NCBI GenBank assembly: GCA_030278895.1
Contig: JARXKK010000005.1
Span: 1 to 53,970, forward strand
From: Acidobacteriota bacterium
GTDB lineage: Bacteria; Acidobacteriota; Thermoanaerobaculia; UBA5066
Direction: 5' to 3'
Length of the DNA stretch: 53,970 nucleotides
Part shown: positions 1 through 53,970 of the stretch, one piece after another
Layout of the letters: each line of letters opens with the position of its first letter
Position numbering within the stretch: the first letter of the stretch is position 1
Position numbers and translations under genes: made by a program
The notes under the pieces: generated by a model
The model's database searches: none
What the model was told of the DNA's origin: nothing
What the model saw: the letters and a program-made list of their open reading frames with translations, nothing else

Positions 1-445
1 GCCGCGGAATCCGCTTCGCCAGCGCCGCGACGTGCGCGCGCTGCGAGCGCTCGGCGTCGAGGAGGACGAAGCCCGCGGCGCCGCACTCCGTGCCCTTCTC
101 GATCGCCCATTCGATTCGCGCAGGCTCCGCGCACGCGAGGAGGATCGTGACGCGGTTGGCAGACTCGCCGGGAAGGGGAAGAGAAGAGGAAGAGGAGGAG
201 GAAGAGAAGATTTGCTTAGAAGGTAGGAGGACTATGGCCGCGCCGCCGCGCACGAGGCGCGCCGGGGCCCGTGCGCCCTTTCCGTCGAGCGCGACGACCT
301 CGTCGCCGTCGCGCAACCGGCGGGAGCGGACGTGTTCTCTTTCTTCCTTTCTAAGAAGAATTTCGGCCTCTTCGGACGATCCCAGCCGGGCAGCCAATTC
401 AGGGACGAGAAGCCGCGGCGGCCGCGCGAGCGGGTTCTCAGCCAT
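1..445 (-). CDS. rsmE: 16S rRNA m3U1498 methyltransferase RsmE (3' end runs off the window)
   Basis: Not in the ORF track; manual translation from ATG at 445 gives ...EHVRSRRLRDGDEVVALDGKG...RIEWAIEKGTECGA..., typical RsmE motifs; follows prmA as in the canonical dnaJ-prmA-rsmE order. Confidence 0.85.
   Translation of the reverse strand, partial: MAENPLARPPRLLVPELAARLGSSEEAEILLRKEEREHVRSRRLRDGDEVVALDGKGARAPARLVRGGAAIVLLPSKQIFSSSSSSSSLPLPGESANRVTILLACAEPARIEWAIEKGTECGAAGFVLLDAERSQRAHVAALAKRIPR
201..364. repeat. Convergent pair of the dispersed GAAGATTTTCTTAGAAGG-type motif, inside rsmE
   Basis: GAAGAGAAGATTTGCTTAGAAGG at 201-223 and reverse copy CCTTTCTAAGAAGAATTTC at 346-364. Confidence 0.65.
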
Positions 446-1286
446 TAGAAGAAATCCAGGCTGTCCCGAGCCACTCGCTCTCCAGAATCGAACGGACCTC
501 CCGGAAACCCTCTCTCCGAAGCAAAGTCTCCCACTCCCCTCTTCTCTCGACGAGCTGCCCCGAACAGAGAAGCCGCCCACCGGGCGCGAGGCGGGAGTGG
601 AGCGCCGCGAGGAGAGGCGCGACCTCCTCGTGGATCATGTTCGCGACGATCACGTCGAAACGGGCGGTACCGCGCAGCGCCTCGAGAGGCCCCGCGAACG
701 TCGAAACGCGCGCGATTGCGTTCGCGCGCGCCTGGTCGCGCGTCGCGAACGCGGCGTCGGGGTCGAGATCGAAGGCGACGACGTGCCGAGCACCCTCGAG
801 CGCGGCGACGAACGCGAGCGTCCCGGTCCCGCAACCCACGTCGAGGACGCGGGCTCCCGCGAGGTTCTCGGCGAGCAGCAGCCGCACCGCGAGCCGCGTG
901 GATTCGTGCGAGCCGGTTCCGAAGGCGCGGACGGCGGGGAGGAAGAGCCGGCGAACGCCGGGCGGCGAGGGCGTTGCGAGGCCGCCGTCGTGGGGGTCGA
1001 AGAGATAGCGCTCCACGAAAACGGCTTTCCGCAAGGCAGCCGACTCGGCGACCCAGTCGGTGGATTTTTCTTCGAAGGTGAGAAGGCCGGCAGCCCCGAG
1101 CTCCGCGAGCGACGCCAGCGCGGCCGGGACGTCCGCAGAATCGACCCAGACCGAGACACCGCCGTCAGGGGCCGCCGCAGACGAAAACTCCAATCCCCCT
1201 AAACCTTCTAGGAAATCTTCGTGCTCTTCGAACCTGGCGGCGAGCGCCGCGGGAACCTCGATGCGCACGGCGCGACCGTCGGTCAC
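438..1286 (-). CDS. prmA: Ribosomal protein L11 methyltransferase
   Basis: [10 protein letters not shown] motif, [12 protein letters not shown]-binding motif, DVIVAN; downstream of dnaJ. Confidence 0.9.
1063..1220. repeat. Convergent motif pair inside prmA
   Basis: GATTTTTCTTCGAAGG at 1063-1078 and CCTTCTAGGAAATCTTC at 1204-1220. Confidence 0.6.
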
Positions 1287-2407
1287 TGCCCGAGGAAGTC
1301 TTTCAGCCGGTCGAAGAACCCCTTCTCATCCTTCGTGGGAGTTCCCGACTCCGACCCGAAGGCTTCCGCGAGCTTTTCGACAGTCTCTTTCTGCACGTGC
1401 GTCATCTTCTTCGGCACGCGGACCGTGAGGAGGACATGCTGGTCGCCCTTGCCGCGGCCGTCGAGCCGGGGAATCCCCTTCCCCTTGAGCGTGAAGACCC
1501 GGCCCGCCGCGGTGCCCGAGGGAACGTCGAACGTCGCCTCACCGTGCAGAGTCGGGACACGAAGCGTACCGCCGAGCGCCGCGACGTGAAACGGAATGGC
1601 CCACGTGAGGACGACGTCGACGCCGTCCCGCCGGAACTGCTCGTGCGGCGCCACCGAGATGAAGACGTAGAGGTCGCCGGGGCGCCCCTCCCGCCGGCCC
1701 GCGTTTCCCTCGCCCGTGAGGCGCAGCCGCGCGCCGTCGTCCACCCCGGGCGGAATCGCCACCGTCAGCGTTCGCGCGCGGCGCGTGCGCCCGTCGCCGC
1801 GGCAGTCGGGGCACGGGTCCTTGATGCGCTCGCCCGACCCTTCGCAGTCCGGGCACGGGCGCGCCACCGCGAAGAAGCCCTGCCGGTACTGAACACGGCC
1901 CTGACCCCGGCACGTGGTGCAGGTCAGCGGCACAGCTCCGCCGCGCCCGCCGTGGCCCCGGCAGGTGTCGCAGCGCTCGTAGCGCTGGATCGGGACCGAC
2001 ACCTCCGTACCGAAGGCGGCGTCTTCGAACGAGAGCGTCACGTCGGCTTTCAAGTCTTCGCCCGTGCGTCGGGACGCGCGTGTATCGCCTCCCGACGCGA
2101 AACCGAACAGGTCTCCGAGGATGTCGGCGAAGTCCACGAACTGGGTCGGGTCGAATCCCGTTCCCCCGCCCGCGCCGCGCACACCTTCGACTCCGAAGCG
2201 GTCGAAGCGAGCACGCTTGTCGGGATCGGAGAGGACCGAGTAGGCCTCCGCGGCCTCCTTGAACTTCTCCTCGGCGTGATGGTCGCCCGGATTCTTGTCG
2301 GGGTGGTGCTGCACCGCGGCCTTCCGGTAGGCGCCCTTGATCTGCTCGGGGGACGCGTTTCGTCCCACACCGAGAACTTCGTAGTAATCGCGAACGGATG
2401 TACTCAC
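1283..2407 (-). CDS. dnaJ: Chaperone DnaJ
   Basis: J-domain DYYEVLGV...HPDKN, four CxxCxGxG zinc-finger repeats; GTG start at 2407 chosen (ORF track extends to 2422). Confidence 0.96.
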
Positions 2408-2430
2408 AGGCAACTGCACCAAACCCGAGG

Positions 2431-4281
<1,851 letters not shown>

Positions 4282-4299
4282 TTGGCGCCTCCTCGTTCC

Positions 4300-5016
4300 T
4301 CACGTCGCGTCCCGGACCGCCCGACTCGCCGCGACGCGCACGCGGGCGGGCCGGAGCAGGCGGTCGCTGAGCAGGTATCCCTTCTGCAGAACCTCGAGCA
4401 CCGTGCCGGGCGCGACCGTGGACGTCTCCTCACGCACGACGGCTTCGTGAACGTTCGGATCGAACGGAAGATCGCGCGCTGCCACCTCGACGACACCGTA
4501 CTTTTTGAGCGTCTCGGTGAGCTGGCGGGCGATCATGTCGATGCCCGCGTGGAATTCTTCTCCCCTGGCGTCGCCACGGTGCTGGAGCGCGCGCTCGAAG
4601 TTGTCGACGACGTCGAGGATGTCCGTGAAGGCCTCGGCCAGCGCGAACCGGAAATAGTCGGCCTTGTCCTTCTCGGTGCGGCGTTTCAGATTGTCGAAGT
4701 CGGCCGACTTGCGGAGAAGCGCCTCGCGCACACGGCCCGCGTCCTCTTCGGCACGGATCGCGCGCTCGCGCTCCCGGGAGACCTGGTCTTCGAGAACGCC
4801 GATGCGCGAATCGGGCGCGGGAGGATCTCGTGGAGCGGGAACGGGCGCGGGCTCGACGGCCGCGGCGGGCCGCGCCTCCTCGAGACGGCGGTGCTTCTCC
4901 TCGACGGCCTCGATGGCGCGCTCCGCCTCCGCGAGCGCGCGCGCGACGTCGTCACGGCTCTCGGTCTCGAGGAAGATGATGTCCTCCTCGGCACGGTGCT
5001 TCTTCGGGCCGCTCAT
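4300..5016 (-). CDS. grpE: Nucleotide exchange factor GrpE
   Basis: ADFDNLKRR, VDNFERAL, FDPNVHEAV, KGYLLSDRLLRPARV motifs. Confidence 0.95.
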   Translation of the reverse strand: MSGPKKHRAEEDIIFLETESRDDVARALAEAERAIEAVEEKHRRLEEARPAAAVEPAPVPAPRDPPAPDSRIGVLEDQVSRERERAIRAEEDAGRVREALLRKSADFDNLKRRTEKDKADYFRFALAEAFTDILDVVDNFERALQHRGDARGEEFHAGIDMIARQLTETLKKYGVVEVAARDLPFDPNVHEAVVREETSTVAPGTVLEVLQKGYLLSDRLLRPARVRVAASRAVRDAT

Positions 5017-6071
5017 GCGGTCCCTTCCGTGAGCCGGCGGCTCACATAACGCGAGACCTCTTCCACGAGAGGGACGACGCGCGCGTACTCCATCCGGCGG
5101 GGCCCGATCACGCCGAGAGCGCCGAGCACGCGATCCCCCCGTCGATAAGGCGCGGAAACGACCGCGCTGCCCGTCTCGTCCGTGAAGGGGCTCTCCGATC
5201 CGATGACGATCGCGAGGCCGTCGGAGGTGACGCAGTCCGTGAGGAGATTGACGAGGCGGGCCTTCTCCTCGAACGCGCGAAACATCCGCCGCAGCGCCTC
5301 GAGGTCGTTCCGGAACTCGGGCTTCTCGAGCAGCGACTCGGTGCCCTCGAGGTAAACGGCTTCTTCGGGTGGCCGCGACTCGGCGAAGGCGCGGCGCCCG
5401 AGCTCGAGGGCCCGCGTGAGAGCGTGGTCCATCCGGACCTTCTCCTCTCCGAGCGACGCGACGAGGAGGGCACGGATCTCGCCGAGGCTCTTCCCGGCGA
5501 AGTCGATCGTGAGACGGTTCGAAATGCCGTCCAGCTCGCGCTGCGGGAAGTCGTCGCGGGTCTCGATGAGGCGGCTCTCGATCAAGCCCGTGTCGGAGAC
5601 CTCGGACACGAGGATCTTGTGCTCGGCCACGCGCGTGAAGTGCACGGACGCGAGAACGAAGCTCATAGAGGCGGGGACCGCGACGACGGCTACCTCACCG
5701 GTCAGCCGGGAGAGCACGCGGGACGTGGCCTTCAGGAAGCGCTCCGTCTCGAAGGCCTCGGAGGAAAGCTCCTCGGCGATCCGGGCCCGGTCCTTCTCGC
5801 TGGGCGGGCGGGTCGGCATCAGGTCGCGGACAAACGCACGATAGCCGAGATCCGTCGGAACGCGGCCCGCCGAAACGTGAGGGTGCATGAGGAAGCCGAG
5901 ATCCTCGAGGTCGGCCATCGCGTTGCGCAGCGACGCCGAAGAGAGACCGAACTTCCCGCCTTTCGTCAGCTGACGCGACGACACGGGCACGGCGCTCTCG
6001 ATGTACGCAACGATCACGGACGCGAGAACCTCGCGAGATCGCCCGTCCAAACCCTTGAAATCGTTAGGCAT
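5013..6071 (-). CDS. hrcA: Heat-inducible transcription repressor HrcA
   Basis: YIESAVPVSS...SSASLRNAMADLEDLGFLMHPHVSAGRVPTDLGYR and LGVIGPRRMEY; start taken at ATG 6071 (MPNDFK). Confidence 0.95.
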   Translation of the reverse strand: MPNDFKGLDGRSREVLASVIVAYIESAVPVSSRQLTKGGKFGLSSASLRNAMADLEDLGFLMHPHVSAGRVPTDLGYRAFVRDLMPTRPPSEKDRARIAEELSSEAFETERFLKATSRVLSRLTGEVAVVAVPASMSFVLASVHFTRVAEHKILVSEVSDTGLIESRLIETRDDFPQRELDGISNRLTIDFAGKSLGEIRALLVASLGEEKVRMDHALTRALELGRRAFAESRPPEEAVYLEGTESLLEKPEFRNDLEALRRMFRAFEEKARLVNLLTDCVTSDGLAIVIGSESPFTDETGSAVVSAPYRRGDRVLGALGVIGPRRMEYARVVPLVEEVSRYVSRRLTEGTA

Positions 6072-6196
6072 CGCGGCGCAGAGCCCTCCCGCCCCCGCTC
6101 GGCTCCGTGACCGGAGCGGGACGGCACATGATAACAAAGGGATCGGCTCCCGGTGTAACATCAGATGCCCCTTAGGAGGTCGGCAAGGCCCTTTTC

Positions 6197-7573
6197 ATGG
6201 TTTTTTTCAACTACGCGACGATGCAGATGGCCGCGAAGATCGTGTACTACGGTCCGGGCCTCTGCGGGAAGACGACGAACCTCCACGTGATTTACGGGCG
6301 AACCGCGCCCACGTCGCGCGGGGAGATGGTGTGCCTCGAGACCGAGACGGACCGCACGCTCTTCTTCGACCTGCTTCCGCTCGACGTCGGTGTCATCGGG
6401 GGCTTCAAGACACGCCTCCAGCTTTACACCGTTCCCGGACAGGTTTTTTACAACACGACGCGGAAGCTCGTTCTCAAGGGCGTGGACGGCATCGTGTTCG
6501 TCGCCGATTCCCAGCGTCCGATGAAGGACCCGAACGTCGAGAGCCTCCGAAACCTCCGCGAAAACCTGGCCGAGATCGGTGTTTCTCTCGACGCCACGCC
6601 CCGCGTCCTCCAGTACAACAAGCGGGATCTCCCGAACATTCTGACGCTCGACGAGCTGAACGACGCCCTCAATCCCGACCGATCCATCGAGTGGTACGAG
6701 TCCTCGGCAACGAACGGCACCGGCGTCTTCGAGACGCTCAAGGCGGTCTCGAAACTGACTCTTCGTTCCCTGAAGGGCCGCATGGCGATCGAGCAGAGGC
6801 GCCCCACCGTGGTCGCGTCCGCGCCCACTCCGGCTCCCCAGATTCTGATGTCGCCCAAGGCGGCGGCGTCGGGCATCGGCGCGGCCATCGACGCGATGGC
6901 CATCGAGTCGGCGTCTGCCGGATCGGCGGTGGCCACCGCCCCGTACCCGAGCGGCGACGGCTTCGATTCGACGATCTCGCGCCTCAAACGCTTTCAGGAT
7001 GTCGCGCGGCAGGAAGCCCGGGATGCCGAGCAGCGCCTTGCTCCGGCGGTCACCTCGGCCGAGCTTACCGCGGTGGGGCCGGCCGAGCTCCCCGCCGTCA
7101 CGGCGCCTTTCGACGCCGCCTTCCAGCCGGGCGACGACGCGGGGAACGAGGTGAGTTTCGCCGAAATCCAGCCCCCGGCGGACGAATCGAAGGAAGACTC
7201 GTCCGCCTCGGTGAAACACGTCCGCGTGCGTTCGAACGTGGACATCCTTTCGGAGCTCGAGAAGCTCCGAAAGGTCGCCACGCAGAGGCCGGCCTATGGC
7301 GGCGCGCCGAAGACCAAGAGCGCGGCCGACGTCTCACTGGACGACCTCCTGGGCTCGACGCGAAATCACAAGAAGGACGTCGCACAGTCCTTCGATCTCG
7401 AGGTCGCGCGCGAGACGCTTGCGAAAGTCCGCCACGTCACGATCGGCCTCTCCTTCGGCGACGAAGCGGGGGGGGCCCTGGGCGACGAAAAGAGATTCGA
7501 TCTGGACTTTGCCGGCCTCAAGGACATCAACAAGCTGCTCCTCTCGCTGAAGTTCCACGTCAAGGCCGGGTAG
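6197..7573 (+). CDS. mglA: MglA-family small GTPase with ~260 aa C-terminal extension
   Basis: KIVYYGPGLCGKTTNL, DRTLFFD, LYTVPGQVFY, VFVADSQ, NKRD are MglA motifs in the first ~195 aa; then an Ala/Pro-rich linker and an unassigned C-terminal domain. Confidence 0.88.
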   Translation: MVFFNYATMQMAAKIVYYGPGLCGKTTNLHVIYGRTAPTSRGEMVCLETETDRTLFFDLLPLDVGVIGGFKTRLQLYTVPGQVFYNTTRKLVLKGVDGIVFVADSQRPMKDPNVESLRNLRENLAEIGVSLDATPRVLQYNKRDLPNILTLDELNDALNPDRSIEWYESSATNGTGVFETLKAVSKLTLRSLKGRMAIEQRRPTVVASAPTPAPQILMSPKAAASGIGAAIDAMAIESASAGSAVATAPYPSGDGFDSTISRLKRFQDVARQEARDAEQRLAPAVTSAELTAVGPAELPAVTAPFDAAFQPGDDAGNEVSFAEIQPPADESKEDSSASVKHVRVRSNVDILSELEKLRKVATQRPAYGGAPKTKSAADVSLDDLLGSTRNHKKDVAQSFDLEVARETLAKVRHVTIGLSFGDEAGGALGDEKRFDLDFAGLKDINKLLLSLKFHVKAG

Positions 7574-7584
7574 ACTGGGTGCCG

Positions 7585-9417
7585 ATGACGAATGCTTCGC
7601 GGCTCTTCGGACGGGTGTTGCCGGTCGCCGCCGGCGCGCTCTTCGCCGCCCTTTCGGGCTGCGCGACGGACCCGCATGCGCGGGTGGCTCTGCCGCCTGC
7701 GCCCGAGGAGCCGGGTTCGGTCCAGACCGCCCGAACCCAATCCACCGAGCTCTTCTTCAGCGGCAAGGCCCTCGCCCTTGCGGGCGAAAGCGATTGCGCG
7801 CGCGGGGCGTTCCGGGACGCCCTCGAGACGTTCCGGGCGGCGGCGCGCCCGGGTAACCCGGCCGATCTCGCGTTCGCGACCGAGCTCTTCGACTCGATCG
7901 CACTCTATCGCCCCGCGATCGAGGCCGGCAGCCGGGTGGCCGAGGCCGAGAGGCCGCCCGCCGAAGACCCGCGCGACAGCCTCGTCGCGACGGCTCCCCT
8001 TCCTTCCGCCGACGAAATCGAGAGGGCCAAGAAAGAAGTCGCGGCTGCTCCCGCGGGTTCCGGATTCGACATTCCAATCGTCGTGAACGACGCCGTCCTC
8101 CGCGCCGTCGCCTTCTACCAGTTCCGGACCCCCATGGCGTTCGCCGCGGCGCTCAAGCGCAGCGGGCGGTACATGAGCCTCATGCGCGGCATCCTCAAGG
8201 AGGAGGGAGTGCCCGAAGACCTCGTCTACGTCGCGATGATCGAGTCGGCCTTCAAGTACCAGGCCCACTCCCGCGCCGCAGCCCACGGCTTCTGGCAGTT
8301 CATCCCCGGCACCGGCAAGCGTTACGGCCTGAAGCGGACCGCTTCGTACGACGAGCGCAGCGATCCCGTGAAGTCGACGCGCGCCGCCGCCGCCTATTTC
8401 CGCGATCTTTACGAGATGTTCGGGGACTGGCATCTCGCGATGGCGGCCTACGACGCGGGTGAGGGCAAGATCCTCCGGAGCCTCCAGCGTACGGGCGCGC
8501 GCGATTTCTGGGATCTCTCGGCGGGCAGCACTCTCCGGCGCGAGACGCGGGACTACGTGCCGTTCGTTCTCGCGACCGCGCTCATTGCCAGGGATCCCGC
8601 GCGATTCGGCTTCGACGTGGTGCCCGATTCCCCTCTCTCCTGGGAAACGGTGACCGTGAAAAAGTCGACCGACCTCTCACGCGTGGCCGAGCTCACGGGC
8701 AACACGCTGCCCGACCTGCAGCTCCTCAACAGCGAGCTTCGCACGCGCAGCACGCCGCACGGCGTCCCCTCGTACGAATTGCGCGTCCCGGCGGGAGCGG
8801 CGGCGCTCCTGGCCCCCCGCCTCGCGTCGCTTCCCTCGGCGCCCGCCGTCACCGAAAAGCGCATCGTCGTCAAGAAAGACGAGTCCCTTCAGAAGATCGC
8901 GCGCCGCGCGGGCGTCTCGGTCGCCGAACTCTGCGATTGGAACGACCTGCCCCGCACGGCCAAGCCGAAGAAAGGCACCGTTCTCGTCGTCCCGACGAAG
9001 CGCCAGGCCGCGCCCCACGACGCCCTCGTGTCCGCATCCTCCTCGCCCAAGGGCGAGATCCGCGGCGTCCCGACACCCGCGGCCGCCGTCACGCGGGCGT
9101 CGGATGTCGGGCCCTTTACCTCCGTCCCGGCAACGGCAGTTCCGTCGAGGACCGCTCCGGCAGCTCTCGTCCGCGTTCCGCTCCCCTCTCGCATCTCGAT
9201 TCCCGACGAAGGGTTCGTCGACACGCCGCCCGGCCACGCCGGCGCACAGGCGCCTCAGGTCGTCCGGCACACGGTGAGGGCCGGCGACACGCTTTACGCG
9301 ATCTCCTCGCGTTACGGCGTGAGCGTCGACGAGATCCGGCGCCAGAACCACATCCGGTCGCCGCAGGCGCTCCGGACGGGGCAGACGCTCGTTCTTTCGC
9401 TCGCCACCGTGAACTGA
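7585..9417 (+). CDS. MltD-like lytic transglycosylase lipoprotein with LysM domains
   Basis: Lipobox ALSGC, SLT motifs AMIESAF / GFWQFIPGTG / AAYDAGEG / ETRDYVP, C-terminal LysM HTVRAGDTLYAISSRYGVS; start at MTNASR. Confidence 0.88.
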   Translation: MTNASRLFGRVLPVAAGALFAALSGCATDPHARVALPPAPEEPGSVQTARTQSTELFFSGKALALAGESDCARGAFRDALETFRAAARPGNPADLAFATELFDSIALYRPAIEAGSRVAEAERPPAEDPRDSLVATAPLPSADEIERAKKEVAAAPAGSGFDIPIVVNDAVLRAVAFYQFRTPMAFAAALKRSGRYMSLMRGILKEEGVPEDLVYVAMIESAFKYQAHSRAAAHGFWQFIPGTGKRYGLKRTASYDERSDPVKSTRAAAAYFRDLYEMFGDWHLAMAAYDAGEGKILRSLQRTGARDFWDLSAGSTLRRETRDYVPFVLATALIARDPARFGFDVVPDSPLSWETVTVKKSTDLSRVAELTGNTLPDLQLLNSELRTRSTPHGVPSYELRVPAGAAALLAPRLASLPSAPAVTEKRIVVKKDESLQKIARRAGVSVAELCDWNDLPRTAKPKKGTVLVVPTKRQAAPHDALVSASSSPKGEIRGVPTPAAAVTRASDVGPFTSVPATAVPSRTAPAALVRVPLPSRISIPDEGFVDTPPGHAGAQAPQVVRHTVRAGDTLYAISSRYGVSVDEIRRQNHIRSPQALRTGQTLVLSLATVN

Positions 9418-9427
9418 AGCAGGGCGC

Positions 9428-10954
9428 ATGACTGTCGCCCGTGCGTACTCCGCGACGGTGGCCGGCCTCGAGGGCCGCACGGTCGTCGTGGAGGCCGCCA
9501 TCGGGGCGGGCCTTCCGGCCCTCACGATCGTCGGGCTTCCGGACGCCGCGGTGAAGGAAAGCCGCGAGCGCATTCGCTCCGCTCTCCGCCACGTCGGCTT
9601 TCCCGTGCCCTCGAAGAACGTCGTCGTGAACCTCGCGCCCGCCGACCTGCCAAAGTCGGGCACGGCGCTGGACCTCGCGGTGGCTCTCGCGATTCTCGCG
9701 GCCAACGGCGACATTCCCGCCGAGGCGCTCCGGGGAGTGACGCTCGTCGGAGAGCTGGCGCTCGACGGCGAGCTCCGGCCCGTGCCCGGCGTCCTTTCCT
9801 TCGCCGAAGCCTCCAGGCGCGAAGGACGGGCGCTACTCGTTCCCATGGCGAACGCGGAGGAGGCGGCGGCCGTGCCTTCCCTCCACGTTTGCGCCGCGCC
9901 CCATCTCGGGGCGGCAATCGCGCACGTCCTCTCCCGCGAAACCCTGCCGCGCGTCGCGCCTTCGGCCGTGCAGCGGGCGAGGACCGGATCCGAACCCGAC
10001 CTCGCGGACGTCCGGGGTCAGGCGGTCGCAAGGCGTGCGCTCGAGATCGCGGCATCGGGCGGCCACAACATCCTGTTCTCGGGACCGCCCGGATCGGGCA
10101 AGACGATGCTGGCGCGGCGGCTGCCGGGGATTCTCCCGCCTCTCTCGCGCGAGGAGAGTCTCGAGGTGACGCGCATCTGGAGCGTCGCGGGCCGCCTCCC
10201 CGCGGGCAGCGGACTCCTCGTCGAGCGCCCGTTCCGCTCGCCCCATCACGGCGCCTCGGCGGCGGCGCTCGCGGGCGGCGGCGCCGACCCGCGCCCCGGC
10301 GAGCTCTCGCTCGCGCATTTCGGAGTCCTCTTCCTCGACGAGCTGCCCGAGTTCCGGAGGGACGCCCTCGAGGCGTTGCGGGAGCCGCTCGAAGACGGAG
10401 TCGTTTCCGTCGCGCGCGTGGCCGGGTCAAGGACGTTTCCGGCCCGGTTCCTCCTCGTCGGCGCGATGAACCCGTGCCCGTGCGGTTTCCGCGGCGATCC
10501 GCGCCGCGCCTGCTCGTGCTCGCCACGCGACGTTGCCCGCTATCGCCGGAAGATCTCCGGGCCTCTCCTCGACCGGATCGACCTGCACGTCGAGGTGCCG
10601 GCCCTCGCCGCTGCGGATCTCGGCGGGGAGGGCGACGGCGAAGCCACCCGCTCCGTTCGCGCCCGGGTCGAAGCGGCCCGCGCGCTTCAGGCCGACCGGA
10701 ACGGGGACCCTCGCCTCGTGAACGCGGCGCTGCCGGCGCGTCTCGCCCGCACGGTCCTGAAGGCGGCGCCCGAAGCCCGCGCTCTCCTCACGCGCGCGGT
10801 CGACCGGCTCACGCTCTCGGCGCGGGCGTTCCAGCGCGTTCTGCGCGTCGCCCGCACGATCGCGGACCTCGAGAAGGCTCCCCTGATTCAAACGGCCCAC
10901 ATCGCCGAAGCGCTCCATTACCGGCCCGCGCCGGACGCCGCATCGCCCGCGTAG
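9428..10954 (+). CDS. comM: YifB/ComM Mg-chelatase-like AAA+ ATPase
   Basis: IVGLPDAAVKESRERI, NLAPADLPKSG, GPPGSGKT, PFRSPHH, LFLDELPEF, MNPCPCG. Confidence 0.93.
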   Translation: MTVARAYSATVAGLEGRTVVVEAAIGAGLPALTIVGLPDAAVKESRERIRSALRHVGFPVPSKNVVVNLAPADLPKSGTALDLAVALAILAANGDIPAEALRGVTLVGELALDGELRPVPGVLSFAEASRREGRALLVPMANAEEAAAVPSLHVCAAPHLGAAIAHVLSRETLPRVAPSAVQRARTGSEPDLADVRGQAVARRALEIAASGGHNILFSGPPGSGKTMLARRLPGILPPLSREESLEVTRIWSVAGRLPAGSGLLVERPFRSPHHGASAAALAGGGADPRPGELSLAHFGVLFLDELPEFRRDALEALREPLEDGVVSVARVAGSRTFPARFLLVGAMNPCPCGFRGDPRRACSCSPRDVARYRRKISGPLLDRIDLHVEVPALAAADLGGEGDGEATRSVRARVEAARALQADRNGDPRLVNAALPARLARTVLKAAPEARALLTRAVDRLTLSARAFQRVLRVARTIADLEKAPLIQTAHIAEALHYRPAPDAASPA

Positions 10955-10996
10955 AACCCCGTCTGTCAATGGGTTGCCTGTCGCAATCGTTTCTCC

Positions 10997-11025
10997 TTGA
11001 CTCCCCCACCCTGCCGACTAAGAAT
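10997..11025 (+). promoter_or_regulatory. Possible sigma70 promoter for the M23 peptidase gene
   Basis: TTGACT at 10997-11002 and TAAGAAT at 11019-11025 in an AT-richer intergenic region. Confidence 0.4.
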
Positions 11026-11127
11026 TCCATCGCTTAAGTTGAGTCCTTGGCCCTGTAAGGCCGTGAGTCAGTTTTTCCAGTAACCCTGGTGGCGTAGAGG
11101 GGAAAGAGCGCCCACGGAGCCAACCGG

Positions 11128-12006
11128 ATGCCGAAACGAGAGCACACGATCATCTTCCTGCCCCACGCAAAGGCGCGTTTTAGGCAGTTCCGTGTCTCGT
11201 CGCGCCTCCTGTGGATGCTGGGAGCGTGCTTCGGGCTGTCCGTTCTCCTCGGCGTGACCTTCACCGCGCTCTGGGCCCGCTCGATCCGGAAGAACAGTGA
11301 GGTCACCGCGATCCTGGCGGAGAACTCCGACCTCCGGTCGCGGGCGACGCTCACGAATACCCGTCTCGAGACGATCGAGAAGATGCTGGCCGAATTTGAG
11401 GACCGGACGCGCCGCCTGTCGATCGTGGCCGGGCTGTCGGCGGTTCGCGACCCCGGAATGGGCGGCGTCGGCGGCCTCTCCGCCGTACCGGTCAACCCCG
11501 CGGACTCCGTCGACTCCGGCCTGAGCGAGGCCGGGCGCCGGGGCGCGCTCATCTCCTCACGCCTGAAGCTCGTCGAAAAGAAGCTCTCCCTTCAGGCCGA
11601 TCAGCTCGCCCTTACGCCCACGATCGTCCCGGCCGCCGGCGTCCTCACGGCGGGCTTCGGGAGCCGCCCCGATCCGTTCACGGGTCACCTCGAGTACCAC
11701 CCGGGGATCGACATCTCGACACCGGCGGGAAACCGCGTCGTGGCGCCCGCCGCGGGCACGATCACGCGCGTCGGGTGGGACAAGGGCTACGGCCGTTTCG
11801 TCGAGATCGCCCACGGCTACGGCGTGACAACCCTTTTCGGACACCTGCAGACGGCGCGCGTCGCCGAGGGCCAGCGCGTCAGGCGCGGCGACCTCGTGGC
11901 GCTCGTGGGCTCCACGGGCCGCTCCACCGGGCCGCACCTCCACTACGAAGTGCGCACCGACGGCAAGCCCGTGAACCCGCTCGATTACGTCCTCAACGCC
12001 TTCTGA
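11128..12006 (+). CDS. M23 family metallopeptidase (TM anchor plus coiled coil)
   Basis: [33 protein letters not shown]; lies upstream of secA. Confidence 0.92.
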
Positions 12007-12033
12007 GCGCTACGCACTCCCGACCCCCCCGCA

Positions 12034-12063
12034 CTTTCTAAGAAATCTCTCTCTTTCTTCTCC
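12034..12063. repeat. Unpaired copy of the dispersed motif upstream of secA
   Basis: CTTTCTAAGAAATCTCTCTCTTTCTTCTCC, directly followed by extended -10-like TGCTAAACT (12064-12072). Confidence 0.65.
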
Positions 12064-12109
12064 TGCTAAACTCCGCCTTCCGCGCGCAAGCCGTGCGGGC
12101 CCACCTTTC

Positions 12110-14956
<2,847 letters not shown>

Positions 14957-14996
14957 GCCTCGCGACCTGATGATCCCCGTTGTGGTATGAATCCGC

Positions 14997-16469
14997 ATGG
15001 TGAATGAACGGGACATCCCGCTCGCCCTCACGTTCGACGACGTTCTCCTCCTTCCTGCCCGCTCGAAAGTCCACCCGGCCGAGACCGACCTGAAGACACG
15101 GCTCACGCCGGGAATCGGGTTGAACATCCCCATCCTCTCGGCAGCGATGGACACGGTCACCGAGTCGCGCCTCGCGATCGCGATGGCGCAGAACGGGGGG
15201 CTGGGCGTCATCCACAAGAACCTCACGATCGAAGCCCAGGCCGCCGAGGTCGACAAGGTGAAGCGCTCGGAAAGCGGGATGATCGTCGACCCCGTCACGT
15301 GCCGACCGACACAGAAGATCTCCGAGGCCCTCGAAGTCATGGCGAACTTCCGGATCTCGGGAGTCCCCGTCGTGGACGACCGCGGCAAGCTCGTCGGCAT
15401 CCTGACGAACCGCGACCTCCGCTTCGAGACGCGCATGGACCTCCCCATCTCCGAGCGCATGACGAAGGAAAACCTCGTGACCTGCCCGCCCGGCACGACG
15501 CTCGAGCAGGCCAAGGAGCTCCTCCACCGCCACCGGATCGAGAAGCTTCTCGTCGTCGACAAGGCGGGCAATCTCAAGGGCCTCATCACCGTCAAGGACA
15601 TCCAGAAGCAGATCAAGTACCCGAGCGCGTGCAAGGATTCCTTCGGGCGCCTGCGCGTGGCCGCGGCCGTCGGCGCGAGCGCCGACCTCCTCGACCGCGC
15701 CCGCGAGCTCGTCACCGCGAAGGTCGACCTCCTCGTCCTCGACTCCTCGCACGGCCACAGCGAAGGCGTACTCTCCGCCCTGACGTCCCTGAAGAAAAGG
15801 TTCCCCTCGACGCCCGTCCTCGCGGGAAACGTGGCGACGGCGGATGGCACACGGGATCTCATCCGGAGGGGCGCCGACGCCGTGAAGGTCGGCATCGGGC
15901 CGGGCTCGATCTGCACGACGCGCGTCGTCACCGGCGCGGGCGTGCCGCAGATTCACGCGATCCGTGAGTGCGTGAAGGGGCTCGGCAAGTCGAACGTCAC
16001 GCTCGTCGCGGACGGCGGCATCAAGTTCTCGGGCGACGTCACGAAGGCGCTCGCCGCGGGCGCGCACTCCGTGATGATCGGCAGCCTCTTCGCGGGCACG
16101 GACGAGGCGCCCGGTGAGACCATCCTCTACCAGGGCCGCACCTTCAAGGCGTACCGCGGCATGGGCTCGATCGGCGCGATGAAGCAGGGCTCGGCCGACC
16201 GCTACTTTCAGGATGAAGAAGAGCCCCGAAAGATGGTGCCGGAGGGCATCGAGGGCATGGTTCCGCACAAGGGCCCGGTCTCCACACTCCTGGCGCAGCT
16301 CACGGGAGGCGTGCGTTCGGGCATGGGCCTCGCGGGCGCGGCGAACCTTCCCGAGCTCGTGAAGAAGGCGAAGTTCGTGCGCATCACGGCGGCCGGCCTC
16401 CGGGAGAGCCACGCGCACGACGTCATCATCACGAAGGAAGCTCCGAACTACCGGCGCGAAGAGATTTGA
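14997..16469 (+). CDS. guaB: IMP dehydrogenase
   Basis: [19 protein letters not shown], two CBS domains, [19 protein letters not shown]. Confidence 0.98.
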
Positions 16470-17242
16470 GCCATCCAAGTCATCTGAGCGCGCCCTCCTT
16501 CAACGACCACTTCTCGGGCCATGCGGGCGACTACGCCCGTTATCGGCCCACGTATCCACCCGAGCTCTTCGACGCCGTTGCGGCTCTCGTCACGCGGCAC
16601 ACCCTCTGCTGGGACGCGGGCACCGGGAGCGGCCAGGCGGCCGGCGGCCTCGCCGGGCACTTCGCGGAGGTCGTCGCGACGGACGCGAGCGCAGACCAGA
16701 TCGCGCACGCGGCGCCGTACGAAGGCGTGAGCTACCGCGTGGCAGCCGGCGGGAATTCCGGGCTGGAAGACGCGTCCGTCGATCTCGTCACGGTCGGCCA
16801 GGCCGTTCATTGGTTCGATCAAGAAAGATTCTTCGATGAGGTCAGGAGGGTTACGGTTCCGGGGGGCGCCATCGCGGTATGGGCCTACGATCTCTTCGAG
16901 GTCCCGGAGTCGGCCGCGGTGGAGGAAGTCTTCCAAGCCTTCCACGCGTCCGTCGAGGCGTTCTGGCCCCCGGAACGCGCCCTGGTCGCTCGCCGCTACG
17001 CCGATCTCCTGTTCCCGTTCGAAGAAATCCCCGTCCCGCCCGTCACGATGGCGGCCGCATGGAACCTGGAACGGACTCTCGGCTACCTCTCGACGTGGTC
17101 CGCCGTGAAGCGCTGCGCGAAGGAAACCGGCCGCGACCCGATCGCCGAGTTCGCGCCGCGCTTCGCCGCCGCGTGGGGCGATCCCGCCGCGCCGAAGACG
17201 TTCTCCTGGCCTCTCATCCTCCGCGCGGGACGGATCGTCTGA
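16466..17242 (+). CDS. Class I SAM-dependent methyltransferase
   Basis: [40 protein letters not shown]. Confidence 0.88.
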
Positions 17243-17355
17243 CGACTCCGAGCGGACTGTGCGAGGAGCGGTGTTTCCCTGATATCGTCAGGCCCATCGA
17301 ACCGATAATTCTCAACGGCTCATCGTCGGCGTTCCCGGCGCTGAAAGGAGTTCTC

Positions 17356-17628
17356 ATGCCGAAGTACGTGATCGAACGCGAGATTCCGGGTGCAGGCAGC
17401 CTGTCTGCCGCCGACCTCCAAGGCATCGCGCAGAAGTCCTGCAGCGTGCTCAGCGCCATGGGCCCTCAGATCCAGTGGGTGGAGAGTTACGTTACGCCGG
17501 ACAAGATCTACTGCGTTTACATCGCGCCGAACGAAGAGCTCGTGCGCGAGCACGCGAGCCGGGGCGGGTTCCCGGCAAATCGCGTGTCGGAGATCAAACG
17601 GATGATCGATCCGACCACGGCCGAGTAG
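17356..17628 (+). CDS. DUF4242-type small protein
   Basis: MPKYVIEREIPG...QWVESYVTPDKIYCVYIAPNEELVREHASRGGFPANR; AAGGAG RBS before ATG 17356. Confidence 0.82.
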   Translation: MPKYVIEREIPGAGSLSAADLQGIAQKSCSVLSAMGPQIQWVESYVTPDKIYCVYIAPNEELVREHASRGGFPANRVSEIKRMIDPTTAE

Positions 17629-17649
17629 GGATCCGCCACTGCCGGGTGC

Positions 17650-18805
17650 CTATTTCGGCGCTCTCAAGAGCATTTCCACCTCGGCTTCGATCTCCTTCTT
17701 CAGATTCGTGAAGCGCTCCCCCGTCGCCGGGCCGTCGAAGCCGGAGTGGATCTTCACGATGTGGTGCTGTCGGTCGAGGAAGAGCGTCGTCGGGTAGCCC
17801 TCCCATCCCGCAAGCGGAAGCGTCGCCGGAGACGCCGCCGCGTCCTTCGTGGTGCCCGCGAGAAGGATCGGATGCGTCGTGCCGAAGCGCTCGACGAACC
17901 GCTTCACCTGGCGGCGGTTCCGCTCCACGTCGTCCGTGTACTCGAACGAGAGGGAGAGAACCGCGAGCCCCCGCGGCCCGTACTTCGCCGCGAGATTTCG
18001 GAGAAACGGCGCCTCGTCCGCGCAGTTCGGGCACCACGTGCCCATGAAGGCCACGAGCATCGGCTTACCCGCGAAGCGGGCGTCCGCCGTCGAGACGACG
18101 CGGCCCTCGACGTCGGGAAAGGACACGACGTAGGGCGCCGCGGGATCGCGCGGCTTCACGATGTCGAAGGAGCCCGGCAGGAAAGTCTCCCGGGAGGCCG
18201 CGTCCAACCGCTTTCCGCGCCAGGGCACGGGCGGATTCGTGCGCGAGCGGTACGCGCCCGCGAGCGTGCCGTCCGGCAGCAGCTCGGCCCGTGACGGCGC
18301 TCCCCGACTGGCGAAAGATGCCCGTCAGCTTCTCGGTCTTCTTCCCGTCGAGCATCTCCACGCCCCAGCTTCCGTCGAGGGACGCCACGGGATTCCCGGC
18401 TTTCGGCGGCGACACCGGCGCACGCGGCTTCCGAGAAGCTCGAAACGGCACTTCCGCCAATCCGGCCGCGACGACGCGCGTGTACCCGCCCTCGAGCCGG
18501 TCGCCCTTCAGTTCCGCGACGAGCCTTGCGTCGTAGTTTGCGAGCTCGAGCGTGAGCTTCTTCCCGTCCCAGGACGCCGACGTGAACGCGAACTCCACCC
18601 GGTCATTCACGAGCGCGGCCGAAAGCCGCGAGCCCTTGGCGGTGATCTTCAGGTCGAAGAAGACCTCGTGCCCTTCGGACGGCACGAGCGCCGCGTGCCA
18701 GAGCCCGACGGGTGCTTGCGCGGAGGAGGAAGAGGAGGAAGAGAAGATTTTCTTAGAAGGTAAGAGAAGGAGGGCCGCAGCGAGGGCCAGCGCGCGAATT
18801 CTCAT
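17650..18805 (-). pseudogene. Exported TlpA/redoxin-family protein split by a frameshift near 18290
   Basis: N-terminal ORF (signal peptide, beta-rich domains) reads to ...GSAVTG; the continuation (AELLPDGTLAG...MGTWCPNCADE...GYPTTLFLD...HSGFDGPATG) is in another frame. Confidence 0.7.
18723..18762. repeat. Copy of the dispersed motif in the TlpA signal-peptide region
   Basis: GAGGAGGAAGAGGAGGAAGAGAAGATTTTCTTAGAAGGTA, nearly identical to 186-225. Confidence 0.8.
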
Positions 18806-20190
18806 TTCTTCTCTTTCTTCTTCCTGAGCGTCTCACGAAGCGAACGGATCGCCTCGGCGCGCGCCTTGAGGTCCTTCTCGCGGCCCTCGCCCGAGGGCCG
18901 GTAGTAGTTCCGTCCCGCGAGGGAATCCGGCAGACAGGACAGTCCGGCGGTCTTCTCGACGGTGTCGTGCGCGTAGCGATAGCCCGCGCCGTAGCCGGCC
19001 TGTTTCATGAGCTTCGTCGGGGCGTTGCGAATTGCGAGAGGCGGCGGCTCGTTCGGGCGCTCGTGCACGTCGGCTGCAGCCTCGGCGTAGGCCGTGTAAA
19101 GCGCGTTCGACTTCGGCGCGAGCGCCATGTGAACGGCGATCTCGGCGAGCGCGAGAGCGCCTTCCGGCATGCCGATGAAGTGCACGGCCTCCTTGGCGGC
19201 GACCGCGAGCGTGAGCGACGACGGATCGGCGAGCCCGATGTCCTCGGACGCGAAGCGGACGAGGCGGCGCGCCACGTAAAGCGGGTTCTCCCCTGCTTCC
19301 AGCATCCGCGCGAGCCAGTAGAGCGAGGCGTCGACATCCGAATCGCGGAGCGACTTGTGGAGCGCCGAGATGAGGTTGAAGTGCTCGTCGCCAGCCTTGT
19401 CGTAGAGCAGGACCTTTCGCTTGAAGAGATCTTCAAGGATGGGAACCGAGAGAGAAGGAGAAAGAGAATTTTCTTTGAAAGGAAGATGGGAGACGGCCGC
19501 CTCGAGAGCCGTGAGCGCCCTTCGGGCGTCGCCGTCGGAAAAGCGTCCTAACCATTCGAAGGCGTCTTCTTCGACCGTGGCCTTGGCGGCGAGGCCCCTT
19601 TCCTGATCCGCCAATGCCCTCTTCATCAAAAGAATCAAATCCTCTTCTTCGATTGGCGGAAGGATGACGACCCTGAGCCGCGACAGGAGCGCGCCATTCA
19701 GCTCGAACGACGGGTTTTCCGTCGTGGCGCCGACGAGGACGATGTCTCCCGCTTCGACGAACGGCAGGAAGGCGTCCTGCTGCGCCCGGTTGAAGCGATG
19801 AATCTCGTCGACGAAGAGGAGCGTGCGGCGGCCCCGGCGCTTGGCGCGGGTTGCCTCCTCCATCACCGTCCGGATCTCCTTGATGCCCGAGACGACGGCC
19901 GAGAAGCCGATGAAGCGAGCCTGCGTCTTCGCGGCGATGATCCGGGCGAGCGTCGTCTTGCCGCTCCCCGGCGGACCCCAGAAGACGAGAGAAGGAACCC
20001 TGTCCGCAGCGAGCGCCTTCGCGAGAAACGAGGCCTCCCCCACGAGATCGGGTGGACCAGCGACCTCGGACAGGTCCCGGGGGCGCATCCGCTCCGCAAG
20101 CGGGGCGTCCGAGGGCACAGGCTCGTCGACCGCCGACCGACCGGAAGCCGGGCCCTCATCCTCGAAGAGGTCTCCCGGCGAGGACGTCAC
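18802..20190 (-). CDS. rarA: Replication-associated recombination protein RarA/MgsA
   Basis: PLAERMRP, WGPPGSGKTT, VDEIHRFNRAQQD, GATTENPSF, ISALHKSLR, ASEDIGLAD; GTG start overlaps upstream stop. Confidence 0.95.
   Translation of the reverse strand: MTSSPGDLFEDEGPASGRSAVDEPVPSDAPLAERMRPRDLSEVAGPPDLVGEASFLAKALAADRVPSLVFWGPPGSGKTTLARIIAAKTQARFIGFSAVVSGIKEIRTVMEEATRAKRRGRRTLLFVDEIHRFNRAQQDAFLPFVEAGDIVLVGATTENPSFELNGALLSRLRVVILPPIEEEDLILLMKRALADQERGLAAKATVEEDAFEWLGRFSDGDARRALTALEAAVSHLPFKENSLSPSLSVPILEDLFKRKVLLYDKAGDEHFNLISALHKSLRDSDVDASLYWLARMLEAGENPLYVARRLVRFASEDIGLADPSSLTLAVAAKEAVHFIGMPEGALALAEIAVHMALAPKSNALYTAYAEAAADVHERPNEPPPLAIRNAPTKLMKQAGYGAGYRYAHDTVEKTAGLSCLPDSLAGRNYYRPSGEGREKDLKARAEAIRSLRETLRKKKEKK
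19448..19650. repeat. Degenerate convergent motif pair inside rarA
   Basis: GAGAGAGAAGGAGAAAGAGAATTTTCTTTGAAAGG at 19448-19482 and CATCAAAAGAATCAAATCCTCTTCTTC ending at 19650. Confidence 0.5.
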
Positions 20191-20942
20191 GCCCCTCCGC
20201 GCGCCTTGGCCTTCTGCTCGACGTCGGCCATGAGCCGATCGAGCGACGGGATCTCGGGATGCATCTTCTTGAGCCTGCCGAGGATCTCGAGCGCCTTCTT
20301 CGTGTCGTTCCGGTCGAGACCGAAGATGATCGCCTGGTTGAACTGCGCGGGCCAGTGGTTCGGATCGCGGGCTACCGCCTGCGTGAACATCGCGAGCGCC
20401 TTGTCGGGGTTGCCGCTGTTCCGGTACGCCACGCCGAGGTCCGTGAGGACGTTCGGATCGCCGTCCTTCAGCTTGAGCGCCCGTTCGTAAGCGTCGATCG
20501 CCTTCTTCCAGTCCGCGACGTCGTAGGCCGTGTTCCCGAGCTGGACGAGGAGGTCGTAATTCTTCGGTTCCTTGGCGACGGCGGCCTCGAACCCGGCAAG
20601 CTTCTGCAGGGCGACCGGGTCGGACGCAAGGGAGGGCTGTCCACCACCGCTTCCCGGCAGGTCGCGCGTCGCGCCCGGCCCGACGCCTTCGAGCCCCGCG
20701 TGGGGATCGGCAATGCGGGCCTGGGGCGGCCCCGCCGAGGCGCTCTTCTCGAGATACAGATACGCGGCCGTGAAGCCCGCGAGGAGCCCCAGGACGAGGA
20801 ACGTCGCGCGGTCCGCCCACGGAGAAAGACGTGCGGCCGAAGCGGGCGCGGCCGGGGATCTGCTCGCGCGTGGAGCCTTCGCCGCCGGAACCGGCGGAGG
20901 AAGGTGATCGGCGTTCGGTTCGGTGTTCTCGTTCCTGGTCAT
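20187..20942 (-). CDS. Membrane-anchored tetratricopeptide repeat protein
   Basis: TM segment then TPRs (QLGNTAYD...AIDAYERAL; VLTDLGVAYRNSG...); ATGA overlap with the upstream gene. Confidence 0.85.
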   Translation of the reverse strand: MTRNENTEPNADHLPPPVPAAKAPRASRSPAAPASAARLSPWADRATFLVLGLLAGFTAAYLYLEKSASAGPPQARIADPHAGLEGVGPGATRDLPGSGGGQPSLASDPVALQKLAGFEAAVAKEPKNYDLLVQLGNTAYDVADWKKAIDAYERALKLKDGDPNVLTDLGVAYRNSGNPDKALAMFTQAVARDPNHWPAQFNQAIIFGLDRNDTKKALEILGRLKKMHPEIPSLDRLMADVEQKAKARGGA

Positions 20943-21739
20943 CTTGAATCCGTCTCCTCTTCGCGCGCCGGCTGAGCCCCCCACGTGCCCGCCACGGGAC
21001 CCGATACGGGAGCGGGCGCGATCTGCGTCCCCTCCCAGGTGCCCGCGAGGCGCCTCGAGGGCGACGTCGTCAGGCGACCGTAGAATTTCGCATCCAATCC
21101 CCGCTCGGAATCGACCCGCTCCAGCATGACGCGGTCGGCGACGAACGTGCCACGGAGTGAACCACGAAAGCCCCCGTCGAGAACATAGTCACCGGAGAGG
21201 ATTGTGCCGTCGAGCGAGAGGCGGTAGACACCGCGCCGGCCGCCCGGATTGATGAAGACTTCCCAGCGCCCGGTCAGCGGGTCGGCCGGGTTGCTTCTGA
21301 GTGAGTCTCGCCGGCGCGCGATCTCTTCCCGAAACGTGACCAACCGGCGAACGTGCTCGGCGAGCCTCTCGGAAATGGCGCGGCGGCGGTCCTGACCGAC
21401 CAGGGCGCGGGCACGCGCGTCGGCCGCGGCCTGTTCGGTCTGCTCGAGGAGAGTGCGGTCGAGGATGCCTTCGCGTGCGAGGCGGGCTATCTGATTCAGG
21501 GACGCGTTGAGGTCCGACTCGGCCCGCGAGGCCTGTCCGGAGACCCGGTCGAATTCCTCGAGGTCCTCCGAGACGCGCCGCCTCTCCATATCGACCGCGG
21601 CAAGGAGCACGTCGAGCACGGGATCGCCTGTCCGCGACGGCAGGGTCGCGGCCGCCGCCGGCATGACAGGCATCACCGGCATCACGAGCGCCAGCAGGAG
21701 CGCCCCGGTGAAAACGAAGCGAGCCGGACGGACGACCAT
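20939..21739 (-). CDS. Hypothetical exported protein (coiled coil plus beta-rich C-terminal domain)
   Basis: Signal peptide ending PAAA, heptad-rich middle, LTGRWEV...LAGTWEG...AGTWGA; start at ATG 21739 (7 nt after TATAGT) or GTG 21748. Confidence 0.75.
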   Translation of the reverse strand: MVVRPARFVFTGALLLALVMPVMPVMPAAAATLPSRTGDPVLDVLLAAVDMERRRVSEDLEEFDRVSGQASRAESDLNASLNQIARLAREGILDRTLLEQTEQAAADARARALVGQDRRRAISERLAEHVRRLVTFREEIARRRDSLRSNPADPLTGRWEVFINPGGRRGVYRLSLDGTILSGDYVLDGGFRGSLRGTFVADRVMLERVDSERGLDAKFYGRLTTSPSRRLAGTWEGTQIAPAPVSGPVAGTWGAQPAREEETDSR

Positions 21740-21787
21740 CTTCGCCACTATACGGAAATCGGGGCGCCCGCATCGCGGAGCGCAGAA

Positions 21788-22333
21788 TCAATGGCCGCGG
21801 TTGTTCCCGTTCGCGGCGGCGAGGGGCGTCAGGGGACGCCGCTTGAGGATCGCCCGATCGAGGGCCTTCTCGACCTCGGTCGCGACTTCGCCCTCGGGCA
21901 GTCCGTTGATCTGCGCGATCTCGGAGACGATGAGATAGCGGGCGCGCTCGTACATCTTCTTCTCGCGGAAGGAGAGCGCCTTCTGCTTTTGCACCCACGT
22001 CAGGTTCTTGAGGACGTCCGCGATGTCCGTAAGCCGGCCCGAGCGCATCCTGTCGAGGTTCTGCTTGTAGCGGCCCTTCCAGTCGCCCGTGGGGGGAAGC
22101 GTCGCGTTCTCGAGGACACGGAAGACCGATCCCACGTCCTTGCGCCGGGTGAGCGGGCGCAGGCCGATGCGGTCGGAGTTTCCGACCGGCACCATCACGC
22201 GGGAATTGTTCCCGAGGAGGCGAAGCTGGTAACAGGGGGCGGGAGAACCTTCGAGGAGGGATTCCTGGATCGTCTCGACGACGCCAACGCCGTGATTCGG
22301 GTAGACGAGCCTGTCTCCGATCTTGAATGCCAC
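21788..22333 (-). CDS. carD: CarD/CdnL family RNA polymerase-binding protein
   Basis: FKIGDRLVYPNHGVG, VMVPV...GLRPL, WKGRYKQN, LSFREKKMYERA. Confidence 0.93.
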   Translation of the reverse strand: MAFKIGDRLVYPNHGVGVVETIQESLLEGSPAPCYQLRLLGNNSRVMVPVGNSDRIGLRPLTRRKDVGSVFRVLENATLPPTGDWKGRYKQNLDRMRSGRLTDIADVLKNLTWVQKQKALSFREKKMYERARYLIVSEIAQINGLPEGEVATEVEKALDRAILKRRPLTPLAAANGNNRGH

Positions 22334-22480
22334 GGGTTCTCCTCCTTCGGGAAAGGGAAAAGGAGACTACTCCCCCAGCCCGCCCCCGTCAATGAGGCTG
22401 GAACGGAAGGGGCCGGACTGGCGAAAAGCTGAACGATTGCGGAGAAATGAGTGGCGCGAGCGCCCCTTTCGGGGATTTCT

Positions 22481-22567
22481 TGGTACCGGAGGAGGGAGTC
22501 GAACCCTCACGGCCTTGTGGACCGGGGGATTTTGAGTCCCCTGCGTCTGCCATTCCGCCACTCCGGC
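22481..22567 (-). tRNA. tRNA-Leu (anticodon CAA)
   Basis: GCCGGAGTGGCGGAATGGCAGACGCAGGGGACTCAAAATCCCCCGG...GGGTTCGACTCCCTCCTCCGGTACCA; long variable arm, encoded CCA. Confidence 0.97.
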
Positions 22568-22591
22568 GCGCCGCGCGGAGTCTAACGCGTC

Positions 22592-23056
22592 CTACTGCCA
22601 GTCCAGCCGGACGTTCTTGTGGAGGTGCGCGAGGGCGCAGCCGGCGACCGTGCCGAGGACGTTCCAGAACACGTCGTTCACGTCGGCCGCGCGCGTCGGC
22701 AGGAAGAGCTGGACGGTCTCGATCCCGACGCTGAAGAGTGCGCCCGCGAGAAGCGTGTCCGCGTGGTTGCGGGCCGCCGACCGGCCCGGCCCGTCCAGGA
22801 ACTTCCAGAACAGGAACGCCCACAAAGCGAACATCGCGAGGTTTCCGACGATTCCGACGATCGCGTACAGGAAGGAGTTCGAGAGATATCCGCCGTGACC
22901 CGCCCGCGCCACGAGGCGCTGGACGTCCTCGAACGGCGCGAGATTCGTCCGCACCTTGCCCCCGCCCTGAACGAGAAGCGTCACGCCCAGGAGAACGCAC
23001 GAGTAGGCGACGAGAAGCGTTCCCTGCAGTCCCTTGCCGACGCGAATCGTGCGCAT
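22592..23056 (-). CDS. VanZ family membrane protein
   Basis: NLAPF, GNLAMF, SVGIETVQLFLPTRAADVNDVFWNVLG; start MRTIRV. Confidence 0.85.
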   Translation of the reverse strand: MRTIRVGKGLQGTLLVAYSCVLLGVTLLVQGGGKVRTNLAPFEDVQRLVARAGHGGYLSNSFLYAIVGIVGNLAMFALWAFLFWKFLDGPGRSAARNHADTLLAGALFSVGIETVQLFLPTRAADVNDVFWNVLGTVAGCALAHLHKNVRLDWQ

Positions 23057-23067
23057 GGAACGGAGCC

Positions 23068-24159
23068 TCACTCCGCCCGCTCGCGCGAGGCGAACCGGTC
23101 GAGCCTGAAGACGGTTCTCATGTCCCCCACGACGTCGCCGCGCACGTTCTTCACGGGCCGCCGCGCGAGACGACGGAGCGCGGTGAGACGCGCGCCCGAG
23201 ACGAGGCCGAGCTGCCGCAGGACCTCGACGGTCACGGCATCGCGCCCCCGCTCGGCCCCGTCCTCGATCTTCAGCGCGATCCCGACGGATGAGGTGGCGG
23301 AAAGGGAGCGCGCCAGAGAGGGCGCGACTCCGACGGCGTAAACCCCTTCGGCCCCCTCCTTCGCGAGGAGGTCTCCGCCGAACGCGCGCATGAGGTTCGT
23401 CGTGAACCGGCCCGTTCCCGCAACCATCTCGGGGGCCGACGTCATCGCCTCCGCGATCCGGACACGCGCGCGAAACGCGCGCGGAGCCTCCCCCCGCACG
23501 CGCGCTCCCTTCAGCCGCGCATACAGAAGCGCCAGATTCGCGAGCGGGATCCGGAACACGGGCACGGAACAACCGTCCACGGCGAGGCCGATCGCCGCCG
23601 CCGGAACGCCCGCGAGAAGAGAGAGCGCCGACAAGATTTTCTTCTGAAGGGGGTGAGACGGCTGCCAGTACGTCTTCGCGTCTTCGCCGAACAGGCGGCA
23701 AGCAAGGAGCATCGCCGCGTGCTTTCCCGAGCAGTTGTTGTGGAGCGGGCCGGGGTCCTCGCGGCGGAAGGCCAGCGCGCGGGCGGTCTCCTCGTGCATG
23801 GGCGGATGCGCGCCGCAGTGGAGGTCCGCGGCCGTGAAACCTCCCCGCGCGAGCATGGCGGCCGCGGCGCGCGTGTGAAACGGCTCGCCGCCGTGCGACG
23901 CGGCCGCGAGAGCAATCTCTTCCGTCGACAGCCCGAAGCGCTTCTCGCCTCCGCCCGCGAGGAAGGGAACGAGCTGAACGGGCTTGGCCGAGGAGCGCAG
24001 AAAGACGAGCTCCTCGGGATCGCCCGCCGCGGCCAGGAGCCTCCCATCCTCGGCGACGACCGCCACCGAACCGCGATGAACGGACTCGACGACACCGCCC
24101 CGCCTCACCACGAGGAGGGGGACGCTTTCCGGGAGCGAACCGCCGCGCACGCCGATCAT
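23068..24159 (-). CDS. L-asparaginase II family protein (Rhizobium AnsA type)
   Basis: RGGVVESVH, RSSAKP, ASHGGE, HNNCSGKH, DGCSVP, KEGAEG, KIEDG. Confidence 0.9.
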   Translation of the reverse strand: MIGVRGGSLPESVPLLVVRRGGVVESVHRGSVAVVAEDGRLLAAAGDPEELVFLRSSAKPVQLVPFLAGGGEKRFGLSTEEIALAAASHGGEPFHTRAAAAMLARGGFTAADLHCGAHPPMHEETARALAFRREDPGPLHNNCSGKHAAMLLACRLFGEDAKTYWQPSHPLQKKILSALSLLAGVPAAAIGLAVDGCSVPVFRIPLANLALLYARLKGARVRGEAPRAFRARVRIAEAMTSAPEMVAGTGRFTTNLMRAFGGDLLAKEGAEGVYAVGVAPSLARSLSATSSVGIALKIEDGAERGRDAVTVEVLRQLGLVSGARLTALRRLARRPVKNVRGDVVGDMRTVFRLDRFASRERAE

Positions 24160-24183
24160 TCGGCCCAGATTACCCGAACGCCG

Positions 24184-24212
24184 TTGACGAGACCCCGCCT
24201 CCTCCCGACAAT
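24184..24212 (+). promoter_or_regulatory. Sigma70 promoter giving a probable leaderless transcript
   Basis: TTGACG-N17-GACAAT, then 6 nt, then GTG start at 24219. Confidence 0.65.
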
Positions 24213-24218
24213 GCCTTC

Positions 24219-25529
24219 GTGCCGACGTCTTCGCCGTCTCTGCCCGCGCGTACGACCGGGGTGCCCGTCCACGAGGGGTTCTTCGTCTCGGAGTTCCTCG
24301 GCGAGACGGTGCGCGACGTCGGCCGGCATCCGGTCGGGAAGATCTCGGACTTCGCCGTCGCGACGAGCGCCCGGGCCCCGTTTCCGCGGGTCACGGGCCT
24401 CCTGATCCGAAACCGCTTCGAGACTTTCGTGCTGCCCTGGGAAGACGTCGCCATCTTCCAGCGCAATGCCGTGCGCACGCGCCTCGTCCGGGAGGACCTC
24501 CTGCATCGGCCCCCGGGCGCGGACGAGATCTTTCTCGCGCGGCATCTTCTCGACAAACAGATCGTGGACATCAACGGCGTGAAGGTCGTGCGGGTCAACG
24601 ACCTCAAGCTGGACGTTCTTTCGGGAGACCTCGTCCTCACGGCCGCCGACGTGGGCGTGCGCGGCCTCGTGCGGCGGGTCTTCGGGGCCGGCATCACGCC
24701 CCGTGGCGGCAGGCTTTCCGACGCGTCGCTGCCGGCCCGCCTCATTCCGTGGGACTCGATGCAGCCGCTGCATCCTCAGCTCGAACGCCTCGAGACCACG
24801 CTCCCTCAGGAGAAGCTCCAGAGGCTCCACCCCGCCGACATCGCGGAGATCATGAGCCAGGTTTCGGGCACCGAACGTACCGGAATCTTTCGAAAACTGG
24901 ACGTCGAGACCGCGGCCGACACGCTCCACGAGCTCGAGCCCGAGATGCAGGCGGAGATCATCGAAGACCTGCCGGAGGCGCGCGCCTCGGAGATCCTCGA
25001 GCAGATGCCCGCCGACGAGGCGGCGGACGTCCTGGGCGAGATCGAGGGCGAGCACGCGCGCGACCTCGTCCAGCTCATGGAGAAGGGGGCGGCTGACGAC
25101 GTCACCGAGCTCCTCGTGCACGACGAGAACACGGCCGGCGGACTCATGGGAACCGACTTCGTCACGTTCCCGCCCACGCTCACGGTGCACGAGACGATCC
25201 AGAGACTCCGGCCGGTGGCCCGCGACGCCGAGGCGCTCTTCTACTTCTACGTGGTGGACGAACAGGAGCGCATCCTCGGCGCGCTCTCGGTGCGCGATCT
25301 CCTCGCGGCCCACGATGACGCCGTGCTCGAAATGGTCATGGCGGCGCCGGTTCGAAGCGTCACGCCCGACGTCCCGGCCGACGAGGTGGCCGAGACGATG
25401 TCGAAGTACGACCTCCTTGCCCTTCCCGTCACCGACCCGGAAGGCGTCCTCGTCGGGATCATCACGATCGACGACGTCGTCGATCGCCTCCAGCCGCAGC
25501 CTCGGCGCCGTCGCAGGAGGCTGCGTTGA
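24219..25529 (+). CDS. MgtE cytosolic-domain protein (PRC-barrel-like region, MgtE N-domain, CBS pair; no TM domain)
   Basis: LLDKQIVDINGVKVVRVND, LHPADIAEI, DEAADVL, TAGGLM, KYDLLALPV...GIITIDDV; no membrane segments. Confidence 0.88.
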   Translation: MPTSSPSLPARTTGVPVHEGFFVSEFLGETVRDVGRHPVGKISDFAVATSARAPFPRVTGLLIRNRFETFVLPWEDVAIFQRNAVRTRLVREDLLHRPPGADEIFLARHLLDKQIVDINGVKVVRVNDLKLDVLSGDLVLTAADVGVRGLVRRVFGAGITPRGGRLSDASLPARLIPWDSMQPLHPQLERLETTLPQEKLQRLHPADIAEIMSQVSGTERTGIFRKLDVETAADTLHELEPEMQAEIIEDLPEARASEILEQMPADEAADVLGEIEGEHARDLVQLMEKGAADDVTELLVHDENTAGGLMGTDFVTFPPTLTVHETIQRLRPVARDAEALFYFYVVDEQERILGALSVRDLLAAHDDAVLEMVMAAPVRSVTPDVPADEVAETMSKYDLLALPVTDPEGVLVGIITIDDVVDRLQPQPRRRRRRLR

Positions 25530-26815
25530 TCGCCCCGGCCGCGGCGCCCGCCGCGCCGCGGCCGGACGTGAGAAACTGGCGGCGGCGCCTCACGATCTTC
25601 TTCGCCATCCTCGGGCCCGGGATCATCACGGCGAACGTCGATAACGACGCCGGCGGGATCGCGACCTATTCGATCGCGGGAGCCCACTTCGGCTATTCGC
25701 TCCTCTGGACTCTCGTCCCGATCACGATCGCGCTGATCGTCGTGCAGGAGATGTCCGCGCGGCTCGGCGCCATCACGGGGAAAGGCCTCGGGGAGCTGAT
25801 CCGGGAGAACTACGGGCTCCGGGCCACCTTCTACCTCCTCGTCGCCCTCCTCGTGACCGACATCGGCAACACGGTCGCCGAGTTCGCAGGCTGGGCCGCG
25901 GCGCTCGAAATCTTCGGGATCCCGCGATGGATCTCCGTCCCCATCGGCGCCTTCGTCGTGTGGTGGATCGTCGTGAAGGGAAATTACAAGACCGTCGAGA
26001 AAATCTTCCTGATCGCCTGCTCGATCTACCTCACGTACGTGGTATCCGCCCTTTTCGCGAAGCCGGTGTGGACCGACGTCCTCAAGCAGACCTTCAACCC
26101 GCGAATCGAGTCGAGCGCCGCGTGGGTGCTGATGATCATCGGCATCGTCGGGACCACGATCGCGCCGTGGATGCAGTTCTATCTCCAGTCCTCGATCGTC
26201 GAGAAGCGCATCGGCCCGGAGGAATTCAAGATGTCCCGCTGGGACGTCATCGTGGGCTGCATCCTGACGGACGTCGTCGCGTTCTTCATCATCGTGGCCT
26301 GCGGCGCCACACTATTTCCGGCGGGAATCCGCATCGAAGGCGCCGAGCAGGCCGCGCTCGCCCTGAAACCGCTCGCCGGCAAGTGGGCGGGGACTCTCTT
26401 CGCGCTCGGCCTCGCGAACGCCTCGCTCTTCGCGGCGTGCATCCTTCCCCTCGCCACCGCGTATTCCATTTGCGAGGGGCTCGGCTTCGAGGCGGGCGTC
26501 GACAAGACCTGGGCCGAGGCGCCGCAGTTCAACATCCTCTACACGGGCATGATCGTGATCGGCGCGGGGATCATCCTCATCCCCGGCATCCCGCTCTTTC
26601 CGGTCCTCTTCCTCTCGCAGGTCCTGAACGGCCTCCTCCTGCCGTTCGTCCTCGTCTTCATGTGTCTGCTCGTCAACCGGACCGACATCATGGGCGAGCA
26701 CGTGAACGGGAGGGTGTGGAACTGGATCGCGTGGGGCACGTGCGTCATCATGATCGGGCTCACGATCGTCCTCGTCGTCACCTCGATCTGGCCAGGCCTC
26801 TTCCCGTCCAAATAA
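25526..26815 (+). CDS. NRAMP-family divalent metal transporter (NrmT-like, probably Mg2+)
   Basis: GPGIITANVDNDAGGIATYS, QEMSARLG, GTTIAPWMQF; about 11 hydrophobic segments; overlaps upstream stop. Confidence 0.88.
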   Translation: MIAPAAAPAAPRPDVRNWRRRLTIFFAILGPGIITANVDNDAGGIATYSIAGAHFGYSLLWTLVPITIALIVVQEMSARLGAITGKGLGELIRENYGLRATFYLLVALLVTDIGNTVAEFAGWAAALEIFGIPRWISVPIGAFVVWWIVVKGNYKTVEKIFLIACSIYLTYVVSALFAKPVWTDVLKQTFNPRIESSAAWVLMIIGIVGTTIAPWMQFYLQSSIVEKRIGPEEFKMSRWDVIVGCILTDVVAFFIIVACGATLFPAGIRIEGAEQAALALKPLAGKWAGTLFALGLANASLFAACILPLATAYSICEGLGFEAGVDKTWAEAPQFNILYTGMIVIGAGIILIPGIPLFPVLFLSQVLNGLLLPFVLVFMCLLVNRTDIMGEHVNGRVWNWIAWGTCVIMIGLTIVLVVTSIWPGLFPSK

Positions 26816-26832
26816 GTAGCTCAGGAGGCTCC

Positions 26833-27510
26833 ATGAGTCGTTCCCTCGTCCTCTTCTCTCTCACTCTCGCCCTTCTCGTGGCCGCGGTGCCCGCTTTCGG
26901 GCAAGACCGCGGTGGGACCTTCGAGATCTCGCCCTTCGCCGGCGGCTACTTCGGCGGGCGGCTGTACGCCAACACCGTCGTCACGACGTCGCCGGGCACG
27001 ACGGCGACGTTCGCCTTCCTCGAGCCGGCCGACGACCTCACGTACGGCGTGAGGCTTGCCTACAACGTAACCCGCCATTTCGCCTTCGAGCTCGACTGGA
27101 CGTCGGCGCGTGCCGATCTCAGGACGCCGAACCAGCCCGGCGTGTCGCCCCGGAACCTGCGCGTCGGGCGCCTCCGCCAGAACGCCTACGAGGCGAACAT
27201 GCTCTTCAATTTCGGCAAACGGCGCGCCGTCGGGTACTTCGGTCTCGGCGCCGGGGCCGCGACACTCGACCGGACCGACGCGACCATCGAACCGGCGGCC
27301 CGCACGCGCTTCACCGCGAACATCTCGGCTGGCGCGAAGTTCTTCTTCACGCCGCGCGTCGGGTTGCGGCTGGACGGGCGATACCGCGCCCTCGACCAGC
27401 AGTCCGATTCCGACCGTCGCGGCTGCGACCGCGACGGATTCTGCTCGGACCGCTTGAATCGCTGGTCATACAACGGCGAGCTCACGGGCGGTCTGGTCTT
27501 CGCCTTCTAG
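26833..27510 (+). CDS. Outer-membrane beta-barrel protein (OmpA/OmpW-like)
   Basis: GGAGG RBS, signal peptide, alternating beta strands, terminal Phe (GGLVFAF). Confidence 0.8.
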   Translation: MSRSLVLFSLTLALLVAAVPAFGQDRGGTFEISPFAGGYFGGRLYANTVVTTSPGTTATFAFLEPADDLTYGVRLAYNVTRHFAFELDWTSARADLRTPNQPGVSPRNLRVGRLRQNAYEANMLFNFGKRRAVGYFGLGAGAATLDRTDATIEPAARTRFTANISAGAKFFFTPRVGLRLDGRYRALDQQSDSDRRGCDRDGFCSDRLNRWSYNGELTGGLVFAF

Positions 27511-27935
27511 CTCCGTTCGTCGGGCGGCGCGACGTCGATCCGGCGCGCGCCGCCTTCCCCGATCGCGATCGACACCCGCCAGGCCCGCCGCTCCGTCAGC
27601 GGCGGACGGGGCCACTCCACCGCGAGAATCGCGCTTTCCCTCTCGTCGAGACCGAGGTCCGCGATCGACGCGCCCGCGAAGATGCGATACAGGTCGGCGT
27701 GGACGAGGAGAGGCGGGCTCCCCGCCGGCCCATACTCGTGAACCAGCGCGAAGCTCGGGGACGACACGTCCTCCGGATCGAGGCCGAGCCCGGCGGCGAT
27801 TCCCTTCACGAATTCGGTCTTGCCGGCTCCAAGGTCTCCCTCGAGAAGCACCACGTCACCGGGCGCGAAACGGTGCGCGAAGCTCGCGCCGAGGCGCCTC
27901 GTTTCCTCCGCGGTTGCCGACACGTGCGACGTCAC
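27507..27935 (-). CDS. tsaE: tRNA threonylcarbamoyladenosine biosynthesis ATPase TsaE
   Basis: LEGDLGAGKT, VSSPSFALVHEY, HADLYR, VEWP; follows nnr. Confidence 0.92.
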   Translation of the reverse strand: MTSHVSATAEETRRLGASFAHRFAPGDVVLLEGDLGAGKTEFVKGIAAGLGLDPEDVSSPSFALVHEYGPAGSPPLLVHADLYRIFAGASIADLGLDERESAILAVEWPRPPLTERRAWRVSIAIGEGGARRIDVAPPDERS

Positions 27936-29443
27936 CCGCCGCCGCTCTCCCGCGCCGCGAAGAACGCCTCGGGGAGCGCCTCGACGACGTCGGACGCCGT
28001 GAGCGACTCTTCTCCCTTTTCTTCGCGCACGAAGTCGCCAGCCGTGCCATGGAGCCACGCCGCCGCGCAGGCGGCGTCCCAGGCGTCGAATCCCCGCGCG
28101 AGGCACGCCCCGACGACGCCGGTGAGGACGTCGCCCGTTCCTCCCGACGCCATCGCCGGGTTTCCCGCGAGCACGGGCACGACCCGGCCCGAAGGATCCG
28201 CGACGAGCGATCGAAATCCCTTGAGGATCACGACCGCCTTCGCCCGAGCGGCGATCGTGCGCGCGGCCGTCTCGCGGTCCGCGTTCACGCGCGCCGCGTC
28301 GATGCCGAGAAGGCGCCCGGCTTCCCCGGGATGCGGCGTGAGAACCGTGGGGGCCGGCCGTCTCGCGAAATACGCAGCGTCACCCGCGAGGTTGAGCGCG
28401 TCGGCGTCGAACACCGCGGGGAGGCGCGAATCGGCCGCGCGTTCCACGAGGGCTCGGGCTTCCGCCGAGGCGCCGAGCCCCGGGCCGACCGCGAGCGCGT
28501 CGAAGCGCGCGAAGTCGACGCCCTCTCCCACCGTCATCGTCTCGGGACTCGACATGTGAACGGCGGCGCGGACGGATTCCGGGGCGAAGACGGTGACCGT
28601 CCCCGCTCCGGACCGGTGGGCGCCGCGCGCCGCGAGGGCCGGGGCGCCCGCCATCCCGAGAGAGCCGCCCACCACGAGGAGGCGGCCGAAACTCCCCTTG
28701 TGCGCCCCCGCTTCGCGGCGCGGGAAGAGCAGGGCCACGTCCCCCGCCGCGACGGCCTCTCCCGTGACGCGGCCCTCGTCCTCGAGGAGCGGCAGAAAGC
28801 CGATACCGGCGACGGCGATCCGCCCGCACAGAGAAGCGGCCGGCAACGTTACGTGACAGGGCTTCGGGTATCCGAACGTGACGGTCAGGTCGGCGCGCAC
28901 CGCCGGTGTCCATGGCACGGCGTCGTCGGCGGAGAGGCCCGAGGGCAGGTCGACCGAGACGACGAAGGCCTTCCCCTCGGCAACGAGGCGCACGGCGCGC
29001 GCAGGGAGCCCGTCCGGCGAGATGGGCCGCTTCAATCCGGTGCCGAAGAGAGCGTCCACGACGACGGTCGCGACGCGGAGAGGCTCGAGGTCGCCCTCTT
29101 TCGTGACCTCCCGGATGACTCCGCCGGCCTGCTCGAGCCGCTGATGAGTCCGCCGGGCATCGGCGCTCAGGTGCTCCGGCGCTCCGAAGAGCAGCGTCTC
29201 GACGTTGGACGCGACGCGCGCAGCCTGGAGGAGCCGCGCCGTCTCGAATCCGTCCCCCCCGTTGTTGCCCGGGCCGGCGAGGACGACGACGCGCGCGCCC
29301 CGGGCGGGCCGGCGCGCGATGACTCCCGCGATCTCCCGAACGACGGCGTTGGCGGCCCGCCGCATCAGCACGAGACCGGGCGTTCCCGCCTCGATCGTGC
29401 GCGCGTCGAGGGCCCGGGCATCCTCCGAGCCGAGGACTCTCAA
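27932..29443 (-). CDS. nnr: Bifunctional NAD(P)HX epimerase/dehydratase
   Basis: GPGNNGGDG, DALFGTG, DLPSG, HKGSFG, DADAL, TPHPGEA, GGTGDVLTG. Confidence 0.95.
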   Translation of the reverse strand: MRVLGSEDARALDARTIEAGTPGLVLMRRAANAVVREIAGVIARRPARGARVVVLAGPGNNGGDGFETARLLQAARVASNVETLLFGAPEHLSADARRTHQRLEQAGGVIREVTKEGDLEPLRVATVVVDALFGTGLKRPISPDGLPARAVRLVAEGKAFVVSVDLPSGLSADDAVPWTPAVRADLTVTFGYPKPCHVTLPAASLCGRIAVAGIGFLPLLEDEGRVTGEAVAAGDVALLFPRREAGAHKGSFGRLLVVGGSLGMAGAPALAARGAHRSGAGTVTVFAPESVRAAVHMSSPETMTVGEGVDFARFDALAVGPGLGASAEARALVERAADSRLPAVFDADALNLAGDAAYFARRPAPTVLTPHPGEAGRLLGIDAARVNADRETAARTIAARAKAVVILKGFRSLVADPSGRVVPVLAGNPAMASGGTGDVLTGVVGACLARGFDAWDAACAAAWLHGTAGDFVREEKGEESLTASDVVEALPEAFFAARESGGG

Positions 29444-30132
29444 ACCACACTCCGCCCGAGGAGCGCGGAGAGCGCCCGCCGTGTCGCGGGTGCGAGCTCC
29501 GGGTCTGCCGCGAAGAGCGCCTCGACGTACACGAGATCCTTGATCTCATCGATGTCGGGCACCGTCGAAAGCAGGCGCACGTGATAGCCCCTCGACTCGG
29601 CGGATCTGCGGCTGTCGGCGAGCGCGTGCGCTGACGACCACCGGACGCCGGCGGGAAAGACCGCCGCCGGGTCGACGATCCCCCGCATGCCCACGAGCGA
29701 GAACCCGCCGTCCGGCGCCGGCGCGTACACGACGTCCGCATCTCCCGCGAGGGCGCCAAAGGCCTCGGCGAGGTCTTCGCTCGTCAGGGTCGGCGCGTCG
29801 CTTCCCGCCAGGAGGACGTCACGCCGCCCCTCCATGCGCGCGCGCACGACGGCGCGGGCGAGCCTCTCCCCGAGCGTCCCTTCTCCCTGCGGCACCAGAT
29901 CCCAGGGAGGGCGGAACGTCGCGAGCAGGGTGGGTCCCGCCTCGAACTCGGCGTGGGCGAGCACCGCGTCCCAACGGTCAGGCGACGTCAGGCAGGAAGC
30001 GAGGTCCGACAGGAACGCCGCGTAAAGTGAATGTGCGGCGGCCGCGCCGATCTCGCGGGCGAGACGCGTCTTCACGAACCCCGGAACGGGCTCCCGGGCG
30101 AACAGCACGAAGCGCGAGACGGGCGCGTTCAA
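29440..30132 (-). CDS. DUF2064 / TIGR04282-like glycosyltransferase-fold protein
   Basis: FAREPVPGFVKTRLA, QGEGTLGERL, GSDAP, PAPDGGF, WS, DID. Confidence 0.85.
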   Translation of the reverse strand: MNAPVSRFVLFAREPVPGFVKTRLAREIGAAAAHSLYAAFLSDLASCLTSPDRWDAVLAHAEFEAGPTLLATFRPPWDLVPQGEGTLGERLARAVVRARMEGRRDVLLAGSDAPTLTSEDLAEAFGALAGDADVVYAPAPDGGFSLVGMRGIVDPAAVFPAGVRWSSAHALADSRRSAESRGYHVRLLSTVPDIDEIKDLVYVEALFAADPELAPATRRALSALLGRSVV

Positions 30133-30159
30133 GGTCTCACCGGCGGTTGAATTCCGGCC

Positions 30160-31887
30160 TCACTTTCGGGGGGCCGCTTCCTCCCCCGCGAAGGCCGAGA
30201 CGAAGACGGACTTCTGGAGGTAGCTCGTGGAATTCGTGACGTCGTCGCGCACGGCGATCGAGAGCTTCTGACCGCCGGGAATCATGATGAGCTTGACGTC
30301 GTAAACAAAGTCCTTTTGGTGAAGGGCCTCGAATTTCTTCGCGTCGAGGTCGATCGGGACGGGCTGCGTCGTGAGCTCGGACTGCTTGCCCGCCGAGTCG
30401 ATGACCACGAAGTAGAACACCACGCGGCCGCGCACCTTCGTCCCCTCGGGGAGCATCGCGAGACGCGCGTACGGGATCCGGATGATGACCGGCACCGCGA
30501 AGTTCTCGCGGTCCGCGGGCACGGGCTTCCCGACCTCCAGGCCCACGGCCAGCGGATTGTCGTCGCGGGGGAAGAAAAGGGCCGACGTGACGGCCTCGCG
30601 AACCTGTGTCTCGACGCCCTTCTCGACGTAGCTGCGGCGCGCGCGCACGGTGAACCCCTTCTTCTTCAGCTTCACTTCGACCTTGTGAGGGCGGTCGAGA
30701 CCCGTGCGCACGCTCCGATAGCCGATCGAGTAATACGACGTGTAGTCCTTCTCGATGCCTTTGAGCGCGACGAGAACGTCGTTCTTGTTGAGGATGGCCT
30801 CACCGCCCGTCTCCTCGGACATCAGGCTGAGCATCGACTGGAGATTGTTCCGTTCCAGGAAAGTGTCGATACGCTGACTGGTCGTGCGGGTTTCGGCGGA
30901 CACGCCCGAATCCACGGTGAGGCCGGACGCGTCGAGCGCGTAAATGGAGACGCCCGAAGAGTTGGCCGCCTGGATGACGCCGAGATACTTCGTGGTCCGG
31001 TCGAACTCGAACGACTGCATGGTCTGCATGCCCGCGTCGCGGTATTTGTCCGAGACGTACTGCCAGAGCTCCGCGCCCGGCGACTGCGGAAGTCCGGAGG
31101 AAACGTGGAGCAGGATCTTGCGGCCGTCGACACCCGCGAGCTGGTTGATCGTCGTCTTAATGGCGTCGATCGTGAACGTCAGGTCGTTGTCGAGCGACTG
31201 GCAGTAGCTGCGCACGCGACCCGAGGCCTGGCTCGCCGTCGTCGAGTCGTCGATCCCCTGAATGACGTCGCGCCGGTCCGACAGGATCTGCTGGCCGAAC
31301 GCGCTCTCCTCCTCGATCTGCTTGAGGACGTCGGAGAGGTCCCGGCCGTCGTTCGTGAACTTCCTGCGGATCTTCAGCGACCGGTTCCACACGACGATCA
31401 TGGCCTCGACGTTGTCCCTGACGGAATCGCGGACGAACGTTTCGACGTTCCTGAGGACGCGGTTTCGGTCGCCCGGGGAAAGGTGGAGGTTGTCGATGAA
31501 GATGACGATGCGGGTTCTCGGCGCGTTCGCGACCGTCGGAGGCGCGGGCGCGGCGGCCGGCGGCGCCGGGGCCGCCGCGGCCGGGGCTTCCTCGACGGGC
31601 AGGAATATCTTCCCCTGCTCGATCGGGGAGAAGTTCGTGATGACCTGCTCGAGGTTGTCCTCGACGACGATGAAGTCCTCTTTCTTCAAGCCGGTGACAC
31701 GGTTTCCCTTCCCGTCGGTGACGACGACGTCGAGGTTCGTCACGCTCACGACCTCTCCGCGAGCCACGTAGGGACCGGTGACCCTGTCGGGAGGAGCCTG
31801 CGCCTCGGCTCGCGTCGCCGTGAGCGCGCCCAGGACGGGGATCAGAAGAGAGAAAACGAAACGTGAGGAGCCCGCGCGAATCGCCAT
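30160..31887 (-). CDS. Exported VWA-domain protein (Acidobacterial VWFA-related type)
   Basis: Signal peptide, LDVVVTDGKGNRVTGLKKEDF, GRKILLHVSSG, SEETGG, YYSIGY, VRARRSY. Confidence 0.85.
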   Translation of the reverse strand: MAIRAGSSRFVFSLLIPVLGALTATRAEAQAPPDRVTGPYVARGEVVSVTNLDVVVTDGKGNRVTGLKKEDFIVVEDNLEQVITNFSPIEQGKIFLPVEEAPAAAAPAPPAAAPAPPTVANAPRTRIVIFIDNLHLSPGDRNRVLRNVETFVRDSVRDNVEAMIVVWNRSLKIRRKFTNDGRDLSDVLKQIEEESAFGQQILSDRRDVIQGIDDSTTASQASGRVRSYCQSLDNDLTFTIDAIKTTINQLAGVDGRKILLHVSSGLPQSPGAELWQYVSDKYRDAGMQTMQSFEFDRTTKYLGVIQAANSSGVSIYALDASGLTVDSGVSAETRTTSQRIDTFLERNNLQSMLSLMSEETGGEAILNKNDVLVALKGIEKDYTSYYSIGYRSVRTGLDRPHKVEVKLKKKGFTVRARRSYVEKGVETQVREAVTSALFFPRDDNPLAVGLEVGKPVPADRENFAVPVIIRIPYARLAMLPEGTKVRGRVVFYFVVIDSAGKQSELTTQPVPIDLDAKKFEALHQKDFVYDVKLIMIPGGQKLSIAVRDDVTNSTSYLQKSVFVSAFAGEEAAPRK

Positions 31888-31927
31888 GCCCGGATTGTAC
31901 GGGTCACGCAGATAGAATCCGGCCCTG

Positions 31928-32515
31928 ATGACGATTCGCTTCCGGCGCCACCTGACCGCCGGCCTCCTCGTGCTCGTGCCCCTCGTCGTCACGGTCTCGG
32001 TCGTGAGATTCGTTTTCAACATGATCGACGGCGCCAGCCAGCCGCTCGCGGAGCGCCTCGTGGGCCGGACGATCCCCGGTCTCGGGCTCGCTCTGACGAT
32101 CCTCGGCATCTGGCTCACGGGCGTTCTTTCCACGAACTTCATGGGGAAGAAATTCCTTGAACTTTTCGGCCGTGTCTTGGAGAATCTGCCTCTTGTCAAA
32201 ACCGTCTATACGGCCTCGAAGCAACTCGTCGAGGCGGTGTCACCAGGCGGTCGTCGGGCCTTCCAGCGGGTCGTGCTCGTCGAATTTCCTCATAAGGGGA
32301 CCTTTGCGTTGGGATTCGTGACAGGGAACGGGATCGGAGCCCTTCAGGCGGGAACCCTTTCGGTTTACGTTCCGACGGCCCTGAACCCCACGAGTGGATT
32401 CCTGATATTCGCGAAGGAAAGCGATATCCTCGACCCCCGCCTCACGGTGGAGGAGGGGATCAAGCTCATCGTGTCGGGCGGAGTCGTCAGGCCTCCCGGA
32501 AACGACGGGAACTAA
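31928..32515 (+). CDS. DUF502 membrane protein
   Basis: GLLVLVPLVVT, LPLVKTVY, VVLVEFP, YVPTALNPTSGFL, IVSGG. Confidence 0.9.
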   Translation: MTIRFRRHLTAGLLVLVPLVVTVSVVRFVFNMIDGASQPLAERLVGRTIPGLGLALTILGIWLTGVLSTNFMGKKFLELFGRVLENLPLVKTVYTASKQLVEAVSPGGRRAFQRVVLVEFPHKGTFALGFVTGNGIGALQAGTLSVYVPTALNPTSGFLIFAKESDILDPRLTVEEGIKLIVSGGVVRPPGNDGN

Positions 32516-32590
32516 GGGCCTTCAAGGGCGGTCCAACCGAGAGTCGGCCCGGAATGCCGGACGACGAGACTGGAAAGGAGTGAACGGGCG

Positions 32591-33487
32591 ATGACGGGAA
32601 ATCTCACCGGCAGGGGACGGACGGTTCGGCTGATTGCCGCCGCCGGCCTCGCCGTGCTGTCGCTCGCCGCCGCGGGCTGCGACAAGTTCAAGAGCAAGCA
32701 GCTCATCCGCGAGGGCAACGCCTATTTCAAGGAACAGCTCTACGAGGACGCCCTCAAGAAATACGAAGCCGCCCAGGCGCTCGACCCAGGCGAAGTTCGC
32801 CTCGACAAGTTCGTGGCGATGGGCTACATGGCGCTCTACAACCCCGGCTCGACCCACCCGAAGGACCAGGAGGCCCTGAACCGGTCGATCGAGCACTTCA
32901 AGAAGTACCTCGCCGCCAAGCCCGAGGACGACAAGGCCGCGAAGTTCCTCGTGACCACCTACATGAACGCCCAGAAGTACGACGATGCGATCAAGTACTT
33001 CAAGGAGCTCGTCGCGAAGCACCCGGAGGATTCCCAGGCCGTCCAGACGATCGCGATGCTTTACGCGAAGCAGGGCGACTACGAGAACTCGATGGAGTGG
33101 CAGAAGAAACGCGGCGAGCTCGAGCCGAATAACGCCGAAGTGTTCTACACGATGGGCGTCACGGCATGGGACAAGTCCTACAACACGATGGGGATCGACA
33201 CCTCTCCGGAGAAGGGCATCACGAACGAAAAACGGAAAGAGATGCTCGATTTCGGGATGGCGCAGCTCGACAAGGCCCTTCAGATCAATCCCGACTACTT
33301 CGAAGCCATGCTCTACAAGAACCTTCTTTATCGGCAGTACGTGCGGATCGAGGCGGATCCGGCGAAAGTGGCCGAGCTGAACGCGAAGGCGAACGAGCTG
33401 CAGCAGAAGGCTCTCGAAGTGAAGAAAAAATTCCAGGAAAAGCAGCGTCTCGAGCAGGCGAACAAGAATCCGCTCGAGGCCCTGTAG
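32591..33487 (+). CDS. TPR-containing lipoprotein
   Basis: Lipobox AAAGC, multiple TPR-like helical repeats; AAGGAG RBS. Confidence 0.85.
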   Translation: MTGNLTGRGRTVRLIAAAGLAVLSLAAAGCDKFKSKQLIREGNAYFKEQLYEDALKKYEAAQALDPGEVRLDKFVAMGYMALYNPGSTHPKDQEALNRSIEHFKKYLAAKPEDDKAAKFLVTTYMNAQKYDDAIKYFKELVAKHPEDSQAVQTIAMLYAKQGDYENSMEWQKKRGELEPNNAEVFYTMGVTAWDKSYNTMGIDTSPEKGITNEKRKEMLDFGMAQLDKALQINPDYFEAMLYKNLLYRQYVRIEADPAKVAELNAKANELQQKALEVKKKFQEKQRLEQANKNPLEAL

Positions 33488-33505
33488 GGAGGCGGGAGAG
33501 GACGC

Positions 33506-34240
33506 ATGTTCGAAGCCTCGCTCATCGAATCCGCGAAGCACAAGGGCGGCGGCCAGCGCTGGTACACCCTGCCGCTTTCGGTCCTCATCCACGTCGTCGT
33601 GATCGGGACCGCGCTCGGCCTCTCGATGTGGTACATCGAGGACATCCCCGAGCCCCCGATTCCAGTGCAGTTCTACTCCATGGCGGCTCCCCCGCCGCCT
33701 CCTCCGCCTCCGCCTCCGAAGGCCGCGGCCGCGAAGCCCACGCAGAAAGTCGAGCCCGTCAAGCCGAATCAGGTGACCTCGCCGATCGCCGTTCCCGACA
33801 CGCTTCCCCCGCCGACGAGCGCGCCGGAGCCGGATAACGCCGGTGTCGAGGGCGGCGTCGAGGGCGGCGTCGAAGGCGGCGTCGCGGGTGGTGTCATGGG
33901 CGGCGTCCTCGGCGGTGTCAAGGGCGGCATGCTCGGTGAGAAGGGCGAGGAGCCCCTCCGGGTCGGCGGTGAAGTCAAGGAGCCGATCGAGATCTCGCGC
34001 GTGAAGCCCCAGTACCCCGAGGCCGCCCGCAAGGCGCGCATGCAGGGGGTCTGTATTCTCGAGGCCATCATCACGAGATCGGGAGACGTCGATTCCGTCC
34101 GCGTCCTGCGCGGCCTAAACCCGCTCCTCGACAACGCCGCGATCCGCGCGGTCCAGCAGTGGAAGTACAAGCCAGCCACGTTCAACGGCCGGCCCGTCCC
34201 CGTTTACCTGACCGTGACCGTTACCTTCACCCTTCAGTGA
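33506..34240 (+). CDS. tonB: TonB family energy transducer
   Basis: TM segment with SxxxH, poly-Pro linker, GGV repeats, PQYPEAARKARMQG...WKYKPA C-terminal domain. Confidence 0.9.
   Translation: MFEASLIESAKHKGGGQRWYTLPLSVLIHVVVIGTALGLSMWYIEDIPEPPIPVQFYSMAAPPPPPPPPPPKAAAAKPTQKVEPVKPNQVTSPIAVPDTLPPPTSAPEPDNAGVEGGVEGGVEGGVAGGVMGGVLGGVKGGMLGEKGEEPLRVGGEVKEPIEISRVKPQYPEAARKARMQGVCILEAIITRSGDVDSVRVLRGLNPLLDNAAIRAVQQWKYKPATFNGRPVPVYLTVTVTFTLQ
33842..33937 (+). repeat. 12-bp tandem repeat encoding GGV(E/A/M/L/K) in TonB
   Basis: GGCGGCGTCGAG-type units, about 8 copies. Confidence 0.8.
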
Positions 34241-34325
34241 CGGAACGGCGAGCCCTGACGAAACAGCATTTGGCATTCGAAAAACAGCACGAACCGAGTC
34301 ATAAAATTCAAGGAGGACGATTCCC

Positions 34326-35006
34326 ATGGATATGAGTGTTGGAGGCCTCTGGACCTCGATGGGCCCTATGGCCAAGGGCATTTTCATCATTCTCTGCATC
34401 CTCTCGGTCTACTCTCTGGCCGTTTCGGTCGAGCGTTGGATGACGTTCCAGAAAGCGAAGCAGCAGTCCGTCAAGTTCGCCCTCGAGGTCGGCCAGTACC
34501 TCAAGCAGGACAAGCTGAAGGAAGCCATCGACCTCGCCAAGAAGTACAAGCACAGCCACGTGGCGAAGGTGCTCTCGGCCGGGCTCCTCGAATTCGCGTA
34601 CGAGGCGCACGGATCTGCCGCACAGGGGCACGACACGGTGGCCGCGGCCGAGCGGGCGATCGAGCGCGCGTCCATGATGACCACCGCGGACCTGAAGAAG
34701 GGCCTCGGCGGCCTCGCCACGATCGCGACGACCGCGCCGTTCATCGGCCTCCTCGGAACGGTCATCGGCATCATCAACGCCTTCCGCGGCATGGCGGCCT
34801 CGGGCGCCGGCGGCCTCGGAACGGTGTCGGCCGGTATCTCCGAGGCGCTCGTCACGACGGCCCTCGGCCTCTTCGTCGCCATTCCGGCCGTCTGGCTCTA
34901 CAACCTGTTCCTGAACAAGATCGAGCGCTTCCAGGTCGAGATGTCGAACTCGGCGTCCGAGCTGGTCGACTACTTCATGAAGCGCCAGGCCGCGAAATCG
35001 GCGTAA
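34326..35006 (+). CDS. ExbB/TolQ/MotA proton channel subunit
   Basis: LATIATTAPFIGLLGTVIGIINAF, GISEALVTTALGLFVAIPA. Confidence 0.93.
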   Translation: MDMSVGGLWTSMGPMAKGIFIILCILSVYSLAVSVERWMTFQKAKQQSVKFALEVGQYLKQDKLKEAIDLAKKYKHSHVAKVLSAGLLEFAYEAHGSAAQGHDTVAAAERAIERASMMTTADLKKGLGGLATIATTAPFIGLLGTVIGIINAFRGMAASGAGGLGTVSAGISEALVTTALGLFVAIPAVWLYNLFLNKIERFQVEMSNSASELVDYFMKRQAAKSA

Positions 35007-35039
35007 GGACGCGACCGGGAATCCCAGGAGGACGTTTCG

Positions 35040-35459
35040 ATGGGAATGGATAGCTTCGGCGGGCGGCAGGACATGAAGAGCGACATCAACGTGACGCCGC
35101 TCGTCGACGTGTGCCTCGTCCTCCTCATCATCTTCATGGTCGTGACCCCGATGCTCCAGAAGGGCAAGGCGGTCATGCTTCCGCAGACCGAGCGGCCCGA
35201 CAAGAAGCCCGAATCCGACAAGGAGCTTCTCATCTCGGTGCAGGCCGACAAGACCATCTTCATCGACACGAAGTGGTTCCCGGACAAGGAATTTGCCGCG
35301 AAGATGAAGGAGATGGGCGAGCGCTCCTCGAACAAGGACGTGCTCATCAAGGCCGACCAGCGCCTGACCTTCGGTGACGTCAAGCACGTCATGGGAATGA
35401 TCAAGGACGCCGGATTCGAGCACGTGGGACTCATCACCGAGAAGAAGGCCGAGAAGTAG
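35040..35459 (+). CDS. ExbD/TolR family protein
   Basis: DINVTPLVDVCLVLLIIFMV. Confidence 0.92.
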   Translation: MGMDSFGGRQDMKSDINVTPLVDVCLVLLIIFMVVTPMLQKGKAVMLPQTERPDKKPESDKELLISVQADKTIFIDTKWFPDKEFAAKMKEMGERSSNKDVLIKADQRLTFGDVKHVMGMIKDAGFEHVGLITEKKAEK

Positions 35460-35484
35460 TAAGGCAGAGCCAAGGAGTCAGATC

Positions 35485-35934
35485 ATGGGCATGGACCTCG
35501 GAGGACACGGCGGACCCAAGTCGGAGATCAACGTTACTCCGCTCGTGGACGTCGTCCTCGTGCTTCTCATCATCTTCATGGTCGTCCAGCCGCTGCTCCA
35601 GCGCGGCTACGAGGTGCAGGTTCCCCCGAACGCGCCTCCGCAGCAGCCCAACACGCCGCCCCCGACCGACCAGATCATCGTGTCGCTCACGGCGAACAAG
35701 GAGTACTTCCTGAACAAGGAGAAGGTGGAGCCCGCGAACATCGCGATCCGCCTCCAGGAAGTTCTCCGCAACCGGAGCTCGAAAGTCGTCTTCTTCTCGG
35801 CCGAAGACACCGTCAAGTACGACGACGCGATGAAGCTGATGGACATCGTCCGCAACAGCGGAAGCGGCGACAAGAAGGTCAACATCGGCATCGTCATGGA
35901 CTGGGTCAACCCGTCCGCGGCCGCGATCCCCTGA
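35485..35934 (+). CDS. ExbD/TolR family protein (second copy)
   Basis: EINVTPLVDVVLVLLIIFMV. Confidence 0.92.
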   Translation: MGMDLGGHGGPKSEINVTPLVDVVLVLLIIFMVVQPLLQRGYEVQVPPNAPPQQPNTPPPTDQIIVSLTANKEYFLNKEKVEPANIAIRLQEVLRNRSSKVVFFSAEDTVKYDDAMKLMDIVRNSGSGDKKVNIGIVMDWVNPSAAAIP

Positions 35935-35967
35935 CCTTGACTCCTGGAACCTCCGCGCGACCCTCCG

Positions 35968-36001
35968 ACGTCCCCGGCTCCGCCGGGGACGTGGGTTTTT
36001 T
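35968..36001 (+). terminator. Rho-independent terminator
   Basis: Stem ACGTCCCCGGC / GCCGGGGACGT followed by GGGTTTTTT. Confidence 0.8.
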
Positions 36002-36019
36002 GAAAGGACGATCACCGCG

Positions 36020-38452
36020 ATGACGACTCCTCCGCCCCCGGCCCCCCCCGCATCCTTCGGGCCGCGGTTCGCCTCGGCCGCTCTTCTCCTCGTGGCGCTC
36101 TTCGGCGCCACCACCGTTCGCGCCGACGAATCCGATCTCGTCCTGCCGGACCTCGCCTCCGTCATGTTCCTCGGAATGACGGGGAGAGCCCTCCTCATGC
36201 TCGGACTCGTCGTGTGCGCCCTCGGACTCGTCTTCGGGCTCGTCATGTACGGGAAGTTGAAGAACCTGCCCGTCCACCGGGCCATGCGCGAGGTCTCCGA
36301 GCTCATCTACGAGACCTGCAAGACGTATCTCGTCACGCAGGGCAAGTTCATCCTCGTCCTCGAGCTCTTCATCGGATCGATTCTGGTCGTCTACTTCGGC
36401 GGCCTTCGGCACATGGAGCCGCTGAAAGTCGTCGTGATCCTGATCGCGAGCCTCGTGGGCATCGCGGGCAGCTATGGCGTCGCCTGGTTCGGCATTCGCA
36501 TCAACACCTTCGCGAACTCCCGCACGGCTTTCGCGAGCCTGAGGGGCAAGCCCTTCCCCTGCTATTCGATCCCCCTGGCCGCCGGCATGTCCATCGGCAC
36601 GATGCTGATTTCGACCGAGCTCGTCCTCATGCTCGGCATCCTCCTCTTCATCCCGAGCCATCTCGCGGGCCCCTGCTTCATCGGCTTCGCAATCGGCGAG
36701 TCCCTCGGCGCTTCGGCGCTCCGCATCGCCGGCGGCATTTTCACGAAGATCGCCGACATCGGATCCGACCTCATGAAGATCGTCTTCAAGATCAAGGAAG
36801 ACGACGCGCGCAACCCCGGCGTCATCGCGGACTGCACGGGCGACAACGCGGGCGACTCCGTGGGCCCGACGGCCGACGGATTCGAGACCTACGGCGTCAC
36901 GGGCGTCGCGCTCATCTCGTTCATCCTCCTCGCGGTCCCCGAGACCGCCACGCAGGTCAAGCTCCTCGTGTGGCTGTTCGCGATGCGAATCATGATGATC
37001 GTCGCGAGCGTGGCGTCCTACTGGATCAACGACGCGATCGCGAAGGCGAAGTACGCGAACGCCGACAAGATGAACTTCGAGGCGCCGCTGACCTCCCTCG
37101 TCTGGATCACGTCGCTCGTGTCCGTCGCGATCACGTTCGTCGTCTCGTACCTCCTGATCCCCGAGCTCGGGGACGGCACGCTCTGGTGGAAGCTCGGGAT
37201 CATCATCACGTGCGGCACGCTCGCCGGCGCCATCATCCCGGAGCTCGTGAAGGTGTTCACGTCCACCGAATCCCGGCACGTGCGCGAGGTCGTCACGGCC
37301 TCCCGCGAAGGGGGCGCGTCCCTGAACGTCCTCTCAGGCCTCACGGCCGGAAACTTCTCGGCTTACTGGATGGGCCTCGCCATCGTCGTCCTCATGGGCA
37401 TCGGATACCTCGTCTCGACGGCCTTCCCGTCCGGAATCATGATCGCCCCCGCGACGTTCGCGTTCGGTCTCGTCGCGTTCGGGTTCCTCGGCATGGGCCC
37501 GGTGACGATCGCGGTCGACTCGTACGGCCCCGTGACCGACAACGCCCAGTCCGTCTACGAGCTTTCGCTCATCGAGAGCGTCCCGAACGTCAAGGCCGAG
37601 GTCAAGAAGGACTTCGGCTTCGACCTCAACTTCGAGAAAGCCAAGCATTTTCTCGAGGAGAACGACGGCGCCGGGAACACGTTCAAGGCCACGGCGAAGC
37701 CGGTCCTCATCGGGACGGCGGTCGTCGGCGCCACGACGATGATCTTCTCCATCATCGTCATCCTGACGCATGGGCTCAAGAGCGACATCGACAAGCTGTC
37801 GATCCTCCACTCGCCCTTCCTCCTCGGGCTCGTCACCGGCGGCGCGATCATCTACTGGTTCACGGGCGCCTCCACGCAGGCCGTCTCGACCGGCGCCTAC
37901 CGCGCCGTCGAGTTCATCAAGAAGAACATCAAGCTCGACGCCAGCGTCGAGAAGGCCTCGGTCGAGGACAGCAAGGCGGTCGTCGCGATCTGCACGAAGT
38001 ACGCGCAGAAGGGCATGTTCAACATCTTCATGGTCGTCTTCTTCTCGACCCTCGCGTTCGCCTGCCTCGAGCCCTTCTTCTTCATCGGCTATCTCATTTC
38101 CATCGCGGTGTTCGGCCTTTACCAGGCCATCTTCATGGCGAATGCGGGCGGCGCCTGGGACAATGCGAAGAAGCTCGTCGAAGTGGAGCTCAAGGAAAAG
38201 GGCACGCCGCTCCACGACGCCTGCGTCGTCGGCGACACGGTGGGCGACCCCTTCAAGGACACATCGTCCGTCGCCATGAACCCGATCATCAAGTTCACGA
38301 CTCTCTTCGGCCTTCTCGCCGTGGAGCTCGCGATCGGGCTGTCGCGCTCGACGAGCCTGGCGCTCGCCCTCGTGTTCTTCGCCGTGTCCGTCGTCTTCGT
38401 GTATCGCTCCTTCTACGGGATGAGGATCGAAACGTCTCCGACGGCGGCGTGA
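36020..38452 (+). CDS. hppA: Membrane-bound proton-translocating pyrophosphatase
   Basis: GGIFTKIADIGSDL, EDDARNPGVIADCTGDNAGD, GPVTDNA, GNTFKA, NAGGAWDNAKK, GDTVGDPFKDT. Confidence 0.95.
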   Translation: MTTPPPPAPPASFGPRFASAALLLVALFGATTVRADESDLVLPDLASVMFLGMTGRALLMLGLVVCALGLVFGLVMYGKLKNLPVHRAMREVSELIYETCKTYLVTQGKFILVLELFIGSILVVYFGGLRHMEPLKVVVILIASLVGIAGSYGVAWFGIRINTFANSRTAFASLRGKPFPCYSIPLAAGMSIGTMLISTELVLMLGILLFIPSHLAGPCFIGFAIGESLGASALRIAGGIFTKIADIGSDLMKIVFKIKEDDARNPGVIADCTGDNAGDSVGPTADGFETYGVTGVALISFILLAVPETATQVKLLVWLFAMRIMMIVASVASYWINDAIAKAKYANADKMNFEAPLTSLVWITSLVSVAITFVVSYLLIPELGDGTLWWKLGIIITCGTLAGAIIPELVKVFTSTESRHVREVVTASREGGASLNVLSGLTAGNFSAYWMGLAIVVLMGIGYLVSTAFPSGIMIAPATFAFGLVAFGFLGMGPVTIAVDSYGPVTDNAQSVYELSLIESVPNVKAEVKKDFGFDLNFEKAKHFLEENDGAGNTFKATAKPVLIGTAVVGATTMIFSIIVILTHGLKSDIDKLSILHSPFLLGLVTGGAIIYWFTGASTQAVSTGAYRAVEFIKKNIKLDASVEKASVEDSKAVVAICTKYAQKGMFNIFMVVFFSTLAFACLEPFFFIGYLISIAVFGLYQAIFMANAGGAWDNAKKLVEVELKEKGTPLHDACVVGDTVGDPFKDTSSVAMNPIIKFTTLFGLLAVELAIGLSRSTSLALALVFFAVSVVFVYRSFYGMRIETSPTAA

Positions 38453-38498
38453 GGCCCACCCGATACAATCCGGCCACGCGCGCGCACAAGGAGGACGG

Positions 38499-39911
38499 AT
38501 GGGCACGATAACGAAGTCCGGGAGCACGCAGCCCGCGTTTCCGAAAACGCTCCCGCGACGGCTCGGCCTCTTCGACGCGACCACGATCGTCGCGGGCTCG
38601 ATGATCGGGTCGGGCATCTTCATCACCTCGGCCGACATCACGCGGCAGGTCAAGAGCGCGACTCTTCTCGTCCTCGTGTGGGTCTTTACGGCGCTCGTCA
38701 CGGTGGCCGGCGCGTGGAGCTACGGCAAGCTTGCGATGGCCTTCCCGAAGGCGGGCGGACAGTACGTCTATCTCCGCGAGGCCTGGGGCGACATGGGCGG
38801 GTTCCTCTTCGGATGGGCGATGCTCCTCGTGATCCAGACCGGCACCATCGCGGCCGTAGCCGTCGCATTCGCGAAGTATCTCGGCGTCCTCATCCCGGCC
38901 ATTTCGTCGAAACACGTGTTCTTCAAGGCGAAGTTCCTCAGCGTCACTCCGCTCGAGATCGTGGCGATCCTCCTGATCGCGCTCCTCACGTGGTGGAACA
39001 CGACGAGCGTCGAGAACGGCGCCCGCCTTCAGAACGTTTTCACGACGGCCAAGGTTCTCTCCCTCGTCGGTCTGCTCTCCGTGTGTTTCCTCGCCGGCGG
39101 CCAGCTCGGAAACGTCTCGTGGGCTCTGCCCGCCGCCGGGGACCTCAAGATTCCTCTCCTGTGGGCGTTCGCGGTGGCGACCGTGGGCTCGCTCTTTTCG
39201 GCCGACGCGTGGAACAACGTGACGTTCCTCGGAGAGGAGGTCCGCGACGCCGAAAGGAACGTCCCGAAGGCCCTCGTTTACGGGACCGGCCTCGTGACGC
39301 TGCTTTACGTCCTCGCGAACATCGGCTACCTCAACGCCCTTCCCCTCTCGGGGATCGCCGGCGCCCCCGAAGACCGTGTCGCGACAGCGGCCATCGGCGC
39401 CGTCGCGGGGTCGGCAGAGGCGGGCACGCCGGCCATCATCATGGCCTGCATCATTCTCGTGTCGACGTTTGGCTGCCTGAACGGGCTCATCCTTTCCGGC
39501 TCACGCGTCCTCTACGCGATGTCGCGCGACGGCCTCTTCCTTCCCGCCTTTCAGGAGCTGGCTCCCCGGACGATGATTCCCGTCAACGCCCTCGTGGCGC
39601 AGTTCCTCTGGTCGGCCGTGCTCTGCCTCTCCGGCACGTACGGCGACCTCCTCGACTACGTCATTACGACGGTTCTCATCTTCTACATCGCCACGATCGT
39701 CGGCCGGTGGAAGCTCGCGCGCACGATCCCCGCGCTCGCGCCGAAGTCCTTCCTCGACCGCGTGGTGCCCGTGCTCTACGTCGTCGCGACGGGCTACGTC
39801 ACAATCGCCCTCGCGATCTACAAGCCCACCTACACCGTCCCCGGGCTCGTCATCGTCGCCCTCGGTGTCCCCGCGTTCTACTTGTTCCGGAGGAAGACGG
39901 TGGCTTCCTAG
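38499..39911 (+). CDS. APC family amino acid permease
   Basis: GSMIGSGIF, PKAGGQYVYL, AWNNVTFLGEE, SRVLYAMSRDGLF; about 12 TM segments. Confidence 0.92.
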   Translation: MGTITKSGSTQPAFPKTLPRRLGLFDATTIVAGSMIGSGIFITSADITRQVKSATLLVLVWVFTALVTVAGAWSYGKLAMAFPKAGGQYVYLREAWGDMGGFLFGWAMLLVIQTGTIAAVAVAFAKYLGVLIPAISSKHVFFKAKFLSVTPLEIVAILLIALLTWWNTTSVENGARLQNVFTTAKVLSLVGLLSVCFLAGGQLGNVSWALPAAGDLKIPLLWAFAVATVGSLFSADAWNNVTFLGEEVRDAERNVPKALVYGTGLVTLLYVLANIGYLNALPLSGIAGAPEDRVATAAIGAVAGSAEAGTPAIIMACIILVSTFGCLNGLILSGSRVLYAMSRDGLFLPAFQELAPRTMIPVNALVAQFLWSAVLCLSGTYGDLLDYVITTVLIFYIATIVGRWKLARTIPALAPKSFLDRVVPVLYVVATGYVTIALAIYKPTYTVPGLVIVALGVPAFYLFRRKTVAS

Positions 39912-41050
39912 ACGAGGAGAGAAAAGACCTCGTTCGACAGGAGAACGCCGCGGCGCGTGAGGCGCACGCGGTCGGATTCTTCTTCGAGCAGTCCGGCAAG
40001 GAATGCGTCGTTCATGCGGGCGATGGAGTCGGGAGAGAGAGATTTTCGGATTTCTTCGAAAGTGGAAGAGGGGACGCCGCCCGACAGGCGCAGGCCCAGC
40101 ATCAGCCCCTCTTTCCTTCCAAGAAAATCCTCCTGGGGCTTTTCGGACGTTGCGACCGTCGATTCGCCCGCACGCGTGCGCCTCAGGTATTCGGTCAGCA
40201 TCCCCGTATTCGCCGTCCGGATTCTTCCGTCGAACGAATGCGCGCCGACCCCGAAGCCCAGTACAGGCGTCATCTGCCAGTACTTGAGGTTGTGGCGGCT
40301 CTCGAATCCCGGCCGCGCCCAGTTCGAGAGCTCGTAGCGCGGAAGACCCGCCGCCGTCAACCGATCGTCCACGGCCTCCCACAGGTCCGCCATCTCGTCG
40401 TCGTCCGGGAACAGCTCCGGCCGCTCCTTCTTCAGGGAAACGAGCCGCGGGGCCTTTTCCAACTCCAGGAGGTACACCGAAAGGTGGGAGATTCCACACG
40501 ACACGAGCCCGTCGACGCTTCCAAGAAGGCTCTCGAGCGTCTGGCCCGGGATGCCGATCATGAGGTCGGCCGAGACGTTTCCGAAGGTCCGGACGGCGGC
40601 CGTGACGGCGCGGCGCGCGGCCGCGGCGTCGTGGCGGCGCTCCAGCGGCACGAGCTCGGCGTCCACGAGGGACTGCACGCCGACGGATAGGCGATTGACG
40701 CCGATGTCGCGGAGCGCGGCCAGTTTCGAGGCGTCGATATCGTCGGGATTCGCTTCGGCCGTAATCTCCACATTCGAAGAAACTCCGAATATTTCTTCGA
40801 GTGAAGAGAGCACGCCGCCAAGCCTGCGCGCGTCGACGTAGCTGGGCGTTCCCCCTCCGAAGTAGACGGTGTCGAAGTCGAGCAGAGCGCCCGTCGCTTC
40901 CGTCCCCCTCGAGCGAATCTCCCTCTCTAACCCCTCAAAGAAATCTTCTTCCTCTCCTCTCCCCTCCAAAGCAATGAAAGAGCAATACGTGCACCTATGC
41001 GCGCAGAAGGGCACGTGAACGTACGCGCCCGGGGCCCGGGATTCGTTCAC
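39908..41050 (-). CDS. hemW: Radical SAM heme chaperone HemW (HemN-like)
   Basis: YVHVPFCAHRCTYCSF, YFGGGTPS, EANP, RLSVGVQS, YELSNWA...SRHNLKYW. Confidence 0.92.
   Translation of the reverse strand: MNESRAPGAYVHVPFCAHRCTYCSFIALEGRGEEEDFFEGLEREIRSRGTEATGALLDFDTVYFGGGTPSYVDARRLGGVLSSLEEIFGVSSNVEITAEANPDDIDASKLAALRDIGVNRLSVGVQSLVDAELVPLERRHDAAAARRAVTAAVRTFGNVSADLMIGIPGQTLESLLGSVDGLVSCGISHLSVYLLELEKAPRLVSLKKERPELFPDDDEMADLWEAVDDRLTAAGLPRYELSNWARPGFESRHNLKYWQMTPVLGFGVGAHSFDGRIRTANTGMLTEYLRRTRAGESTVATSEKPQEDFLGRKEGLMLGLRLSGGVPSSTFEEIRKSLSPDSIARMNDAFLAGLLEEESDRVRLTRRGVLLSNEVFSLLV
39974..40133. repeat. Convergent motif pair plus an extra copy inside hemW (3' part)
   Basis: GGATTCTTCTTCGAG 39974-39988; GATTTCTTCGAAAG 40049-40062; reverse CCTTCCAAGAAAATCCTCC 40115-40133. 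Confidence 0.5.
40787..40967. repeat. Convergent motif pair inside hemW (5' part)
   Basis: GAATATTTCTTCGAG from 40787; reverse CCCTCAAAGAAATCTTCTTCCTCTCCTCTCCCCTCC 40932-40967. Confidence 0.55.
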
Positions 41051-41706
41051 GCGCCGTTCGTCAGGAGCTGCTTGAGCCGCTCGTCCCGCCCTTCGGCATC
41101 GGCGTCCCCGAGCCGCGCCGCGAGGAGCCGTTCGACGTACTTCCCGAGAATGTCCACTTCGAGGTTCACGAGGTCCCCCGGCTTGCGCTCGCCGAGCGTG
41201 GTCGCCGTGAACGTATGCGGGATGACCGCCACGTCGAAACTTTCCTCGCCGAGCGCCGCGATCGTGAGAGAAATTCCGTCCACCGAAATCGAGCCTTTTT
41301 CGACCGCGTACCGCGCCAGGGCTCCCGGCAGCGCGAACGTGAACGTCCACGAGTCGCCCGCCTTCGCAACGGCGAGTACCCGTGCGGTTCCGTCCACGTG
41401 GCCGGCCACGACGTGGCCGCCGAGCCGGTCTGAAGCCCGGAGCGCGCGTTCGAGGTTCACGCCCGAGCCCGGAGACAGGCCTCCCAGGGCCGAGCGCGAG
41501 AGAGTCTCCGGCGAGACGTCGAAGCAGAGAGGCTGACCGAGTCCCGCCTGCGGCACGACCGTCAGACACACTCCGGAAACGGCGATGCTCTCCCCCACGG
41601 ACACATCCCCGAATTCCGGCGGACGCTCGACGGCAAGCACGGCGCCGGCCGCCCCGGACCGGAGCGACACGACGCGGGAGACGGCGGCGACCAGGCCGGT
41701 GAACAT
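41047..41706 (-). CDS. ribE: Riboflavin synthase alpha chain
   Basis: MFTGLV, GESIAVSGVCLT, VNLERAL...RLGGHVVAGHVDG, KGSISVDGISLT. Confidence 0.95.
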   Translation of the reverse strand: MFTGLVAAVSRVVSLRSGAAGAVLAVERPPEFGDVSVGESIAVSGVCLTVVPQAGLGQPLCFDVSPETLSRSALGGLSPGSGVNLERALRASDRLGGHVVAGHVDGTARVLAVAKAGDSWTFTFALPGALARYAVEKGSISVDGISLTIAALGEESFDVAVIPHTFTATTLGERKPGDLVNLEVDILGKYVERLLAARLGDADAEGRDERLKQLLTNGA

Positions 41707-41715
41707 GCCGCGATC

Positions 41716-42849
41716 CTACCCGACGACGGGCGCGAGGAGCCGTCCCGAGACCCTGAGGTCGGCTCCGATACGGACGGCTTCGAGATCCCCCAGCCGGTGC
41801 GCGTCGGCGAGCGACGCCGGTCCTGTGCCGGCGAGCGGCGAATGCGCCGAGGCGCCTCCGACGAGCAGCGGCGCGACGTAGGCGGTCACCCTGTCCACGA
41901 GGCCCGCGGAAAGGAATGACGCGGCGGTCACGCCACCGCCCTCGACCAGCAGGGACCGCACCTCGAGGGCATGAAGAGCCCCGAGAAGAGCCGCGAGGTC
42001 GACGCTTCCCGCGCCTCCACCCGGGGCCGGCCCGGAGAAGACATGAACGCCCCTCTCGAGGAACGGCGCGAGCCGCGGATCGCCGGCCGGCACCGCCGTC
42101 ACGAGCCAGACCTCGCCTCCGGCCGCGGAGAACACCCGGGCCGTGGCCGGAACGCGGAGCGCGCCGTCCAGGACGAGCCGCCGATGCGGCGTGATGGCCG
42201 AGGAGAGAGCCAGGCGGCGGGTCAGGAGCGGGTCGTCCGTGAGGACGGTCCCGGCGCCGACGAGGATCGCGTCACACTCCTCGCGCAGGAGGAGAGCGTC
42301 GTTCCGGGCCGCTTCGCCCGTGATCCACTTCGACTCTCCCGTCCGCGTCGCGATGCGCCCGTCCAGCGACGCGGCCCACTTGACGTGGACGAAAGGACGC
42401 CGGTCGCGAATGGACTTCAGGAACGCCTCGTTCAGCGTCTCGGCCTCGTCCGCGAGCGCGCCGACCAGCACCTCGATGCCGCGCTCCCTGAGCCGGCGAA
42501 TGCCGCGTCCCGCGGTCCGTGGGTCCGGATCCTCCGTCGAGCACACGACGCGCGACACGCCGGCCGCGATGAGCGCCTCCGAGCAGGGAGGGGTGCGCCC
42601 GAAATGGGAGCACGGCTCGAGGTTGACGAGCAGCGTCGCCCCTTTCGCGCGCGCACCGGCCGCCGCGAGAGCGACGGCTTCGGCGTGCGGCCCCCCGGCG
42701 TGCGCGTGCGCTCCCTCCCCGACCACCCGGCCGGCCGCGTCCACGAGCACCGCCCCGACCCGCGGGTTCGGCGCGGTCGAAAAGCGTCCCCGGCCGGCGA
42801 GCTCGAAGACCCGGCGCCACAGGACGTCGAGCGGGGCGCCTTCAGTCAT
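41716..42849 (-). CDS. ribD: Riboflavin biosynthesis deaminase/reductase RibD
   Basis: PNPRVGA, HAE, LEPCSHFGRTPPC, ASLDG, LLVEGG. Confidence 0.95.
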   Translation of the reverse strand: MTEGAPLDVLWRRVFELAGRGRFSTAPNPRVGAVLVDAAGRVVGEGAHAHAGGPHAEAVALAAAGARAKGATLLVNLEPCSHFGRTPPCSEALIAAGVSRVVCSTEDPDPRTAGRGIRRLRERGIEVLVGALADEAETLNEAFLKSIRDRRPFVHVKWAASLDGRIATRTGESKWITGEAARNDALLLREECDAILVGAGTVLTDDPLLTRRLALSSAITPHRRLVLDGALRVPATARVFSAAGGEVWLVTAVPAGDPRLAPFLERGVHVFSGPAPGGGAGSVDLAALLGALHALEVRSLLVEGGGVTAASFLSAGLVDRVTAYVAPLLVGGASAHSPLAGTGPASLADAHRLGDLEAVRIGADLRVSGRLLAPVVG

Positions 42850-43780
42850 CCACGAGCGCTTCCGCGAAGGCAGCCGCGTCGAAGTCCAAAAGGTCGTCGG
42901 CGGTCTCTCCCACGCCCACGTAACGGACCGGCAGCGTCAGCTCGCGCACGATTGCCAGGATCACGCCGCCCTTGGCGGTCCCGTCCATCTTCGTGAGGAC
43001 GAGGCCGGTGACACCCGCGGTCTTCGTGAACTCCCGCGCCTGCGCGATGCCGTTCATTCCCGTCACGGCGTCCAGAACGAGGAGGACCTCGTGCGGCGCG
43101 CCGGGGACGCTCCGGGCGGCGACCCGCCGGATCTTCGAGAGCTCCTCCATGAGGTTGTGCTTCGTGTGGAGCCTTCCGGCGGTGTCCACGAACAGCAAGT
43201 CGGCTTTCCTTGCGAGCGCGATCGCGCAGGCGTCATGGACGACGGCGGCGGGATCGGAGCCCGCCTTGTGCTTCACGAGGGGGATCTGGAGGCGCGTGGC
43301 CCAGACCTCGAGCTGTTCGACAGCCGCCGCGCGGAACGTATCGGCCGCGGCGAGCACGACCGTTTTCCCGGAGGCCGTCGCACGGGCCGCGAGCTTGGCG
43401 GTCGTCGTCGTCTTTCCGGAGCCGTTGACCCCCACCATGAGAATCACGCGGGGAAGGCCCGCCGACCCCGCCACCTCGGGTCCCGTGACGGACAACCGCC
43501 TGGTGATCTCCGCCTTCAGGACGCGCCGCACGACGTCCTGCTCGGCCGCGTCACGGCGCCCGGCCTCCGCCTTCACGGCGGCAACGAGCTCGGCGGCCGT
43601 GGCGGGCCCGACGTCAGCGGCGAGGAGGCCCTCCTCCAGCGCATCGAGCGCCGCGGGATCCGGCTCGAAAGTCGCCTTCACGGCGCTCCCCATCTTCGCG
43701 AGGAGCTCCGTGTGCGTCATGAAGAGCCCGCGCTTCAGGCGGGCAAAGACGGACGGACTCTCGCGCTCGCCGGTGGCCAT
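42842..43780 (-). CDS. ftsY: SRP receptor FtsY
   Basis: GVNGSGKTTT, DTFRAAA, DTAGR, TKMDGTAKGG. Confidence 0.96.
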   Translation of the reverse strand: MATGERESPSVFARLKRGLFMTHTELLAKMGSAVKATFEPDPAALDALEEGLLAADVGPATAAELVAAVKAEAGRRDAAEQDVVRRVLKAEITRRLSVTGPEVAGSAGLPRVILMVGVNGSGKTTTTAKLAARATASGKTVVLAAADTFRAAAVEQLEVWATRLQIPLVKHKAGSDPAAVVHDACAIALARKADLLFVDTAGRLHTKHNLMEELSKIRRVAARSVPGAPHEVLLVLDAVTGMNGIAQAREFTKTAGVTGLVLTKMDGTAKGGVILAIVRELTLPVRYVGVGETADDLLDFDAAAFAEALVDD

Positions 43781-43808
43781 CGGATCCGAGACTAGCAGGA
43801 CCGGTCGA

Positions 43809-44159
43809 TCAGGAGATTTCGGCGGCGAGGCGTACGCGGGCCGCTTCGAGGCGGGGGCGCACCACGTGCAGCTGGCCCGTCGCGTCGAAGACGACGAGGA
43901 CGAAATAGCCCGCCTTGACGTGCGTCGTCAGGATCCGGCGCTTCTCGAACTCGAACGTGAGATCGGCGATCTCGCCGAGGGAGGACCGCTCCGCCGCGCG
44001 CCGCAGCTCCCCCATCCAGACGGACTGATAGGCCCCGAGGACCTCCGTCGCGGCGGCGTCGCCGATCCGCGCGATGATCTCGCCCTGCGAATCGATGAAG
44101 GCGGCCCCGAGGGCGCCCGGCGCGTCGAGGAGGCCTTCGAGGGCATCGGCAAAGCTCAT
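43809..44159 (-). CDS. Roadblock/LC7 domain protein (MglB/MglC-like)
   Basis: 116 aa; PGALGAAFIDSQGEII...GYFVLVVFD pattern of the roadblock fold. Confidence 0.75.
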   Translation of the reverse strand: MSFADALEGLLDAPGALGAAFIDSQGEIIARIGDAAATEVLGAYQSVWMGELRRAAERSSLGEIADLTFEFEKRRILTTHVKAGYFVLVVFDATGQLHVVRPRLEAARVRLAAEIS

Positions 44160-44956
44160 CGTTCGACTCCCGGAGCCGCGGGCTCGTTCGCGAGAAATCG
44201 GCGCGCACGGCGTCCTTCGTCGCTTTCCGGCGCGGCGCTGACCGTGCGCTGCATGTAACGCGCCGCGAGATCGCGCCGGCCGTTAGCCAGGAGACAGACC
44301 GCGGCCTGATAGTTCGCCACCGGATCGCGGGGATCGTTCTTCAGCACCGTCAGAAAATCCTCGAGCGCGCCCTTGAAGTCGTCGAGCTTCACGCGGGCGA
44401 GACCCCGCGCGCGGAACGCGCGGTCGTTGTCCGGCGAGTCGGCGAGCGTGAGCGAGAACTCGCGCTCGGCATCCCGCCAGGACTCGCGCCGGCTGTAGAG
44501 GAGCCCGAGGTTGTAATGCGCGTTGACCTTCTCCGGGGACGGCGGGCCATCGAGGACGGCCTGGAAATCCGTTTCCGCGTCGTTGTAGTGTCCCGCTTCC
44601 AGCTGTGCCACACCTCGGTTGTTCCGCGCCTCGACGAACGTGCCGTCGAGGTGGAGCGCGTCGGAAAAGGCGCTCACAGCGCCCTTGTAGTCCTTCTTGT
44701 AGAGGAGAGCGAGGCCGAGCGCGTTGGGCACGTGCGGATCCCGAGGCGAGCTCGTGCGCGCGCGCTGAAGAAGCGCGATGGCTTCGTCCGCCCGGCCCTC
44801 CCGCAGCATCGCGAGGCCGCTTCGGTAGTCGACAAGGTCCGCGAGACCGGGGTTCTCCTTCGGAGGCATCGAGGCGCTCCCGCATCCGGCGAGCCCCGCC
44901 AGCGCAACGAGAGCGGCACACGAGAGGCGGAGGCCCGCGGCCTTCGACGCTCTCAA
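44156..44956 (-). CDS. TPR lipoprotein (PilF/PilW/Tgl pilotin-like)
   Basis: Lipobox LAGC; TPRs with NALGLAL, EARNNRG, AHYNLG. Confidence 0.8.
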   Translation of the reverse strand: MRASKAAGLRLSCAALVALAGLAGCGSASMPPKENPGLADLVDYRSGLAMLREGRADEAIALLQRARTSSPRDPHVPNALGLALLYKKDYKGAVSAFSDALHLDGTFVEARNNRGVAQLEAGHYNDAETDFQAVLDGPPSPEKVNAHYNLGLLYSRRESWRDAEREFSLTLADSPDNDRAFRARGLARVKLDDFKGALEDFLTVLKNDPRDPVANYQAAVCLLANGRRDLAARYMQRTVSAAPESDEGRRARRFLANEPAAPGVER

Positions 44957-46683
44957 GCAGAGGCCTTCAGAGGAACCTCTTCGCCCAGAAACTCGAAGTC
45001 ACCGGAGGACCACGCCTTGTCGAGCGCGGCGATCACCGCCGGGTCGAACGACTTTCCGGCGAACGACATGATCTGCGTGATGACGTAGTTGATGGGCATC
45101 GCCTTCTGGTAGGGGCGCGTCGTCGTCATCGCGTCGAACGTGTCCGCGACGGCCACGACCCGCGCGACCATCGGGATCCCCTCGCCCTTCAGTCCGTCCG
45201 GATAGCCGCCCCCGGACCACTTTTCGTGGTGGTGCTTGATGCCCGGGATCACGTCCTTGAGCTGCGGAATCTGCCCCATGATGAGCGCGCCCTTGGCCGG
45301 GTGCGTCTTCATGATCTCGAACTCCTCGCTCGTGAGGGCGGTGGGCTTCCGGAGGATGCGGTCGTCGATGCCGATCTTCCCGACGTCGTGAAGCAGGGCC
45401 GACAGGCGCACGACGCGCACCTCTTCCGGCGAGAGGTCCATGTGGCGCGCCAGAACGACGGCGTAGCGCGCGACGCGCTCGGAATGCCCGCGGGTGTACG
45501 GGTCCTTCGCGTCGATGGCGGCCGCAAGCGTCTTCACCGAATTGATGAACAGCTCCTGGTTCTCCTTCGCCGCGAGCTTCAGCTTGTCGACCGACTTCTC
45601 GATCGAGTCGGACATCGAGTTGAACGTCTCGGACAGCTCGGCGAGCTCCCGGACGCCCCGCACCCCGACGCGCTGCTTGAAGCTGCCCTCCGCGATCGAC
45701 CGCACCTTGTCGACGAGCTCGACGAGCGGATGCGCGAGGAGGCGAGCCGCCACGAGGGCCACGATCGCCGCGAAAAAGAGTGAAAACACGGCGATCTTGG
45801 AGGACTCTCTCTTCATCTGGGACACCGACGCATAGGCGGCCGCTTCGTCCTTTTCGACGATGACGCCCCAGTCGGGCGTCGGGATCGTCGCGAGAGTGCC
45901 GAGGACCCGGTGCGCCGTCTTCCCTTCGCCACGCATGTACGACTTCGTGATCCTCACGGGATGCGCGATGAACTCGCTCACGAGGTCGAGCTGGTGCACG
46001 TCCTTCGACTTGAACGCCGAGGCGTCGCTCGTCAGGATGAGCGAGCCCGAGCGGTCCACGACGTACGCGAGGACGCCGCCCCGCCCTTCTTCGTCGAGCT
46101 TCGCCTTGATGGGCCTGAGGGAGAGCAGCGCCTCGACGACGCCTATCGGCTCCTGGCCCTCCGAGGGCCTCACGGGCACGGCGAGGACCAGCGCGCCGTC
46201 CGGATAGGATTTCGGGAAGATCGGGTCGGCCACGTAGGACTCGCCGCGCATCGCGGCGTTGTAGGCCTGCCGGAGCGGGCGCTCGACGTCCGGATCGAGG
46301 GCGCCTCCGTCGGCCGCCGAGGCGACGCCGTCCCGATCGAGCGCCCTGAGAACCGGGAAGCTCGATTCGGCGTCGGCGTACTCCCGGAGAAGCTGCTTCT
46401 TGGACAGGTAGAAGAAGGGATCCGTGGACATCGAGCTCGCGAGCCGGATCCCGTCGGCGATCTTCTTGAGCTGCGACTGCGCGTTCGTGATGTACGTGTC
46501 GAAGCTCTCGGCGAGCGTCACGGAGCTGTTCTTCAGGTACTTCTTCTCGGCCGTCTCCAGGGCATCGCGGTTGATGCCGATGAGGCTGAAGTGCAGGAGG
46601 GCGAGCGGGACGATGGAGACGAGGATCAGCGCGACGAGCAGAGCCGTCACGATCCTCAGGCGCGGAACCCGGGCGACACCCAT
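44953..46683 (-). CDS. Membrane-bound HD-GYP phosphodiesterase with Cache-like sensor and HAMP domains
   Basis: Two TM segments flanking a periplasmic domain, HAMP, DPYTRGHSERV, HDVGK, HHEKWSGGGYP, DTFDAMTTTRPY. Confidence 0.92.
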   Translation of the reverse strand: MGVARVPRLRIVTALLVALILVSIVPLALLHFSLIGINRDALETAEKKYLKNSSVTLAESFDTYITNAQSQLKKIADGIRLASSMSTDPFFYLSKKQLLREYADAESSFPVLRALDRDGVASAADGGALDPDVERPLRQAYNAAMRGESYVADPIFPKSYPDGALVLAVPVRPSEGQEPIGVVEALLSLRPIKAKLDEEGRGGVLAYVVDRSGSLILTSDASAFKSKDVHQLDLVSEFIAHPVRITKSYMRGEGKTAHRVLGTLATIPTPDWGVIVEKDEAAAYASVSQMKRESSKIAVFSLFFAAIVALVAARLLAHPLVELVDKVRSIAEGSFKQRVGVRGVRELAELSETFNSMSDSIEKSVDKLKLAAKENQELFINSVKTLAAAIDAKDPYTRGHSERVARYAVVLARHMDLSPEEVRVVRLSALLHDVGKIGIDDRILRKPTALTSEEFEIMKTHPAKGALIMGQIPQLKDVIPGIKHHHEKWSGGGYPDGLKGEGIPMVARVVAVADTFDAMTTTRPYQKAMPINYVITQIMSFAGKSFDPAVIAALDKAWSSGDFEFLGEEVPLKASA

Positions 46684-47777
46684 CCGACCCTATTGTAACG
46701 CCCCAGCGCCTCATCGAAAGCCCTGGCGAGCTCGGCCGTCTCCACCCTCACGAGCATCGGCCGGCCGGGCCCGGCGAGGAGCACGGCGTTCAGGCCCGCG
46801 CGATCCGCCTTCTTGTCGGCCATGAGCAGGCCCGGCATTCCGCGAACTGCCGCCGGGGAAGGGACGGGCGGCGACACGAGCCGCATGACGCGCTGCATCA
46901 GAGCGTCCGCGGTTCGAGGCGCGAGTCCCGCACGCGCGACCGAAAGTCGAAGGGCGGCCAGGAGCCCCCACGCGACGGCCTCGCCGTGCTGCAAACGATG
47001 GCCCGACGCCGTCTCGAGGGCGTGCCCCACCGTGTGGCCGAGGTTCAGGGCGGCTCTCTCCCCCGTGCGTTCGAATGGATCCCGCCCGACGGCCCGCGCC
47101 TTCACGGCGAGTGAGCGGCGGACGGCCTCCGCCACCGCGGTGGGCTCGCGCGCGGCCAGCGGAACCTCGAGGCGCGCCATCGCGCGGTGGAAGGCCGCGT
47201 CGAGGAACGAAGTCTTCACGACCTCCGCGAGGCCGGAGCGAAATGCGCGAAGGGGAAGCGTCTCGAGCATCGCCGTGTCGACGACGACGAGACGGGGCGC
47301 ATGAAAAGCCCCTACGAGGTTCTTGCCGGAGGGAAGATCCACGGCCGTCTTGCCGCCGAGCGCGCTGTCGCATGCCGCGAGAAGCGTCGTCGGCGCCTGA
47401 ACGACGGGAACACCGCGGAGCGCGAGGGCGGCGGCGAGTCCCGCGACGTCCCCCACGGTGCCGCCTCCGAACGCGACGACTCCCCCGTCGCGCCGGAGGC
47501 CGCGCCGCATCAGCTCCTGAAGCAGCTCGCCAAGAACGTCCCAGGTCTTGGCGGCCTCGCCGTCGGGGACGAAGAGGGGGTTTTTGCTTAAGACCCTCCC
47601 GGCGCCTCCAGCCAGAAGCAACTGGCCATGGAGTTTGAAGATTTTCTTAGAGGTGATGAGAAACCAGCGGCCCTGCGCGATGGCAGCGAGGCGCTTGTCC
47701 AGCCCGGCGTACGCCCCTTCGCCGACGAAGACGTCGGTTCGAGCGCCGGCCGCGACGAAGGAAAAGTCCCTCTTCAC
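46656..47777 (-). CDS. aroB: 3-dehydroquinate synthase
   Basis: GGGTVGD, PTTLLA.CDSALGGKT, GKNLVGAF, LNLGHTVGHALE, HGEAV. Confidence 0.92.
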   Translation of the reverse strand: MKRDFSFVAAGARTDVFVGEGAYAGLDKRLAAIAQGRWFLITSKKIFKLHGQLLLAGGAGRVLSKNPLFVPDGEAAKTWDVLGELLQELMRRGLRRDGGVVAFGGGTVGDVAGLAAALALRGVPVVQAPTTLLAACDSALGGKTAVDLPSGKNLVGAFHAPRLVVVDTAMLETLPLRAFRSGLAEVVKTSFLDAAFHRAMARLEVPLAAREPTAVAEAVRRSLAVKARAVGRDPFERTGERAALNLGHTVGHALETASGHRLQHGEAVAWGLLAALRLSVARAGLAPRTADALMQRVMRLVSPPVPSPAAVRGMPGLLMADKKADRAGLNAVLLAGPGRPMLVRVETAELARAFDEALGRYNRVGWVSPGFRA

Positions 47778-47802
47778 CTTCTAAGAAATCTTCTCTTTTC
47801 TC
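47637..47802. repeat. Convergent motif pair spanning the aroB start
   Basis: GAAGATTTTCTTAGAGG 47637-47653 and CCTTCTAAGAAATCTTCTCTTTTCTC 47777-47802. Confidence 0.75.
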
Positions 47803-47819
47803 AACAAAACGTATTCTCT

Positions 47820-49583
47820 TCAGCCCTCGGTCTTCGGCGGCTTCGCGAGCGCGATGTGGAGCTCGGCGAGCTGCTCGGGCGCGACGGGATTCGGGCAATC
47901 CGTCATGAGATCCGTGCCGGAGGCCGTCTTTGGAAACGCGATGACGTCGCGGATGGACGTCGAGCCGGTCAGGATCATCAGCATGCGGTCGAGGCCGAGC
48001 GCGATTCCTCCGTGCGGCGGCGCGCCGAAGCGGAACGCCTCGAGCAAAAAGCCGAACTTCGCGCGCGCCTCCTCCGGCCCGATGCCGAGCCTGGCAAAGA
48101 TGCGCGACTGCACGTCGGAGCGGTGGATCCGGATCGACCCGCCCCCCAGCTCCATGCCGTTCAACACGACGTCGTACGCGCGCGCCTTCACGCGGCCGGG
48201 ATCGCTCTCGAGGAACGGAAGGTCCTCTTCGCGCGGCGACGTGAACGGGTGGTGCGTCGCGTACCAGCGCGCGTCCTCCGGGTGCCATTCGAGGAGCGGG
48301 AAGTCCGTGACCCAGAGGAAGTCGTAGCGCCCTTCGGGAATCAGCTTCTCCTCGCGGGCGATCTGGAGACGGAGCGAGCCGAGGAAATCGAAAACTGACT
48401 TCGATTTTCCAGCGGCAAGAAAGACGAGGTCGCTCTCGCCCGCACCGAACGAGGCGCGCATGCGTTCGATCGCAGCGTCGTCGAAGAATTTCTTAGAGTT
48501 GGAATTCCAGCTGCCGGGACCGGCCGTCTTCACCCAGAAAAACCACTCGACTCCCGCCGCCCGCGCCCCCTTCTCGATGTCGTCGAGGCGCTTGCGGGAA
48601 AACGAGGCACCTCCGGGCACGCACAGGCCCTTGACTCTTTCAACCTTCGAAGAAATCTTCTCTTCGAACCCCGGGAAATTGCCGAGCTCGAGCCCGAACC
48701 TCGTATCCGGCCGGTCGATCCCGAAGCGTTCCATGGCCTCGTCGTACGTCATCCGCCGGAACGGGGCCTCGCACGCGATACCCCACTTCGGGAAGACGCG
48801 GGTGAAAACCTTCTCGATGAGGGCGTACACCGTCTCCTCCGTCGGGAACGAGATCTCGACGTCGACCTGCGTGAACTCCAGCTGCCGGTCGGCGCGCAGG
48901 TCCTCGTCGCGGAAGCAGCGCGCGATCTGGTAGTAGCGCTCCAGCCCCGCGACCATGAGGAGCTGCTTGAACAGCTGCGGGGACTGCGGGAGCGCGTAGA
49001 ACTCACCCTCGTGGATTCGCGACGGAACGAGGAAGTCGCGCGCGCCCTCCGGGGTCGACTTCGTGAGGATCGGCGTCTCGACGTCGAGGAAGCCCTCCTC
49101 GTGCAGGACCTCGCGGATCGCCATCGTGACCGCGCTGCGCGCGACGAACCGCTGTGTCATCTCCGGGCGGCGCAGGTCGAGGTAGCGGTACTTGAGCCGG
49201 AGGTCCTCGGCGGCCTTGATCCCGTCCTCGATCGGGAACGGCGGCGTGTCCGCGCGGTTCAGGATCACGAGGGCCGTCGCGCGCACCTCGATCGCACCGG
49301 TGGGAAGGTCCTTGTTCACGGCGTCGGCATCGCGGGCGACGACGCTTCCCGTGACGTCCACGACGAACTCGCTTCGAAGCTCCTTGGCCAGGGCGAGGAG
49401 GGCGGCGTCGGGGATGAACCGGGCGTCGAAGACGGCCTGGGCGAGGCCCGAGCGGTCGCGGAGATCGATGAAGACGAGCTCGCCGTGGTCGCGGCGGCGG
49501 TTGACCCAGCCCATGAGGCGCACGGTCTTTCCGACGTGCTCGGGCCTGAGGGTTCCGGCGGGTGTTCGTGAGGGAGCGGACAT
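47820..49583 (-). CDS. aspS: Aspartate-tRNA ligase (possibly non-discriminating Asp/Asn)
   Basis: [51 protein letters not shown]; start MSAPSR. Confidence 0.96.
48483..48665. repeat. Convergent motif pair inside aspS (insertion-domain region)
   Basis: GAAGAATTTCTTAGAG 48483-48498 and CCTTCGAAGAAATCTTCTCTTC 48644-48665. Confidence 0.7.
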
Positions 49584-49594
49584 GGCCGCGGATC

Positions 49595-50866
49595 TTACAG
49601 ACGTGCCTGGAGCACGGCGGCGAGGCCCTCGCGCGGCAGCTCTTCCTGAGACCGCGTCGCGAGCGTCTTGACGACGACGGTTCCGCGAAGACCTTCCTCC
49701 TGACCGACGAGGACGGCAATGACTGCTCCGGATTTCTCGGCTGACTTGAGGGCCTGGCCGACACCCCGGTGCCCGGAATGGAAATCGACTGGGAGACCCG
49801 CCCCGCGAAGGAGCCTTGCGATTCCCCATGCGTCGGGCATATCTGCGCTGCCGACCGGAACGACCGCGATCGCGCGCATGCCTTCGAGGGCCTTCTTCCG
49901 GAAAGGCTCGGGCAGAACGTCGACGAGGCGATCCTCGCCGATGGCGAATCCGATCCCGGGAGTTTTCGGCCCTCCCAGATCGGAGATGAGCTTGTCGTAA
50001 CGGCCGCCGCCGAGAAGAGCGTTTTGGGCGCCGAGGCCCTCGGCGGTCACCTCGAAAACCGTACGGGTGTAGTAGTCGAGACCCCGGACCAGAAGAGGAT
50101 CTTCTTTAAAAGTGACCTTGCTGGCGACCAGAAGCGCTTTGAGTTCGCGGTGGTGCGCATCCGAGGCGGGATCCAGCGTTGGCAGAAGATCGACCATCTT
50201 CGGAAAGGTCTCCGAAGCGACGAGCTGCTTGACGGCAGGATCCTTCGAGTCGAGGACCCGCAGCGGGTTGTCGGCGAGGCGCCGCCGGTCGTCCTCGCCG
50301 AGCGTCTTCTCATTCGAAGAGAAAAACGTCCTCACGGCCTCGACGTACGCCGGCCGCGTGGCTTCAGTCCCGACCGAATTGATCGAAACCGAAAGGCCCG
50401 TGAAGCCAAGACGTCCGAGGAAATCGAACAGCATGACGATGACCTCGGCGTCCATCACCGCCGTCGGGTCGCCAAGCACTTCCGCGCCGATCTGCCGGAA
50501 TTCCCTGTATCGGCCCTTCTGCGGCCTCTCGTACCGGAACTGCGGACCCATGTAGTAGAGCTTCCAGGGCCGCCCCGCCTGCGCGAGAGAGTGCTCGACG
50601 TAGGCGCGTGCCACTCCCGCCGTGTTCTCGGGCCGGAGCGTGACGGAACGGTCGCCCCGGTCCGTGAACGTGTACATCTCCTTGTGGACGATGTCGGACG
50701 ACTCCCCCACGCTCCGCACGAAGAGCTCCGTGGACTCGAGGACCGGAGTGCGGATCTCATCGAATCCGTAGAGCGCGAAGACGTCGCGGGCCGCCGCCTC
50801 CACACGATTCCAGACGCGCGTATCGGGGGGCAGGAGATCCCGCGTGCCCTTGACGCTGGTGATCAC
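49595..50866 (-). CDS. hisS: Histidine-tRNA ligase
   Basis: [46 protein letters not shown]. Confidence 0.96.
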
Positions 50867-51384
50867 GACGGATCGGCGCGGAGGTACTCCGCCTTGTACT
50901 CGAGGTAGTTCTTCCAGTAGGTCTTCAGCCCCTCGACTTCGTCCGGCGAGAGGTCGCGTTTCCGCTTCGCGGGGTTGCCCGCCCAGAGCGTGGCGGGTGG
51001 AATCAGCGTGCCCGGCAGGACGACCGCTCCCGCCGCGACGAGAGCGCTCGCGCCGACGTCGGCGTCGTCCAGCACCGTGGCATTCATGCCGATGAGCGCG
51101 CCCCGGCGGATCGTGCAGGCGTGCACGACCGCGTTGTGCCCGAGCGTGACTTCCTCCTCGAGGACGAGAGGACCGGTCGTGTTCGTCACGTGGAGGGTGC
51201 AGTTGTCCTGCACGTTCGAGCGCGCGCCGATCCGGATGTGGCAGCAGTCCCCGCGCACGACGGAAGAGAACCAGATCGAGACGTCGTCGCCGAGGACGAC
51301 GTCGCCGATGACCGCTGCGGTCTCGGCTATGAAGACGCGCGCGCCGAGCTTCGGAGAAATGCCGCGGTAGGGCCGTAACGTCAT
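50863..51384 (-). CDS. Gamma carbonic anhydrase family protein (YrdA-like)
   Basis: IGDVVLGDDVSIWFSSVVRGD, NVQDNCTLH, LGHNAVVHAC, AGNPA; start MTLRPY. Confidence 0.92.
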   Translation of the reverse strand: MTLRPYRGISPKLGARVFIAETAAVIGDVVLGDDVSIWFSSVVRGDCCHIRIGARSNVQDNCTLHVTNTTGPLVLEEEVTLGHNAVVHACTIRRGALIGMNATVLDDADVGASALVAAGAVVLPGTLIPPATLWAGNPAKRKRDLSPDEVEGLKTYWKNYLEYKAEYLRADPS

Positions 51385-51631
51385 CGGAATCGCACGATAC
51401 CAAAGCCGAAAACGGCGGGATTCGGACCGCTGCACAGGCAACTGTGCGAAGCGGAAAAACCCATGTAAAAACGGCGCTTCAGGCCTGTTTTTGGTATGCA
51501 ACGCACAGGCTTTTCCACAGATCCGTTGAAATCTACTAAATAGCCTGAAACCATACGTTTACGCACCTGAAAAGCACAATCTACGGGGAATTCCTAGCGA
51601 AACAATCTCATCGTCGAAAAGGCGGCCGACC
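51385..51631. promoter_or_regulatory. AT-rich intergenic region with DnaA-box-like sites; candidate oriC
   Basis: TTTTCCACA 51511-51519 matches TTWTNCACA; degenerate boxes at 51428-51436, 51444-51452 (reverse), 51499-51507; AT-rich tract 51526-51582. Confidence 0.45.
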
Positions 51632-53422
51632 TCACGCCTTGCGCCGGACCGCGGGACGTCCTGGGCCGAAGTTCGCGAAAACGCCGAGGAGCTGCCGAGC
51701 CTGCGCCCGCGCCGCTTCCCCGACCGAAGCACCGGCGAGGAGCGCGGCGACGGCCTCGACGCGTCCCCCGCCGTCGAGCGCCTCCACGCGCGTCCGGGTA
51801 CGGCCCTTCGCCGCTTCTTTCGAAACGGAGAAGTGCCGCTCCCCGGCCGCCGCCACCTGCGCGAGATGCGTGACGACGAGGATTTGCTCCTTCGCCGCGA
51901 GGCCCCGCAGCTTCCGGCCGACGGCCTCGGCCGTAGCGCCTGAGACTCCCGCGTCGACCTCGTCGAACACGAACGTCCGGACCGGTCCGCCTCGGCGCGG
52001 GGGGCCACCCTCCTCGCTTGCCGCCTCTTCCGCGGCGAGGGCCGCCGCGAGCGCGAGCTGGACGCGCGACAACTCGCCGCCCGAGGCGATCTTCTGGAGC
52101 GGACGAGCCGGCTCTCCGGGATTCGGAGCGAAGACGAACCCCACCTGATCGATTCCGTGCGCGCCGAACGAGACGCCCCGGCCTCCCGCCGCGAAGCGGC
52201 TCTCGTCCTCCTCGTGGCGCGAGACGGCCGCCGAGAACGACGACTTCAGGAACGCGAGGTCGCGGAGATGCGTCTCCACGGCGCGGCCGAGCCGGGGCGC
52301 GGCAGCCTCGCGGGCGGCGGACAGGTCCAGCGCGGCCTTCCGGTAGGCCGCGAAGGCTCTCTCCGCGGCGTCCTCCGCCTTTCGGATGGTGCCCTCGAGG
52401 TCGGCGAGCTCGTCCCTCTCGCGGCCGAGGGCCTGGCGTTTCTCCAGCACTTCCGCGAGCGTCGGGCCATATCTCCTTTTCAATTTGGCGAGGGCGTCGA
52501 GGCGTTCCGCGACGAACGCGGCCCTCGCGGGATCGGCTTCGAGGCCCTCGAGGTCGCGGGAGGCTTCGAAAGCGGCCTGGACCATCGTCTCGATTGCGCC
52601 CGCAAGCGCCGCGCTCCGGGAGGCGTACGAAGAATCGATTTCTTCGAGCTGTTGAAGAGCACGCCGCGCGGCCGAAGCCGCCGCGATCGCTCCATTCTCG
52701 TCGGACTCCAGCGCGCCCGTGGCCGCCGAGAGAAGCTGGCCCACCTTCTCGACGTTCGCCAGTTTCTTCCTTTCAGAAGAAATCTCCTCGTCTTCCCCTT
52801 CTTTAGGCTCGACCTTGTCGATCTCCGCCATCTGGAAGTCGATGAGCTCGAGCCGCTTCGCGCGATCCGCCGCGGAGCCTTCCAGGCGTTCGACCTCTCC
52901 CCGGCGCGCGCGCCACTCGCGAAAGAGCGCGGCCGCCGCCGCCGACTTCTCCTCGAGGCCCGCGTAGCGGTCGAGGAGCTGGCGCGGCGCGTCGGGATCG
53001 AGGAGATCCCGCGCCTCCGCCTGCCCGTGGAGGACGAGGAGGCGTGGCGCGATCTCCTGCAGCGTCTTCAGGGCCGCCGGCGATCCGTTCACGAGGAGAC
53101 GGCCCTTGCCCCCGGCAGCCACCTCGCGCCGCACGACGACCTCGAACGCCCCGCGGCCTCCCTCCTCGAGGAGCCCGGCGTCCGTCAGGATCGCCCGCGC
53201 CTCCGGATCGTCGCAGTCGAAGGCGCCTTCCACGACGAGCCGCTCGGCGCCTCCCCGCACGAGCGCGGGGTCGGCGCGCCCGCCCGCGAGAAGCGTCAAG
53301 GCGTCGACGACGAGCGACTTGCCCGCTCCCGTCTCTCCCGTCAGGACGGTCAGGCCTTCGGCGAACGCCACCTCGACGTCCTCGAGGACCGCGAGGTCAC
53401 GGACGCGGAGCGACGTGAGCAC
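51632..53422 (-). CDS. recN: DNA repair protein RecN
   Basis: LTGETGAGKS, LHGQ, coiled coil, PNPGEP..PLQKIASGGELSR, FDEVDAGVSG, VTHLAQVAA. Confidence 0.96.
   Translation of the reverse strand: MLTSLRVRDLAVLEDVEVAFAEGLTVLTGETGAGKSLVVDALTLLAGGRADPALVRGGAERLVVEGAFDCDDPEARAILTDAGLLEEGGRGAFEVVVRREVAAGGKGRLLVNGSPAALKTLQEIAPRLLVLHGQAEARDLLDPDAPRQLLDRYAGLEEKSAAAAALFREWRARRGEVERLEGSAADRAKRLELIDFQMAEIDKVEPKEGEDEEISSERKKLANVEKVGQLLSAATGALESDENGAIAAASAARRALQQLEEIDSSYASRSAALAGAIETMVQAAFEASRDLEGLEADPARAAFVAERLDALAKLKRRYGPTLAEVLEKRQALGRERDELADLEGTIRKAEDAAERAFAAYRKAALDLSAAREAAAPRLGRAVETHLRDLAFLKSSFSAAVSRHEEDESRFAAGGRGVSFGAHGIDQVGFVFAPNPGEPARPLQKIASGGELSRVQLALAAALAAEEAASEEGGPPRRGGPVRTFVFDEVDAGVSGATAEAVGRKLRGLAAKEQILVVTHLAQVAAAGERHFSVSKEAAKGRTRTRVEALDGGGRVEAVAALLAGASVGEAARAQARQLLGVFANFGPGRPAVRRKA
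52637..52804. repeat. Convergent motif pair inside recN
   Basis: GATTTCTTCGAG from 52637 and CCTTTCAGAAGAAATCTCCTCGTCTTCCCCTTCTTT 52769-52804. Confidence 0.55.
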
Positions 53423-53425
53423 GAA

Positions 53426-53970
53426 TCAGCGGCCGCGGCGCCCGCCGCCCGCGCCGGCCTGTCTCCCGCGCAGCCAGCGGAGCGTCATCCCCAGCCCGAA
53501 GGACGTGGCGCCGACGGGATAGCCGGCGTAGTCGAGGGAGTAGTAGGCCGTGCCGGCGATGTCGAGATGAGCCCACGGGGTCTTGGCGTCTACGAATTCC
53601 TTGAGGAACATCGCCCCGTTGATCGAGCCGCCCCAGCGGCCGCCCGTGTTCTTCATGTCCGCCCAGTCGGACTTGATGTTCTCCTTGTACTCCTCCCACA
53701 TCGGCAGGCGCCAGAGGCGCTCGTCGGTCGTCTCGCCGGCGCTCACGAGCTCCTTCGCCAAGGCGTCGTCGTCCGTGAAGACGATGGCCGCTTCGAGCCC
53801 CAGTGCCACCAGCGCGGCGCCCGTGAGCGTCGCGTAGTCGAGGATCACGGCCGGCTTCCACTCGGCGGCGTAGTCGAGCGCGTCCGCGAGGATGACCCTG
53901 CCCTCGGCGTCCGTGTTGTCGATCTCGGCGGTCTTGCCGTTCCGGAAGCGGACGATGTCGCCCGGCTTGT
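53426..53970 (-). CDS. pepA: Leucyl aminopeptidase (M17), 5' end outside the window
   Basis: KPGDIV...[35 protein letters not shown]. Confidence 0.93.

Follow-up and report, generated by a model that had tools for sequence, protein, structure and literature searches.

A long asymmetric DNA word written in facing pairs into the genes of one genus of Acidobacteriota

A long DNA word is written hundreds of times into the genome of an acidobacterium, mostly inside its genes and mostly in facing pairs, and it is confined to one genus of Thermoanaerobaculia, where the pressure that keeps it falls on the nucleic acid and not on the protein. The stretch of DNA from which the analysis started (the window) comprises positions 1-53,970 of contig JARXKK010000005.1 in assembly GCA_030278895.1, an Acidobacteriota bacterium (Thermoanaerobaculia; UBA5066).

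Results

The word and its abundance

Read on its pyrimidine strand, the word is cccCTCTTCaCC-TTC[T/G/A]AAGAAA(A)-TCTTC followed by a TC tract; it is about 32 bp long, carries about 27 bits of information, and is AT-rich although the host genome is 68% G+C. It is asymmetric rather than palindromic, the core TTC-N-AAGAAA differing from its own reverse complement and both flanks being pyrimidine-rich on the same strand. Some of the copies (all of which are referred to here as arms) contain two tandem cores 26-33 bp apart, and the outer GA/TC tracts clearly lengthen and shorten by slippage; one arm in the window, in the spacer between aspS and aroB (47765-47796), adjoins a purine tract whose length varies in an alignment of 20 sequences.

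To count the word we used a position weight matrix (PWM) derived from the genome, with a match threshold of at least 16 bits. Across 3.47 Mb this gave 677 copies (plus strand 348, minus strand 329), against 16 in a control in which 3-base blocks were permuted within 300-bp windows (a codon-block shuffle, one shuffle), and at a 20-bit cut-off 568 copies against 6. The 10-mer TTCTAAGAAA tops the AT-rich 10-mers of the genome by frequency, with 149 copies where about 0.3 would be expected from base composition. An initial annotation, made by eye from the window, had described a degenerate motif recurring in both orientations, and the recurrence, which far exceeds that in the codon-block shuffle, proves stronger than it had appeared there.

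In the window the PWM has 22 matches of at least 16 bits (Table 1), while the 17-mer of the initial annotation, allowing at most three mismatches, is found at 5 sites against 0.06 expected, and 5 sites are reached in 0 of 100 shuffles. Nineteen of the 20 positions listed by eye coincide with matches, 18 of them at 16 bits or more and the one at 52637 at 13.4 bits; position 39974 has no PWM match, and perhaps belongs to the outer, TC-rich flank of the neighbouring arm at 40043. Copies at 16820, 17004 and 35284 were overlooked, as were the facing inverted pairing and the genome-wide and genus-wide extent of the word. Pfam matches agree with the gene names that had been assigned (RsmE-like, PrmA, RarA/MgsA, asparaginase II, HemN/HemW-like, AroB, AspRS, HisRS and RecN), and the four long genes that we equated by position only with dnaK, secA, guaB and hppA, which had been said to lack the motif, contain no match of at least 16 bits.

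Table 1. Arms of the word in the window. Strand is given for single arms; scores are PWM bits, for two-arm entries in the order in which the arms are listed.
Feature	Coordinates	Strand	Bits	Remarks
Facing pair, rsmE-like gene	203-235 (purine-strand arm), 335-367 (pyrimidine-strand arm)		32.1, 32.9	Pfam Methyltrans_RNA
Facing pair, prmA	1059-1090, 1192-1223		29.3, 28.1	Pfam PrmA
Single arm, directly 3' of M23 peptidase gene	12022-12053	+	29.6	Gene 11128-12003 is Peptidase_M23
Facing pair	16820-16851, 17004-17035		17.8, 26.9	Not in the initial annotation
Strong single arm, directly 3' of rarA stop codon	18740-18772	-	43.6	rarA called at 18805-20190
Pair, rarA (strong arm, weak partner)	19461-19493, 19541-19572		40.4, 13.2	Pfam MgsA_C, AAA
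Single arm, asparaginase II gene	23629-23661	-	21.5	Pfam Asparaginase_II
Single arm	35284-35316	-	20.0	Not in the initial annotation
Facing pair, hemW-like gene	40043-40074, 40103-40135		30.9, 30.9	
Second facing pair, hemW-like gene, with back-to-back extra arm	40759-40790 (extra arm); 40784-40815, 40920-40951		22.9, 34.8, 22.9	Block 40759-40951
Facing pair spanning aroB start	47634-47666 (in aroB), 47765-47796 (in aspS-aroB spacer)		27.1, 42.1	
Facing pair, aspS GAD domain	48481-48512, 48632-48663		17.8, 37.6	Included in the alignments
Pair, hisS (arm, weak partner)	50092-50124, 50299-50331		19.3, 15.4	
Pair, recN (weak arm, arm)	52631-52662, 52759-52790		13.4, 22.4	

Most copies do lie inside coding sequences, on both strands and in varied frames, as had been stated: 517 of the 677 (76%) are in CDSs, distributed over 273 of the 2960 called genes (about 9%), and the remaining 160 fall in the 7% of the genome without gene calls, so that the word is relatively enriched between genes. 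Copy density drops as GC3 rises, from 0.279 to 0.090 per kb.

The arms face one another in pairs

The most distinctive feature of the word is its pairing. A purine-strand arm comes first, 40-300 bp of ordinary gene sequence follow, and a pyrimidine-strand arm closes the unit. Genome-wide, 191 of 203 adjacent -+ neighbours lie no more than 300 bp apart, compared with 11 of 140 +- neighbours, and the same polarity recurs elsewhere in the genus, with 93 -+ and 3 +- neighbours over 29 loci of its other genomes. Whereas in uptake sequences the single copy is the unit, 418 of the 568 strong arms here (about 74%) have a facing partner at 40-300 bp on their inner side, and 28 have one on their outer side. 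Each genome holds about 190-340 two-armed units. In this genome, 146 of the 191 pairs lie wholly within one gene, and pair positions are distributed evenly along genes.

Because the purine arm comes first on either strand, an enzyme tracking along the DNA meets the arms in the same order whichever direction it comes from. We looked for helical phasing of the arm-to-arm spacing and saw none, a result that makes a rigid loop held by two protomers on the arms less likely. Nor are clusters of arms evenly spaced along the genome, their coefficient of variation being 1.06 against 0.95 +/- 0.06 under random placement. The similarity between the two arms of a pair does not exceed that between shuffled partners (17.30 against 17.13 +/- 0.16), and it would appear that each arm is read on its own and does not pair with its partner.

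The pressure falls on the nucleic acid and not on the protein

Arms occupy all six reading frames of the genes that carry them (sense 122, 40 and 102; antisense 65, 79 and 109), and the core base that would give an in-frame TAA or TAG becomes G or A in exactly the affected frames. When 12 CDS arms in hemW, recN, aroB, aspS and hisS were aligned with motif-less orthologues of relatives, all 12 aligned residue for residue, the 40043 and 40103 arms of the hemW-like gene among them, and across the set just 2 arm residues oppose a gap. The residues themselves have changed: identity to the motif-less orthologues is 24/82 (29%) in arms and 1475/2190 (67%) elsewhere in the same proteins, and in AroB, for example, the arm peptide SKKIF stands where outgroups have SAAVF and SAPVL. 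Across the genus, A/T at third codon positions is kept at a rate of 0.65 in arms against a background of 0.23. The sequence between the arms is unique in the genome for 141 of 161 pairs.

As judged from these alignments, the comparison shows that the word arose in place, by point substitutions within ordinary genes and spacers and not by insertion. The frames, the exchanged stop base, the low identity, the shuffle and the third positions all agree with the earlier proposal that the pressure acts on the nucleic acid and not on the protein; peptides shared with distant orthologues lacking the motif, which would have spoken for the protein, are not what the alignments contain.

The word begins abruptly at one genus

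All genomes of the genus that were searched carry the word (18/18 and 10/10). Among the other sampled members of the order it occurs in 0 of 12, and in 140 other genomes of the class there are at most 2 chance-level matches per genome. The genus consists of uncultured soil and sediment Acidobacteria, and the present organism is known solely from metagenome bins. Within it, individual sites are kept. In the hemW-like gene, the arm at 40043 scores at least 18 bits in 17/17 alignable genus loci and that at 40103 at least 16 bits in 15/17, the arm at 40920 is conserved in 18/18, and those at 40759 and 40784 are patchy. Of 22 genus loci of aspS, 20 have a score of 16 bits or more at the 48481 arm, and 20 likewise at the 48632 arm, whereas 3 outgroup loci lack both; for recN, the 52759 arm is kept in 16 of the 17 loci that could be aligned. 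The hisS arm at 50092 is found in 12 of 22 genus loci, which indicates turnover of sites. Thus, as with HIP1, sites are conserved within reading frames across genomes, and the alignments show the word to be kept at orthologous positions genus-wide, although this entails altered amino acids and the use of rare codons. Such conservation alone cannot separate functional selection from drive.

Comparison with known systems

By analogy, uptake sequences and chromosome-organisation sites, the two kinds to which the initial annotation had pointed, would be the nearest known relatives of the word. The uptake sequences of the Pasteurellaceae (USS) and Neisseriaceae (DUS) are likewise clade-specific, present in hundreds to thousands of copies in both orientations, and found in coding and non-coding DNA. 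According to PMC2817400, they too occupy poorly conserved protein positions, are common in coding regions and relatively enriched between genes, and are thought to build up by point changes under drive; the density here, roughly one pair per 10 kb, is below the counts tabulated there. They act singly, however: in Haemophilus, as described in PMC7811141, uptake is not raised by two copies within 100 bp, and copies of opposite orientation that form a pair are 0-14 bp apart and overlapping, lie at the ends of genes as terminators and come in both orders, whereas here the arms face each other at 40-300 bp, mostly within genes and in one order. Since known uptake sequences work singly and their pairs occur in both orders, an uptake model leaves the strict facing order unexplained.

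HIP1 of the cyanobacteria resembles the word in being hyper-abundant and conserved within and between frames, with no peptide or RNA role found for it (PMC5861425). It is described in abstracts, including that of PMC5861425, as an 8-bp palindrome, tied to methyltransferases, phylum-wide and periodically spaced, unlike the word, which is about 32 bp long, asymmetric, limited to one genus, paired and unevenly spaced.

REP/REPIN elements share with it hundreds of copies, two inverted arms around a spacer, and stable orthologous places. REPINs, however, lie outside genes, have arms that each fold into a hairpin, are copied as whole units and are accompanied by a RAYT gene; here, by contrast, three quarters of the copies lie in CDSs, the interiors are unique native sequence, and Y1_Tnp is mostly lacking in the genus. 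Rickettsia palindromic elements, similarly, repeat in many unrelated housekeeping genes and are read through in frame, but they are insertions that add residues, whereas the arms substitute residues one for one. Invertons have inverted repeats around a short segment, sometimes an intragenic one, as the facing pairs do, but their repeats are locus-specific and come with a working invertase; here one consensus serves hundreds of loci, and more frames would be disrupted by inversion than in random controls.

Discussion

How could a long word come to be written into essential genes? Our tentative answer, held at somewhat less than even confidence, is that the arms are read as DNA by a sequence-specific protein, that the pair is the working unit, and that it probably serves as a tag of self-DNA, under selection or an uptake-like drive. 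The putative reader would recognise double-stranded arm DNA, and would be present in the genus and missing, or of different specificity, in sister genera. The facing pair might be bound by two protomers, or be met by one machine in a fixed order from either direction. Its likeliest role would be to mark the organism's own DNA in exchange or recombination, in the manner of uptake signal sequences and HIP1, the latter being linked in recent reports to transformation and gene transfer. Alleles with better arms would then be preferentially transmitted or kept, and such transmission would be a force able to write a long word into essential genes. The presence of comM in the window had been called compatible with competence without proving it, and this is still the case, as neither comM nor ComEC discriminates: ComEC occurs in 40 of 41 genomes of the family, whether the motif is present or absent.

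In a bolder form, which we regard as doubtful, a sequence-specific protein or machine would form a hitherto undescribed genome-wide system, reading some 340 head-to-head sites of two arms each that evolution has placed in the organism's own genes, with the pair and not the word as its unit. If true, the pairs would represent a chromosomal signal of a new class, for example a barrier of paired polar sites or a loading point for a motor that travels along DNA, or docking sites for a domesticated paired-end-binding enzyme.

With about the same reserve we consider a signal of chromosome architecture, in which each arm would be a polar nucleoid-protein site or a barrier to a DNA-tracking machine, kept by ordinary selection and not by drive. 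The facing pair would look identical whichever way it is approached, much as opposed Ter sites or paired boundary elements do. The strict head-to-head order, the loose spacing and the missing helical phase fit independent sites acting on a traveller along the DNA. Sites are conserved genus-wide, and HIP1 has been argued, in PMC5861425, to be a signal of nucleoid structure. On the other hand, the uneven spacing of clusters, the dependence of density on codon usage and the restriction of copies to fewer than a tenth of called genes all count against such a role. Moreover, a close pair in either order would block both directions, so that the 191:11 bias is not predicted by a barrier. We know of no sequence-specific polar barrier of this kind in bacteria except Ter.

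It is improbable that the pairs are the paired ends of a recombinase or domesticated transposase, bounding invertible or excisable intragenic segments. Transposon ends and invertons are characterised by inverted arms of fixed polarity around any cargo, and the tandem cores of some arms recall multi-site transposon ends. Yet inversion in silico leaves the frame open in 40% of the intragenic pairs (n = 146) and in 59% of random controls (n = 2872), the interiors encode conserved native protein, and their uniqueness means that nothing has been mobilised. Contig ends are not enriched in copies (53 within 500 bp, 47.5 expected), and among the listed genes between far-apart arms, judged without family searches, there is no transposase-like gene.

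An RNA feature has a similarly slim chance. Here the purine and pyrimidine arms would form a long-range mRNA stem affecting decay or translation, the purine arm being Shine-Dalgarno-like. The fixed purine-then-pyrimidine order is what an mRNA-level rule would produce, and the two consensus arms complement each other; a purine arm is followed within 0-45 nt by a gene start in 33 cases and preceded within 0-60 nt by a stop in 61, and the pyrimidine arm is loosely similar to the 3' end of the genus 16S rRNA. However, paired arms do not covary when set against shuffled partners, only 2517 of 4672 arm positions are able to pair and 1154 are transversion mismatches, and no excess of G.U over A.C is seen on the sense strand (518 against 483). 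An Rfam search of the window yields one tRNA and nothing else, and the pairs are distributed evenly along genes.

Still less probable is a word that nothing reads and that serves no function, left behind by slippage, context-specific repair or another bias of mutation or repair. Repair bias distorts the frequencies of short words, and slippage does alter the outer tracts, but a 27-bit asymmetric consensus with strict pair polarity far exceeds known repair contexts, and sites are kept at saturated synonymous positions. Lastly, it is scarcely credible that the arms derive from a small mobile element (a MITE, a REPIN or something like a Rickettsia palindromic element), whether as its decayed ends or as insertions in frame, a reading that inverted arms, high copy number, variable-length tracts and the rsmE arms, which resembled insertions by eye against what we took to be the E. 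coli sequence, might suggest, but that is already largely refuted by the homology of every tested arm to outgroup residues with a length change of 2 residues only, by native and mostly unique interiors, by contig ends without enrichment, and by Y1_Tnp (PF01797, RAYT family), which is missing from this genome and present in 2 of 14 other genus genomes (and in 25 of 26 genomes of sister genera).

Whatever their role, the arms affect about 9% of genes, in which they create peptides of low complexity, patches of rare codons, stop codons and start contexts, features that may mislead gene callers; the rsmE call here is truncated at an arm. Hardly any known force is able to inscribe a long DNA word in essential genes when selection on the protein opposes it. 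The textbook examples are uptake signal sequences and HIP1, whose function has been debated for decades in the case of HIP1. The word described here is a third case, independent of both and in a different phylum. It has a sharp phylogenetic onset at one genus, and its architecture of strictly facing pairs, 40-300 bp apart, is seen in neither of the known cases. The pairing strongly constrains the mechanism, and because the onset is so sharp, the responsible factor should be findable by comparing gene content with that of the sister genera.

An asymmetric AT-rich word recurs throughout the genome

The window is the complete contig C5 of an assembly of 3,465,259 bases in 243 contigs, with a G+C content of 68.1%, from an uncultured organism. 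The initial annotation had described, by eye, a degenerate purine-rich motif that recurs in both orientations inside housekeeping genes. This description held up well: its 17-mer matches the window five times at up to three mismatches, against 0.06 expected; 19 of its 20 positions coincide with matrix matches; and the gene names that it assigned were confirmed by Pfam. A matrix scan of the window gives 22 matches of at least 16 bits. Genome-wide, TTCTAAGAAA is the most frequent AT-rich 10-mer (149 copies), followed by variants with G or A at base 4. In aligned occurrences the pyrimidine strand reads cccCTCTTCaCC, then TTC[T/G/A]AAGAAA with an optional extra A, then TCTTC and a TC-rich tract of variable length; the consensus is asymmetric and has an information content of 27.4 bits. 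The position weight matrix, which was trained on the same genome that it scans, yields 677 matches of at least 16 bits and 568 of at least 20 bits across the genome, against 16 and 6, respectively, in a single shuffle in which 3-base blocks were permuted within 300-bp windows. Word density falls from 0.279 to 0.090 per kb toward the most codon-optimised genes. Genes were called with our own codon-usage ORF picker; its start codons and its 'intergenic' class are approximate.

Arms, as we call single copies of the word, encode runs such as SSSSSSSS, and the codon-usage gene caller cut rsmE (window 2-580) short at an arm, calling 2-316 only; arm patches could therefore mislead automatic annotation. 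Many of the 100-N scaffold gaps in the assembly have identical sequence on both sides (for example, contig positions C6:8510, C9:43817, C13:35914 and C30:9127), and therefore represent overlapping contig ends joined with N. The end of contig C222 likewise overlaps the start of C111. These joins and this overlap are assembly artefacts, not biology.

Copies of the word face each other in pairs

Overlooked by the initial annotation was the arrangement of the copies as facing pairs. Adjacent neighbours in minus-then-plus order lie within 300 bp of each other in 191 of 203 cases, with a median distance of 122 bp; neighbours in plus-then-minus order do so in 11 of 140. Likewise, 418 of the 568 strong arms have a partner 40-300 bp away on their inner side and 28 have one on their outer side. 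The unit on the top strand is a purine-rich arm, 40-300 bp of unrelated GC-rich sequence (the interior) and a pyrimidine-rich arm, and because this is an inverted repeat the bottom strand reads the same arm order. The 191 pairs are mostly found within one called gene (146, distributed evenly along the genes), with 26 between genes and 19 across a boundary. The arrangement recurs in other genomes of the genus, where 29 loci (445 kb) hold 240 copies, and close pairs number 93 in the natural order versus 3 in reverse. The densest regions show no special gene class, and all of their genes are ordinary ones: hemD, hemB, dapB, dapA and those for an aminotransferase, a decarboxylase, FG-GAP proteins and an MFS transporter.

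Some arms contain two cores in tandem, separated by 26-33 bp, and the second commonly reads TCCGA[A/G]GCAAA. This second word and hexamer runs of the form (TCCGAA)n also lie outside many arms (for example, at C11:16784, C107:10608 and C88:3813), and AGCAAA is found in 48 outer flanks of arms genome-wide against 1.5 expected; the second word may have diverged from a tandem core copy.

Arms also get co-opted at the starts and stops of genes, although such cases are a minority: 61 stop codons are followed by a purine arm at 0-60 nt, and 33 start codons are preceded by one at 0-45 nt. The aspS-aroB spacer (window 47740-47830, with its orthologous loci) differs greatly in length among species through expansion of a GA tract and is duplicated in some of them; its arm is wholly missing in 4 of 19 alignable loci (L014, L016, L018 and L026). 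Individual features of the window are collected in the table.

Individual features located in the window
Feature	Position	Strand	Remark
tRNA gene	22484-22567	minus	Sole Rfam match in the window at the gathering threshold
Back-to-back arms	40759-40815		Pyrimidine then purine arm, 25 bp apart; near-palindrome inside hemW
Region holding the predicted start codon of aroB	47740-47830		GTG; inside an arm

Arms have arisen in place within native genes

We compared five window genes with their nearest motif-less orthologues, which are 58-77% identical and, being taken from the public records L028, L029 and L035, make the result independent of unpublished genomes. The 12 arms that reach 13 bits all sit at positions with homologous outgroup residues, and only 2 arm residues are opposite a gap. 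Identity to the outgroup drops to 24 of 82 residues in arm cores versus 1475 of 2190 elsewhere (Fisher p = 6e-12), through replacements such as SKKIF for SAAVF in AroB, NSKKFF for NAKKML in AspRS and EDFFEGLE for KEYFDALL in HemW. The ancestral sequence was often already part-word (AAGAA-like and Glu/Lys-rich), and it therefore appears that proto-sites were improved into arms.

The interiors are native and align with outgroup proteins; 141 of 161 have no further match in the genome, and 14 of the 20 that do belong to one family of Ser/Thr kinase paralogues. Each kinase of this family, which has at least 14 members, carries a pair with a distance of exactly 93 bp between its arms, located at the conserved motifs LPE.F...E and IY.FEE (on contigs C28, C30, C4, C166, C13, C36 and C84), and either this pair is older than the expansion of the family or the same proto-sites were converted repeatedly.

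The word is kept at the level of the nucleic acid

The inference drawn in the initial annotation, that the pressure is on the nucleic acid rather than the protein, is borne out: the arms use all six reading frames, a base that would make a stop codon is replaced, and A/T third positions are kept. Of 160 intergenic copies, 104 have T at base 4 of the core. In the frame in which this T would create TAA, 116 of 122 copies carry G or A there, as do 75 of 79 in the frame in which the complement of T would create TAG.

Conservation was followed at 11 window sites in one 18-kb region, by comparison with 22 loci from congeneric species. Seven of these sites score at least 16 bits in at least 88% of alignable genus loci. 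Another three are retained only patchily, in 5/18, 12/18 and 12/22 loci, and the last has been lost by deletion from 4 of 19; none of 11 outgroup site-by-locus cells rises above 12 bits. Third-position A/T agreement across species is 0.65 in arm cores (37 positions) versus 0.23 in the background (571 positions). Rare codons, AAT, TCT and AAA among them, are fixed in the alignments while adjacent synonymous sites change, and the sole freely varying base is the degenerate core position. The word is thus kept as sequence, arm by arm and in fixed mutual orientation, at a cost to the protein.

The word is confined to one genus

With up to one mismatch allowed, the 17-mer turned up in 18 of 18 further members of the genus; in two other families of the same order, 0 of 12 genomes had it. 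The corresponding 12-mer occurs 94 times in the source genome and 45-138 times in each of 10 other genus genomes. It was not found in 6 genomes of four sister genera in the same family and is present at most twice per genome in the rest of the 140 other genomes of the class that were sampled, which is the level of a reversed-pattern control. Two of the motif-less genomes (G019 and G024) are unpublished, and the taxonomic range holds without both. No recurrent alternative word, as a 'dialect' of the motif-less relatives, was found in a small sample of nine outgroup loci (~73 kb), which have few AT-rich islands.

An exact-pattern scan of viral contigs returned 26, of which 25 have a single match, and no phage with dispersed copies was seen; viral contig L103 carries four exact 17-mer copies in a tandem array with a 132-135-bp period (positions 1060-1478). 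The transposase domain Y1_Tnp (PF01797, RAYT/IS200 family) shows the inverse of the motif distribution, with 1-10 matches in each of 25 of 26 sister-genus genomes and matches in only 2 of 14 further members of the motif-bearing genus.

Possible functions of the pairs

We infer that each arm is recognised at the DNA level by a sequence-specific protein, and that the pair would be the working unit. Two flexibly joined protomers could account for the fixed order together with the loose, unphased spacing, as could a DNA-travelling machine that would meet first a purine and then a pyrimidine arm from either side.

We know of no documented route for long words into essential genes other than uptake-type drive and the maintenance of HIP1. 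Since the word shares the population-level signatures of both, we tentatively place first, at somewhat less than an even chance and by analogy, a role in DNA exchange or recombination as a tag for self-DNA. Common to the word, uptake sequences and HIP1 are clade specificity, occurrence on both strands and in all frames, poorly conserved positions, a relative excess between genes and a lower density in the most codon-optimised genes. Uptake-type drive is described as a documented way of writing long words into essential genes (PMC2817400), HIP1 is described as being maintained by some force (PMC5861425), and newer work is described as linking HIP1 to transformation and gene transfer. However, uptake sequences are reported to function singly, with close pairs adding nothing in Haemophilus (PMC7811141), whereas the unit here would be the pair; ComEC, moreover, does not discriminate motif-bearing from motif-less genomes, which also counts against a self-DNA tag. 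An architectural or polar-barrier role for the word ranks second, and we consider it improbable.

Inversion of the interiors found no support in an in silico frame test, in which the frame stays open after inversion in 40% of 146 pairs versus 59% of controls. Among assembled contigs of four public runs over window 39900-49800, the X1/X3 DNA contigs cross the hemW, aroB and aspS pairs with the same arrangement as the reference, but are mute on rare inversions because assembly drops rare variants. The contig joints listed have sides of 20-29 letters, and two touch an arm near 47768-47770; we read the latter as graph joins at shared words. An RNA-library contig from a relative (record 15, 34 differences) crosses the aspS pair, a weak hint that nothing is excised.

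An RNA stem as the selected feature was rejected, as there is no covariation, no G.U bias and no Rfam match. The two arms of a pair resemble each other no more than shuffled partners do: they share 17.30 identical positions of 32, versus 17.13 +/- 0.16, and the observed value was reached in 299 of 2000 shuffles. Only 54% of arm positions are able to pair as RNA, and sense-strand G.U (518) shows no excess over A.C (483; p = 0.28). Insertion of a MITE, REPIN or RPE was rejected because the arms are in place, the interiors are unique, copies are not enriched at contig ends (53 versus 47.5 expected within 500 bp) and Y1_Tnp was not found in the source genome. A rigid loop fails since pair spacing has neither a 10-11-bp periodicity, as helical phasing would give, nor a 3-bp one; a filament fails since there are no additional weak sites within pairs (0.0014-0.0016 per position inside versus 0.0007-0.0033 outside); and an evenly spaced organiser fails since the loci have a CV of 1.06 versus 0.95 under random placement. 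The 3' end of the 16S rRNA with the first spacer bases (genome G014, L090:3040-3070; GGATCACCTCCTTTCTAAAGGA) resembles the pyrimidine arm (CTTCACCTTCTAAGAAA) loosely and with gaps allowed, a likeness that is probably due to chance, and this explanation was dropped.

Relation to known genomic words

Full-text literature searches limited to the core 10-mer and 12-mer sequences returned 46 and 2 hits, respectively, all of them in unrelated papers. Genomic words that are hyper-abundant, specific to a clade and kept at the DNA level are known as a kind. No case known to us covers the pairing of facing arms inside genes, a word of this length and asymmetry, or this phylum. The word pairs of this genus may represent a new class of chromosomal signal, a proposal that we advance with low confidence.

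Follow-up and report, generated by a model that had tools for sequence, protein, structure and literature searches.

The window, by which we mean the whole stretch of 53,970 nucleotides that was analysed, contains copies of a long purine-rich motif at rsmE, prmA, rarA, hemW, aroB, aspS and recN, as well as in intergenic DNA. Each copy is called an arm, and coordinates are given in Table 1. In an earlier note on this DNA, arms had been picked by eye and grouped into eight convergent pairs. Scored with a matrix built genome-wide, 14 of these 16 arms reach at least 10 bits, and 13 at least 20 bits. Six of the pairs stand, and the other two rest on non-sites: the forward arm placed at 39984 scores 1.7 bits, the true partner of 40120 being the arm at 40057, and the reverse arm of rarA, at 19630, scores only 8.6 bits. 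The strong copies at 12039, 18755 and 23644, described as partnerless, are so (best opposite-strand scores of −12.6, 3.6 and −9.1 bits, respectively). One hemW arm (40773..40818) is overlapped by a minus-strand copy at 40776 (23.5 bits), the weak pair 50107/50316 is kept in orthologous loci, and the aspS-aroB spacer holding the arm at 47762..47807 is longer than in out-groups. Arms were unchanged in contigs from three independent DNA runs.

Table 1. Arms of the motif in the window (anchor and partner positions are those of the window)
Feature	Position	Strand	Anchor	Score (bits)	Partner and remarks
rsmE left arm	193..238	+	218	28.0	partner 352, 134 bp off
rsmE right arm	332..377	-	352	32.6	
prmA left arm	1048..1093	+	1073	30.9	partner 1209, 136 bp off
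prmA right arm	1189..1234	-	1209	27.4	
solo arm, intergenic	12019..12064	-	12039	30.1	no partner
arm	16809..16854	+	16834	18.5	partner 17021, 187 bp off; new compared to the earlier list
arm	17001..17046	-	17021	23.8	
solo arm	18730..18775	+	18755	36.6	no partner
rarA arm	19451..19496	+	19476	33.9	opposite candidates weak: 19558 (12.4 bits), 19630 (8.6 bits)
solo arm	23619..23664	+	23644	19.3	no partner
arm	40032..40077	+	40057	28.6	true partner of 40120, 63 bp off
hemW arm	40100..40145	-	40120	29.2	
hemW arm	40773..40818	+	40798	23.9	partner 40937, 139 bp off
arm	40917..40962	-	40937	29.6	
arm within aroB CDS	47624..47669	+	47649	24.6	substitution-built compared to out-group orthologues
aspS-aroB spacer arm, at aroB start	47762..47807	-	47782	39.4	
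aspS antisense arm	48470..48515	+	48495	22.1	encodes SNSKKFFDD; no insertion
aspS sense arm	48629..48674	-	48649	35.4	encodes 12 residues; no insertion
weak arm	50082..50127	+	50107	15.4	partner 50316, 209 bp off
weak arm	50296..50341	-	50316	17.4	
recN weak arm	52620..52665	+	52645	10.6	partner 52776, 131 bp off
recN arm	52756..52801	-	52776	22.2	

The core of the motif reads GAAGATTTCTT[A/C]GAAGGTGAAGAG; with its purine-rich flanks it totals ∼50 nt and 26 bits. The recognition word is mirror-symmetric, purine-rich and ∼27–50 nt long. The host genome (3.47 Mb, 68% GC) was scanned with a threshold of 14 bits, which yielded 701 sites (340 on the + strand, 361 on the − strand), compared to 6 for the same matrix with permuted columns; 512 of the sites were classed as strong. 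This amounts to 0.2 sites and 0.11 loci per kb, i. e. one locus about every 9 kb, and the 393 loci are scattered almost randomly (mean 1.14, variance 1.24 per 10 kb). The two strands are used evenly (80 + and 89 − sites) along a 350 kb region where GC skew is constantly negative, a balance found in each of its 50 kb bins.

Genome-wide, 235 pairs of sites 50–300 bp apart are convergent (+−), against 11 divergent (−+) and 71 tandem ones (24 ++ and 47 −−). Counting as a partner any site of at least 14 bits at 40–300 bp, 68% of the 512 strong sites have a convergent partner, 9–10% a same-strand partner and 2% a divergent one, this last value being close to the 2.6% expected, as worked out from site density. 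Solo arms account for ∼25–30% of sites, and nested patterns, such as ++−−, occur. In a second genome of the genus, 86 convergent pairs were counted for 4 divergent ones. The convergent pairing reported in the earlier note is confirmed, and far exceeds chance. The normal state of the word is a convergent pair, in which the purine-rich strand of each arm reads 5′ to 3′ toward the partner.

The same note had proposed a near-constant spacing of 135–140 bp, with a second class at ∼156 bp, and this does not hold. Spacings range from 45 to 300 bp, with a median of 121 bp (percentiles 5/25/50/75/95 of 55/85/121/158/260 bp). They were computed on sets of 181 or 197 pairs, which differ by the collapsing of one paralogous Ser/Thr kinase family (this family gives 17 pairs at exactly 91 bp, and 180 pairs remain without it). 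Only 12 of the 197 pairs are spaced by 131–139 bp and 9 by 150–160 bp, and neither this genome nor the second one of the genus shows a peak at 136 or 156 bp. Five of the 10 convergent pairs of the window do fall at 131–139 bp (134, 136, 139, 133 and 131), with a binomial P of 1.6×10−4 that is uncorrected, for a bin picked after looking and one window among many. The distance histogram, suggested as a check in that note, shows a flat plateau at ∼60–170 bp, which argues against a fixed wrap, while the convergent excess is clear. Neither a 10–11 bp nor a 3 bp periodicity was found (top spectral power of 5.0, for a 95% null of 6.8), and spacing modulo 3 is uniform (61/62/58). The inner edges of the arms can be as close as ∼7 nt, pair number thins with distance, and in one orthologous pair the distance differs among species, from 133 to 190 bp. 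The DNA between arms is unrelated from locus to locus, as had been noticed in the window: 176 of the 197 interiors match no other interior. The arms themselves are no more alike or complementary within a pair than between different pairs (z of 0.1; duplex energies of −33.7 and −33.3 kcal/mol, respectively), so that each arm follows the consensus rather than its partner.

An exact 12-mer of the motif was counted in 301 genomes of the class Thermoanaerobaculia. It is present at 45–177 copies per genome in 15 genomes of the genus, at 94 copies in the host genome, at 16 copies in one genome of a sister genus, and at 4 copies at most in each of the other 284 genomes of the class. In a separate sample, the motif was found in all 24 genomes of the genus, which come from many studies, and in none of 16 genomes of other genera of the order. 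Pair positions are kept across the genus, and pairs are essentially missing elsewhere in the class. For instance, the aspS pair was found in 21 of 22 related loci, and between two distant species of the genus both arms were kept in 9 of the 15 mappable pairs. A comparison of two species of the genus placed 99 of 169 sites in shared DNA, which makes up 68% of the sequence, so that no enrichment there was seen, a point against the uptake-signal-like reading proposed below. As far as these genome sequences tell, the motif is restricted to one uncultured Acidobacteriota genus of the class Thermoanaerobaculia, plus the one sister-genus genome.

Using crude gene calls, 486 of the 701 sites (69%) lie in genes, and 31% in the ∼8% of the genome that is intergenic. 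Genic copies are equally sense (246) and antisense (240), and use all frames. Compared to out-group orthologues, AspRS has a 12-residue stretch in place of APSDVLRAAVCV and an 11-residue stretch in place of WNSNAKKMLDD, with an equal number of codons in both cases, and both arms align to solved AspRS structures with unchanged length. Likewise, AroB has LITSKKIFKLHG in place of the out-group VVSSRPVFRRHG without length change. Coding arms were therefore made in place by substitution, without insertion. Position 0 of the motif prefers A (111 of 189 intergenic sites), and in coding sequence C or T takes its place in just those frames in which A would create a stop codon. In 22 species, the A+T content at third codon positions is 0.34 in the aspS arms, compared to 0.09 in the rest of aspS. 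These observations show that the pressure maintaining the copies acts on the nucleic acid and runs counter to codon preference, with amino-acid changes as the cost. The interiors encode conserved protein parts, such as those of AspRS or the RsmE N-terminus. The word is carried by loops of AspRS, AroB and RsmE, and by the whole kinase family.

Comparison with known systems supports the view that no described repeat system fits both the motif and its convergent-pair layout. Chi and KOPS words also occur genome-wide at kilobase intervals and have a polarity that matters, but they are 8-mers as opposed to a 26-bit motif, and a word of this type is rejected by the absence of skew with replication direction reported above. 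Uptake signals of Neisseria and Haemophilus are found about once per kb, so that the present word is ∼5 fold sparser; it is also 2 to 3 fold longer. Paired DUS copies sit close together. Here, ∼70% of the copies are paired, 45–300 bp apart around unrelated coding DNA instead of forming compact terminators, and in a strictly convergent orientation. The likeness to DUS/USS lies in a lineage-specific, over-represented word, placed on both strands alike, that enters coding sequence without insertion at permissive places, is limited by stop codons in some frames, is conserved at orthologous places, and forms some inverted pairs able to fold as stem-loops. On the DUS side, passages of Frye et al. 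(2013, PMC3630211) describe lineage ‘dialects’ of DUS in Neisseriaceae, a stop codon limiting DUS in one frame, and an often inverted paired organisation able to form stem-loops, with the described pairs being associated with terminators. No arm of our motif coincides with a terminator-like or sigma-70-like site.

By analogy, we tentatively propose that the motif may be an uptake-signal-like, polar, self-propagating recognition sequence with a putative function, whose stable state would be the convergent pair. The word would be a DUS/USS-like tag, recognised by some lineage-specific DNA-binding component of the machinery for uptake or recombination, and it would accumulate by molecular drive (biased transfer or conversion) and not by a benefit at each locus. 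Our own addition is a polar reading, in which the DNA located 3′ of the tag would be transferred. Sequence immediately downstream of a copy would thereby be favoured for fixation, and a second copy of opposite orientation lying there would be favoured with it. Convergent copies would benefit mutually, the benefit would be one-sided for tandem copies, and divergent copies would draw none from each other. Such mutual promotion, a step devised to account for the orientation data, would agree with the ranking that is observed, convergent above tandem, and divergent at background. The ability of the two arms, in most pairs, to anneal as single strands would be a physical by-product. The host genome encodes ComEC, DprA, a ComEA-type HHH_3 protein and two secretins, which are widespread genes and prove nothing specific.

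Other explanations have to be weighed against the uptake-signal-like proposal. That there is no real feature, but chance, base composition, paralogy, or an assembly or library artefact, has some ground in the kinase paralogues, in a first choice of sites made by eye and in the two non-sites among them. It has nevertheless a negligible probability, and is refuted by the site and pair counts, which were repeated in the second genome, by the presence of the motif in all sampled genomes of the genus, by the agreement of the three DNA runs, and by the pairs that remain once the kinase family is removed. It is rather unlikely, though worth considering, that the pair acts by folding back in single-stranded nucleic acid, be it RNA transcribed from either strand or single-stranded DNA, the arms forming a ∼20–35 bp stem that closes a loop of 10–250 nt, and that this unit is recognised by RNase III or by a factor specific to the lineage, for instance to control mRNA processing or decay. 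In minimum free energy folds, 76% of 185 pairs form 10 or more base pairs between their arms (median of 22), and a spacing without helical phase, going down to ∼7 nt and thinning with distance, is what is expected for a loop; nested patterns also agree with it, and an RNA-library contig of a relative spans both aspS arms without gap. The aroB pair folds with a z of −3.2, but the aspS pair folds locally instead (z of −0.3), and neither pair-specific covariation nor extra duplex stability was found. In the mRNA sense, wobble-compatible differences slightly exceed A.C-type ones (844 against 730), yet this excess follows the base-composition difference between arms and may stem from coding. Divergent pairs would form a simple stem equally, yet they stay at background. 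The motif is as common in one gene orientation as in the other and also occupies intergenic DNA, which indicates no link to transcripts, and no Rfam family matches.

A further, improbable, explanation is that each arm is a polar site in double-stranded DNA for a lineage-specific DNA-binding protein, and that inward-facing sites load, stop or anchor an SMC-type complex, a helicase pair, a topoisomerase or a domain barrier. In its strongest form, which we also regard as doubtful, the pairs would be the cis-code of an undescribed chromosome system, with head-to-head polar sites ∼9 kb apart that load or arrest a DNA-tracking machine, similar to inverted loader or convergent barrier sites in eukaryotes; such a code would run even through essential genes and be limited to a single acidobacterial genus. 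Strict orientation with free spacing, also free within the orthologous pair mentioned above, the dispensable complementarity between arms, the near-random spread (1.1 loci per 10 kb) and the conservation of place across species all agree with it. Helical phasing would however be expected of two proteins in contact over less than 150 bp of duplex, and none is seen. A fixed-length wrap of the nucleosome or gyrase type is rejected, as spacing is neither constant nor helically phased. Of the earlier idea, the bipartite, undescribed and chromosome-wide convergent unit is thus retained, and the wrap or loop of 13–15 helical turns abandoned; a site pair for a DNA-tracking machine keeps some plausibility since such a machine needs no fixed spacing. 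The histone-type protein suggested in that note was not supported either: a search limited to the histone fold PF00808 matched control archaea but none of 41 genomes of the family. No candidate protein was found, replication-oriented skew is absent, and ∼400 loci of 2×26 bits in conserved proteins, if built through a benefit at each locus alone, would imply strong selection on every one of them. Very unlikely, finally, is that the arms are transposon-like ends or recombinase sites whose enclosed segment is inverted, excised or moved, as for MITE, REPIN or intragenic invertons. The inside-facing inverted layout and the total length of ∼100–350 bp resemble miniature inverted-repeat elements, solo arms resemble solo ends, and one intergenic arm lies in the lengthened aspS-aroB spacer. 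Rickettsia palindromic elements, which are miniature inverted-repeat elements sitting inside genes, are similar in their inverted ends, in their size of 100–350 bp and in being tolerated inside open reading frames, but they are insertions of one shared sequence, whereas here only the two ends are shared. A MITE is rejected by the unique interiors, made of host sequence encoding conserved protein parts, and by the unchanged length at the AspRS and AroB arms, where substitutions and not insertions are seen. Pairs hold the same place across species, and the interior was collinear in 15 of 15 mappable pairs between two species, with no inversion; given the uniform spacing modulo 3, inversion would not keep reading frames. 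Among the joints listed in contigs of 4 runs, none was arm-to-arm, bearing in mind that contigs drop rare variants. REPs, for their part, are extragenic and mobile, with copies sharing the spacer, in contrast with a motif that is mostly genic, substitution-built and with unique interiors. The REP-associated transposase PF01797 has no match in the host genome and is found in only 1 of 11 genomes of the genus, compared to 25 of 29 genomes of the other genera of the family, so that a REP/RAYT system is rejected.

If the uptake-signal-like drive proposed here is true, it would be the first system of this kind outside the few cultured competent groups, in a lineage that is abundant, uncultured, and comes from soil, peat and sediment, and the paired polar layout would give a new insight into the reading and spread of such signals. 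Should the pairs rather be required by a protein or RNA machine, the ∼400 conserved head-to-head sites would be a ready map of its action, and a 50-nt oligonucleotide a simple bait for it. The motif also provides a sharp sequence marker with which to bin genomes of the genus. Either way, it shows how far a pressure acting at the nucleic-acid level can rewrite conserved proteins.

In the assembly that contains the window (G000; 3.47 Mb in 243 contigs, 68% GC, the window being its contig C5), the core of the motif reads GAAGATTTCTT[A/C]GAAGGTGAAGAG, and purine-rich tracts flank it on the same strand. One copy, hereafter an arm, occupies some 50 nt (−30 to +19) and is 70-85% purine around a central TTTCTT. 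Exact sub-words exceed expectation by hundreds of fold (TTCTTAGAAGG, for example, is present 122 times, versus 0.3 expected). Refinement on the genome gave a 26-bit matrix whose scores are bimodal, with 701 sites at 14 bits or more. The mirrored matrix yielded 288 matches, meaning that the motif is mirror-symmetric (GAAGA, TTTCTT, AGAAG); it is therefore invalid as a null, and a column-permuted matrix was used, which gave 6 matches in the same genome. As to layout, the succession purine block, TTTCTT, purine block is able to form an intramolecular triplex (H-DNA), GAA units repeat every 6 nt along the arm, and the arm is similar to a Shine-Dalgarno sequence (the 16S rRNA 3′ end is missing from the assembly).

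The earlier note had picked 16 arms in the window and arranged them in convergent pairs, mostly at a near-constant spacing of ~135-140 bp. Fourteen of the 16 are sites, while the forward arm at 39984 (1.7 bits) and the reverse arm at 19630 (8.6 bits) are not; the copy at 40120 pairs with the one at 40057, 63 bp apart. The bipartite convergent unit itself, with purine-rich strands that read towards each other, is real, as genome-wide pair counts confirmed: between 50 and 300 bp, G000 has 235 convergent pairs, versus 11 divergent, 24 ++ and 47 −−. For the 512 strong sites distant from contig ends, a partner scoring 14 bits or more within 40-300 bp was found in convergent orientation in 68%, on the same strand in 9-10%, and in divergent orientation in 2%. 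In another genome of the genus (G019), the initial 400 kb yielded 86 convergent, 4 divergent, and 4 and 20 same-strand pairs up to 300 bp. We conclude that pairing follows a polar rule: convergent pairs are far commoner than tandem ones, tandem ones are commoner than divergent ones, and the latter stand at background.

The constant spacing did not hold. The 5th, 25th, 50th, 75th and 95th percentiles of the distance lie at 55/85/121/158/260 bp, the distribution is flat between 60 and 170 bp, and only 12 of the 197 pairs are at 131-139 bp; the peak predicted at 136 or 156 bp was seen in neither genome, and distances in G019 span 38 to 292 bp. Within the window, 5 of the 10 convergent pairs do fall at 131-139 bp, which we read as an after-the-fact coincidence. 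No periodicity of 10-11 bp or 3 bp was detected among G000 pairs. Spacing is thus free, without helical phasing, and the proposed wrap of 13-15 turns is rejected, the distributions in both genomes ruling out any fixed wrap; a search for histone-fold genes (PF00808) in 41 genomes of the family was negative, and a histone system of this fold is rejected as well. A small ORF between the arms is ruled out by the uniform spacing modulo 3. An exact spike at 91 bp is due to 17 paralogous Ser/Thr kinases, with arms at LPEDFLEGEE and IYSFEEI (91 bp in most, one at 92 and one at 181); six of them lie in tandem on contig C28. Poly-Ser stretches follow the second arm in these kinases, like the serine run of rsmE.

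The DNA between the arms was said to be unrelated from locus to locus, and 176 of the 197 interiors indeed match no other; 17 of the 21 that do are the kinases. Interiors have an ordinary composition (GC 0.69), and k-mer enrichment found no further motif in them as a third element. The k-mers with the highest enrichment, 7-mers like AACCATC, also occur in kinase interiors, and we attribute the mild excess of CAGCG/GCTGC 5-mers, putatively, to the same family. The arms of a pair also ignore each other: identity and duplex energy, compared within and between pairs, revealed no pair-specific complementarity, and neither outer-tract purine content nor score is correlated between the two arms (r 0.04 and 0.06). 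Arm-to-arm covariation is absent. Of the earlier note, part of the observation is confirmed and part of the interpretation finds support.

By the crude gene calls made for this analysis, 486 of the 701 sites are genic, 246 in sense and 240 in antisense, with all frames used; the remaining 31% sit in the ~8% of the genome left uncalled, and by the same calls gene starts or ends are not favoured in G000. AspRS aligns to solved structures right through both arms, and compared to out-group orthologues (70% identity) these arms hold an equal number of codons, rewritten. The AroB arm is a run of substitutions. Unlike these coding arms, the arm of the aspS-aroB spacer goes with a lengthened spacer. 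Judged from such alignments, the arms within genes are not insertions. At position 0, A is preferred, and C or T replaces it exactly where A would give an in-frame stop. In aspS of 22 species, no other third-position islands are as A/T-rich as the arms (0.34 versus 0.09 in the rest of the gene).

Of the 22 loci with an AspRS identity of at least 78%, 21 have the aspS pair; three more distant loci lack it. Two pairs neighbouring aspS are conserved too, one of them with a spacing that varies from 133 to 190 bp. When two distant species of the genus are compared, all 15 mappable pairs are collinear, 9 with both arms kept, and none of the 15 interiors is inverted. The motif was found in 24/24 genomes of the genus in one draw and in 15/15 in a second, overlapping draw; one genome of the sister genus likewise has convergent pairs, another of that sister genus is motif-free, and the 284 other genomes of the class searched hold at most 4 exact copies each. 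The motif is confined to the genus, save this one sister-genus genome. We conclude that a strong and lasting pressure acts on it at the nucleic-acid level.

Along the genome, 393 merged loci are spread near-randomly (mean 1.14, variance 1.24 per 10 kb). No replication-oriented skew of sites was seen over 350 kb of constant GC skew, which rules out a skewed word of the Chi/KOPS type, and the motif is not enriched in DNA common to two species of the genus. G000 contigs differ 20-fold in site density. In G019, one 60 kb stretch (C1:240001-300000) has 6 sites versus ~25 expected from the genome average, and may be an acquired island. In Logan contigs, which are blind to rare inverted or excised forms and to RNA ends, the hemW and aspS pairs recur with 0-1 differences in three independent DNA runs, each from a different study, and among the joints listed (sides of 20-29 letters) none connects the two arms of a pair. 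Summed contig depth at 48837-49167 rises 5- to 50-fold in four metagenome runs; we take this as a conserved part of aspS recruiting contigs of many other organisms, not as copy number.

Features of the window, and the kinase family outside it
Feature	Location	Strand	Remark
tRNA-Leu (anticodon CAA)	22481-22567	−	sole Rfam or ARAGORN match in the window
rsmE left arm, outer pyrimidine tract	150-205	−	translated as eight serines, then LLFPFP
hemW overlapping copies	40776 and 40798	− and +	opposite strands, back-to-back, 22 bp apart; local palindrome
Longest aspS ORF, 669 aa	47820-49829	−	5′ end over-extended; similarity to solved AspRS starts at residue 91
Ser/Thr kinase paralogues (17)	G000 contigs C28, C30, C166, C84, C4, C13, C36, C67		outside the window

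By slippage, the outer purine tracts seem to grow into protein loops of low complexity. The overlapping hemW copies are one of the rare divergent cases. The crude gene caller truncated hemW at the motif cluster; together with the over-extended aspS ORF, this means that motif-rich stretches may disturb gene callers.

Several known categories were examined and set aside. A REP/RAYT system is rejected, the REP-associated transposase (PF01797) being absent from G000 and present in 1 of 11 genomes of the genus. This Y1 transposase family occurs in 25 of 29 neighbouring-genus genomes, an inverse relation to the motif. The pairs are not MITEs, since their interiors differ from locus to locus and the host proteins are not lengthened. 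No promoter or terminator consensus site lies on any arm within 38000-53970, and Rfam returned no RNA family for the motif. The only viral matches to a 19-mer of the motif are 4 contigs with a GC content of 33-37%, taken here as chance in AT-rich DNA, and a phage origin is rejected. Full-text searches of the literature turned up neither this motif nor any paired repeats within genes of the lineage.

The pressure on the motif, its polar rule, its free spacing and the lack of arm-to-arm covariation together mean that each arm answers to a common reader and not to its partner, and that direction matters. Molecular drive accounts more readily than locus-by-locus benefit for around 800 copies of a 26-bit word written into conserved proteins, an argument familiar from work on uptake sequences. 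G000 encodes competence genes (ComEC, DprA, a ComEA-type protein and secretins). For the DNA uptake sequences (DUS) of Neisseriaceae, Frye et al. (2013, PMC3630211) describe copies within genes, constraint by stop codons, lineage dialects and frequent inverted pairs. On the strength of the drive argument, these DUS traits and the competence genes, we rank first, tentatively, a self-propagating tag resembling an uptake signal. If such a tag were read in a polar way, two inward-facing copies would promote each other. The ComEA-type gene (two HHH_3; G000:C7:646-735, C7:796-1341) has its start and signal peptide flanked by the two arms of a motif pair, and a four-site cluster lies ~1 kb upstream of the match to ComEC (G000:C8:40794-41245, C8:42257-43045); both are anecdotal and could be chance.

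Folding back of the two arms in RNA or single-stranded DNA is possible but improbable: inter-arm pairing is predicted for 76% of pairs, over a median of 22 bp, but the arms do not covary and the orientation rule is left unexplained. We are more doubtful about a polar loading or barrier site acting on double-stranded DNA, which fits the geometry but for which no binding protein was found and phasing is not seen. Ends of a transposon or recombinase type appear quite unlikely for arms rewritten in place around collinear interiors, and an artefact is hardly credible for a matrix with 701 sites. Roughly a quarter of the probability goes to none of these readings.

The motif shares with uptake sequences its evolution in place, inside genes, and with REPINs the obligate inverted doublet; what it adds to both is a strictly convergent orientation over long, unrelated spacers. 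We file it as an interspersed recognition repeat, of putative function.
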